Notes under the pieces: generated by a model | Database searches by the model: none | Told to the model about the DNA's origin: nothing | The model's input: only the letters and a program-made list of their open reading frames with translations | Program-made: the position numbers and the translations under genes | Shown here: piece by piece, positions 1 to 64,000 of the stretch | Layout of the letters: every line of letters starts with the position of its first letter | Numbering within the stretch: the first letter of the stretch is position 1 | Assembly: GCA_010093815.1 (NCBI GenBank) | Contig: ML996568.1 | Reading direction: 5' to 3' (one strand) | Length of the DNA stretch: 64,000 bases | DNA from: Pseudovirgaria hyperparasitica | Lineage: Eukaryota

Positions 1-768
1 ACTTAGAGATTATCTATATCGCGCGACGTAACGCTAGTATCGTTAGTTAGACTTCTATAATACCTTATTATAGCGCTATAACGTCGTTTAAGCTACTATA
101 TTACGGTAGTAGTAACCATAGCTAGATTAGTAGCATGATTTACTAGATGAATTAGTACGTATTCTATAATAAGGCCTAGATAGATAAGCTACGCACTAGT
201 GTCGGCACCTTATAGATATATAAGCTTTATAAGCCTAAATACCTATTCTAACACGTGACGTAGGGTACTATATAGTAAGTCGTGTCCGGGTTAGCCTATC
301 TAGCGGAGCTACTATCTTACTACCTTATTACTTAGGTAGTTATAGAGAATAAGGAGCCCTTATTAGGTAGTAGCCGCTCGCGCTAACTCTAGCCTATAGG
401 CCATAGGGAGTCGCCAACTCGGAGCTCTCGCTATCGCCCTATTAGGCCCCCCTAGCTCCCTATTGCCGCCCCTCCTTATAAGTTCTTACTATCTTATTAT
501 TAGCCCCGGACCCCTCCTTACTACCGTGACCGCTCCTAGTTCTATAAGTATTATAGCCGGTCCTCTACCCGCTATAATTAGTCTCCCCGCCGTTATAACC
601 GGTTATATAACTATTATAACCGGTCGTACGACTATCGCTATCGCTCGGGTAGCCGTTGGCACCGTTCCCGCGAGAATCATTAAGTATTACACCGCTATTA
701 GTTGCCGGCCCGTCTCTACTATAACCCTCCCGCGGATAAGTATAACTTACCCTTACTATCTACCTAGA
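1..768 (+). pseudogene. 3' part of the antisense accessory gene of family A copy 1 (Arg/Ser/Pro-rich tail)
   Basis: Diverged homolog of ~52050-52826, with 'cgccgttataaccggt'-type R/S/P repeats. Confidence 0.55.
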
Positions 769-989
769 TTAATAGCTACTACTATTATTAGAAGACGGTC
801 TAGGGGAGGACTAGGTAACTAACCTTATATTAGGATTTACGGATAAGAATAGTACTAGCCCTAGTACTATATAAACCTAGGGTAGAGCTAGGTAAATAAC
901 CTTTTTATATCTTAAGGCGGGTGTTAGTTTATTATTAGGTTATACTAGGTACTAGCGTTTAGTATTTATTTCTTTCTTTCCTAAAATCT

Positions 990-3900
990 CTACTCTTATA
1001 TTAGGTTATTGGGGCTACTATAGACCTATAATAGTAGAGTAATATTACTACTTAGGGATGCGTTAGAGTCGTAGGCCGTTATATAATTAAGCGTCGCCAT
1101 ATCTAGACTCGAACTAGTCTAGCGCCTTAGTATCTTCTACGTCCTTAAGTAGAATCTATATTAGTTATAACTAACCTTTCTACTTTACGAGTACCTATTA
1201 CTTATTCCACCCCTATATATTTTTTATATATAGGATATCCTTAACCTTATACTCCGCGATATCCTCGTCTACTTTATTAAGCTTAAGCGCCGGGCCTAGG
1301 CGGGTATTAAGCTACTCTTAGCTAGATAGAGGGTCCTCTACGGCGCGCTCGATAAGGCTTATATAGACTATTTTATAAAGGTCTCCGGAGAGGTTAAGGG
1401 TTACTATTAAGAGGGTAGATTAGGCTATAACCCGGTATTTTACCTATAGCTAGTTAAGCTTCTAGCTTAGATAGTTAGTCTTTATATTCCGGAGGGAGAA
1501 CTATACTATATTACTAACCTTAAAACGCTCGGCCGGGTGTCGTAACCGGTTTACCAAGTCTTAGAAGCGCTACTCGACCTAGGTAATAGCCGCTTAAGCT
1601 AAGGTAGTGCCGTCCTAAAGATATTTAAGGAAATTCATAGTCTAACCTTTTACTAAGGTCGTAGAGGCGTTAGAGAGTAGCTACTATAGTAATAGTTCGA
1701 CGTAGTATCCGTTTAGAAGTAAGTTTAGTACTATACTAGTTACTAATAAGATATAGTTATTAAGGGCGAGCTAATATACTAGGAGATATTCCGGCTAGTT
1801 AGTTTACTTAAAAGTTACTATAATACGTAGTACGGCCTATACCTTCTAGTTTATATACTTAGTACCGCTATCCGTCTACGGGTAGTAGGCTATAGAGAGA
1901 TTCTAGTATATATCTATTATAGAGTAGAGGGTTATCTAGAACTATCTAAGCTAGTCTAAGCCCCGGTCCGTAATTATTAACTAGGGGAATCTCTAGAAAC
2001 GCTACCACGTGTCGCGGAACCGCGTAGCGTAGTCCTTAGCTACTATAGAGGTTATCGCCTCTAGCTAAATAAACTTTAAGAGCCGGTCTATAATAATAAG
2101 AAGATATTAGGGCCGGGACGGGTCCGATTAGAGAAGGTCGGTTATAAAATCTATAGAAATTTAGGACTAGAACTAGTCTAGCGTCGGAAGAGGCTAGAGA
2201 AGGCTAGGGGCCTTATATTAGTTTACGTGGGCCCTATAGTAGTTATAGTTTTATATAAACTACTAGATATTAGTCTATATCTACTTCTAGTAGTACTCCC
2301 GCTAAATAGCTATATAAGTCTTATTCTTACTAGAATAGCCCGCGAGGGGGGAGATATAGAACTTCTAGATAATAGTTATAGTAAGGGGTTTCTACTCGGG
2401 TATCTAAATAACTCCCCGCTATATTAGTATTCCGTATACCGATATAGCGTAGTCTATAATCTATTTAGTAGTAAGCGCCTCTAGTAGAAAGAGACATGCC
2501 TCGTCTACTACGGCTCTATAGCGGGCCTAGTATACTAGGACTAACTAAATAGTCTAGTTCTAGAGCTTCTAGAGGTAGAGATTAGTAAAGATACTTTATC
2601 CCTAGAGGAGATAGAACTCCCCGGAGCGGGTACTTACTAGTACTATTCTAATAGTCTATAGGGTTATAAGCCGTCCCCTTAGAAGGGACTTTTTAGATAA
2701 GTTCTAGTTATAGTAGCTTAGGGTATCCGGGCGGGCCGCCTAGAATCCCGGCCGGTATATAAGATTATAGTTAAATAGTATAAGCTAGTCGGACTATTAT
2801 TACTACCGTAGGATAAGAAGATAAGACTTAGTAAAGTACTCGAGGTTTTTATAGTCTATATAGACCGTAAAGGGGTAGTAGACGCTTCGGAGCTTAGGTT
2901 CCTACGTCTAGAGATACTAAACTACTATAAGAAGCTCCTTATTATAGATTATATAGTTCTACTAAGCAGCCGTAAGGGCCGCGGAATAGGAGGCTACCGG
3001 GTACTAAATACCCCGAACCTTTTAGGATAGGTATCTATCTATCGCGTATCTAGAGTAATCTACCTTAACTATTATATCGCGTATCTCGTCCTAGGACTAG
3101 AGAATTAGCCTAGTAATAAAAGTATTCTTTAGTATATTAAACGCGCGGTCCTTAGCCGGGCCCTAGTAGAAGGCTATCCTAGTCTTAGTAAGGGCGTAGA
3201 GTAGAGCCGCTATAGTAGAGAAGTTAGGGAGGAAGTTATAGTAGAAGTTTACGAACCTAATAAACCGCTAGACACCCTAGACTATAGTTAGGGGCTTCTA
3301 GTCCCGGATAGCGGTAATCTTCTCTAGGTTAGGGCGGATTAACTCCCTAGTAGTAATAACATAACCTAGGTACCGGATCTCCTTAGTAGTAAAACGGTAT
3401 TTAGTAAGGTTATAGTAAAGGTCCGCCTTTATAAGGAGAGATAGAATAGTTTTTATAGCGGCCTAGTAGTCTTCTAACGTGCCCGGGGTATATATAAGGA
3501 TATTATTAAGATACGCTATATAGGTAACCCTAAGAACCCCGCTTAGTACCCTATTAATATAGTACTAGAAGGAGGTAGGGGCGCCGGAGAGACTAAAAGG
3601 GAGAACTATCTATTTAAAGAGGCCGAACCGGGTATAGAAGGCCGTCTTATATTCGTCCCCGGTGGCGACCTATAGTTTATAAAATACTACCCGGATATCT
3701 ACCTTACTAAACTACGACGTATTACTAATAGTATATAGAGTCTTATATATAAGTAGTAGCGGGTATTAGTCCTATTTAGTAATACTATTAAGGGCCCTAT
3801 AGTTAATATATAGCTACTACTTCCCTCCCGGCTTAGGGATAAGAAGTACTAGCGCCCCGGCCGCTAAGGAGCTAGCCTATATCTATTCCTTATCTATAAG

Positions 3901-6032
3901 ATCTATAAGCTAGCGGCGGAGCTCTATAAGTTATTCCCGAGATATAGCGTAGAGGGGTCCCTAGGGGAGGTTTATAGGGGTTCCCGCTAGTATAGACTTA
4001 ATACGGATATAGTAGTTAGTATTCCCTCTATAGAGAGGTAGCGCTAACGTCTTTTCCTTATTAAAGAGATCGCGGTAGACGTGTAGTATTAATAGGAGCG
4101 GGCGCCTATCCTCTATAAGCTTAGTCGCGTCCTAGTTAGGTACCGGAGGTAACTAAGGGAGTATAAGTTATAGAAGGCGGGTAACATTATAGATACTAGT
4201 AGCGACTACTTACCTACGGCGGTAAGCCGTCTCTAGACCCCTAAGAATACGGCCCTTCTTAGTAAGGACCCGGATACTTATTAGGCGCCTATAGATATTA
4301 ATATCCCGGGCTATAAGGCCGTAGGCGTAGTAAAGTATGATTTCGCCTACGCGTATATCGATAACGGCGCCGGCCTAGTAGAGCCATAGGCTCCTAAGGA
4401 TAAGGTCCCGGTCTAGCCCGGGTACTATATAGGCGGTAAGGCGTTATCGCCACCCTACGATATTATACTAGATAGTAACGACTTCCGTAATCTCCGGTTC
4501 TAACGCTCCGTTAGCGGCGAGAGCTACTTAATAATATAGAACTAAGATATATAACTTAGCTACGTCCGCCGTAAGAGCCGGGCTAACTACTATAAAATAC
4601 TTATACTCTATATCTACTAAGGTATCTATATACTTTCTATTCTAGAGAAATAGCGATATAATAGGTAGGGATCTATCTATAATCTAAGTAGGCGCGCTAT
4701 CCTCTAGGTCGGAGCCGTTATCTAGATTATCTATAGCTTCGTTCCTTACTAAATATAGTAACGTCCCCTAATCCGGGCTTTAGTAGAGAGCTATACTTCC
4801 CCCGCCTTAGAGTTAGAATTAGTATTATTCTAAGCTAGGGCCGTAACCTTAAGCACTCGTATATTAATAGCGTTTAGATAGCCCCGGTGTTAGTAGCTAG
4901 CCTAGCCGTACCGGGTATATACGCCTACCGTGCGGTACTTCTAGAATAAGTCCTTTAGAATCTATAAAGGAGTCTCTTTCTTCTTAACTCTATCTCTACC
5001 CTTTACTATTAGTAATATAACTCGCTCCTTACCCTTTATCTTAATAGCCTTAATAGTAACCGCTAATATCATCGTATTACTATTCTTATCCTTACTAGGC
5101 CTATTTTAAGGTGCGGCGCTTTACCTAGTACGGAGCTAGAATAACTCTATATCTATACTAATATCTCTAAGGCGGCCTATAGCGGCCTCGTACTAGTCTA
5201 GAAGGCCCTGGTTTAGAGCTACCGCCTAGGTCTCCTAGTTAAGGCTATCCCGGAGCCGTATAAGCTTCTAGTTATTAGTCTAGTATATTCCTCTAGCCTT
5301 CTAGAGGGCGGTATAGAACTATACGAAGTACTCCGTAAACGGCTCCTTTACCTTTTATATAATTATATTTAACTACTAGAGGGCCCGCTCTTTAGTATAT
5401 ATATCTCCGAACTAGAATTCAAGGTAGTCTAAGAACGTATGTAGGTCCTAGTCGCCGTTTAGCCCCCTAGTAGAATATACGGCGCTAACCCCCCTCTATA
5501 CCTTAGGCGCTAGATTAGCCTAAATAAGAGCTATTTAGTCCCTATAGATGCCGATAAAGTCGACGTCCCGGGTAATCTTATACTATATTATAATAGACTA
5601 TATATAGAAGAGAGTCTTAGACCTATTATATAGGTCGCTAAGGGGGAGGGGCTTCCTCTTAGAAGCCTAGTTAAGTATAATATACGGCGTAGAAAGTAGT
5701 AAGGCGGGAGCGCGCGTAGGAAAGGCTAGTTTAGGCCCGTATAGATATTAGAGCACTACTAGAGAGGAGTCGGGCTAGGGTAGAGACGAGTTACTATAAG
5801 TTAAGATAGCGGGAGTACGGCTATATAACTCGACCATAAGGAGGCGGGCGTTAATACGTTATAGAGCCGTATAGACGCTATATTTAATATTAGATATCCG
5901 AGACTCGCTTACCACTTAGACGGCCGTAATAGACTTATAGATAGACTATATCTTATCCCGAAAGCTAAGGAAGGAGTTAGAGAGTTACTATATTAGATTA
6001 GAGTCTTACGGGTTAAGACTATCTTATACTAT
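990..6032 (-). pseudogene. gag-pol of family A copy 1 (gag, PR, RT, RNase H, IN, chromodomain); approximate ends
   Basis: Homologous to 53070-58086; interrupting stops seen are TAA/TAG, as expected from RIP of CAA/CAG/TGG. Confidence 0.85.
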
Positions 6033-6071
6033 AAGGCTACGTATAGAAAGAGATAATTAAAGTTAAATTAA

Positions 6072-6273
6072 TATAATAGATATAACTAAGGTATTACTAT
6101 AATAGTAATTAAGATATATTATAATTTAACTTAGAGAGAGTAGGGATAAGCCGTATAGTTATAGCTTTAAGTATAGTCTTAAGCGAGGTTATATAATACC
6201 TCTATACTAGTCTCTATCCGTCCCGGCTCCGTTATATAATACTAGAGACAAGGTAAAGCCGAAGTCTATAATA
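6072..6273 (-). repeat. LTR of family A (202 bp; termini RIPed from TG..CA to TA..TA)
   Basis: Same length and sequence as 50444-50645 and 58126-58327. Confidence 0.95.
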
Positions 6274-8965
6274 GTATACTCGCTTCTACTATAGTAGCGA
6301 AAGTATCTATGTCTAGAACCTCCTCCGCTATAGTAACGGAAAGAGTATTTTCCTTAGTAGGACGGGCTATAAGCTTAGTACGGCTAGAATAGTAGTGTTA
6401 AGAGTAACCGTTTTATTTATAACTATAGTAGTAGAGTAATTATAGTATTTTAGGTTTAGAATAATCTTTAGACTTATAACCGACGTCTTAATAGTTATTA
6501 TAGATAAGAGGCGTTCCTTTAGGGTAGTCGACTACTTTATATCCGATAGTATTATATATATAATAGGTTATAGATTTCCTTTACTTACGTCCTAGCCTTT
6601 CTTCGCGTACTTTACTAATACCGAAAGTAGGGCGACCACGCGCTAGGTTTAGTATATATCGAAGGGGAGGTAGATTTCCAAGCGTTATAGTATTACATAT
6701 ATAGACCGCTCTTTACTTATAGTATTTCTTCTAAAGTTCGCGGAGAACGTCTTAAAGATACTCTTATTATTTAAGTAAGAGGACGTTAGTAATAACTACT
6801 ATAACTTGTCTTACGCGCGTAATAGAGACGATATTTCGATTTAGCTCTATAAGGAACCTAACTCGGCTAGTTTAAACTAGGTCGATAAGGACGATATTAC
6901 TATTATAACCTTAGAATCTATCCTAAGATCGCCATTAGATAAGTTACTATATCTTTTTAGGGAGTGCGTTAAAACGAGCTTAGTCCGCGTTAGCTAGGAC
7001 TTCTAGAAGTAAGGTATAGACCATGGTTTTAAATAACTCTCGTTAAGCGGCGTATACGTAGATATATAGAATATAACTAAGATCGATATCTTATAGAAAG
7101 AGCTCTATAATTACCTATTAGGTGAAACGTAATAAATCTAAGTTATATTTTAAGCTGTTTATCGTAAATGCCCGATCTCCGTTAACTACCGCGACTACTA
7201 TATATTAGTATCCCGGGAGATAGAATACCTTCTATATAGCGTCGGCGAGAGAGTAGTTAACGTTTACCGCCATGCGAGAAGAAGCGGTTAATTTACCTAA
7301 ATAGGCGATATTAGAGATAACGTTAATAATACTTAGAACGGATCGTTCTAATTCTATAAGACGAGTTAAAGGGAAACCGTATTATAGAAGCCGCTTCATA
7401 AGCGAAATACTCTAATTTACTACCTATACGTTAAGATTATTTACATGGTAAGTATTAAGTTAGCGTAGGTCGCTAATATAGATAAAAGTTAGTTACTAAT
7501 CTATTATCGTATAATTAATAATAACTCTAAGTATATTACTTTCTAGTATATAAGTTACCTCTTCTATAACTACTAAGATCGGATAGATATTACGAGCGAT
7601 TTTAGTAATGTTCATTATATAAGGCGTTTCTATATATACTTAAGCTTAAGTAGTAATAAGGTCCTAAACCGTATTATATAGTTCCGTTATACGTTTATAG
7701 TCTTCTAAGGTAAAATCTTCTTTTCTACTATAACGGTAGTAAAGAGATCGGAGAGACTTAGTAGTATCTTTCTTAAAGTCTAAAGGAAGCTATTCGTATT
7801 AGTAACGGGATATAACTAGACTAACGACTTTAAGTACTATATATCCGGTGTAAAGCTTCTATAGGCGTGCTTATAGGTCGGATATAAACTCGGATAGTTG
7901 CTCGTTATGTTCTTTCTATACTTAAGATAGTATAGCGCTACTAATAGTCTTATCCTATTTAGTACCAATTAATGGTTCGCCCTATCTTTGTTTCTCGGCC
8001 CTTACGAGGAAGATTCCTTAGTTAACGTTATCCGGGTAACGGCGGATTACCATAGGTAACTTAGAAGATTTAACTCGTTTAATCTAGACTTTAATAAACG
8101 TATATACTTTGGCGGTAGCATCGTCGTAGGTTAGATTAGTTAGATAGACTATAAGATACGAATAATATCGACGTGTCTACGTTACTAACCTTAGTAGAAG
8201 GTACGTAGTTTATTTAGCGATTGGAATAATAGCTTTAGCCGTATAAGTTATCACGAAATCGCCTCCGTTCTTATCGATTAAGATTATAGATAATATAATA
8301 TAAAGCTACTAATAGCTTTTACCTGCTCCTCCAAGGCCTTATAGAATAAAATAACCGTCTAGTACTTTTCGTATGTTTTCGTAGGCTTTCTACTACTAAT
8401 TGGAAAGCTACTCTTTAATAAACCTTTAAATATTACGAAAAGGTCGTTAGTCTTTAACGTATCGTATATAATTAAGGCTTTTAAGCGATAGGAAGTTATT
8501 ACCTAGAATAACATCCTAAACGGTCGACGGTAATAGCGATAGCACTATGGTAGGGATCGTACTAGCCGAAGGTAGCTAAAATTCATTCTCCTTATCGCTT
8601 ACGGCATTTAATAAGGTCTTATCTTTATTATTTTCGCTATTATTTCCTTGAATTAAGTTTATAGTTAAATTAGTTATATTACTTGGTTTATTATTTATAA
8701 CGACCTCCTCTTCGAGCACTTTATTCTCTCGTACTTATTAGTATACTATTCTAATAATAGATGCTTATAAAGCGGGCTGCGTTAACTTTTAATAGGTGTT
8801 TATCTATTATTTCACGAGCTTATCGTATATCTATATCGAGACGAGTGCAGGAACTTTATTAAAGTTACCTAGCGCGATAATAGATAAATCGATAGAGTCT
8901 AAGCTTGTGTCGCTCATGCGGATAAAATACCCTAGGTACTTTTTATAAGAAGTAGTGATAGCACG
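6274..8965 (-). pseudogene. UPF1/DNA2-NAM7-like SF1B helicase with three C-terminal CCHC zinc knuckles (main fragment), RIP-inactivated
   Basis: One frame, de-RIPed: Q motif LS(D/N)QQQKAY; Walker A GLGGAGKS (literal, 8338-8315); motif Ia YLMVYPTN; Walker B LVVMEEA (~7564); motif III IGDLRQL; SLMKRLL...AYSGKL; VYAAQ; motif V DGFQG.DSDIVLIDLV; motif VI GFL...NR..V.ITRAR; three Y-x2-Y-x4-Y-x4-Y (=CCHC after RIP) at ~6388-6568. Confidence 0.85.
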
Positions 8966-9193
8966 TATAAGAATAGGGTTATTAGATAGTAGTATAGTTA
9001 GATAGAATAATAGGGTGTATTCTATTATAGAACGAATTACTACCGAACCCTTTTAGTAGGAATCCGAGAGTATATATATAAAGGGACGCCGATCTATCTA
9101 GCACGTAACTATTTACCGCCCTTCCCGCCACCTCCTAACCCTATTAGCTAAGGTACGTACGGATCGGGTTATACCTAAGGCTAAGTCCTAATA
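8966..9193 (-). mobile_element. Solo LTR of family C (228 bp)
   Basis: Matches 27174-27401 and 34330-34557; flanked by TSD GCACG (8961-8965) / GTACG (9194-9198, one C>T change). Confidence 0.95.
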
Positions 9194-9327
9194 GTACGTA
9201 GTAGAGGTACCGGAAGCTCTAGTTCCTTTAGGGGACGCTTAACGAGGTCGATAAGTTTTAAAGCGAAGCATTTAAAAGGAAGTACTCCAGGTCGGAGTCG
9301 GAGGATTTTAGCTCGGTAGACATTATC
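9194..9327 (-). pseudogene. Second fragment of the SF1B helicase ORF
   Basis: Open frame DNVYRAKILRLRPGVLPF...; joins the neighbouring fragments in frame once TSDs are removed. Confidence 0.8.
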
Positions 9328-9467
9328 TATTAGGTACGTGCCTACCAGTTAATTATACATGTATATAGTAGTCATATATAAGTAGTATACTCCACCCTTG
9401 AAGTAGTAGCTTTAAGATTCGGTCCTTTTAGTATAGTTGGTTGGTGCGTAGAGCCCGCCTCCTTATA
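9328..9467 (+). mobile_element. Single LTR of TRIM-like family D (140 bp), fused to element E
   Basis: Reverse complement of 16473-16612 and 16911-17050; preceded by TTATC, which recurs after element E (18066-18070). Confidence 0.93.
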
Positions 9468-10198
9468 TAAATGTAAGGATTATAGACATAGAATAGTAGT
9501 CTAACAGGTCATAGGAGGATTCGGGAATATATTTAAAAGGGTAGTCTACTCTCTTAACGAGGTTAATTCCTAAAGAGTAGAAATTAAGTATATACGGCCT
9601 ACTTATATAGTAGTCTTACTTATTCTAGCTGGCTTACCCTAGGTCCACCTATTACGGACCGTACTAGACCATAGTATTCTAGTTAAGTCTATCCTAGTAT
9701 TAGCCCTAATAATATCCTTCTTCTTTTTATGCTTCGCCCTAAAGTACTTAGCTATATATAAATCCGTAATTCTATAAGCGTTATATTTATACGCGCATCT
9801 AATTAAATCTATATAATGTTATTAATAGTCTTTATATTAGTAAACTTAAGCTCTAGTTTACTTTTATTTATATATACGCTTATCTCTTACTTTATAGCTA
9901 CTACCTTAGAGGTAGCTCCGCGGGTTATATAACCGCTATATTAACTAAGCTTATATTTAGTTCTCTTATTCTAAATTTTCTTCTCTAGTATATCTATCTT
10001 ACTCTTAAGATAAGTCGTTAATTCGTATACTATCTCCTTTAGTTTAGATCCGTTTAGATCTAGAGTAGTCTATTTTTATTAGAGCTGGTTCTATATAATC
10101 TATTCGCGTTATTATAGTTACTAATTTAGCTTCTTTAATCGCCTTTAAGGCTAAACGAGTATTCTACTCTTAGATCTCTAGCTAACGTATATGTATAG

Positions 10199-11503
10199 AT
10201 ATCTAATACTAGTCCTATTTCTAAGCCTACCTCCTCCTCTTATAAGACTCGCTCTAAAGAGATTATCTCTACCCCGGCTATACCGGCTAAAAAATCCACT
10301 TATTATAGTAGTATAAAGGCGCGCTCTAAGTTAGAGAAGAAGGTAGCTAAGGCTACTACTACTATTACTACTAATATAGCTACTAGTCGCTCTAATCTAG
10401 ATAATCCTAGTACTAGTATTACGGAAGAGATAGCTATAAAGCCTATCTATATCTACTCGCGCTATCTATCTACTCTATCTTCTTTAGAGGATAAAGAAGA
10501 TCTCGTTATAGATAATAATCGAGAGTTTATATCTTCGCCGCCTCGCTCTAAATACCATTTCTCTTTTTAGTCTAATATAGACTAACTTAGTCGCTCTAGG
10601 TTCTTTTAGAACCTTAATATTTACTCTAAACCTAGCTCTAGTAATAATAAGGTCTAGGTCGCCGAAGATACTAAACGTAGTTACGGTTTACGCTATAGGA
10701 AAACAGCGAACTATAGTTTAATATACTTTAAGTATATTAAGGCTTATACTACCGGCTCTAAATATCTCTTCCGCTCTAACTCTAGTATTAGCTATTACTC
10801 TACTAACCGCGACGGGCCTATATACCTAATCTTTAAGCTCCCTACCCGCTACCGCCGCTATACCATCCTTAGTAAAGTTTATCTTTAGATAAGTCTATTA
10901 GGCTATTTTAGTCTAGGGTAATCTAAAGTCGTCTATACTAATACGTTTTTAGGTTCCTATTTATATATAAGATATATATAACGATCTTCGCGTCCGCGAG
11001 ACTCTTGGTAGTTCTAGTAGTTATCTAGCTTCTATACGTAGAGAGTTTAGAGAGCGCTATAAGCTCTTTCTAGAGGTTATTAAAGTATAAGTTTAGAAAC
11101 TATTAATTATTATTAACCTTAGCTTATAATTTTTAGTCGCCGCGAGATTCCTAGCGCTTAGGCTACCTATTCTAGAGAGTTAGTTTTAGCTACTAAGGCC
11201 GTAGAAGAGATTCGTGCTATTCCTTCCCGCCCGCCTTATACTACTAATAGGTCTCGTAAGAGATCTACTAGTTCTCCTTCTAAGTCACCTTATAAGAGGG
11301 TATATATTCTATTCTAGATTATTCTAGACCGCGTTAGCTAACTTTAGGTCTAGTCGCTCCGCTCTAGCACTTAGTCGTCGTCTTACTAGGCTCTAACTAA
11401 GCGCGTAGTTACTCTAGAGGATAAGGTCTCTAACCTCCGTCGCTCTATTACTTAGTTAGTTTATTTACTATACTCTAAGAGTAATAATAAGATAGAGGAG
11501 TAG
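10199..11503 (+). pseudogene. Antisense, intron-containing accessory gene of element E (Ser/Pro-rich N-terminus, Cys6 motif, coiled coil)
   Basis: Frame-consistent model with introns 10889-10952, 11087-11136 and 11300-11347 (first two donors read AT, inferred from GT). Tyr codons spaced C-x2-C-x29-C-x8-C-x2-C-x6-C at 10724-10882. Homolog in F at 43599-44910. Confidence 0.65.
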
Positions 11504-11754
11504 CTCTATGGCTCTATTTACTAGGGTTTCTATATAGTATATATTAGCTCTATCTACCTGGTTTCTATCCGTTTTAGTCCTTTTTAGACCGTTTAGATAT
11601 CTATCTACTAGTTTTCTAGTAATTTAATTCTTAACTTAATAATATTATATACGTTCTTATTTATTCTATAACTATTAAATTTTAGGTTCTAATTTCCTTT
11701 AAGTTACTTAAGTATAGGCATCGTATATAAATTGGTTTATCTCTCTAAATTATA

Positions 11755-11804
11755 TTAGAGTACCCGAACTAGTAGCCTAGTAGTTATTAGTTCGGGTACT
11801 CTAA
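11755..11804. other. Perfect 17-bp-stem inverted repeat between the convergent pol and antisense gene
   Basis: TTAGAGTACCCGAACTA (11755-11771) / TAGTTCGGGTACTCTAA (11788-11804); also present in F at ~43199-43248. Confidence 0.85.
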
Positions 11805-11999
11805 CCTTTTATATTATATATCATAAGTTTAATTCCGTAGTAGAGTACCTTTTTAGTTTCTTAGTCCTATGTTCTTCTTATATATAATAGTCTATGTTAG
11901 TCTATTCTAGACTTCTCTATATTATTCTATTATAATATATTACGTCGCGTGCCTATAACGGTTATTTACGTTTTCTTCGCGTTTAGTAACCGTATATCG

Positions 12000-14900
12000 C
12001 TTAAATTATAGGGCTGCCTTATAGAGTTTTCCTAGTATACGTTTAGAATTTATAATTCGATACTTCGTTCTCTACGGTATTCTTCTTCTTTTTATAATAG
12101 CCCCGACGGCGCTAGGTTTACGGTAGTAACGTGTTATTCTATAACCTCTATTTATATATAGCTATCGTAGTACTTAAGATATATACCGTAGGTTTCTAGG
12201 TGTTCTTATCCTTGGTGTAGTTCTTCTAATAGATTCGATACTTTTAGATACCGTTCTTATCGAGCCTATATTTAATAATATAGTCTACTTTATACACGTC
12301 TAGTCTATCTTAGGGTATAATAGAGTATAATTATACGTTCGTATATTTATACACGTTAGGTTAAAACCTTTTAAGTAATAAGACATGGAATACGTTATAG
12401 ACTTTTATATCGTTTCCTAGGTCGAGCTCGTAGGCTCTTATACTAATATAACGTTTAATTCGGAAGGGACTAGCTATTTTATAATCGAGTTTTTTATTTA
12501 CTCGCGATATTTATATATTACGAATATTAAGAAGGACTTCGTCTCCCTTCTTATACGCTTAATCTTTAACTAATCTATTATAGTACTTTATATACGACTT
12601 ATTTACTTACTAGATTATTACGCGATAGTTATGTGCGGTTTTAAAGATTTTAATCGCTAGTTCCTACGCGTGGACATTAACATCTATTATTCGGTCGAAC
12701 TAGACCGTATAAGGTTCGAAACCTATCCTTAGACTATATTCTAGGTTCGCCTAGAAGGGCGTAATACCTATTATACTATAACGACTATTATTATACGCGA
12801 ATTCTACTATACTTAGTAGAGAGGCCTAGTCGTCTTATTTAAAATTATAGAATACACGAAGGTAGGCCTCGAGCGTTTAGTTCTATCGCTCTATCTAACT
12901 ATCTATTTATAGATAGAATACTATTAATATATTTCTATTTATACCGGCCATTTCGTAGAATAACGTCTAGAATTTAGACGTGAATATACTCCCTCGGTCT
13001 ATAACGATCCTTTTTAGTATACTATGGACCTTAATAATCTTATTCTAGAATACTTATACTAGTTCTTTTAATATAATTATCTTCTATATAGAGACGTACC
13101 TAGATATCTTTATAAGTCTATCCACGATAATAAGAATTAAATTATAACTTATTCTAAGTATCTTACTTAGAGGTAAGTTAACTATAAAATCTATAGTAAT
13201 ATCTTTCTATATAAAGAGGGGGACTAGTAGAGACTATAAGTTCCTATATAGCTTATACCTAGGTGCCTTTATTCTTTAATAAATCGGATAAGTAGCTATC
13301 TATTCTTCGATATACTTAGGTATATCTTTCTAAAAATAGTACTAACGAATCGAGCTTAGGGTGCGTATATACCCGAAATATTCTACTAGGTTAGCGTTAT
13401 AGTATCGGCTAACTATAGTAAATTATACGTTACCTATCGGTATATAGTACTTTCTATTATAGTAGAGTAAGCCGTCCACGAAGGTCTACTTATAGTCTAC
13501 TTCGGTCTATAATAATCTATCTTACTATATTTTATATAACTTTAAAACTATTAGGTCTATCTTTTATAGATCCACGATTAACTAGGTAAGGTCTACTTAA
13601 TATACACGCCGGGTACTATCGCCCTCTCTAATAGCGCTAATAAATGGCTCGCTAGGGACTTTGGTACCGCGTCTTTAGTTACTAGCTTCGGTCTTATAAA
13701 TTTAATTACCGGCATTAGCGTTAGTATCTCGCTAATTATTAGATAACTTATTATCTAACCTTATCCTTAAGAGTTAGGCCTATAGCTACTCTAGGACCCT
13801 ATAGCTACTATAATTCTAGGCGCCTTCTTTATAGTTAGGTCTTCTTAATATTCTATTAGCTAGGTTTATACTTCTAGATTAATAGTAGATTATAAAGTAG
13901 AAATTTATAAGCTACTTAGCCTATTAAACCTATTAACGATTTAAAACTATCGTACTTATAAATCCCTTTAAGTTATAGTAATTAGTTAGTAACTTAACGT
14001 TATATATAGTACCTTTAAGATAATATTACTACTACTTAAACGACTCTACTATTACTAGTAGCTCTTAGTTATAAATAGTATATCTAGTCTCGACGTTAGC
14101 TATCTTACGCGAGAAGAACGTAACTAGATACTATTAGACCTTTTTAGACTCTATTAGTCTAGGCTAGAAGAGTATACCCGAGATTATAAATCCTAATATA
14201 TTAGTTTCGACGCGAATAGGTTTAGTTAGGTCGAAGTACACTAGTAATAGAGCGGTTATAAATGCTTCTTTAATCTTCTCGAAGGATATTCTTTTAACCT
14301 TAGTTAATTTAATAGATTATAATTTAATATTACGCTATTTCTATCTACTATAGACCGTAATAGACGAGTCGGTAGTAGTAGTATATGTATTAAGTGGTAC
14401 GGCTAAACGGGAGAAGTATTTAATAAATTTTTAGTAGTAGTTAGCGAAGCTAATAAAGACACGTATATCTCGAATGGATTTTAGTTTAGACTAGTCTATA
14501 ATAGTAGTAACTCTATCTCTCTCTATAGTTATATCTTAATTAGTAATAATAAAGCTAAGAAAGTTAATATAGTTCTAATAGAACTCGTATTTAGATAGCT
14601 TAATATATAGCTTATACTTTTCTAGTCTATCTAGGACTATATATACGTACTAGATATACTCCTCCTTATTATCTAAGAAGATAAGGATATTATCTAGGTA
14701 TACAATATATGTCATGTCGAGTAGGCCTACTAGCGCGTTATTAATATACGCTTAGAAGGTACCTAGCGCGTTAGTTAGTCTAAAAGGGACCACGGTATAC
14801 TTAAAGTATCTATAACGGGTCCTAAAAGCCGTTTTCTATTCGTCGCCTTCCTTAATATAAAGGCGATAGTAGGTGTTACATAGATTAAGCTTAGTAAAGA

Positions 14901-17784
14901 TCTTTATACGTCCTAGTCTATTAATAGACTTAGAGATAAGAGGTAGTAGATAACGATTCTTTTACGTGATATTATTTAGGCTATAGTAGTCGATATATAG
15001 ATAGAGGCTCCTATCCTTCTTCTTTATAAAGAGAATTAGAGCTCCGGCTAGAGATATACTAGGTCTAATCTATTCTCGCGTAAGGTTCTTTTCGATATAT
15101 TCTCGAAGGGCTTATAACTTAGGTTCTAAAAGAGAGTAGATAGGTCTATATAGAGATTACTAGCCGTCTTCGAGATTAATAGTAAGGTTAGTAGGTTAGT
15201 ATTAAGGTAGTTCGGAGGAATTAATCGCTAACGCGATATATTAGTATATTTTATACTAATATAGTAGGTTTTCGTCCACTTTAATACTAAGCTTGCTATT
15301 TTATATAAGTAAGAGTATATAGATAGTAGAGATCGCCTTCTTATAATCTTTCTAGAATTATTTATTATTAATAAGCTATACTAGTTTCTATTAAGGTAGG
15401 TTTATATACTAGCTAGCTATCTTCTTAAGGAAGTCTAGTTTTAGGTTATATTTCTTAAGCTATAGTATACCTAGAATTATATTAAAGGGACTATCTACCA
15501 CGATAAAGGTTAAGTAGTAGAGTTTCTATTTCCCTCCGCTATCCTAGATGCTATATTTAATAGTATAGGTACCGTATAACTTAATAGGACCGTCGATGCT
15601 ATAGAATATAGTATCTATTAGAGCTTAGATATTAGCGTTAAGTTCTCGTGCTTATTAGGTCGATATAACGTTAGTGGCCGACCTACTATTAAGTATTATA
15701 GTCTAATATTATCCACGAGGGACCTCGATAGATCTAGCCTATAGTTTAATATACTATTTAGCGGATTACCTCTCTATTATAGTCGCGTCTACGAGTCACG
15801 AGGGTTTCTTATAGACTATTAGTTTTTTATATTCTATACTAGGTAGTTAGACGCGATATATCCTAGCTACTAGTACTTATAGTATATAACTAGTTAGTTA
15901 GTTATATTAGTACTTAGTAGCTTCTCTAAACGGCACTTAGGTACTATATAGTCTATTCTACTATAGGTATAGTAAGTAACTTTAGGTCGTTTATGCAAGT
16001 CGGTCCTTATATCTTAATATATTAATTAGTAGAGAGATCCATAATATAATCCGCGTGGTTTTAAATTTAAGGTATAGTAGTAGCCTTATAATGTCCCGCG
16101 AGATCTATTACTAAATTAGTTTTAGTTAGACGATTTTACATTAGATTAGATTGTTAGAGATAGTCGTATACTAGCGCGGCGTTAATTATTTATTATATAC
16201 TAGTATCGCTCCGCGAGGTTTATAAGAGCTTAGAGATCTATAGGGATTATTATTATAAGGTTAAGACGGTTCTTTATATTTAGGGCGAGAGACCGTTTAA
16301 AGTCGTCGTACTATCGAATTATATAATCTTCTTCGGCTTCTCTCTAGAGGGGCCGAAGGTATTTAAGGAGTTATAATAGTAACTAATTATCTCGTTATTA
16401 AGTCTTAAAGATATAGCTCTAGGCCTAGTCGCGTCGTTTAGTTCTATCGCTAAAATATTAGAGGAGAAATTCTATAAGAAGGCGGGCTCTACATACCAAC
16501 TAACTATACCAAAAGGACCGAATCTTAAAGCTACTACTTCAAGGGTGGAGTACACTACTTATATACGACTACTATACACATGTATAATTAACTAGCAGGC
16601 ACGTGCCTAACAATATCTCCCCTTTTCGAAGGCGCGTGTCCTTATACGTCGTGGGCATACTACCTCACGAAAGATAAACTAAACTAGCTGTAACGGGCCT
16701 AGTATAAACGATATACATACACAACCAATACTCGTAATGCCGCCTCTAGTACTAGACACGCTAACTTACCATAGTAACGTTACTACCATATTATCCGTTA
16801 CGTATATAAAGCACACATAACGTAGTAAGCTAAACGAAATTATACGAAATTTAATAATAGTTAACTAGACCGAGAGTTAAACCCGTGACCCCGTAGTAGC
16901 TTTAAGATTATATAAGGAGGCGGGCTCCACGTACTAACTAACTATACTAAAAGAACCGAATCTTAAAGCTACTACTTTAAGGGTGGAGCATACTACTTAT
17001 ATACGACTACTATATACATGTATAATTAACTAGTAGGCACGTGCCTAACAAATTCGGTGAACGTGTCCTAGTTATAGGCATCCTTAGAATATTTAATTTA
17101 GTGTACTATCTAACGTTCTAAAGGTATCGGGTTAAGGTAGTTCTAGGCGAATCTAATTTTATCGCTATCGTTCGTGAATAGATAGAAGAATCGGCTATAT
17201 TAGTAAGCCTATACGTGGAAACTCTTTCTACTTTTACTATTAAAGTAAGGTAGTTTCTTAGGTTAGGGTAATTAGGATAGTAGTAGACTAGAATAGATCG
17301 TTTTAGTTAGTATAGGTCTATATAAATATAGATTAGTCGTTACTAGAACTAAAGCGCGTAATATAGCTTTAAGTCTTATAGTATATCCTTAAGCTTCGTT
17401 AAGTTCGCGTAGTTATTACTTAAGTTAAACCTATCGTTACCTCTCTTCGTGTAGTCTAGTATATATATTATTATAAGGTATAGTTAATATTAGACGATTC
17501 TAATAGATTAACTCGTTAACATTAATAAGGTCTAGCCTTATATTAAGGTTAGATCTAGTATAGTTTAAACTAGACCGAGATAGAGTATAATAGACTCTAT
17601 CCTTATATTCTATAACATCTTCTATAGTTATATAGAATATCGTACGAGTTATTAGTATAATAGCCTATAAGGTATAGTTATTAGTTAGGGTAGTTATAGG
17701 TAGACTATTCTCCTCGTTTAGGTTAGAAGAAGGTCTACTATAAGAGGCGGTACGACGGGTATTATAACGAGTAGTTAGAGCCAT
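12000..17784 (-). pseudogene. gag-pol of element E (approximate 3' end)
   Basis: Gag CCHC near 15840-15890; protease, RT (YLDD-type after de-RIP), IN and chromodomain; homologous to F gag-pol. Confidence 0.85.
16473..17050 (-). mobile_element. Complete TRIM-like non-autonomous LTR element D (578 bp)
   Basis: 140-bp LTRs at 16473-16612 and 16911-17050; TSD AATTC (16468-16472 / 17051-17055); PPT AAAAGGGGAGATAT; non-coding 298-bp interior; empty site in F near 38530. Confidence 0.93.
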
Positions 17785-18065
17785 TTCTATAAACTACCGT
17801 CGTGCTATATAAAGAGGAATTAAAATATAAGGATTATAGATATAGGATAGTAGTCTAATAGATTATAGGAGGATTCGGGAATATCTTTAAAAGGGTAGTC
17901 TACTCTCTTAATAAGGTTAATTTCTAAAGAGTAGGAATTAAGTATATATAGTCTACTTATATAGTGGTCTCGCTTATTCTAGCTGGCTTACCCTAGGTCC
18001 ACCTATCACGGACCGTACTAGACCATAGTATTCTAGTTGAGTCCATTCTAGTATTAGCCCTAACA

Positions 18066-18683
18066 TTATCGTTATACGCTAATAAGTTAACCTTAAGGTA
18101 AGTATTCGTTCCCGGTTCCATTTAGTAGAAGGCATTAGGATTAATTAGCTTAATAATAGCTAATAGAGATTAAGTAACACCTAAGAGCTAAATATAGCCG
18201 ACTATTACTAGCGAGAATTCTATAGAAGGTAGTTTAGCTTACTTATCCTAAAGCGAGCTAATACTAATATACGTTAAGTAATTAAATTTCTAGTTAAACG
18301 ATTCGCGAAGGGGGACTATAACTTACGGCTATATGTCTAGTCTACTTATTATACCGTACTATATATAAGATATAGTAACATCTATATACTATACGCTAAT
18401 CGGATCCTTCTTAAGCTCTAGTTCCGCGTTAAAACGCGTGAAATCTTTCGCTTCTTTAAGAGCATACAAAATACGTATTATAGTAGGGGATTTTAGATTT
18501 CTAAAGTATTACTTAACTCGATTGTGAGTATCGTCCGGTCTAATAAAAGTAGATATAGCGAAACTACTACTAAGGAGTTCATCGATAGTAAAATAAATTA
18601 CCTAGAAGCTACGAGGCACGAAGCTTTACTCCTTAATAATATTCAAGAGTTTAGTTCTCTTATATTTCTTAATAATAAGTTTA
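18066..18683 (-). pseudogene. Third fragment (N-terminal region) of the SF1B helicase ORF
   Basis: Continuous frame with only TAA/TAG stops; joins 9327 and 45628 in frame across TSDs TTATC and GTTTA. Confidence 0.78.
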
Positions 18684-19672
18684 TGTTAGGACGGGAACCA
18701 TAATAGACCTATATGGACTATTCTAATCCATGCAGCCACGTAGTGGCCAGAGCTGGGTTAAGTTAGCTAAGTTAAGCGAGGTTACTATATAAGTAGACCG
18801 TATAAACCGATTCCTACTCGTTAGGAATCAACCTCGTATAAGAGTAAGATTACTCTATAAATACATTCCTATATCTCTCTATAAACTATTAGACTACTAT
18901 CCTACGTCTTTACTCTTTATATTTTAATTCCTCTCTATATAGTACGACGGTAGCTTATAGAGATAGCTCCTACTACGCGCTATAATACCCGTGGCACTAC
19001 CTTATACGAGAGACTCTCTCTAAATCTAAACGAAGAGAATAGTCTCCCTACGACTACCTCTACTAATAAGTATACTCTATAGACTATTATACTAATAACT
19101 AGTACGGTATTCCGTATAACCGTAGAAGATTACCTAGATAATAAGGAAGGAGTCTATTATACTCCATCGCGGTCTAGTTTATACTATACTAGACCTATCC
19201 TTACTATAAGACTAGACCCTATTAACGTTAACGAATTAATTCATTAGAACCGACTAACGTTAACCACGCCTCACGATAATATATATACTAAGCTATTGTA
19301 GAAGGCCGCTCCTATAGCCCTACATGTATATGTCCCTAGCTCGATTACATGGCTTTATTGTATATTTAAGGAGGGCGTTTTCCTTGGTCATTCTACTCGG
19401 CGCGCTTCCCCTATCACTAATATTCGACTATTCGACCTTTTCTTACGTTCATGGGCCTCTATAGGTATTGATTATTAGGCTTAGCTATTAAAGAATTAAT
19501 TGAGAGTATTATATAGACCCGTCCTATTATAAAAGAGAACTAATAAGAAGTCGTGCGTTCAAAGAGAACTCCTAATACCTAGGAGAGATACTTATAAGTT
19601 CGTCGCGACTACTATACTAGAAACATAGCTATTTATAAAAGGGATATACGTAGCGATAGCTTACTATAATTT

Positions 19673-19689
19673 TAGAGGTCGTACCCGGA
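19673..19689 (+). promoter_or_regulatory. Putative tRNA primer-binding site of H (de-RIPed TGGAGGTCGTGCCCGGA; probably tRNA-Gln)
   Basis: Lies 4 nt after the 5' LTR; complementary to a tRNA 3' end ...ACCU-CCA; repeated in H copy 2 (~46477-46493). Confidence 0.55.
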
Positions 19690-20089
19690 CTATAAACTTA
19701 TAGGGGGAGATTAGGACTCCGAAACTAGCTTAGGGGAAGTATATAGCGTGCCTAATAAGGTAGTCTAGACTTACTAGATCGAAGCTACGAGTCCGGAAAA
19801 CAGGGAGTCTAGAGTCGCTAGGGGCTAGCCTCTTAAAAGTAGCCGTAAAAAGCATGCGCATGCTAACACGGGTGATAGCGCGACTCGAAAATGTCTTAGA
19901 GGAATAGAATATAAAATAGGGCCAGATGAAGTAGCAAAGAAGAGTTTAAAAACGATAAATATAACCTATTTAGTGCTACTATAGCTGTTATTTATAAACA
20001 CGGCCACACGAGTATACTACTTTAGGAACGCCTTACACAAAGATAATAATATAAGTAGAATACCGTGAACCTTATATTAATAAAGACGA

Positions 20090-23000
20090 TAGTAATAGTT
20101 TACCTTATAAAGGGATTAGTTAACATAGAGAAGGGATAATAGGTATTATAGGTAGACGCATTAGGCTAATCTTTAGTTAAGGTAATCCCTTAACTAATAA
20201 CCTTACCCCTAGCGTCTCTACTAGTATATCTACTACTAGTAATAGTACGATAGGAGCTTAAAATAATAACCTAGTAACTCGTAGAGAGATACTTAACTTC
20301 TTCGTAGTATTTACGCGATAAGGAAGGATAGTATCTCTATCTACTCTAGCCCCCGAGCGCTTTAAAGAAATAAATATTATAGCCTTCCTTCGGAAGTATA
20401 AGGATATATATATAAACTACGAAGTTCCGCCTAATAAGAAGATAATCTCCCTACCATTATACTACGAGGACCATCTCCGTTCTACTATTAAAGGAATAAG
20501 TAGGTTTTAGAAATAGTAGTAGGCCACGCTATATAAAGAATTATTAAAGGAATTCTCTCTATTTAACTCTGCCCTCGAGGAAGGCACTATCTACTTTATC
20601 TAAAAATACGTGGAAATGGTTAAAGTAGACCCATCCTACTCTCTCCCTATATACTACTCCTAGTATTATATTATTACGGAGAAACTTACGGCTAAAGAAA
20701 GCCTAAGCTCGTATTCGCGAATAGAGCTCTTCCTAGAAGAGCTACCTAATAGTCTTAAGGCTCGGGCTATAGAGAAATGTTAACTCACGATGGAAGTATA
20801 TAGTTATAACTAGGTAATTATCTATAGCTTTATATTACGAAAGGCTAGAGCACTTAAGGAACTAGCTCGTATTAATAAGTACTTAGCCGCACAAGAGCTA
20901 GCTATAGCTATATACTATAAATTAAAGATAGGGAGTAAGAAGACCGGCTTAGAAGAGTAGTTACATGAAGAAAGAAGAACTAATAAATTTAACTACCCCT
21001 CTCTAGTCGTAGTACACGTCGCGCTAGAATCGGATAAGTTTAACGAGATAGTAGAGAGATTTAGTAAACTAGACCTCACGTTAATTAAGATAAAGTCCTA
21101 CTTTACCTCTAATCCCTTATTCCTATCCCTTAAGAAGTATAAACCTAAGCTACTTTCGGCTATTATTAACTAGTAGGCGCGAAGGCTAAATCTTTTAGTA
21201 TATCTCTAAGTACGAGGTATACCTATAGAACTAACGTAAGTTTATCTATAGAATTATATATAGAATAGAGAATACGTCTCTACCTAAGACTTCTAAGAAG
21301 ATATTATAGTCTAGAATAGGCCTCGAAGACTAATTATATATATTACATGCGGAGGAGATTACCTAATATATAGATATCCGGAGATAGTAGGATATATTAG
21401 AGACGGATTACTAAATATTAATAGGGTATAAGTATTCTAAGGGCGTTTTAAGGCAAATAGAGAAGAAATTCTATTACTACCCTCCTTAGTAGGGCTATAA
21501 GCTACTCTATAAGCTATCTAGAACTACGTAGTAACGGTTTAAAACGGCCTAAGCTAGTACAGAGGAGGAGTAAAGGTTTCTACGTCTATAGTAAATATTA
21601 ACGCTTCATAGGGAGTGCTAGTATATAGTATTAGTATAAAACCTACGAAGGGTCTCTACTAGGCCTTAGCGGATAGTAATTTAGAAGAAGAAGTTACGTC
21701 GCCCGAGAGTAAGAAAGATAGATATATAGAATTCTACGAACGCTTTAACGTAGCTAGTAATAGATATATCTATAAGAAGATAGCTCTAGAAGAGCCTACT
21801 ATACTCGTAATATCTAGAAGGGGGATTATGAAGAGTATATCTAATTATACCAATGAAAGAAAGATCGCCCGTCTCTACGGAATGCGTAAAGGGTAGTACA
21901 TAAGGATTATTAAGGAATAGAAGGACGGTAAGAAGAGTAGCGACTAGAGAACGTCTAAATAAGAGCTAATAGCGCTAGAGGATAAGATAGATAAAGGGGA
22001 TAGCCTAAATCCTAGTTAAAAGGCACGTATCTAAGGCGTTAAGCTTAATAACTATCTACACGAAGGATAGCGGCTAAGTATAGAAGCTAGCGAAGTATAG
22101 CTAGTGCGCGTTCTAGGGATAACTATAAATATTACTATTAGCGAACTATTAAGCCTTAATAGTAACTTATATTATATAGTATTTAAGAAGGGCGCCTCCG
22201 ACTTTATAGCTAGAGAGGTCTATAAGGCTTAAGAAGAGAGAGCTAAGAAGAAAGAAAGAAACGACTATACTATAGCTCCCGAGATAAATAAACTTAATAT
22301 ATTAGTACCCCTCTATACTATAGGGACGGCTATTATATAACGAGATATTAATTAGCTTAAGAAAGGGATAGTAAGGCTAGTAGCTAAGTATCTAAGGTAC
22401 CCCGTAGAAGTTAGTTCTAAAAGGGCGACTAGTATAGTAATATTTAATAGTGGTGTATAGGTAAATAGTATTCGACTAGATACTATAAGGCGTCTTAGGC
22501 TAGTAATATCTTCGCTTCTACTATATATAAAGAACTCGAGTTTAGTTAGCGCTACTTAGTATAGTACTCTATTTATAGAAATAGTATAGTAATACCCTAT
22601 CCGCATAGGTCGGATCGTTATAGCCACTTTAATATTTATATATAGCGAACTTAATTATAACCTTATCCTAGGGAAGCTATATACTAGATAGGCCTTACTT
22701 ACGGTATAGAGGTTAGCCTCTAGATAAGTACTCTTAATAGTCTACTCCGTATATAGATAAGAATATATAACTTTTAAAACTAGTCTAGATAAGTATATTC
22801 TAGTCTTAGAGAAGGAGGGTAACTCCGTAGCTAGAGACTAACTATATAGTAGAGTATATCGCCGGAAGCCGGAGTTAAGCCGGATTATTAGTTAAGGGCT
22901 ACCCTTAACTAATAATCCATACTAAATAGGGTCCGGTAAACCTACTAACGAAGAGAATAGGCTATACTTTTATATGGATATAGAAATAAGTTATATAGAG

Positions 23001-26000
23001 TTACTTTCCGAGAAAATCCGGCCTAAAAATATTACTTAGTTATTAAGAAAAGATAACTTAGCCGCCCTAGTTACGGTGGTAAGGTATACTACCTTTATAT
23101 ATAAATAAGGTATAATAATAGAACGGCTTATAGTAGGCTCTACCGGCCTCTAAAGACGGTATTCATCTAGGGTATTAAAGGGATTTAGTATAGCTACTAT
23201 ATATAAAAGAAAGGGAGTTAAAGTATACCCTATAGATGACTCCGAAGCCCACCGAAAGGTTCCTAGGAATCTATTAGGGTATCTAGACTAGCGTGAATAA
23301 GTAATCGCATAGTAGGTACTTCTTCTAGCCGTCCACCTAGGCCTTAACGCGTTTAATAGGCTAATAGAGCCTTAAAGGGTAACTATCCCGCTAGGAATAC
23401 GTCTAATGTCTCTACGTATAAGTTAGCTAAAGATTAGAATAGAGCTATATCCCGTAGAACTTAAGTTACTATATACGATCTTATTATATCGCGAGGAAGT
23501 ACTAGTATGGGAATTCTTATACCTTAGTAAATTTAATAAAGAGGTAGCACCTCCGTAGAAGATCCGAACGGTAGAATATAAGGTATAGTAGGCTAAGAAC
23601 TTTAATATTCCTAGAGCCCTTTATAGGAAGGTACTTATAATCCTAAAAGAGCGTCTTAATAGCGGAAGGCTCGAGCCCTATAGTAGTCCTTATTAAAACG
23701 CCTATTTTCTTATAGAAAAGAAGAAGGAAGCTAATAAGGAGCGAGATTATAGGTTAATTAATTCGGCGATAGAAATTAACTAAGTTACTATTCGTGATAC
23801 GGCCACGCCGCCCTTATATAAAGAGTTCTCGGAGTACTTTACGGGGATAGCCGTCTTAATGTTTACCGACTTCTTCTTAGAATACGATTAGATTCTATTA
23901 GTAGAGTATTACCGAGACTTAACGGGGTTTATAACGCCCCTAGAATTACTATATAGGATAATATTACCTTAAGGGGCCACTAATTTAGTAGCTTAGTTCG
24001 TTAGGATTATATTAACTATTATATAAGAATATATCCCGGAGAGGGCTCTACTATTTCTAGATAACTTAGGTATTAAAGGACCTATAACGAAATATAACTC
24101 TAAGAAGGCTCTACCTAGAATTTATAGATATATCCTAGAATATTTAATTAACGTAGATAAGGTTCTCGCGGATATAGAGCGCGCTAGATACGCCCTAAGT
24201 AGTAAGAAGACTTAGTAGTATATTAAAGCCGCTAACGTTATAGAATACGTCTATAATATTAAAGGGAGGCGACCGAGTAATAAAAAGGTTACTACTATTA
24301 GGGACTAGAAACCCTATAAAAACACGACGAATGTGCGAGCCTTCCTTAGCGTTTATATATATTTCCGGATATAGATCCCCGGGTATACTATTATTATATT
24401 ACTACTATTTATACTATTAAAGAATAAATCGGCCTAGTAGTAGATAGCTAAGGAGTAGACCTCGATAGACGCGCTAAAGATAGCTCTAACTACTACTCCC
24501 GTACTAATAACGTTATAGTACGGGATAGGTATAGAAGATATAATTCTAGTAGTAGACTCTAGTAACGTTAGATAGGGAGCTACGTTAATATAGGAGAACG
24601 AGAATTATAAATATTAGCTATCGCGGTATAATAGAGGAATATAGTTAAAAGCTAAGAGAAACTACGATACCGTGAAGCTAGAGTACCGAGCCCTCCTCTA
24701 CGCGTTATAGAAGTTCTAGTAATATCTCTATAGCACGCACTTTATTATAGAAATAGACGCGAATACTCTAGTCGCTTAAATTAACCATACTATAACTAAC
24801 TTACTAGGGGCGCTCGTTACTAGGTGGCTCGCGTAGATTTAGCTATAGAACTTTATAGTTAGGCACGTACCTAGAAAGCGTAACATAGTCGCTAACGGTA
24901 TCTTACGGATATATAAAGGAGAAGAACTACTAGATATCTCTACCTTTAACCTAGACGAGTTTATAGATATAGCTCTATATATAGACGTACTAGAGACGTT
25001 ATTAATTAAGCCCGTTAGCGGAAGAGATTATATAATAGAGATACTCGACTATACCGCTATTAAGTCTCCCTTAATAGATAAATATAGCGATAAATAGTAG
25101 AGGATTACGAAATACCTTACTATACTTAAGAGGCTAATCGATCTAACCGACCGAGCGTATAAGGCCTTTATAACCGACTACCTAAAGTTCCTTATATATA
25201 ACTAAATACTCTAGCGGAGAGGAGATAGATATCGCTAATATATATAAGTAATTAAGGATCCGAATACTAGGGTACGTATAATTACCGCTACTTATAATAA
25301 GATAGATTATAGAGGTAGTAAAGGGACCCTTAGAAGAATTAAGAATAAGTATTAGTAGATAGATATATATAGAGACGTGCGATAGTATATAAAAACCTAT
25401 AATAAATATTAACGACGAAGTAAACTCCTCGGAGGTCTTAATAAAGGGCTCTACTACGTTATAATGCCTATTCTTTAGTAAAGAATATACTTAGACGTAA
25501 CGACGCTACTACCTTCTATAGAGTATAGTAAAGTGGTATCTATACGAGAATAGCTAAGCGGATAGACTAAGGCGGAGGCATATACGGCGGCCACGTCCAT
25601 AGTCGTCGTAAAGTTCCTCTTTAAGAACGTGATCTATAGATACGGAATCATTCCTAAAATCACCTATAACGGTAGTAGAGAAAATATAGATACTATAGAG
25701 GAGCTCCTCTAACTCTATAGAATTTATTAGAAGGTTATATCTACGTATAATCCCCGAGTAAATAGAATTATTAAGAGAAGTTTTATACTACTCGCTAATG
25801 CTCTCGCGAAGATAACTAATAGTAGATTTAAGAACTAGCCCGGCCACCTCCATGCGGTCGTCTAGGTAGATAGAATAACGACACGTGCTAGTATAGGGTA
25901 TAGTATCGTATACCTCGTGCTCGGCTATAAACTAATCATGCCTATTAAAGTCGAATTCGAGTCGCTCTAAATACTCCCTTAGGACGAGGTGTAATTAACG

Positions 26001-26552
26001 TCCGACTTACTCGCTCTTCGAGCTAGATAACTTAAGAGAAGATCCGAGGATCTTAAGGAGGCCTATACCTACGTAATATAAACGCGTAAGGAATTAAGAG
26101 AGGCATAGAATAATAACTATTACCTTCGTTAAGAGTCGTTACTAGTTAATATAATTATCCTCCTTTACGACTCGTAGTAATAAAAGGATATAGAATAGAA
26201 GCTAAGGTAGTATTAGAGGGGGCTATATAGAATCCAGTCCGTGTTTAATTATACTTATAAGCTCGCGGAGCTTAATAGAGCCATACTTAGAGGGACGTTT
26301 CCTAGCCATAGGTTAAAGAAATATTTTATAAGAAATATAAGTAATAAGAGTTATAACGAGCCCTCGCGACCACTAATCGGAAGAATTACCGAGGAAAATA
26401 AGAAGAGTAGTAATAAGGAAAACTATTATAAATAACTTACGGAATACCTTAACGACGCTACACGAACCCGGGTGGAAGTGGTAATTTCTACTCCGTAAGA
26501 CTTTAATAGAGAAGAATATTTACGTTTCCCTAGAATTAACATCTCCTTCTAG
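20090..26552 (+). pseudogene. gag-pol of H copy 1 (approximate ends)
   Basis: De-RIPed: protease FDSGAQVN (~22443); RT DFFSGYDQI, LPQGATNSV, PFLDD (~23870-24066); RNase H; IN zinc finger and core (YNPR.NG.IER). No chromodomain seen. Confidence 0.85.
22882..22918. other. 17-bp-stem/3-nt-loop hairpin recurring inside H
   Basis: GGATTATTAGTTAAGGG-CTA-CCCTTAACTAATAATCC; also at 37572-37608 and 49597-49633, and partially at 20173-20197. Confidence 0.9.
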
Positions 26553-26604
26553 GGGATAGAAGTTTTTTTAAGAAGGGAAGGGATACTTATAAAAGTAGTC
26601 TTAT

Positions 26605-27075
26605 AACGATAAACTCCATTATCGAAAAAGGATAATAAACTCTATTATCGAAAGAGAATGATAAACCCTATTATTACTATAAAATAATAAAACTTATTAT
26701 TAAAGTAAGTAATACTCGAAAGAAGATATAATGGCGTTTACGCGAATTCCATCTACTATACATTAAAGCCGGTCGTATAATCGAAGCCTATCTATTAAAG
26801 GCCTATTTCGTTACTATAGAACGGGCCCTATTAGGAACTAATAAGAAAGAAAAGAAGGAGAAGGTATAGGAGAAAAAGATACTTATAGAAAGTCTTATAA
26901 GGATAAGAATATACCCGGTATCTATTCATTTATAGATTCCGCTATATACCCGGTAGACACATTTATTTATAGATTTCCTATATACCTAGTATATATTTAT
27001 TTATAGATTCGACACGTATACGGGCCTATAGCCGTTAGTAAGGATCATTTATAAAAATTACTATATACCCGGCAT
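26605..27075 (+). repeat. Two short tandem arrays in the H pol-ORF3 spacer (~26-bp and ~34-bp units)
   Basis: Repeated GATAAAC(T/C)CTATTA and TATACCCGGTA...ATTTATAGATT; also in H copy 2 at ~61210-61680. Confidence 0.75.
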
Positions 27076-27885
27076 TTAAGGAGGCATAAAAAGAGAACTT
27101 AAGATAGTATATAACTCTTCCCTCTTATACCTCTCTATACCTCCTTAATTAATAAAACCTTCTCCTCTACTTCTATAAGAATAGGGTTATTAGATAGTAG
27201 TATAGTTAGATAGAATAATAGGGTGTATTCTATTACAGAACGAATTACTACCGAACCCTTTCGGTAGGAATCCGAGAGTATATATATAAAGGGACGCCGA
27301 TCTATCTAGCACGTGACTATTTACCGCCCTTCACGTTACCTTCTAACCCTATTAGCTAAGGTACGTGTAGGTCGGGTTCTATCTAAGGCTAAGTCCTAAT
27401 AATTATCCCTTCCCTCTAGGAAGCTGCCCTTAGTAACCTAGATCGTTACCTATCCCTATATCCCTATCCTAAGTCTTATAAGACCTTAGTCGTTCTCTAC
27501 GCTTCGTCTTAGATACTTACTAATATTTACTAATCTAAGATTTACATAAGCGTTTTCCTAACAAACTAGATTTTATCCATCTTAACTTCTTATATAGGTG
27601 AGATTACCTAATTAGGCCTAGCGTATCACGTAATGTAATTAGGTAAGCCCGGGTGCTACCTATATTAAAATCTTTTCTTAGAAATATTCCTTTCTTTAAA
27701 AAACTTCTTAACTCTTTATAGAGTTTTTTAGATTATTAGGTATATTACCCGATCCTTATAGACATAGATTTATATAGATTTACTATAATTTAGTACGATT
27801 TACGCAATTTACTAATTTTCGTGCCGTCCTTAGCTAGTAATAATATAATTTATAATAATCCGCATAAATTAATAATAATCTTAAT

Positions 27886-28915
27886 ATGGTTTCCCGAAAT
27901 CTCGATACTCTAAAGTAATTAGCGCGGAAATAGGCGCCTTCGAATAATCCCTATCTCGTATGCGTTACCGATATGTCGAAAGTTATTAATCTACCCCGAC
28001 CTAGGCCGGGCTCTAATAATCTAGCCATATATTATTATAGTTATCGCTTTCCGTTATACATTACTCACGGTAGTACTAAATCTATAATATATGGTACTTA
28101 TATAACTAAGAAGCGTTATTACTTATAGGTATTTAAGTAAGTTCGAAGAACTTTACGTAGATTTACTTATATTAGTATAGATTACTACTAGGCCTCTAGT
28201 AACCCCTACCGATAAGGAGCGTGGTACTACCGATCGCAACGCCTTAGAGAAGGCTTTCTACGAGCTATATACCTAAGGTAAGGGTTACGCCTAGGAGTAC
28301 GATTCTAATAAGATCCGTAAGGATTTATTAGAATCTACTATAGCTATTATTACCGCGATTACTAGGTAATATCATTTTTCTTAAATCGTTATAGATTCTT
28401 ACTAATATATATTAATCTCTATAATAGTGCTAAAATCTCTACCACTTCGGACTTCTTTCTATATACCGGCGATATTAGAATTCCTAGAAAAGGTTCTAGT
28501 AAAAAGGCTAAGGTTCCTTCCTCGCGTATACTAAAGAGCTATAAATTTAGGGAAGATGGCTCTAATCTAGAGGTTTCTATACTAAAGGTATATGGTTCTA
28601 TACCGATCGTTAAGTCTTTTCGCTGATTTATATAATTCTTAGCGTGCCTACGCCGGTCCGTCCCTCTCCGTCCCGGGTCCCGCCGCTCTATAGGTTTCTA
28701 TAGAGGAGTTTATAGCTATAAGGCGCGCTATATAGAATTTATAGCGTCGGAATAAAAGGCTAGAGACTTATATTATAAAGCTCTATACTATACTAAACAA
28801 GAACTAGCGAAAGGAATTAGATATAACCATCACGGTAATTAGTACTTCTACTCCTACTCCGACTTAATCGGTTTGGATCTATACTAATCGGTACTAACAT
28901 ATCTCTTTTATCTAG
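27886..28915 (+). pseudogene. Antisense, intron-containing accessory gene of element C (Cys-rich N-terminus, C-terminal coiled coil)
   Basis: In-frame ATGs at 27886 and 27973. GT..AG introns 28129-28180, 28366-28427, 28588-28642 (and possibly 28835-28915, TACTAAC branch) preserve frame. Tyr spacing C-x10-C-x2-C-x6-C-L-Q precedes intron 1. Confidence 0.7.
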
Positions 28916-29199
28916 CGTTTTTGGTTTTTCGGTTTTAATTTTAAAGCGATCTTACTTCTTCTAGATAGATTAGTGCGAGTTTATATAGATCTATATAGAT
29001 CTTTATATTTTCTTCTAGCTTTCTTAATTTTATCTTTCTTTAATAATAACTTCTTTAATCTCTTTAGTAATCTATACCGATCTATACTAATCGGTACCGA
29101 TTTTCGATGTCCATTTCTCTTAGTAAATCATTTTTCTAAGTCTCTTTTTTAGTTAAATTTTTTAAAGTTCTAAGTTTAAACTTTCTAAGGAAGTTCCTT

Positions 29200-32100
29200 A
29201 ATTCCTTAGAATATTTTAAAGATCTATATCTCTTTCACCTTCTTCCTTTTAGGCGGCCGTCCTCGGCGCTAAACTATACTAAAAAACGTCGAATCGCTAT
29301 ACTTTAGTATAATTCTCTACGATTCCGCGGCTTCCTTTACTAATCACTACTTATATACTAATATCGCTACTTTACTAATGTTTATTATAGGTTCCCAAGT
29401 ATCTTTATTAGGATTATATCCTTTCTAATAAATCTTATATAGCCACGTACCATCTTCGGCGCGTTACTAGCTAAGTATCTACTTAACTTCGTAGATATCT
29501 ATACCTTCTTACGTAACTACTTTATATAGTATCTATTCGGAATGATCCGGTAATAATAAGGTATAAAATAGCTCGAGAAGCGTAATATAGAATATATTAT
29601 ATATCTTTAACGTAGGAGGGAGTTATAACTCGTACGCCTGGTTATTAATTACACGAGTAATCTCATATAGACCTATTATCATATAGTTAAGCTTCTTCTT
29701 TAGCCTGATACTACGAATATTCTTACTATTTAGTAAAACTTTATCCCTAACATTAAAGATTATAGGTTTTCTACCCTTATCATAGTGCGATTTACTATAA
29801 TTTATAGCATCTTATAGTAACTTTATAACGCTTCTTTACATTTAGAATAGTTCTATAGTAATTTCTATTACTTTAACGTTAGGTTATTCTACTTTAAACT
29901 AAGTCCCTAAGAACTACGCATTATAGTTCCGACCGAAGTTTACTTCGAACGGACTTACGTAGGTTAACATATATCGGCTATTATTATACGCGAATTCCGC
30001 GACATAGACTAACCTTATCTAGTTATCCTACTTATAGTTATAATATACACGTAAATACGCCTCGACTATCTAATTCTACCGCTCCGTCTATCTATCTATT
30101 TATAGATAGAACGTAGTACTAAGTTTCCGCTTAATTCCTAGCGTATAGTAGAAATCCTTCTAAAATTTGGATATTATCTACGGACCTCTATCCAAAACTA
30201 TGCCGTTCGGTATACTATAGAGCCGGACTACGTCACGGAGTAGTATATCTATAAGATCCGGTACTTAGATCGTCTTTCTTATAGAGATATAGTATAATAT
30301 CTTCGTAAATCTATCTAGAACTACGAGTAAACTATTATAAATATACCTAGAACACTTACTTAGGGGTAGATCTATAATAAAATCCATTAATAATTCCTTC
30401 TATACCTCCTTTCGCATAGGTAATGGCCTTAATTCACTATATAGTAAGTGTCTATATACTTTCGTATGCTGGTAAACGTTACACGTTTTTACGTAGTCTT
30501 TTATATATTTATAAAGACCCGGCTAGTCGTACATCCTTCGGATTAAATTAACCGTTCTTATAACGCCGAAGTACTCTACTAACGTATAATCATGCTATTC
30601 CCTTAAAATATTAATTTATAAGCCGCCTTCCGGCACGTAGAGTCGGCCTTAGAAGTAGATCGCGTCTGATCGTCGTTTCTACCTTAATAACTACGGCGGA
30701 TCTATAGCGCTTCCTTTTATACTTATAACTTTCTTTACTAATATATCGGAATTCTAGGTAGATTTAATTAAGTCTTTAAGGGTTTTCTTAGTTTCTTAGA
30801 TGTTTATTTAGATTACTTAATACCCGCTCTAATTCCCGCGGAGAATCGCCGAAAGTGTCCTAGCTTCTAGCATTCTATTAGATAACTAGTCTTATAGTAT
30901 CTAAAGTATAGTATAGTCTAACTTACACTAACTATCTACGTTATTCTATAACGATTTCTTATAATCTTTACGCTGCGATAGAGGATTAGCTTTATTCTCT
31001 CTTCTAGCTTTATATAAGATTTTAAAGTTAAATATTAATATCCACTTAGCCCAACGTACTTATCGGCGATTAAGGACCTTGGTTAATATAAAGTAACGTA
31101 GATTTACGTAATCCGATAATAATTCGATCTAATATATAGAGCCTTCTAAATAATATCGCTATTACTTAAAACTCTTAACGATTATAAGTAGTTCCTAGTT
31201 ATACGTGTTATAACGCGTCTCTATATCCGCCATTTTACGGGAAAAGAAAGCGACCGGGTGCTATTATACCTTATCTTTCGTATCTTTATACGGTTAACTA
31301 ATAATTCTAGTAATTATGAATTCTAACGCGTTAGTTTCGACCCGAATATACTTCTTAGGATTAAAATACCTAAGAATTAGTATAGTTATAAAGTAATTCT
31401 TTAACGATCGGAACGTATCTCGCGCTTCCGGCGTTAACTATATCTTAACCGACTTAGCTTTACGCTATACTCGCCCACCTATAGAGATTTTACCGCCATT
31501 CTCTATGAGTTTATTAAGCGGCGCCGTAATTCGTAAGAAGCCTATAATGAATTTACGATAATAGTTTACGAAACCTATAAATATTCTAATTTAACGTATA
31601 GTAGTAGGTTCTAGCCATTCCATGATGGTCTTTACACGCTCTAGCTCCATTTTTAGGCCGCCATATATTATAATAAAGCTAAGAAACCTAACTTCTTATT
31701 AGTGAAACTTATATTTAGATAATTTTACGTAGAGTTTATACTACCTTAGACGATTTAGTACTAATTTCACGTGTTCTTTATAATCCTATATACTATCGGA
31801 GTAAATTAGTATATTATTAAGATAAACTACGTAAATCACGTTAAGTAATCCTACGAGTATAGTATTAATATATCCTTAAAACGCTCCTAGCGCATTTATT
31901 AGCCCGAATGGCATAATAGTATACTTAAAATAACTATATCTAGTCCGAAATGCGGTTTTCCACTTATCTCCGCGATGAATTTAAAGCTAGTAATATATAT
32001 CTCGTAAATCTAGCTTCGTAAAGTACTTTACCTTTATTAATTAGTCTAAAGATTTACTAACTAGCGGTAATAGGTGACGATTCTTCTTAGTTACCGTATT

Positions 32101-34296
32101 TAGTATCTAATAGTTAATACATAGACGTAAACTTCCGTCTTTCTTCTTTACGAAGAGAATAGGTACGCCGGCCGATAACGTACTACGACGTATCTAGCCT
32201 CTTTTAAGGTATTCTTTAATATATTTATAAAGAACTTCGAGTTCTAGTCTTAAAAGTAGGTAAAGTAGGCTATAAGAGACGTCTACTCCCTCTTCGAGCT
32301 TAATCTTTAGCTTATACGGCCCGTGATTAGGGAGAAGTAACGTATCTCCTACCGAAAACACATCCGTATACTACGAATATACGTTAGGTAGCGTGTCTTC
32401 GCCCTAATTATTACTATCATCCTCGTCTTTATCGATGATCGATAAGGACGTAAGATAGATTAGTAACGATCGGGTCCATACGGCGAGGTTCCATGCCTCC
32501 TTACTAATAGTTACGACTTACTAGTATAATTTACTATAGTATCGTCGGAACGTTAATGTCTCCTTCTAAAAATCGAGGATAGGGTTTAGGCGTCTAAGCT
32601 AAGGCATCCCTAGAATCATATTCTATTAGCTAATATTAGCCATAATGAATTTATTAGACATCTACGATTTTATTATCTTTAAGTCATGAACTTCGTAATT
32701 CGTTATAGCTTTACCTAAAGTTCTAACTTTATATCTATTAACTATGATAGTTCGGCTAACTTTACCGAGATCGTACGATAATCTATACTCCTTTACGAGA
32801 ATTGACAAAATATAGTTATCTTCTATACTAGTATCTACGAGGGCCTATATAGTTTTATTACTATTTACTATAGGTAATAATACTTTTAGTAATATTAGGT
32901 CTTTACTCGCCGGAAGGCGCTGCGGGTCCTTCTAAGTATATATAATTTAGCTAAGGACGCGGTTAGGTCTCATGTACTAGCCTATTCTTTTTTTAGATTC
33001 TTATAGTTAGGCGAAATATATCCTATTTCTCTATACTTATAGTAACGAAGTACACTATAATCCTACTATTTTATAATAGGCGTTATATTTAAGCCTATGC
33101 CTTATCCTTTTCCGTGTTAAGAAGCACCGCCTCGATTATTTTAGTATCCTCTTAACGCGTTTCTACCCCGATTTACGCTCTTCTAGCGCTAATCGCGGTA
33201 AGGTTACTCTTAATCGAACGTATTCGATCGACCTCGTTTCTAACCCGTATAGGGTTCGTCGGTTTTACCTAGAGAGCCGCGTTCCTTAAGGATACGGTAG
33301 TATTTATTAGCTTTCTCCTCTAATTTATATAGATAGTTAAAACTTAATAATACTATTTCTAGTCTTTTACGGATTAACGGAAGTAGTACTTCGCGAAACT
33401 AGAATATACGAATATTTTCCTATAGCGTAGGGATATTATCCTATAGGTTTTAGAGGTATTATAGTAGTTAAGTAGGTGTCTAGTTCGGTCGTTATACCAC
33501 GCTTCTTAACTTAGATAGTGCCTTTCTTTTACGTTCTCTATCCGTTCTAAGGGTGTTTAGTATAAATATAGCTAAATATTCCTAGGTTATCGTAGATAGT
33601 AGCTGCACTTCCTTCTATCTATCCTATTAATCGCGGGATTATAAGTCTAGGTATCGTTCTCCGAACGAAATGCGTTATACTTTAGTAGAAAAGAGTAGAG
33701 GGTTATCGAGGAAGTACTTTTCGTAGTCTCTCTTCTAGTCTTTCTACTCCTTTTGGTTCTTCCCTATAAATATAGTCGGGTCTTTAGATTTCGGCATACC
33801 TAGGGAAGGAGTAGAGTAAATTAGTAACGAAGCGGCCGGGTATACGGTAGATTATCGTAACTCTAATGGTAGGTAAACTAATTCCGCCTAAATTAGTATA
33901 GGAAGTCGTCCACCTACTATCGTTCGGCGTAGTTCTTTAAGAGACTCCTTAAGTTCTTATCTCTTTACGAGGAGTTTCGCGCGTTCTACCTATTCTTTAA
34001 GGGTTTGAATCTCTTAAGCCTAATTCGCGACGTATTCCTAAAGTTCGGCGATAGTTTATTATAATACCTCGCGTGGCTCCGCCACGACTCGTTATCCGGC
34101 TTTATATTATTAGAAGTTACTCGGCGTATCTACCATTTCTTCGTCTAAAAGCTCCGTGATTCGGTCTAATATTTCTACTTCTCGGTTAGAAACGGCTGGG
34201 ATTAATACTAATTATAGAGGATCCCTATTATTTAATATAGTATTACTTGTCCCTATAGTAGATCGTGTCGACCTTCTCGGTTCTAGTTAGACTATC
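29200..34296 (-). pseudogene. gag-pol of element C (approximate ends)
   Basis: Gag CCHC (LRCYKCGEMGHISPNC, ~33000-33050); RT ([17 protein letters not shown]); RNase H; IN; chromodomain DIYEVEQIL...WKGY...TWEP (~29380-29500); RRGRPP tail. Confidence 0.88.
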
Positions 34297-34620
34297 TTAA
34301 CTATAGTACTATATAGGGAGTAATTCGAATGTAAGAATAGGGTTATTAGATAGTAGTATAGTTAGATAGAATAATAGGGTATATTCTATCATAGAACGAA
34401 TTACTACCGAACCCTTTCGGTAGAAATCCGAGAGTATATATATAAAGGGACGCCGATCTATCTAGCACGTGACTATTTACCGCCCTTCACGTCACCTCCT
34501 AACCCTGTTAGCTAAGGTACGTATAGATCGGGTTCTACCTAAGGCTAAGTCCTAACAACTTCCGCCTCGCTTAATTACCTCTCCTTAGAATATAACTCGC
34601 TAATAGAACTAATAATAATA

Positions 34621-37581
34621 ATAGCCCCGCCGAAAAAGAAAACGCCTACCCGTGAAGAGTTATAAGATTATTAAGTACTAATAAGATAGACACGGTCCTA
34701 GTTAAGAGTCATAAGTACTAAAGTAGGGCCATTAACGGCTATCATAGTATCGAGGCCATCTACTACTCTATATAGATAGGCTATAGAAGCTACGGAAGTA
34801 AATAAGTCTACTATTAACTAAATTATCACTATCTAGGACCCGTAAGAGCGATAGGACTATATTCTAGATACGTTTAATAATCTCCTTTATATTACTAGCC
34901 TTATAGAATAGCTCTTAAGTAGTATAGTTAACCTCTTCTAGGAAGTAGGAGCCGTAATAGGGTATAGTAAGGTAAAGATTAACTCCTCTATTCTAAAAGA
35001 AGTCTATAAGATAATTCGTTATAGAAGAGATACTAACTCCCGCATCCTAAAAGCCAAAAATATAATCCTATAAAACTAGCGAAAAGACCTCCCTAATAAT
35101 AACGGCTAGTTACTCTAATCCGCCCTCGGATAGCTCTAGTAAATATAGAACTTTATAGAAAAGCTAGTAGCGCTCTTACGAATGCGGACATGGGCGAGAG
35201 TAAGGAACTAGTTAAACGTATCCCTATGGTTCTAAATCGGCTAGGGATAGAAGGGAAGGGGAATTAAGGTATATCTTTAGAGCTCTAATATTAATACCGC
35301 CCTAGCCAGCGATAGTAACGAGGACGGTCTATCTCTCTAGTAACTCTTAAACTACCCTAGCTAATAAAATAAACTAACGTTCTATAATAAGACGGGACTT
35401 ATTATCCCCGCTAGTTAATAGTCACGGATAAGTAGAATAGTTTATAGGCCCGTTAAATACTACCTATAAATTAAAGAGATGAGTGCATCGCCTCCGCCTT
35501 AGACCTTACCGTCGCTAAAACTAGCGTAGGTAACGCCCGTAGTAAAGTCCCCTCCATAAAGCACGCCTTCTAGTTTAGTAGTATATTATCTCTTCGAAGC
35601 TAGTCGTCCGTTTAAAGTAAGTATTCCTTCTACTATTACTAGTATACGTCCCTTACCGGGCCATGCGAGGACCTCTTTAGTACCTATTATAGCTACGCCG
35701 ATAAAACCCACTCGTAGACGTACCTTATCTACCGGCCCTTAGTAATTACTAGGGGCGCCTACACGATAATCCCCGGTTATTCTTAGTTCGTACCCTAAGA
35801 TAATAGTATTAGTCGAGGAAGAGGACGAGTCTAAGAAGTATTAATACGCGCCTTTAGTAACGAAGACTTTTAAGGTAGCTATATTATTAAAGAAGAATTT
35901 CACGAGTATTAAGGGAATAGCCCTACTAGTACGCTAGAAAGCGTAGATAGGTAATATGGCTGTTCCGTATAAAGTCTACTATAAGTATTACTAAGACGTG
36001 GCTAGAAAGAATAATATACTCGTTAGCGTGTCCTACTTAAACCTAGTAACGAGACTTAAAATAGTATATAAGTTTAGAGATAACGTAGGGGCCCTTAAAG
36101 TTTATAAGGACCGCTATACCTAGTTCGCGAAGTACGCGCGGCCACCTTATCCGATAGAGGTATTAGGTATCTATCATTACTAGGCCCTAGAGACCCTAAA
36201 GTAAGTTATTAATATTAAAACTATCCTTACTAGTATCGTATTTATAATTTAGAAGGAGGACGGTAGAATAGATAGATAACTCTTCGACGAGTAGGAACGT
36301 ACTAGAAGTATTAATATTAAAGGGCTCTTCGAGCTACTTAAAAAGACGACCTCTATACTTAATAAGAGTATTCTAGAACTCGCGAGGGATGAATTTAATA
36401 TATATAAGTACTACTAGCGTATATTTAATAAGAAATCGAACTACGGCTAGCTACGAACTATATACTACTCCTATATCTAATAGTTTATTAGGTAATGCCT
36501 ACTTTACTAGCTCACCTATATTACTCTTCGGCCCGATCTTAACTACTATCTAATCTCGTACCCGTACTATGCGAAGTCCTAGAATAGGGGCGATAAGACG
36601 GGTTTTAAGTATCTCGATAACGCTATTAATCGAATCCTTAATCCTAGCAATAGATATAGGTTTAATATAATCTAGGGGAGTATTAGTCTCGACGACGAAC
36701 GAAGTAACGACTATACTATAATCGTTCCCCGCTCCTATAAGTTCTTAAACGAATAGTAGTTAAAGGCTAAGCTCCGCGAGGGGGTTAATTAAAACGGTAT
36801 AATTACGGCTATTAATGATAAGATCTATAATATGGACGATAAGAAACGATTTAGTCCCTTCGTCCCGGTCCCCTACTAGTCCCTTAAAGTACGTATCTCT
36901 AGCCTACTAATAATATACGGCGCCTAGGGTCCCGTAAAGGGTAGAAGACGCACGATGCTTCCATAGTATATCGCGATTAGCCCTAATTATATAATAATAG
37001 AAGTGCCTAAAATAGGTATATAGGAATAACTCGTAGTAGCTCATAGGAATTTAACTCCGGGACCTACGTCTCCGTCGAGATTTTCTAATAAATATAGCGC
37101 GATTTCTTTTACCTTCCTAGCTATAGTTTAACTCCTAAGTTTTAACGCTATTAGTAATATATTAGTCGGCCGTAAAAGATAGAATAGCTAGAAGGTAAAA
37201 GAAGAGGTAGCTACGTGGCTTAATATAAGTCCTTAATAACTTAAAGCTAAGGTAGACGCCTAGTTTAAGGAGGGCTCGAGGGTATTCGTGGAGACCTTTA
37301 AGAAAATAGTAAGGTAGGAAAGGCTAGTCTATAGGGATAGGTCGTTCTAGAAGGAATTTAACGAGGCGCGCGCCGCTAAGCGGCTAATTAATTTTAAGAA
37401 ATTCGAGTCCGACATAGGCCTAGATAACATTAAAGAGAACTTCTATAGATAGGAGAGGCCTAATGAACTATCCGACGAGGAGGAATCTAACCTCTCTAAG
37501 ATAAGTAATACGATTCTTTAGGAGCTGGCTCGCGACCTTAAGTACTAAGATTAGGCGCCTAAAAACCTACCTAATTATTAG
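34621..37581 (+). pseudogene. H ORF3 (~990 codons): C-terminal 2OG-Fe(II) dioxygenase-like (PhyH-like) domain, RIP-inactivated
   Basis: Single +1 frame. De-RIPed LISYPYYAK...GFKHLD (36610-36618; CAT retained in copy 2 at 63826, GAT retained here), QGSISLDDE, IHGA (36916) and RRTMLPWY. Confidence 0.72.
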
Positions 37582-37735
37582 TTAAGGGCTACCCTTAACT
37601 AATAATCCGGGCTAAGGTTTACCCGCGCCAAGAGGTTTACTAGGGGCGCATTTTATTTATATTAAGGTCTTTCTTTTAGGCGTTCTTTACACGGTTTCTT
37701 ATACGGTTACTATACTACTAAGGGTAGTAGTTCTA

Positions 37736-37990
37736 NNNNNNNNNNNNNNNNNNNNNNNNNNNNNNNNNNNNNNNNNNNNNNNNNNNNNNNNNNNNNNNNN
37801 NNNNNNNNNNNNNNNNNNNNNNNNNNNNNNNNNNNNNNNNNNNNNNNNNNNNNNNNNNNNNNNNNNNNNNNNNNNNNNNNNNNNNNNNNNNNNNNNNNNN
37901 NNNNNNNNNNNNNNNNNNNNNNNNNNNNNNNNNNNNNNNNNNNNNNNNNNNNNNNNNNNNNNNNNNNNNNNNNNNNNNNNNNNNNNNNNN
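37736..37990. other. Assembly gap (N run) covering the start of the H 3' LTR
   Basis: N run; further gaps at 46258-46387 and 47798-47941. Confidence 1.
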
Positions 37991-38133
37991 TAAAAGAGAA
38001 CTAATAAGAAGTCGTGCGTTTAAAGAGAACTTATAATACCTAGGAGAGATACTTATAAGTTCGTCGCGACTACTATACTAGGAACACAGCCATTTATAAA
38101 AGGGATACACGTAGCGATAGCTTACCATACTAT

Positions 38134-41100
38134 ACACGGAGAGGTAGCGTTAGGCTTAGCTTAAGTAGTAACTTCGCGAACTCGACGAAGCGTAAGGACG
38201 AACCGCTAGACTTAAAGCCACACTACGCGCTTTAGTACTAGTAGTAACTAATCTATACTAATATAGACTAACTTAAGCTAAAATAGTCTAACCAAGTCTA
38301 TTACTATCCTAGTTACCTTAGCCTAAGAAACCACCTTACTTTAATAGTAAAACCAGGAGGAGCTTTCACGAATAGACTTACTAGTATAGCCGATTCTTCT
38401 ATCTATTCACGAACGATAGTAATAAGATTAGATTCGTATAGAACTACCTAGACCTAACGCTATCTAAACGTTAGATGGTATATCGAATTAAACACTCTAA
38501 GGATGCGTATAACTAGGACACGTTTACCGAATTCCTTCTTTAATACTTCGGCAATAGAGCCGAGCGACACGAATAGGCTTAGAGCCATATCTTTAAGACT
38601 TAATAGCGAGAGAGATAATCCCCGTTATAACTCCTTAAATACCTCTAACCTCTTTAGAGAGAAGCCGAGGAAGATTATATAGTTTAATAATATAATAACT
38701 TTAAAAGGTCCCTTAACCCGAGTATAAAGGAACGTATCGACCTTATAACGTCTATCTCTACTAACCTTTAGGCACTCGCGAATCTCGTAGAATAATATTA
38801 GCGTATAATAAATAACTAACGTCGTATAGGCGCACGACTATCCCTATTAATCTAATCTAATATAAAATCGTCTAAAGAGGACCGGTTTAGTAATAGATTA
38901 CGCGGAACACCTCGTAGGCGCTACTACTCTACGAACTCGAGAAGACGAGGCCCGTACCGCGGATCTTTCTACTAGTCGATATATCGAGACGTAAGAAACG
39001 ACTCGTATAAATGATCTAAAGTTACCTACTATACCTATAGTAGGATAGGCCATATAGCACCCGAGTGCCGCTTAGGGAAACTACTAAATACTAATATAGA
39101 TACTAAGTTAGTTATATACTATAAGTGCTAGTAGCTAGAACATATCGCGCCTAACTACCCGGTATATAATATAAAAAACTAACTACCTATAAGGAACCCT
39201 CGCGACTTATAGGCGTAACTAAAATAGAGGGATAACTAGCTAACTAGTATATTAAACTATAGGCTAGGCCTATTAAGGTCCCTCGTGGATAACATTAGAC
39301 CGTAATACTTAATAGTAGTTTAGCTACTAACATTATATCGACTTAACGAGCACGAGAACTTAACGTCGATATTTAAGTACTAATAGATACTACCTTCTAT
39401 AGTATTAATAGTCCTATTAAATTATAGGGTACCTATACTATTAAATACGGTATCTAGGATAGCGGGGGGAAGTAGAAACCCTACTACTTAACCTTTATCG
39501 TGGTAGATAGTCCCTTCGATATAATCCTTAGTATACTATAGCTCGAAAAATATAACCCGAAACTAGACTTCATCTAGAAAACAGCTGGCTGGCGTATATA
39601 CCTACTATAATAGAACCTAGTATAGCTAGTTAACGACGAACAATTCTAGAAGGACTACGAAAAGATAATCTCCGCTATCTATGTCCTCTTACTTACTTAA
39701 AATAGAGAGCTTAGTATTAAAGTAGATGAAAACCTACTATATTAGTATAAAATATACTAACATATCGCGTTAGCGATCGACTCGTCTAAATTACCTTAAT
39801 ACCAACCTACCGACCTTACTATTAACCTTAAAGATAGTTAATAACCCCTACACGGACCTATCTACCCTCTATTAGAACCCGAGCTATAGGTCCTCCGAGA
39901 ATATATTAAAAAGAACCTTATATAAGGATAGATTAGGCCTAGTATATCCCTAGCTAGAGCTCTAATTCTCTTTATAAAGAAGAAGGATAGAAGTCTCCGT
40001 CTATATATCGACTACTATAGCCTAAATAACATCACGCGAAAGAATTATTATCTACTACCTCTTATCTCTAAGTCTATTAATAGACTAGAGCGCGCGAAGA
40101 TCTTTACTAAGCTCGATCTATACGACGCCTATTACCGCCTATATATTAAGAAGGGCGATAAGTAGAAAACGGCGTTTAGGACCCGTTATAGATACTTCGA
40201 GTATATAGTAGTCCCTTTTAGACTAACTAACGCGCTAGGAACCTTCTAAGCGTATATTAATAACGCGCTAGTAGGTCTACTCGATACGACGTATATTATA
40301 TACCTTAATAATATTCTTATCTTCTCTAATAATGAAGAAGAACACATCTAGCACGTACGCGTAGTCCTAGATAGGCTAGAAAAACATAAGCTATATATTA
40401 AGCTATCTAAATATAAGTTCCACTAGGACCACGTTAACTTCCTTGGCTTCGTTATTACTAATTAAGGTATAACTATAGAAAGGGATAGAGTCACTACTAT
40501 CGTGGACTGGCCTAAACTAAAATCGGTTTAAGATATACGTGTCTTTATTGAATTTACTAATTACTACCGAAAATTTATTAAGCATTTCTCCCGGCTAGTA
40601 GCACCGCTTAACGCGCGTACTACTACTATAGATTCGTCTATTACGGTCCGCGGTAGATAGAAATAGTATAATATTAAATTATAGCCTATAGAATTATCGG
40701 AAGGCGAAAGGGCCTCCTTTAAGAAAATTAAAGAGGCATTTATAACTACCCTATTACTAGTGTACTTCGACCTAACTAAATCTATCCGCGTTAAAACCGA
40801 CGTGTTAGAATTTATAATCTTAGGTATTCTCTCCTAGCCTAGACTAACTAAGTCTAAAAAGGTCTAATAGTATCTAGTTACGTTCTTCTCACGCAAAATG
40901 GTTGATGTTAAGACTAGATATACTATCTATAACTAAGAGCTACTAGTAATAGTAGAGTTATTTAAATAGTAGCGATATTATCTTAAAGATACCATATATA
41001 ACGTCGAGTTACTAACTAATTACTATAACTTAAAGGGGTTTATAAGTACGACGGTTTTAAACTATTAATAGATCTAATAGGCTAAGTAGCTTACGAACTT

Positions 41101-43000
41101 TTACTTTATAATCTACTATTAATCTAGAAGTATAAACCTAGCTAATAGAATATTAAGAAGACCTAACTATAAAGAAGGCGCCTAGGATTATAGTAGCCAT
41201 AGAGTCCTAGAGTAGCTATAGGCCTAACTCTTAAGGACGAGGTTAGATTTTAAGTTATTAGGCGATTAGCGAGATGCTAACGTTAATGCTAGTAATTAAA
41301 TCTCTAAGACTAAAGCCGGTAACTAAAGACGCGGTACCGAAGTCCCTAGTAGACCGTTTATTAGCGCTATCGGGAAGGGCGATAATGCCCGGCGTAAATA
41401 TCTAATTAACCTCGCCTAGTTAATCGTGGATCTATAGAAGATAGACCCGATAGTTTTAAAGTTATATAAAATATAGTAAGATAGGTTATTACGGACTAAA
41501 GTAGACTATAAGTGGACCTTCGTAGACGGCTTACTTTACTATAATAGAAAGTACTATATACTAACGGGTAACGCGTAATTTAACGTAGTTAGCTAATACT
41601 ATAACGCTAACCTAGTAGGATACTTTAGGTATATACGTACCCTAAGCTTAATTTATTAGTACTATTTTTAGGAAGATATACCCAAGTACGTTAAAGAATA
41701 GATAGCTACTTATCTAATTTATTAAAGAATAAAGGCCTCTAGGTACAAGCTATATAGGAATTTATAGCCTCTTTTAGCCCCCCTCTTTATATAGGAAGAC
41801 GTTACTATAGACTTTATAGTTAACTTATCTCTAAGTAAGATACTTAGGATAAGTTATAATTCTATTCTTATTATCGTGGATAGACTTATAAAGATATCTA
41901 GGTATATCCCGGTATAGAAGACGATTATATCCAAAGAACTAGCGTAGGTGTTCTAGAACGAGATTATTAAGGTCTATAGTATACTAAAAAGGATCGTTAT
42001 AGACCGAGGAAGTACCTTCACGTCTAAATTCTAGACGTTATTCTACGAAATAGTAAGTATAAATAGAAATATATCTATAGTATTTTATCCTTAGACGGAT
42101 AGCTAGATAGAGTAATAGAACTAGACGCTCGAGGCCTACCTATGTATATTCTATAATTTCAAGTAGAACAACTAGGCCTCCCTACTAAGCATAGTAGAGT
42201 TCGTATATAATAATAGTCGTTATAGTATAATAGATATTATACCTTTCTAGGCGAACCTCGGACGTAGTCTAAGGATAGGTTTTAAGCCTTAGACGGTCTA
42301 ATTTAATCGAATAATAGACGTGAACGTCCACGCTTAGAAATTAGCAATTAAAATCTTCGAAACCGTACATAACTATCACGCTATAATCTAATAAGTAAAC
42401 GACTCGTATACGAAGTACTATAATAGGTTAGCTAAGGATTAGACGTACGAGGAGGGCGATAAGGTCCTTCTTAATATCTATAATATACGAACGTCGTAAG
42501 TAAATAAGAAGCTTAATTATAAAATGGCTAGTCCCTTCCGAATTAAACATCGCATTAGTATAAGAGTCTACGAGCTCGACTTAGAAAGTAATATAAGAAT
42601 CTATAACGTGTTCCACGTCTTACTACTCGAAAGATTTCGACCTAACGTGTATAGCCGCACGAACGTATAGTTATACTCTATTATACCCTAAGATAGACTA
42701 GACGTATTCGAAGTGGACTATATTATCGAATATAGGATTAATAAAGACGGTGTTTAGAAATATAGAATCCGTTAGAAGGACTATACTAAGAACGAGGACA
42801 CCTAGGAACCAGCGGTATATATCTTAAGTTCTATAATAGCTGCGTATAAGTAAAAGATATAGAATAGCGTATTATTAATATAAGTATAGTAACGTCGTGG
42901 TCGTCGTAAAAAGAAGAAGGATACTATAGAGAACGAAGTACTAAACTAGGAAATCCAGACACGTACTAGGAAAACTCTATATAGTAGTCCTATAATTTAA
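38134..43000 (+). pseudogene. gag (continuation) and pol of element F; gag 5' part at 18963-19296
   Basis: Gag CCHC at ~39117-39160; RT ([34 protein letters not shown] after de-RIP); RNase H; IN; chromodomain DVFEVDYII...WKDY...TWEP (~42700-42815). Confidence 0.88.
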
Positions 43001-43439
43001 GCGTTATATAGTTACTAGACGCGAAGAAAGCGTAAATAACCATTTTAGGAACGTAACGCGACATACCATAATAGAACAATATAGAAGAGTCTAGAATAGA
43101 CTAATATAGACTATTATACACGAGAAAAACATAGAACTAAGAACCTAAAAAAAGGTACCCTACTATAGAATTAAACTCTTAATACGAAATATAAAAGGTT
43201 AGAGTACCCGAACTAATAACTACTAGGCTACTAGTTTAGGTACTCTAATAGAATTCATAGAGATAAACTAATTTATATACGGTGCCTACACTTAGGTAAC
43301 TTAAGGAAAATTAGAATGTAGAAACCGATAGTCATAAGCTAAGTAAGCGCACATATAATATCATTAAGTTAAGAATTAAATTACTAGAAACTAGCCGACG
43401 GGTATCTAAACGGTCTAAAAAGGACTAAAATAGATAAAA

Positions 43440-43600
43440 GCCAGGTAAATAGAGCCGGCACGCACTATCTATAGTAGATCTAGAATATATAGAGCCAGGC
43501 ATAGAGCTAATATATAGAGCTAGGCACAGAGCTAATATATAGAGCTAGACCATAGAGCCAACATATAGAGCTAAACCTATAGAGCTAGAACCATAGAGCT
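43440..43600. repeat. Tandem array of 12-13-bp AGAGC(C/T)-containing units downstream of the F antisense gene
   Basis: Repeats of AGAGCTAGGCAT / AGAGCTAATATAT; far fewer units at the equivalent E position. Confidence 0.8.
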
Positions 43601-44910
43601 ACTCCTCTATCTTATTATCCATCCTAACCTCTAGTATAGTTCTCTCTAACTACACGATATAGCGGCGGAGGACGACGACCTTAGCCTCTAGAGTAATAAC
43701 CCGATCTATTAGAGCCTAGAGGGAAGAGCCTTAAGCGCCGGAGCGTAGCGACTAGGTCTAAAGTTAGCTAACACGATCTAGAATAATCTAGAAGAGAATA
43801 TATACCCTCTTACAAGGCGACTTAGAGGGAGAAATAGTAGACCTCTTATAAGATCCGTTAGTAGCGCGAGATAGATAGGGGGGGATAGAGTAAATCCTCT
43901 CTACGGCCTCTATAGCTAGAATAGACTCCCTAGAATAGATAGCCTAGGCGCTAGGGATCTCGCGGCGGCTAGAAAAATTAATAGGTGTTAAAATAATTAA
44001 CGTGCTCATAACTTATACTTTAATAACCTCTAGGAAGAGCTTATAGCGCTCCCTAAACTCCCTCTATATAGTAGGTAGACGGCTATAAGGACCCCCGAGG
44101 GTCTCACGGACGCGAAGGTCGTTATATATATCTTATATATATATAGGAACCTAAGAATATATTAGCGCGGACCACTTTAGATTATACTAGATTAAGATAG
44201 CCTATTATACTTACCTATAGATAAGTCTTACTAGTTATGGTATAGCGGTAGTAGCGGGTAGATAGAGTAAAGATAGGGTATATAGGCCCGTCGCGGTTAG
44301 TAGAGTAGTAGCTAATACTAGAGTTAGAGCGAAAGAGATATTTAGAGCCGGCTATATAGCCCTTAATATACTCATAGTATATTGAACCGTAGTTCGCCGT
44401 TTTCCTATAGCGTAAACCGCGACTACGTTTAGTATCCTCGGCGACCTAGGCCTTATTATTAGTAGGCTAGAGTTTAGAGCAAATATTAAGGTTCTAAAAG
44501 AACCTAGAGCGACTAAATCGGTCTATATTAGACCGGAAGGAAGAGCGGCGAGGTAGCGGCGTAGGTAAGCGTAAGGGCTCGCGATTATCGTCTATAACGA
44601 GATCTTCTTCATCCTCTAGAGAAGGTAGAGTAGACGGTATACGCTTTAGAGCGAGAGAAGAACCTACGACCACTTTATCCATAAGTTTAGTACTAGAATT
44701 ACCTAGATTAGAGTGACTAGTAGCTATATTAGTAGTAGAGGCAGTAGTAGTAGTAGCCCTAGCTACTCTCTTCTCTAACTTAGAGCGCGCCTTCGTACTA
44801 CCGCGATAGATAGACTTCTTAGCCGGTGTGGCTAGGGAGGAGGCGATACCTTTAGAGCGAGTCTTACGAGAGGAGGAGGCAGGCTTAGAGATAGGACTAG
44901 TATTAGATAT
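43599..44910 (-). pseudogene. Antisense, intron-containing accessory gene of element F (homolog of 10199-11503)
   Basis: Colinear with the E gene; retains GTAAGT donors at 44214 and 45099 where E has ATAAGT. Confidence 0.65.
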
Positions 44911-45627
44911 CTATATATATACGTTAGCTAGAGATCTAAGGAAGGAATATTTATCTACTCTTAACGGCGATTAACGAAGCTAAATTAGTAACCGTAATAA
45001 CGCGAATAGGTTATATAGGACCGGTTCTAATAAGAATAGACTACTATAGACCCTTCTAAACCTAAACTAGGGAAGATAGTATATAAATTAATGACTTACC
45101 TTAAGAGCGAGGTAGATATACTAGAGAATAAAATCAAAGGTAAGCGAAGCTAAATATATACTCGACCAAAGTAGTAATTACGTGTCCTAGGTAGTAGCTA
45201 TAAAGCAAGGGATAAGCGCGTGTATAAACTAGTAAAAGTAAACTAGAATCTCGAGTTCATCTATATTAAAGATGGTTATAACGTTATAGGAACTTAGTCA
45301 CGGATATATAGATACACGATAGATTATAGAGACTTAGAATTATATATACTTAAGTGCTTCGGGGCGAAGTATTAAAGGAAGAAGGATATTATTAGGACGG
45401 GAACTATAATAGACCTATATAGACTATTCTAATCTATATAGCCACGTAGTGGCTAGAGCTAGGTTAAGTTAGCTAAGTTAAGCAAGGTTACTATATAAGT
45501 AGACTATATAAACCGATTCCTACTCGTTAGGAATTAACCTCGTATAAGAGTAAGATTACTCTATAAATATATTCCTATGTCTCTCTATGAACTATTAGAC
45601 TACTATCCCATATCTTTACTCTTTATA

Positions 45628-45723
45628 GTTTAGAAAGCTAGGGGAAGAAGCCCACGAAGTTACTAACTTAGTCGACTTTCGAAATTTACATAGCGGGATC
45701 CGTAGAAGAGAGAAGAATGTTAA
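45628..45723 (-). pseudogene. Fourth (most 5') visible fragment of the SF1B helicase ORF
   Basis: In frame with 18683 across TSD GTTTA; expected to continue beyond D copy 3 / H copy 2, outside the window. Confidence 0.7.
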
Positions 45724-46126
45724 TGTTAGGCACGTAAGGAGCACGTAGCCTGCTAGTTAATTCTATATGTATGTAGTAGTCGTATATAAGTAGTGTACTC
45801 CACCCTTAAAGTAGTAGCTTTAAGATTCGGTCCTTTTAGTATAGTTAGTTAGTATATAGAGTCTACCTCCTTATATAATCTTAAAGCTACTATAGGGTTA
45901 CGGGTTTAACTCTCGGTCTAGTTAACTATTATTAAATTTCGTATAATTCCGTTTAGCTTATCATATTACGTGTACTTTATACACGTAATAGATAACATGG
46001 TAGTAACATTACTATGGTAAGTTAGCGTGTCTAGTACTAGAGGCGGCATTACGAGTATTGGTTATATGTATATATCGTTTATACTAGGCCCGTTACGGCT
46101 AGTTTAGTTTATCTTTCGTAAGGTAG
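45724..46126 (+). mobile_element. TRIM-like D copy 3 (5' LTR 45724-45875 plus interior), interrupted by H copy 2
   Basis: Reverse complement of ~16660-17050; the LTR carries a 12-nt insertion near its start. Confidence 0.92.
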
Positions 46127-49100
46127 TATAGAAGGCCGCTCCTACAGCCCTACATGTATGTATCCCTAGCTCGATTACATGGCTTTATTATATATTTAAG
46201 GAGGGCGTTTTCCTTGGTCATTCTACTCGGCGCGCTTCCCCCATCACTAATATTCGANNNNNNNNNNNNNNNNNNNNNNNNNNNNNNNNNNNNNNNNNNN
46301 NNNNNNNNNNNNNNNNNNNNNNNNNNNNNNNNNNNNNNNNNNNNNNNNNNNNNNNNNNNNNNNNNNNNNNNNNNNNNNNNNNNNNNNAGAGATACTTATA
46401 AGTTCGTCGCGACTACTATACTAGGAACATAGCTATTTATAAAAGGGACACACGTAGTAATAGCTTACTATAATTTTAGAGGTTGTACCCGGACTACGAA
46501 CTTATAGAGGGAGATTAGGACTCTAAAACTAGCTTAGGGGAAGTATATAGCGTGTCTAATAAGATAGTCTAGACTTACTAGATTAAAGCCATGAGTCCGG
46601 AAAATAGAGAGTCCGGAGTCGCTAGGGGCTAGCCTCTTAAAAGTAGCTGTAAAAAGTATACGTATACTAACACGGGTGATAGCGCGACTCGAAAATGTCT
46701 TAGGGGAATAGAATATAAAATAGGGCTAGATGAAGTAGTAAAGAAGAGTTTAAAAACGATAAATATAACCTGTTTAGTACTACTATAGCTATCATTTATA
46801 AACACGGTTACACGAGTATACTACTTTAGGAACGCCTTATACGAAGATAATAATATAAGTAGGATACCGTGAACCTTATATCGATAAAGATAATAGTAAT
46901 AGTTTACCTTATAAAGGGATTAGTTAATATAGAGAAGGGATAATAGGTGTTATAGGTAGACGTATTAGGCCAACCTTTAGTTAAGGTAATCCCTTAACTA
47001 ATAACCTTACCCCTAGCGTCTCTACTAGTATACCTACTACTAGTAATAGTATGATAGAAGCTTAAAATAACGACCTAGTAACTCGTAGAGAGATGCTTAA
47101 CTTCTTCATAGTATTTGCGCGATAAGGAAGGATAGTATCTCTATCTACCCTAGCCCCCGAGCGCTTTAAAGGAATAAATATTACAGCCTTCCTTCGGAAG
47201 TACGAGAATATATATATAAACTACGAAGTTCCGCCTAATAAGAAGATAACCTCCCTACCATTATACTACGAGGACTATCTCCGTCCTACTATTAAAGGAA
47301 TAAGTAGGTTTTAGAAATAGTAGTAGGCCACGCTACGTGAAGAATTATTAAAGGAATTCTCTCTATTTAACTCTACCCTTAAGGAAGGTACTATCTACTT
47401 TATCTAAAAATACGTGGAAATAGTTAAAGTAGACCCATTCTACTCTCTCCCTATATACTACTCCTAGTATTATATTATTATAGAGAAACTTACGGCTAAA
47501 GGAAGTCTAAGCTTATATTCGTAAATAGAGCTCTTCCTAGAAGGGCTACCTAATAGTCTTAAGGCTTAGGCTATAGAGAAATGTTAACTCACGATAGAAG
47601 TATATAGTTATAACTAGGTAATTATCTATGGCTTCGTATTACGAAAGGCTAGAGTATATAAGGAACTAGCTTATATTAATAAGTACTTAGCCGTATAAGA
47701 GCTAGCTATAGCTATATACTATAAATTAAAGATAGAGAGTAAGAAGACCGGCTTAGAAGAGTAGTTATATAAAGAAAGAAGAACTAATAAATTTAACNNN
47801 NNNNNNNNNNNNNNNNNNNNNNNNNNNNNNNNNNNNNNNNNNNNNNNNNNNNNNNNNNNNNNNNNNNNNNNNNNNNNNNNNNNNNNNNNNNNNNNNNNNN
47901 NNNNNNNNNNNNNNNNNNNNNNNNNNNNNNNNNNNNNNNNNNGAACTAACGTAAGTTTATCCATAGAATTATATATAGAATAGAGAATACGTCTCTACCC
48001 GAGACTCCTAAGGAGGCGTTATAGCCTAGAATAGGCCTCGAAGACTAATTATATATATTACGTACGGAGAAGATTACCTAATATATAGATATCCGGAGAT
48101 AGTAGGATATATTAGAGACGGATTACTAAATATTAACGGGGTATAAGTATTCCGAGGGCGTTTCGGGGCGAACGGAGAAGAAGTCCTATTACTATCCTCC
48201 TTAGTAGAGCTATAAGCTACTCTATAAGCTATCCGGAACTACATAGTAACGGTTTAAAATGGTCTAAGCTAGTACGGAGGAGGAGTAAAGGTTTCTACGT
48301 CTATAGTAAATATTAACGCTTTATAGGGAGTGCTAGTATATAGTATTAGTATAAAACCTACGAAGGGTCTCTACTAGGCCTTAGCGGATAGCGATTTAGA
48401 AGAAGAAGTTATATCGCCCGAGAGTAAGAAAGATAGATATATAGAATTCTACGAACGCTTTAACGTAGCTAGTAATAGATATATCTATAAGGAGATAGCC
48501 CTAGAAGAGCCTACTATACTCGTAATATCTAGAAGGGGGATTACAAAGAGTATATCTAATCGTACTAAGGAAAGAAAGATCGCCCGTCTCTACGGAATGC
48601 GTAAAGGGTAGTATATAAGGATTATTAAGGAATAGAAGAATAGTAAGAAGAGTAGCGACTAGGGAACGTCTAAATAAGAGCTAATAGCGCTAGAGGATAA
48701 GATAGATAAAGGGGATAGCCTAAATCCTAGTTAAAAGGCACGTATCTAAGGTGTTAAGCTTAATAACTATCTACGCGAAGGATAGCGGCTAAGTATAGAA
48801 GCTAGCGAAGTATAGCTAGTGCGCGTTCTAGGGATAACTATAAATATTACTATTAGCGAACTATTAAGCCTTAATAGTAACTTATATTATATAGTATTTA
48901 AGAAGGGCGCCCCTAACTTTATAGCTAGAGAGGTCTATAAGGCTTAAGAAGAGAGAGCTAAGAAGAAAGAAAGAAATAACTATACTATAGCTCCCGAGAT
49001 AAATAAACTTAATATATTAGTACCCCTCTATACTATAGGGACGGCTATCACGTAACGAGATATTAATTAGCTTAAGAAAGGGATAGTAAGACTAGTAGCT

Positions 49101-50774
49101 AAGTATCTAAGGTACCCCGTAGAAGTTAGTTCTAAAAGGGCGACTAGTATAGTACTATTTAATAGTGGTGTATAGGTAAATAGTATTCGACTAGATACTA
49201 TAAGGCGTCTTAGGCTAGTAATATCTTCGCTTCTACTATATATAAAGAACTCGAGTTTAGTTAGCGCTACTTAGTATAGTACTCTATTTATAGAAATAGT
49301 ATAGTAATACCCTATCCGCATAGGTCGGATCGTTATAGCCACTTTAATATTTATATATAGCGAACTTAATTATAACCTTATCCTAGGGAAGCTATATACT
49401 AGATAGGCCTTACTTACGGTATAGAGGTTAGCCTCTAGATAAGTACTCTTAATAGTCTACTCCGTATATAGATAAGAATATATAACCTTTAAAACTAGTC
49501 CAGATAAGTATATTCTAGTCTTAGAGAAGGAGGGTAACTCCGTAGCTAGAGACTAACTATATAGTAGAGTATATCGCCGGAAGCCGGAGTTAAGCCGGAT
49601 TATTAGTTAAGGGCTACCCTTAACTAATAATCCATACTAAATAGAGTCCGGTAAACCTACTAACAAAGAGAATAGGCTATACTTTTATATAGATATAGAA
49701 ATAAGTTATATAGAGTTACTTTCCGAGAAAATCCGGCCTAAAAATATTACTTAGTTATTAAGAAAAGATAACTTAGCCGCCCTAGTTACGGTAGTAAGGT
49801 ATACTACCTTTATATATAAATAAGGCATAATAATAGAACGGCTTATAGTAGGCTCTACCGGCCTCTAAAGATAGTATTCATCCAGGGTATTAAAGGGATT
49901 TAGTATAGCTACTATATATAAAAGAAAGGGAGTTAAAGTATACCCTATAGATAACTCCGAAGCCCACCGAAAGGTTCCTAGGAATCTATTAGGGTATCTA
50001 GACTAGCGTGAACGAGTAATCGCACAGTAGATACTTCTTCTAGCCGTCTACCTAGGCCTTAACGCGTTTAATAGGCTAATAGAGTCTTAAAGGGTAACTA
50101 TCCCGCTAGGAACACGTCTAACGCCTCTACGTATAAGTTAGCTAAAGATTAGAATAGAGCTACGTCCTACGGAACTTAAGTTACTATATATAATCTTATT
50201 ATATCGCGAGGAAGTACTAGTATAGGAATTCTTATACCTTAGTAAATTTAATAAAGAGGTGGTACCTCCGTAGGAGATCCGAACGGTAGAACATAAGATA
50301 TAGTAGACTAAGAACTTTAATATTCCTAGAGCCCTTTATAGAAAGGTACTTACGATCCTAAAAGAGCATCTTAATAGCGGAAGGCTTAAGCCCTATAGTA
50401 GTCCTTATTAAAACGCCTATTTTCTTATAGAAAAGAAGAAGGATGTAATGGATGTGACCAAGGTGTTACTACAATAGCAATTAGAATATATTATAATTTA
50501 ACTTAGAGAGAGTAGGGGTGGCTCATATAGGTTATAGCTTAAGTATAGTCTTAAGCGAGGTCACGTGATACCCCTATACTAGTCTCTATCTATCCCGGCT
50601 CCGTCATGTAACGCTAGAGATAAGGTAAAGCCGAAGTCCATAACATACCCTTATTCTCTAGGGTTATCTTAGGGACCGGCTTGGTATTTCATGTAATAAT
50701 AACCGGCTCGGTTGGGTCTTGGGTTTACGGTCTTTATATCGTACTATATAATAGTAGTAGGGCTATATATTACG

Positions 50775-51250
50775 TCTAGTAAGGTAGCTATATCCTATAG
50801 TCGCGTCTCGGTCGCGTAATAGAGGAGGGTTCCTCTATAACGGCGTCGTTAGTTATATAATCGCATGGTAGTAGTACCTCGTGGTTACGTCCTAGCGGTC
50901 ACGTGGCGGAGAAAGGTTCCTTATATCACGGCGTTATTAGTTATGTAATCGCATGGTAGTAGTATCTCATGGTTATATTCTAGCGGTCACGTGGCGGAGG
51001 TGGGTTCCTTATACTATGGCGTTATTAGTTATGTAGTCGCATGGCGGTAGCATCTTATAGTCGCGTTCTAGCGGTCACGTGGCGGAGGTAGGGTATCCTA
51101 CGCACGAACCGCGCGTCTTATTTATTATTACCCATTTTAGGACCGGTTCTTCTCCGGGCTAGGGGTTAGATAGTAGTAGTAGGGTAGCTTACGCACGACC
51201 CGCGTTTATTATTATTATTATCCATTTTAGGACCGGCTCCACCCCGGCCT
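50775..51250 (+). repeat. Tandem repeats in the A 3' region (~3.5 x 88 bp, then 2 x ~60 bp)
   Basis: TCGCATGG units start at 50861, 50949 and 51037, each containing GCGGTCACGTGGCGGAG; second unit TACGCACGA...CCATTTTAGGACCGG occurs twice. Confidence 0.88.
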
Positions 51251-51372
51251 ATACGATTTTCCCTAACGCGAGTATATAGGTCCCACGTCTAGCGACTTTC
51301 TTCTTCTTTAACTACCATTACGCCTACTATCTCGACACCGCGTAGTAGCTACCACGATATTAGTAAACTCGC

Positions 51373-52826
51373 ATGCCACCTCGTAGCTTCTATACTATTA
51401 TTATAAGCGCGCTAGGCCTAAATAGGCCTATTATAGAAGCCGGCGCCGTCTCGGCGGTGGCTATAGATACTGGGGGTTAAGACCCTAACGATTAACGCGC
51501 GCCTAGGCGCTAGGAACCGCCTAACCGCACCGTGAGTGGGTCCTATCCCTACGCCGTTCCTCATGCTAACTAGATAGATTATTCCTTCTACCGCCTCCCG
51601 ATAGACTAAGCCTATTTACTATATAGGGCTATATATTATAGAGGGTAACTCGTTAGAAGACGAGTATACCGAGTCCGTATACTTCGTATATCATATATAT
51701 ATAAAGGCCCTAGAGAAGACTAGGGTGCTTAAGTACGTGCCGTCTCTACGTCGTGGTAGCGCCTACTAATCTAGAGCGTAGCTATAAGCCTAGCCGCGGT
51801 ACTAACTATATAAAGTGCCATACGTCGAAAGGGACCTACTTATAGAATACCGAGGAGCTCGCCACGCACCCGGCCCTATATAAGGTATAGAGCCGCCTTA
51901 AGAAGTTTATACACGAGTCAGTTAATAATAACTTTAGTTATATAATAGACCGTGGTAGTCGCGGCCTAGACCCGACTAAGCCTTCGTCCGGTAAGTGGCC
52001 GCGTATAAACTCTAAGTTCTACCACCTATATAAGGACTATAAGTCTAACTTAGAGATTATATATATCGCCCGCCATAACGCTAGTATCGTTAGTTAGGTC
52101 TCTATAACGCCTAATCGCGGTACTATTACGGTAATTAAGACGCCATATCGTGGTAGTAGTAACCGTAGATAGCTTAGTAGTGTAATTCACTAGATAAATT
52201 AGTATATATCGCATAACGAGGCCTAAATAGGCGAGTTACGTACTAATATCGGCGCCCTATAGGTATATACTTAGTTAGCCTAATTACTACTATCTTAACA
52301 CGTAATGTAGGGTTCAATGTAGTAGGTCGCTTCTAGCCTAGCACGCCTAGCCGAGCCGCCGCCTCGCCGACTCCTTATCTAGGCGGTTATAGAGGAGGAG
52401 GAGCCTCGTTTAAGTAGTAGTCGCCCACACCGCCCTCGGCTAAGCGGCCCTAAGGAGTCGCCTACCCGTAGCCCGTGCTATCGCCATACCACCCCCCGCT
52501 AGCTCCCTATTACTCCCCCCCCGTGGGAGGCCTTACCGTTACCGCGCCGTCTCCGCACCCCGCCCCGCCGCTACGACCCGTCCCGGCGCCGCTCTCGCTC
52601 GCCGGAGCGCCGTAGCCGGTCCCCTAACCGCCGTAACCGGTCCCCTTACCGCCGTGACCGGTCCCCCCGCCGCCGTGACCGTTCCTATAAGTATCGCCGC
52701 TAATCCCGTAACCGCCGGCGTCGTACTATCGAGGGTCGTCGCTTATCGCGTCGTTACCGGTTACCGTCTTATAGCCGCCATAGCCGCCCCGACGAGGTAT
52801 ATAACTCCCCCTCACCGCTAAGCTAG
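51373..52826 (+). pseudogene. Antisense, intron-containing accessory gene of element A (Cys6 motif, short coiled coil, RS/RSP-repeat tail)
   Basis: ATG at 51373. Introns 51532-51577 (GTGAGT..GCTAAC..AG), 51733-51781, 51991-52053 (GTAAGT..CTAAC..TAG) and 52263-52310 keep the frame. C-x2-C-x11-C-x7-C-x2-C-x6-C at 51689-51839; tail RSRSPERRSRSP.RR.RSP.RRDRSPRRRDRS. Confidence 0.75.
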
Positions 52827-53069
52827 ATTAATAGTCGCCTCTACCACTAGAAGCCGGCCTAGGGGAGGACTAGGTAACTAATCTCATGGTTAGAATTTAC
52901 GGTTAAGGACCGTACCGGCCCCGGCGCCGTATAGACCTAGGGTAGGGCTAGAAGAATAACCTTTTTATGTCTTAAGGAGGGTGTCGGTTTATTATTAGGT
53001 TACTTAGGTACTTAGCGTTTAGTATTTAGTCTTTATAGAATCTCCACTCTTATATCGGGTTATTAGGGC

Positions 53070-56000
53070 CGCTATAGGCCCGTAATAGTAGATTAATATC
53101 TTTATTTAGGGATACGCTAAAGTCGTGGGCCGTTATATAATCGCGCGCTACTATACCGGGCCTTAAATCTATCTAGTGCCTTAGTATTCTCTACGTCCTC
53201 GAGTAGTACCTATATCGGCTATAGCTAGCCCTTCCATTTTACGAGTACTTATCTCTTATTTCGCCCACGTGCGTTTTTCGCCCGAAGGATATCCTCGACC
53301 TTATATTTAGTAATATCCTCGTCGGCTTTATTAAGTTCGAGTATCGGGCCTAGGCGAGTATCTAGCCGCTCCTAGCTAGATAGGGGGTCCTCTACAGCGC
53401 GCTTAACTAGGCTAACATAGACTATCTTATAAAGGTCCCCGGGGAGGTCGAGGGTCACTATTAGGGGGGTAGATTAGGCGAGAACCCTATACTTAGTCTA
53501 TAGCTAGTCGAGTTTCCGGCTCGGGCGATTAGTCTTTATGTTTCGGAGTAAGAACTATACTATATTACTAATCTTAAAGCGTTTAGCTAGGCGGCGTAAC
53601 CGGTTAGCCGAGTCCTAGGAATATTACTCGGCCTAGGCGATAGCTATCTACGCTAGGGTAGTACCGTCGTAGAGGTGCTTAAGGAAGTTTATAGCCCGGC
53701 CTTTTACCGAGGTCGTGGAGGTGTTAGGGAGTAGCCGTCGCGGTAATAGTTCGATATAGTATCTATTTAGAAGTAGGTTCAGCGCTATACCGGTTACTAA
53801 TAAGGTGTGGTTATTTAGGGCGAGCTAGTATGCCGGTAGGTACTCCGGCTAATTAGTTTACTCGAAGGTTACCATAACGCGAAGTACCGTCTAGACCTCC
53901 TAGTTTACTCGCTCTATACTACCGTTAGTCTATAGGTAGTAGACTATAGAGAGGTCCTAGTGCACGTCCGTTATAGAGTAAAGGGTTATCTAGAACTACC
54001 CTAGCTAGTCCGAGCCCCGGTTAGTAATAATAGACTATAGAAACCCCTAGAAACGCTACTATGTGTTACGGAATCGCGCCGTGTAGTCCTTAGCCGCCAT
54101 AGAGGTTATCGCCTCTAGCTAGATAAATTTTAAGAGCCGATCCGTAATAACGAGTAGGTACTAGGGCCGTAACGGGTCCGATTAGGGGAGGTCGGTTATA
54201 AAGTCTATAGAAATCTAGGACTAGAAATAGTCTAGTATCGGAAGCGGCTAGAGGAGCCTAGGGGCCTTACGCCGATTTATATAAGCTCCGTAGTAGTCGT
54301 AGTTCTATATGAATCGCCGGATATCGGCCTATATACGCTCCTAGTAGTATTCCCGCTAGATAGCTACGTACGTCTCGTTCTTACTAGGGTGGCCTACGAG
54401 GGGGGAAGCGTGGGACCTCTAGATAATAGTTATTATAAGCGGTTCCTATTCGGGTATCTAGATAACTCCCCGCCACGTAAGTATCCTATATACCGATATA
54501 GCATAGTCCGTAACCTATTTAGTCGTAAGCGCCTCTAGTAGAAAGAGGCGTGCCCCGCCTACTACGGCCGTATAGCGGACCTAATACACCGGGATAGACT
54601 AAGCGGCTTAGTCCTAAAGCTCCTAGAGGTAGGGATCGGTAAAGATGCTTCGTCTCTATAGGAGGCGATCCTCCCCGGAGTAGATACTTATAGATACTAT
54701 TTAGATAGCTCGCGGGGCTATAAGCTACCCCTATAGAAGGGACTTCTTAGACGAGTCCTAGTTACGGCGGCTAAGGGCGTCTGGGCGAGCCGCCTAGGAT
54801 CCTAGCCGGTATACTAGATTATAGTTAAAGAGTATAAGCTAGTCGGACTATCGCTACTACCGCGGGACGAGAAGGTAAGACTTAGTAAAGTACTCGAGGT
54901 TCTTATAGTCCGTATAGATCGTGAAAGGGTAGTAAACGCTCCGAAGCTCGGGTTCCCACGCCTAGAGATACTAAACCACGGTAAGAAGCTCCTTATTATG
55001 GATTATATAGTTCCGTTAGGCGGCCGTAAGGGCTATGGAGTAGTAGGCTATCGGGTACTAAATACCCCGAACCCTCTAGGATAGGTACCCGCCCGTCGCG
55101 TGGCTAGAGTAATCTACCTCGACCATTATATCGCGCGTCTCGTCCTAGGATTAGAGAATAGGTTCTATAATAAAAGTATTCTTAAGCTTAGTAAACGTGC
55201 GGTCCTTGGTTAGGCCCTAGTAGAAGGCCGCTCTAGCCCTAGTAAGGGCGTAGAGTAGGGCCGCTACGGTAGAGAAGTCGGGAAGAAAGTTATAGTAGAA
55301 GTTTATAAATCTAATAAATCGCTAGACGCCCCGGACCGTAGTCGGGGGCTTCTAGTCCTAGATCGCGGCGATTTTCTCTAGATTAGGGCGGATTAATTTA
55401 CCGACGGTAATAACGTACCCTAGGTACTAGACTTCCTTAGTAGTAAAGCGGTACTTAGTAAGGTTATAATAAAGGTCCGCTTTAGTAAGGAGAGATAGGA
55501 TAGTCTTTATGGCGGCCTAGTGGTCCTCTAGCGTACCCGGGGTATAGATAAGGACATCGTTAAGATACGCTATATAGGTTACCCCTAGGACCCTACTTAG
55601 TACCCCGTTAATATAGCGCTAGAAGGAGGCCGGGGTACTAGAGAGACTAAACGGAAGCACGGTCTATTTAAAGAGGCTGAACCGGGTACGGAAAGCCGTC
55701 TTATATTTATCGCCGGCGGCCACCTATAGTTTATAGAATACCGCCTAAATGTCGACCTTACTAAACCATAACGTGTTACTAATGGTATATAGGGTTTCGT
55801 GTATTAGAGAAAGCGGGTATCGATCCTACTCCGTAATACTATTAAGGGCTCTATAGTTAATATATAGCCGCCATTTCCCTCCCGGCTTAGAAATAAGTAA
55901 TACTAGCGCCCCGGCCGCGGAGGAGCTAGCCCGTATCTAACCCTTATCCATAAGATCCGTAAGCTAGCGGCGTAGCTCTACTAGCTACTCCCGAGACATA

Positions 56001-58086
56001 GCGTAGAGGGGTCCCTAAGGGAGGTTTACTAGGGTCCCCGCCGGGGTGGACTTAATATAGATATAGTGGTCGGTGCTCCCCCGGTAGGGGGGTAGCGCTA
56101 ACGCCTTCGCCTTATTAAAGAGGTCGCGGTAGACGTATAGCTTCGATAGGAGCGGGCGCCTATCCTCCGTAAGCTTAGATACGTCCTAGTCGGGTGTCGG
56201 AGATAGTAGGGGGAGTATAAGCTATAGGAGGCGGGTGACGTCGCGGATACTAGTAGCGACCACCCGTCCGCGGCGATAAGCCGTCTCTAGAGCCCCTATA
56301 ATATAACCCTTCTTAGTAAGTACCCGAATACGCGTTAGGCGTATATAGGCGTTTATATCCTAGGCCATAAGGCCGTGGGCGCGGTGGAGCGTAATCTCGC
56401 CTACCTATATATTAATAACGGCGCCGGCCTAGTAGAGCCATAGGCTCCTAAGGATAAGGTCCTAGTCTAGCCCGGGCACCACGTAGGCGGAGAGGCGCTA
56501 TCTCTATCCGGCGATATCGTACTATATAGTAACGACTTCCGTGATCTCCGGTCCCGACGCTCCGTTAGTAGTAAGAGCTACTTAATAACGTGGGACCGAG
56601 ATGCGCGACTTAGCTATGTCCCCCGTAAGGGATAGGCTAACTACTATAAAATACTCGCACTCTATATCTACTAAGACGTCTATATACTTTCTATCCTAGA
56701 GGAATAGCGATATAACGGGTGGCGGCCCGTCTATAACCCGAGTGGGTACGCTATTCTCCGGGTCGGAGCCGTGATCTTAGTCGCCCGTGGCTTTATTCTC
56801 TACCGAATATTATAATATCCCCCGACCCGGGCTATAGTAAGGGACTATACTTCCCCCGCCTCGGAGTCGGAATTAGTATTATCCTAGGCCGGGGCCGCGA
56901 CCTTAAGCGCCCGTATATTAACGGCGTTTAGGTAGCCCCGTTATTAGTGGCTAGCCTAGCCGTACCGGGTATACACGCCCGCCGTGCGGCGCTTCTAGAA
57001 TAAATCCTTCGGAATCCACGAAGGAGGCTCTTTCTTCTTAACCCCGTTCTTACTCTTTACCGCTAGTAAGATAGCTTACTCCTTACCCTTTATCTTAACG
57101 GCCTTAATAGCGACCGCTAACATCGTCGTATCGCCGTCCTTATCCTTACCCGGCTTACTTTAGGGCGCCGTGTTTTACCTAGTACGGAGCCGGAATAACT
57201 CTATATCCATGCTAATATCTCTAAGGCGGCCTACGGCGGCCTTATATTAGTCCGGGAGGCCCCGGTTTAGAGCTACTACCCGGGTCTCCTAGTTAAGGCC
57301 GTCCCGGAGCCGCATGAGCTTCTAGTCGTCGGCCTAGTATATCCCCCTAGCCTCCTAGAGGGCGGTATAGAACTAGACGAAGTAATCTATGAACGGCTCC
57401 TTAGCCTTTTATACGATTATATTTAGCTATTAAAGGGCCCGCTCTTTAGTATATATATCTCCGAACTAGAACTTAAGGTAGTCTAGGAACGCGTATAGGT
57501 CCTAGTTACTATTTAGCCCCCTAGTAGAATATACCGCGCTAACCCCCTTCTATACCTTAGGCGCTAGATTAGCCTAGATAAGGGCTATCTAGTCCCTATA
57601 GGTGCTAATAAACTCGGCGTCCCGGGTAATCTTATACTATATTATAACGGACCATGTACGGAAGAGAGCCTTAGACCCGTTATATAGATCGCCGAGGGGG
57701 AGAGGCTTCTATTTCATAGGCCGGTCGAGCGTAATATGCGGGGCCGATAGTAGTAAAGTAGGGGCGCGTATAGGTAGGGCTAGGTCGGGCCCGTATAGGC
57801 GCTAAGATATAGCTAAGGAGGGGTCGGGCTAGGGTAGGGACGAATCCCTATAGGTTAACGTGGTAGGAGTACGGCTATATACTTTAACTATAACTAGGCG
57901 GGCGTCGATACGCTATAGCGCCGTATAGACGCTCTACTTAATATCGGATATATAAGACTCGCTTACCGCTTAGGCGGCTATAATAGACTTATATACAGCC
58001 CGTATTTCGTCTCGGAAGCTAAGGAAGGAGTTAGAGAGTTACCGCATTAGATTAGAGTCTTACGGGTTAAGACTATCTTATGCCAT
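53070..58086 (-). pseudogene. gag-pol of family A copy 2 (approximate 3' end)
   Basis: Gag CCHC at ~56930-56975; RT KTAFRTRF.LFEWTVLPFGLS..PASFQRYIN (~55610-55705); IN; chromodomain QVLVKWKG....TW (~53200-53250). Confidence 0.9.
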
Positions 58087-58113
58087 AAGGCTACGTATAG
58101 GAAGAGGTTAATA

Positions 58114-58125
58114 AAGTTAAATTAA
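58114..58125 (-). promoter_or_regulatory. Self-priming (Tf1-like) primer-binding site of family A
   Basis: 58114-58124 AAGTTAAATTA is the reverse complement of LTR-internal 58176-58186 TAATTTAACTT. Confidence 0.7.
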
Positions 58126-61100
58126 TGTAATGGATATGACCAAGGTATTACTATAATAGCAATTAGAATATATTATAATTTAACTTAGAGAGAGTAGGGG
58201 TGGCTCGTATGGGTTATAGCTTAAGTATAGTCTTAAGTAAGGTCACGTGATACCCCTATACTAGTCTCTATCCGTCCCGGCTCCGTTATGTAACGCTAGA
58301 GACAAGGTAAAGCCGAAGTCCATAACAAAGGAAGCTAATAAGGAGCGAGATTATAGGTTAATTAATTCGGCGATAGAAATCAACCGAGTCACTATTCATA
58401 ATGCGGCCACGCCGCCCTTATGTAAAGAGTTCTCGGAGTACTTTATAGGGATAGCCGTCTTAACGTTTACCGACTTCTTCTTAGAATATAATTAGATTCT
58501 ATTAGTAGAGTATTACCGAGACTTAACGGGGTTTATAACGCCCCTAGAATTACTATATAGGATAATATTACCTTAAGGGGCCACTAATTTAGTAGCTTAG
58601 TTCGTTAGAATCGTATTAACTATTATATAAGAATACATCCCGGAGAGGGCTCTACTATTCCTAGATAACTTAGATATTAAAGGATCTATAACGAAATATA
58701 ACTCTAAGGAGGCCCTACCTAGAATTCGTAGGTATATTCTAGAATATTTAATTAACGTGGATAAGGTTCTTATAGATATAGAGCGCGCTAGATATACCCT
58801 AAGTAGTAAGAAGACTTAGTGGTGTGTTAAAGCCGCTAACGTTATAGGATACGTCTACGATATTAAAGGGAGGCGACCGAGTAATGAAAAGGTTACTACT
58901 ATTAGGGACTAGAAACCCTATAGAAACACGATAAATATACGAGTCTTCCTTAGCGTTTATATATATTTCCGGATATAGATCCCCGGGTACGCTATTATCG
59001 TATCGCCGCTATTTATACTATTAAAGAATAAATCGGCCTAGTAGTAGATAGCTAAGAAGTAGACCTCGATGGACGCGCTAAAGATAGCTCTAACTACTAC
59101 TCCCGTACTAATAATATTATAGTACGGGATAGATATAGAAGATATAATCCTAGTAGTAGACTCTAGTAACGTTAGGTAGGGAGCTATATTAATATAGAAG
59201 AACGAGGATTATAAATATTAGCTATCGCGGTATAATAGAGAAATATAGTTAAAAGCTAAGAGAAACTACGATACCGTGAAGCTAGAGTACCAAGCCCTCC
59301 TCCACGCGTTATAGAAGTTCTAGTAATATCTCTATAGCACGTACTTTATTATAGAAATAGATATAAATACTCTAGTCGCTTAAATTAACCATACTATAAC
59401 TAACTTACTAGGGGCGCTCGTTACTAGGTGGCTCGCGTAGATTTAGCTATAGAACTTTATAGTTAGGCATGTATCTAGGAAGCGTAATATAGTCGCCGAC
59501 GGTATCTTACGGATATATAAAGGAGAAGAACTACTAGACGTCCCTACCTTTAACCTAGACGAGTTTATAGATATAGCTCTATATATAGACGTACTAGAGA
59601 CGTCGTTAATTAAGTCCGTTAGCGGGAGAGATTACACGATAGAAATACTCGACTATACCGCTATTAAGTCTCCCTTAATAGATAAATATAGTAATAAATA
59701 GTAGAGGATTACGAAATATCTTACTATACTTAAGAGGCTAACCGACCTAACCGACCGAGCGTATAAGGCCTTTATAACCGACTATCTAAAGTTCCTTATA
59801 CGTAACCGAATACTCTAGCGGAGAGAAGATAGGTATCGCTAATATACACGAGTAATTAAAGATCCGAATACTAGGGCGTATATAATTACTACTACTTACG
59901 ACGAGATAGATTATAGAGATAGTAAAGGGACCCTTAGAAGGATTAAGGATAAGTATTAGTAGATAGGTATACGTAGAGACGTGCGATAGCACGTAAAAAC
60001 CTATAATAAATATTAATAACGAAGTAAACTCCTCGGAGGTCTTAATAAAGGGCTCTACTATATTATAACGTCTATTCTTTAGTAAAGAATATACTTAGAT
60101 ATAATAACGCTACTACCTTCTATAGAGTATAGTAAAGTAGTATCTATACGAGAATAGCTAAGCGGATAGACTAAGGCGGAGATATATACGGCGGCCACGT
60201 CTATAGTTATTATAAAGTTTCTCTTTAAGAACATAATCTATAGATACGGAATCATTCCTAAAATTATCTATAATAGTAGTAGAGAAAATATAGGTGCCAT
60301 AGAGAAGCTCCTCTAACTCTATAGAATTTATTAGAAGGTTATATCTACGTATAATCCCCGAGTAAATAGAATTATTAAGAGAAGTTTTATACTACTCGCT
60401 AATACTCTCGCGAAGATAACTAATGGCGGATTTAAGAACTAGCCCGGCCACCTCTATATAGTCGTCTAGGTAGATAGAATAACGACACGTACTAGTATAG
60501 GGTATAGTACCATATACCTCGTGCTCGGCTATAAACTAATCATGTCTATTAAAGTTAAATTCGAGTCGCTCTAAATACTCCCTTAGGATGAGGTGCGATT
60601 AACATCTAACTTACTCGCTCTTTAAGCTAGATAACTTAAGAGAAGATCCGAGGATCTTAAGGAGGCCTATACCTACGCGATATAAACGCGTAAGAAATCA
60701 AGAGGGGTATAGAATAACGACTATTACCTTCGTTAAGAGTCATTACTAGTCGATATAATTATTCTCCTTTACGACTCGTAGCGATAGAAGGATATAGGGC
60801 GGAAGCTAAGGTAGTATTAGAGGGGGCTATATAGAATCTAGTCCGTGTTTAATTATACTTATAAGCTCGTAAAGCTTAATAGAGCCATGCTTAGAGGGAC
60901 GTTTCCTAGCCATAGGTTAAAGAAATATTTTATAAGAAATATAAGTAACGAGAGTTACGACGAGCCCTCACGACTACTAATTAGAAGAATTACCAAGGAA
61001 AATAAGGAGAGTAGCGATAAGGAAAACTATTATAAATAACTTACGGAATACCTCGACGACGCTACACGAACCTAGGTAGAAGTAGTAATTTCTACTCTAT

Positions 61101-61836
61101 AAGACTTTAATAGAGAAGAATATTTATATTTCCCTAGAATCGACATCTCCTTCTAGGGGATAGAAGTTTTTTTTAAGGAGGGAAGAGATACTTATAAAAG
61201 CAGTCTCATGACGATAAACTCTATTATTAAAAAAGGACGATAAACTCTATTATTAAAAGAGAATAATGAACCCTATTATTACTATAAAATAATAAAACTT
61301 ATTATTAAAGTAAGTAATGCTCGAAAGAAGATATAATAGCGTTTACGCGAATTCCATCTACTATATATTAAAGCCGGTCGTGTAATCGAAGCCTACCTAT
61401 TAAAGGCCTATTTCGTTACTATAGAACGGGCCCTATTAGAAACTAATAAGAAAGAAAAGAAGGAGGAGGTATAGGAGAAAAAGATACTTATAGGAAGTCT
61501 TATAAGGATAAGAATATACCCGGTATCTATTCATTTATAGATTCCACTATATACCCGGTAGATATATTCATTCATAGATTTTCTATATACCTAGTATATA
61601 TTTATTTATAGATTCGACACGTATACGGGCCTACGGCTATTAGTAAGGATCATTTATAAAAATTACTATATACCCGGCATTTAAGGAGGCATAAAAAGAG
61701 AACTTAAGATAGTATATAACTCTTCCCTCTTATACCTCTCTATACCTCCTTAATTAATAAAACCTTCTCCTCTACTTCCGCCTCGCTTAACTACCTCTCC
61801 TTAGAACGTAACTCGCCGATAGAACCGATAATAATA

Positions 61837-64000
61837 ATAGCCCTACCGAAAAAGAAAACGCCTACCTATAAAGAGTTATAAGATCGTTAAGTACTAATAA
61901 GATAGACGCGGTTCTAGTTAAGAGTTAGAGGTACTAAAGTAGGGCCATTAACGGCTATTATAGTATCGAGGCCATCTACTACTCCGTACGGATAGACTAT
62001 AGAAGCTATAGAAGTAAATAAGTCTACTATTAACTAAATTATCGCTATCTAGGACCCGTAAGAGTGATAGGACTATATTCTAGACACGTTTAATAATCTC
62101 CTTTATATTACTAGCCTTATAGAATAGCTCTTAAGTAGTATAGTTAACCTCTTCTAGAAAGTAGGAGCCGTAATAGGGTATAGTAAGGTAAAGATTAACT
62201 CCTCTATTCTAAAAGAAGTCTACGAGATAATTCGTCGTAGAAGAGATACTAACTCCCGTATTCTAAAAGCTAAAAATATAATCCTATAAAACTAGTAAAA
62301 AGACCTCCCTAATAATAACGGCTAGTTACTCTAATCCGCCCTCGGACAGCTCTAGTAAATATAGAACTTTATAGAAAAGCTAGTAGCGCTCTTACGAATG
62401 CGGATATAGGTGAGAGTAAGGAACTAGTTAAACGCATCTCTATAGTCCCGAATCGGCTAGGGATAGAAGGGAAGGGGAATTAAGGTATATCTTTAGAGCT
62501 CTAATATCGATACTACCCTAGCTAGTAATAGTAATAAGGATAGTCTATCTCTCTAGTAACTCTCGAACTACCCTAGCCGATAAAATAAACTAATGTTCTA
62601 TAATAAGACGGGACTTATTATCTCCGCTAGTTAATAGTTACGGATAAGTAGAATAGTTTATAGGCCTATTAAATACTACCTATAAATTAAAGAGATAAGT
62701 ACATCGCCTCCGTCTTAGACCTTACTATCGCTAAAACTAGTATAGATAACGTCTACGGTAAAGTCCCCTCTACGAAGCACGCCTTCTAGTTTAGTAGTAC
62801 GTCGTCTCTTCGAAGCTAGTCGTCCGTTTAAAGTAAGTATTCCTTCTACTACTACTAGTATATGTCTCTTACCGGGCCATGCGAGGACCTCTTTAGTATC
62901 TATTACGGCCACGCCGATAAAACCCACTCATGGACGTGCCTTATCTACCGGCCCTTAGTAATTACTAGGGGCGCCTATATAATAATCCCCGGTTATTCTT
63001 AGTTCGTACCCTAAGACGATAGTATTAGTTAAGGAAGAGGACAAGCCTAAGAAATATTAATACACGCCTTTAGTAACGAAGACTTTTAAGGCAGCTATAT
63101 TATTAAAGAAGAATTTCACGAGTATTAAGGGAATGGCCCTACTAGTACGCTAGAAAGCGTAGATAGATAATATAGCTATTCCGTATAAAGTCTACTATAA
63201 GCATTACTAAGACGTGGCTAGAAAGAATAATATACTCGTTAGCGTGTTCTACTTAAACCTAGTAGCGAGACTTAAAATAGTATATAAGTTTAGAGATAAT
63301 ATAGGGGCCCTTAAAGTTTATAAGGACCGCTATACCTGGTTCGCGAAGTACGCGTAGCCACCTTATCCGATAGAGGCATTAGGTATCTATTATTACTAGG
63401 CCCTAGAGACCCCGAAGTAAGTTATTAATATTAAAACTATCCTTACTAGTATCGTATTTATAATTTAGAAGGAGGATAGTAGAATAGGTAGATAACTCTT
63501 TAACGAGTAGAAACGTACCGGAAGTGTTAACATTAAAGGGCTCTTCGAGCCACTTAAAAAGACGACCTCTATACTTAATAAGAGTATCCTAGAACTCGCG
63601 AGGGATGAATTTAATATATATAAGTACTACTAGCGTATATTTAATAAGAAATCGAACTACGGCTAGCTACGAACTATATACTACTCCTATATCTAATAGT
63701 TTATTAGGTAATATCTACTTTACTAGCTTACCTATGTCGCTCTTCGGCCTAATCTTAACTACTATCTAATCTCGTACCCGTACTATACGAAGTCCTAGAA
63801 TAGGGGCGATAAGACAGGTTTTAAGCATCTCAATAACGCCATTAATCGAATCCTCGATCCTAGCAATAGACACGGGTTTAATATAATCTAGGGGAGTATT
63901 AGTCTCGACGACGAACGAAGTAACGACTATACTATAATTATTCCCCACTCCTATAAGTTCTTAAATAAATAGTAGTCGAAGGCCAAGCTCCGCGAGGGGG
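61837..64000 (+). pseudogene. H copy 2 ORF3 (2OG-Fe(II) dioxygenase-like), truncated by the window end
   Basis: Colinear with 34621-36784 at offset 27216; His codon CAT at 63826-63828. Confidence 0.72.

Follow-up and report, generated by a model that had tools for sequence, protein, structure and literature searches.

A candidate accessory gene between pol and the 3' LTR of RIP-mutated chromovirus-like elements in Pseudovirgaria hyperparasitica

What occupies the stretch from pol to the 3' LTR in the chromovirus-like Ty3/gypsy elements of Pseudovirgaria hyperparasitica, and on which strand should it be read? The question is raised by a 64,000-nucleotide stretch of contig ML996568.1 (assembly GCA_010093815.1), hereafter the window, in which elements A, C, E and F each carry a long region at this position. 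The original prediction was that A, C and E/F share a single ancient gene, antisense, spliced and passed on vertically, whose product is a Zn2Cys6-like DNA-binding regulator. Our analysis leads us, tentatively, to read the region as what may be the remains of an accessory gene that evolved fast and was specific to each family, probably antisense, of the kind represented by brtn and by the antisense ORFs of Retand, Grande and RIRE2.

Elements, regions and gene models

The coordinates of the features are collected in Table 1. The four Ty3/gypsy elements have the orientation and the pol-to-3' LTR regions that had been claimed for them. Pfam matched RVT_1 (1.1e-21), RT_RNaseH (5e-16), Integrase_H2C2, rve and SH3_Tf2-1, and the order characteristic of chromoviruses, RT, RNase H, integrase and then chromodomain, was found, with Chromo above the Pfam cut-off only in F (PF00385, 5.5e-6, 26.7 bits, at about 42707-42853). 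The Chromo scores in C (5.9e-4), A (0.005) and E (0.058) are below that cut-off. Further matches were obtained in C to Integrase_H2C2 (1.3e-10), SH3_Tf2-1 (1.4e-11) and rve (1.1e-4), and in E to SH3_Tf2-1 (2.2e-11). A is the least RIP-mutated among the elements. The pol ends were set by the Chromo and SH3 matches and the LTRs by repeats; the 3' LTRs are short (203-251 bp) and lie 2-2.5 kb from the pol end. The regions are inside the elements and are common to the sister copies E/F and A/A2. As also stated in the prediction, they are not alignable across families, with no DNA or protein similarity there between A, C and E/F.

Transversion-only dN/dS in pol, which served as a control, was 0.02 (RT) and 0.00 (IN) between E and F and 0.05 between A and A2, suggesting that the copies diverged as active elements. 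The pol-to-3' LTR regions are carried by lineages whose pol is under strong purifying selection.

Read against gag-pol, E and F hold three-exon models that are in frame in both copies. Stops occur in 15 of the 402 codons of the E model (3.7%), compared with 72 of 1015 (7.1%) in the true RIP-mutated pol frame. Exon 1 of E has a Ser/Thr/Lys-rich N-terminal part, followed by a 68-codon Tyr-rich block with a TAY:TAR ratio of 13:0, and ends with the Tyr/Cys motif (10823-10885) and a terminal TAG (10886-10888). In F, the TAG is directly abutted by GTAAGT (44214), a hexamer with a frequency of 0.41 per kb per strand, and the E counterpart is ATAAGT. Within the E/F gene region, a single indel has a length not divisible by three; it falls in predicted intron 2, the divergence of which ranks fifth among 51-nt windows and so is not unique. 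E lacks 100 nt at the site of the tandem repeats of F. The window holds a single copy of C, and its splice sites are weak. The putative splicing into one frame that had been claimed for every region can be accommodated by the predicted in-frame three-exon models of E, F and C; A has no intron at the position in question. The claimed intron after the C-L-Q position has a candidate 5' site in E/F, where GTAAGT or ATAAGT follows directly, but is weakened in C, where the canonical GTAAGT (28137) is out of frame and GTATTT at 28129 is needed.

Table 1. Elements, putative genes and repeats in the window (introns and exons are predicted).
Feature	Position	Strand	Remarks
Element E, chromovirus-like Ty3/gypsy	9469-18073	-	self-BLAST, repeats; RT and IN by tblastn
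E, LTRs	9469-9719 (3' LTR); 5' LTR end at 18073
E, foreign insertion	16473-17050		578 bp
E, putative antisense exon 1	10199-10888	+	230 codons, 4 internal stops
E, predicted intron 1	10889-10952	+	64 nt; ATAAGT...CTAAT...TAG
E, putative exon 2	10953-11086	+	in frame with exon 1
E, predicted intron 2	11087-11136	+	50 nt (48 nt in F)
E, putative exon 3	11137-11503	+	heptad-like Leu/Val/Ile stretch, judged by eye
Element F, same family as E	about 38127-45632	+	5'-truncated; 3' LTR end at 45632
F, putative antisense gene	43599-44910	-	motif at 44218-44280
F, exon 1	44215-44910	-
F, intron 1	44151-44214	-
F, exon 2	44017-44150	-
F, intron 2	43969-44016	-
F, exon 3	about 43599-43968	-
F, tandem repeats	43484-43601		13-25 nt units; between pol end and putative gene
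Element C	27176-34558	-	nested in element B; LTRs 27176-27402 and 34332-34558
C, putative antisense gene	27886-28915	+	305 codons, 10 stops
C, exon 1	27886-28128	+	ATG kept; motif 28057-28125
C, predicted intron 1	28129-28180	+	GTATTT
C, exon 2	28181-28365	+
C, predicted intron 2	28366-28427	+	GTAATA...TACTAAT...TAG
C, exon 3	28428-28915	+
Element A	50443-58327	-	nested in element D; LTRs 50443-50645 and 58125-58327
A, putative antisense region	51373-52826	+	motif 51783-51842
A, open stretches	51657-52190; 52311-52826	+	the latter Arg/Ser/Pro-rich
A, tandem repeat	50822-51099		88 bp, 3.2 copies; between 3' LTR and putative gene
Element A2, second family-A copy	1-6273	-	cut by window start; counterpart of A 52048-58327

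Coding constraint and choice of strand

Sister copies could be compared in two families, E with F and A with A2. In the predicted spliced frames of E and F, 36 of 75 transversions fall at third positions (p=0.006), with 19/40 in exon 1 and 14/29 in exon 3, and the LTR control is flat (9, 10 and 10 of 29 across codon positions). Between A 52311-52826 and A2 the count is 34/62 (p=4e-4), and the flank at 52827-53150 is again flat (5, 7 and 4 of 16). The exonic indels between E and F measure 6 nt (10367, exon 1) and 3 nt (11464, exon 3), and that of the putative region of A relative to A2 measures 12 nt; of the 12 E/F indels that fall in predicted introns or beyond the gene, a single one (15 nt) is divisible by three. 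The E/F and A regions have a codon-like substitution pattern together with in-frame indels, and the pattern is weak. The third-position transversion excess and the multiple-of-three exonic indels suggest that some protein-coding constraint on these regions is likely.

The constraint is weak relative to that on pol. The regions are 3-5 times as divergent as pol and have hypervariable blocks, the putative exons include segments that diverged as much as the LTR, and the best-conserved block (10069-10368, 6 transversions) has its conservation spread over all codon positions, like a cis-element. These features would also fit regions that are non-coding (3' untranslated, cis-acting, tandem repeats or promoter), with the frames, the Tyr strings and the "introns" resulting from RIP composition and post hoc selection. 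In line with this, stop-poor frames of 260-300 codons are also present antisense to pol, and Tyr-rich stop-free windows opposite pol were found at 3 of 4 independent loci (B/D, C and A), indicating that such frames form easily on the wrong strand of real genes. A codon model trained on pol, which identified the correct frame for 84 out of 88 windows from the heavily RIP-mutated families, scored the predicted antisense frames at about 0 (-2.8 to +3.1). The high frequency of the motif and the absence of homologues in our searches, both described below, point the same way. Against a non-coding origin are the third-position excess in two independent families with flat flanks, the exonic indels, which are all multiples of three, and a 21-nt repeat (52608-52685) that lies in frame within A 52311-52826. 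Non-coding regions are, in our view, a possible but less likely explanation.

An improbable alternative is that the regions code on the sense strand, as a third ORF after pol in the frame that shares its wobble positions with the antisense frame. This frame fits the substitutions about as well as the antisense frame. Between E and F its transversion-only dN/dS is the lower one (0.43, with 15/39 synonymous, p=0.01, vs 0.59), whereas A and A2 favour the antisense frame (0.41 vs 0.65). Its stop density of 6-9% resembles the 7.1% of true RIP-mutated pol frames, and in true pol regions the wrong strand sometimes has fewer stops than the right one, as at C 29876-30251. The neighbouring B/D family has a clear extra ORF on the sense strand, which the codon model scores at +7 to +16, but the score of the competing sense frame, -3 to -11, is lower than that of the antisense frames. 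Moreover, 9 stops in 68 codons are found opposite the Tyr-rich block, and a 2-nt indel and stop-rich gaps would interrupt a continuous frame. All frames in these regions are interrupted by RIP. Taken together, the prediction of an additional gene downstream of pol receives some support from the codon-like pattern, the in-frame indels and the brtn precedent; it is possibly antisense, and a role as a shared zinc-cluster regulator is unsupported.

The Tyr/Cys motif and the zinc-cluster reading

The string [CY]x7-10[CY]x2[CY]x6[CY]L was indeed recovered from the antisense strand, at positions 10823 (E), 44280 (F), 28057 (C) and 51783 (A). In favour of a Zn2Cys6-like gene, all four copies have [CY]x2[CY]x6[CY]-L-stop in a stop-poor antisense frame, GTAAGT or ATAAGT adjoins the motif in E/F and GT adjoins it in C, and the 13 Tyr codons of E/F exon 1 that are Tyr in both copies could be former Cys codons. 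However, none of the four loci has the six-Cys pattern C-x2-C-x6-C-x5-12-C-x2-C-x6-8-C, even if Tyr is allowed to stand in for Cys. The two instances of this pattern in the window, at 543 and 35634, lie outside the four regions, which carry only its second half plus one upstream residue. Because RIP only turns Cys to Tyr, this absence is a robust negative result. Across the window there are 100 instances of the short form [CY]x2[CY]x6[CY], the longer form turns up 9 times (6 independent loci), and 8% of the codons over all six frames are Tyr. The poor 5' site needed for the C intron and the lack of an intron there in A also argue against the gene.

The view that Tyr represents former Cys is not supported by the sister copies. 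All four positions of the motif read TAY in E as well as in F, and one position is TGC in A. RIP in this genome also affects CpG (0.37-0.40 of sites) and also converts CGY (Arg) to TAY, so Tyr codons are often former Arg codons. The partners of the Tyr codons that a sister copy resolves are Arg in 25 cases, His in 4 and Cys in 1; E/F accounts for 5 of the Arg partners and the single Cys but for no His, and A for the other 20 Arg and all 4 His but for no Cys. An Arg/Tyr swap is found inside the E/F motif at 10853. Where RIP affects both CpG and CpA, Tyr codons in decayed copies are mostly former Arg and His codons, and zinc-finger readings that take Tyr as Cys are thus unsafe.

Database comparisons agree with the missing spacing in giving no support to a Zn2Cys6-like product. 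Twelve antisense-frame translations matched no Pfam family at E<=1, and the Zn_clus profile PF00172 was unmatched, although Cys-to-Tyr changes could weaken a true match; the exon pieces had no Pfam match at E<=10. Word-seeded searches for homologues gave 0 matches at E<=1, the E/F profile gave 0 at E<=0.001 against 1.84 billion protein representatives, and these and further sequence searches found no un-RIPed relative. Between families, hhalign returned probabilities of 0.18% and 0.11%, and the motifs were not aligned to each other. No homology could be detected between A, C and E/F at the DNA, protein and profile-profile levels, so the claim of a shared, old gene rests on a short motif defined post hoc. 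We consider the single ancient Zn2Cys6-like gene of the original prediction very improbable. It is just as hard to credit that A, C and E/F are diverged homologues of one ancient intron-bearing Pezizomycotina chromovirus gene, encoding a Cys/His-rich, zinc-binding and DNA-binding coiled-coil regulator, with the 13 shared E/F Tyr codons derived from Cys or His and the intron after C-L-Q ancestral.

The family-specific accessory gene that we tentatively prefer need not be related among the three families. The putative gene would be transcribed from an internal LTR-side promoter, against gag-pol, and its short introns might persist through retrotransposition, since in the genomic RNA they are antisense. 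Its product would be basic and largely low-complexity, Ser/Thr/Lys/Arg-rich in E/F and with RRxRSPx repeats in A, with a short heptad-like stretch, and could be a nuclear factor that targets the nucleic acid or the expression of its own element.

Comparison with known antisense genes

A fungal precedent is brtn, which was reportedly first described by Zhao et al. in Virology 417:248 in 2011. In the passages of the literature considered here, brtn is placed antisense to gag-pol, between pol and the 3' LTR of fungal Boty-like Ty3/gypsy elements; these chromodomain-bearing hosts are found in Botrytis cinerea and Sclerotinia, and the product is given no known domain (PMC8365987, PMC7264820, PMC4227169, PMC5987419). 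Going by these descriptions of brtn, the present elements are alike in being fungal chromodomain Ty3/gypsy elements with a candidate antisense gene placed after pol and ahead of the 3' LTR, but the copies here are RIP-dead. The likeness to Gal4-type Zn2Cys6 proteins (PF00172) comprises only the C-x2-C-x6-C-like Tyr/Cys spacing and the heptad-like stretch downstream. Unlike in these proteins, the first half of the cluster is missing, no HMM match is obtained and the residues are possibly former Arg. Moreover, about 200 residues separate the Tyr/Cys block from the proposed start, whereas the Zn2Cys6 cluster is N-terminal. The vertebrate retrovirus HTLV-1 has a spliced antisense gene at its 3' end, HBZ, which encodes a basic coiled-coil bZIP regulator. 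The putative genes resemble HBZ in mechanism only, without sequence relation.

Antisense genes of HTLV are mentioned in the paper on plant Retand elements, which, in the portions considered, describes antisense ORFs plus tandem repeats (PMC11963269), and antisense genes in the pol-to-3' LTR interval have also been published, in the accounts drawn on here, for plant Grande and RIRE2. Tandem repeats are found near the putative gene here too (A and F). Unlike the present elements, Retand belongs to plant non-chromovirus lineages, its regions are 2.9-6.6 kb long vs 2-2.5 kb here, and the Retand-associated TRP28 (PF04195) was not found by Pfam in the 12 antisense-frame translations. Should the antisense genes prove real, accessory genes of the little-studied brtn type would reach beyond Botrytis and Sclerotinia to further fungal chromovirus families, and short antisense introns would be shown to travel with retrotransposition. 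As a kind, such genes have been described before, and those here are at best further members of the group already represented by brtn and by plant Retand, Grande and RIRE2.

The retrotransposon nest and its RIP signature

The window is AT-rich fungal DNA (GC 0.31-0.51), and no open frame of at least 150 codons was found in any frame of the 64 kb. TpA/ApT ratios of 1.6-2.1 and (CpA+TpG)/(ApC+GpT) ratios of 0.08-0.23 are the signature of heavy RIP. The Ty3/gypsy elements, including the sister copies E/F, A/A2, and B/D, were delimited by self-comparison and by a tblastn search that used A's pol reading as the query.

Table. Ty3/gypsy elements delimited in the window.
Feature	Coordinates	Strand	Remarks
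A2	1-6273	-	cut by window start; equals A 52048-58327
E	9469-18073	-	LTRs ~251 bp
Third copy of E/F family	18686-19290	+	fragmentary, LTR plus leader only; adjoins 5' end of E
B	19289-38129	+	large B/D family; C nested at 27176-34558
C	27176-34558	-	LTRs 227 bp; inserted in B, second copy of large family
F	about 38127-45632	+	
D	46388-64000	+	large B/D family; A nested at 50443-58327
A	50443-58327	-	LTRs 203 bp; inserted in D, copy of larger family

In A, the Pfam matches were confined to the sense frame (RVT_1 at 1.1e-21, RNase H, and the integrase zinc domain), and the other five frames of A gave no domain. Integrase and SH3_Tf2-1 were matched in C and E. For Chromo, F alone exceeded the cut-off of 25.1 (26.7 bits, 5.5e-6), the matches in C, A, and E having E-values of 5.9e-4, 0.005, and 0.058, respectively. 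Thus, "chromovirus" is a fair label for these elements. In each element, the end of pol lies 2-2.5 kb from the short 3' LTR, and mapping of the reads of four sequencing runs showed that genomic copies are very numerous. E is interrupted at 16469-17051 by a small repeat composed of about 290 bp and a 145-bp unit, with direct repeats at 16469-16613 and 16907-17051, and this small repeat is also present just beyond the 3' LTR ends of E and F (9330-9470 and 45741-46129). Within 43400-53399, nothing else was present at any length in X3 and X4, both of which are runs from the other sample.

Antisense frames and their tyrosine/cysteine string

Putative spliced frames, antisense to pol and lying between pol and the 3' LTR, had been proposed in E (10199-11503), F (43599-44910), C (27886-28915), and A (51373-52826), and this description of the regions was accurate. 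As predicted, the antisense strand carries the string [CY]x7-10[CY]x2[CY]x6[CY]L in all four elements, at E 10823, F 44280, C 28057, and A 51783. Three-exon models with short predicted introns are also in frame in both E and F; intron 1 measures 64 nt, intron 2 measures 50 nt in E and 48 nt in F, and the model of E contains 402 codons and 15 stops. In F, the TAG after the motif abuts a perfect GTAAGT (44214), and the same site in E reads ATAAGT. For C, a similar model can be drawn (305 codons with 10 stops), but its opening 5' site has to be GTATTT, as the canonical GTAAGT lying eight bases downstream is out of frame. The DNA had been described as not obviously alignable between families; self-comparison revealed no DNA similarity between the pol-3' LTR regions of A, C, and E/F, and six-frame cross-family tblastn of these regions likewise gave no protein match (best E-value 0.14).

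By itself the motif is not beyond chance, since Tyr accounts for 8.0% of all six-frame codons in the window, the short form [CY]x2[CY]x6[CY] occurs 100 times, and the extras of the longer form (the L and the x7-10 range), which occurs nine times at six independent loci, were picked after the data had been seen. Four independent loci, of which three lie opposite pol, contain 68-codon windows that are free of stops and include 10 or more Tyr/Cys/His codons. Stop density was rejected as a coding test, the wrong strand of pol being as open as the right one or more so: antisense to pol of A and B/D there are also frames of 260-300 codons containing at most 8 stops, and in part of the C integrase region stops are more numerous in the true frame than in one antisense frame. 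TGA-free frames were likewise useless, since RIP removes TpG everywhere.

Probable coding constraint and its strand

Transversions are not produced by RIP, and the many transversions in both E/F and A/A2 were used to compare the sister copies. In pol, they were almost confined to third codon positions (1, 1, and 17 by position in the E/F RT; 0, 0, and 10 in the E/F IN; 5, 3, and 64 in A/A2), with transversion-only dN/dS values of 0.02, 0.00, and 0.05, respectively, indicating that the copies diverged as active elements. In the proposed spliced frames of E/F, 36 of the 75 transversions were at third positions (p=0.006), and the LTR control gave 9, 10, and 10 by position (n=29). Similarly, third positions held 34/62 transversions in A 52311-52826 relative to A2 (p=4e-4), and the flank 52827-53150 gave 5, 7, and 4 (n=16). 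Indels inside the proposed exons measured 6 and 3 nt in E/F and 12 nt in A, where a 21-nt repeat also keeps the frame. A 2-nt E/F indel falls in predicted intron 2, and the length was a multiple of three (15 nt) in one of the remaining 11 E/F indels of the region. The third-position enrichment, the exonic indels, and the in-frame repeat point to some past protein-coding constraint on the pol-3' LTR regions of two families, E/F and A; C has one copy in the window and lies outside these tests. The divergence of predicted intron 2 (11/51, Fisher p=0.002 versus flanks) was rejected as evidence, because the exons hold blocks as divergent as the LTR, and four further 51-nt windows (three exonic) were equally or more divergent.

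The constraint in the antisense frames is weak: transversion-only dN/dS is 0.59 for exon 1 of E/F and 0.41 for A. A sense-strand ORF is compatible with the same wobble phase; its ratio was 0.43 in E/F, lower than that of the antisense frame, and 0.65 in A, higher than that of the antisense frame. A codon model trained on RIP-mutated pol frames, which picked the true frame in 84/88 windows from E, F, C, B, and D but in only 34/56 windows from A and A2, scored this sense frame below the antisense frames. A sense-strand ORF in these regions is a live but quite unlikely alternative. The antisense frames outscore this rival, yet they are not coding-like, with scores of about zero (-2.8 to +3.1). 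The alternative that the pol-3' LTR regions are non-coding is likewise live, though somewhat unlikely.

The same model gave scores of +7 to +16, equal to the pol level, for a long ORF-like region on the sense strand 3' of pol in the B/D family (about 34708-35308 and 35758-37558, frame +1), in which no Pfam match was found. B/D elements are large Ty3/gypsy elements, some 11 kb long and on the + strand (RT_RNaseH, 2.4e-10), and B and D differ almost only by transitions, the single transversion making a substitution test impossible. The sequence contains at least one N at about 37700-38129, met as the codon TAN.

The Zn2Cys6 proposal and known antisense genes

The original prediction held that A, C, and E/F share a Zn2Cys6-like regulator. 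A Cys codon changes only to Tyr under RIP, so a former zinc cluster must show C or Y at six positions; with Tyr counted as Cys, the full six-position spacing was absent at all four loci. The premise that Tyr marks a former Cys or His was incomplete as well. CpG was mutated by RIP almost as easily as CpA (0.37-0.40 versus 0.55-0.60 of remaining sites, in E/F and A/A2), and the C-to-T differences at CpG (0.40 and 0.37 of sites) match what nearly exhausted CpA permits, so CGY (Arg) becomes TAY (Tyr). In the true pol frames, sister-copy comparison of E/F and A/A2 traced the resolvable Tyr codons to Arg (37), His (26), and Cys (2). In exon 1 of E/F, the sister codon facing a Tyr codon was Arg in 5 cases, Cys in 1, and His in 0, with 13 unresolved, and in A/A2 it was Arg in 20 cases, His in 4, and Cys in 0; one of the Arg/Tyr swaps, at 10853, falls within the motif. 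By a rough estimate from the rates, only 2-3 of the 13 would be former Arg, and thus a Cys/His/Tyr-rich block is possible in E/F exon 1.

Pfam gave nothing at E<=1 for 12 antisense-frame translations and nothing at E<=10 for exon pieces. Homology across families found no support from profile-profile comparison, in which hhalign probabilities were 0.18% and 0.11% and the motifs were not aligned to one another. A shared Zn2Cys6-like regulator is highly improbable. In literature searches, no published report of a Zn2Cys6 gene antisense within an LTR retrotransposon was found, and a search on further antisense frames of fungal gypsy elements brought up a single plant review. Word-seeded protein searches yielded no match at E<=1 among 396 candidates for F exon 1, 12 for A 51705-52280, and 252 for the whole A frame (region 49-240). 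A HMMER profile of E+F exon 1 gave 0 matches at E<=0.001 against 1.84 billion representatives, and two RIP-tolerant degenerate DNA patterns gave 0 matches each in metagenome contigs. The ESM Atlas leads were weak: a stop-free F piece matched unnamed Ascomycota clusters (top match 0.86), and a 68-residue stop-free antisense piece of A (51891-52094, + strand) matched sulfotransferase clusters (0.92 and 0.91). The latter resemblance, with few shared features (112-123) and without Pfam support, is probably due to chance and was treated as such.

Taken together, the original observation is partly confirmed. The likeliest reading, which we hold tentatively, takes the pol-3' LTR regions for an accessory gene of the brtn/aORF-3R kind that is specific to each family, probably antisense, and destroyed by RIP. 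Its best support comes from E/F and A, and C gives it none. The brtn gene of Boty-like elements was reportedly described by Zhao et al. in 2011. According to papers that cite it, brtn lies between pol and the 3' LTR, antisense, in fungal chromodomain-bearing Ty3/gypsy elements (PMC8365987, PMC7264820, PMC4227169, PMC5987419), so a gene of this kind is already in print. These papers report brtn in BcGypsy1 and additional predicted ORFs in further BcGypsy classes (PMC8365987), group Boty, found in Sclerotinia too, with plant aORF-3R elements (PMC7264820), and mention a Monilinia transcript 63% identical to BRTN (PMC5987419). In plant Retand, antisense ORFs occur in all elements, many with predicted DNA binding, and tandem repeats lie in the same region as these ORFs (PMC11963269); similarly, the elements of the window carry tandem repeats between pol and the 3' LTR.
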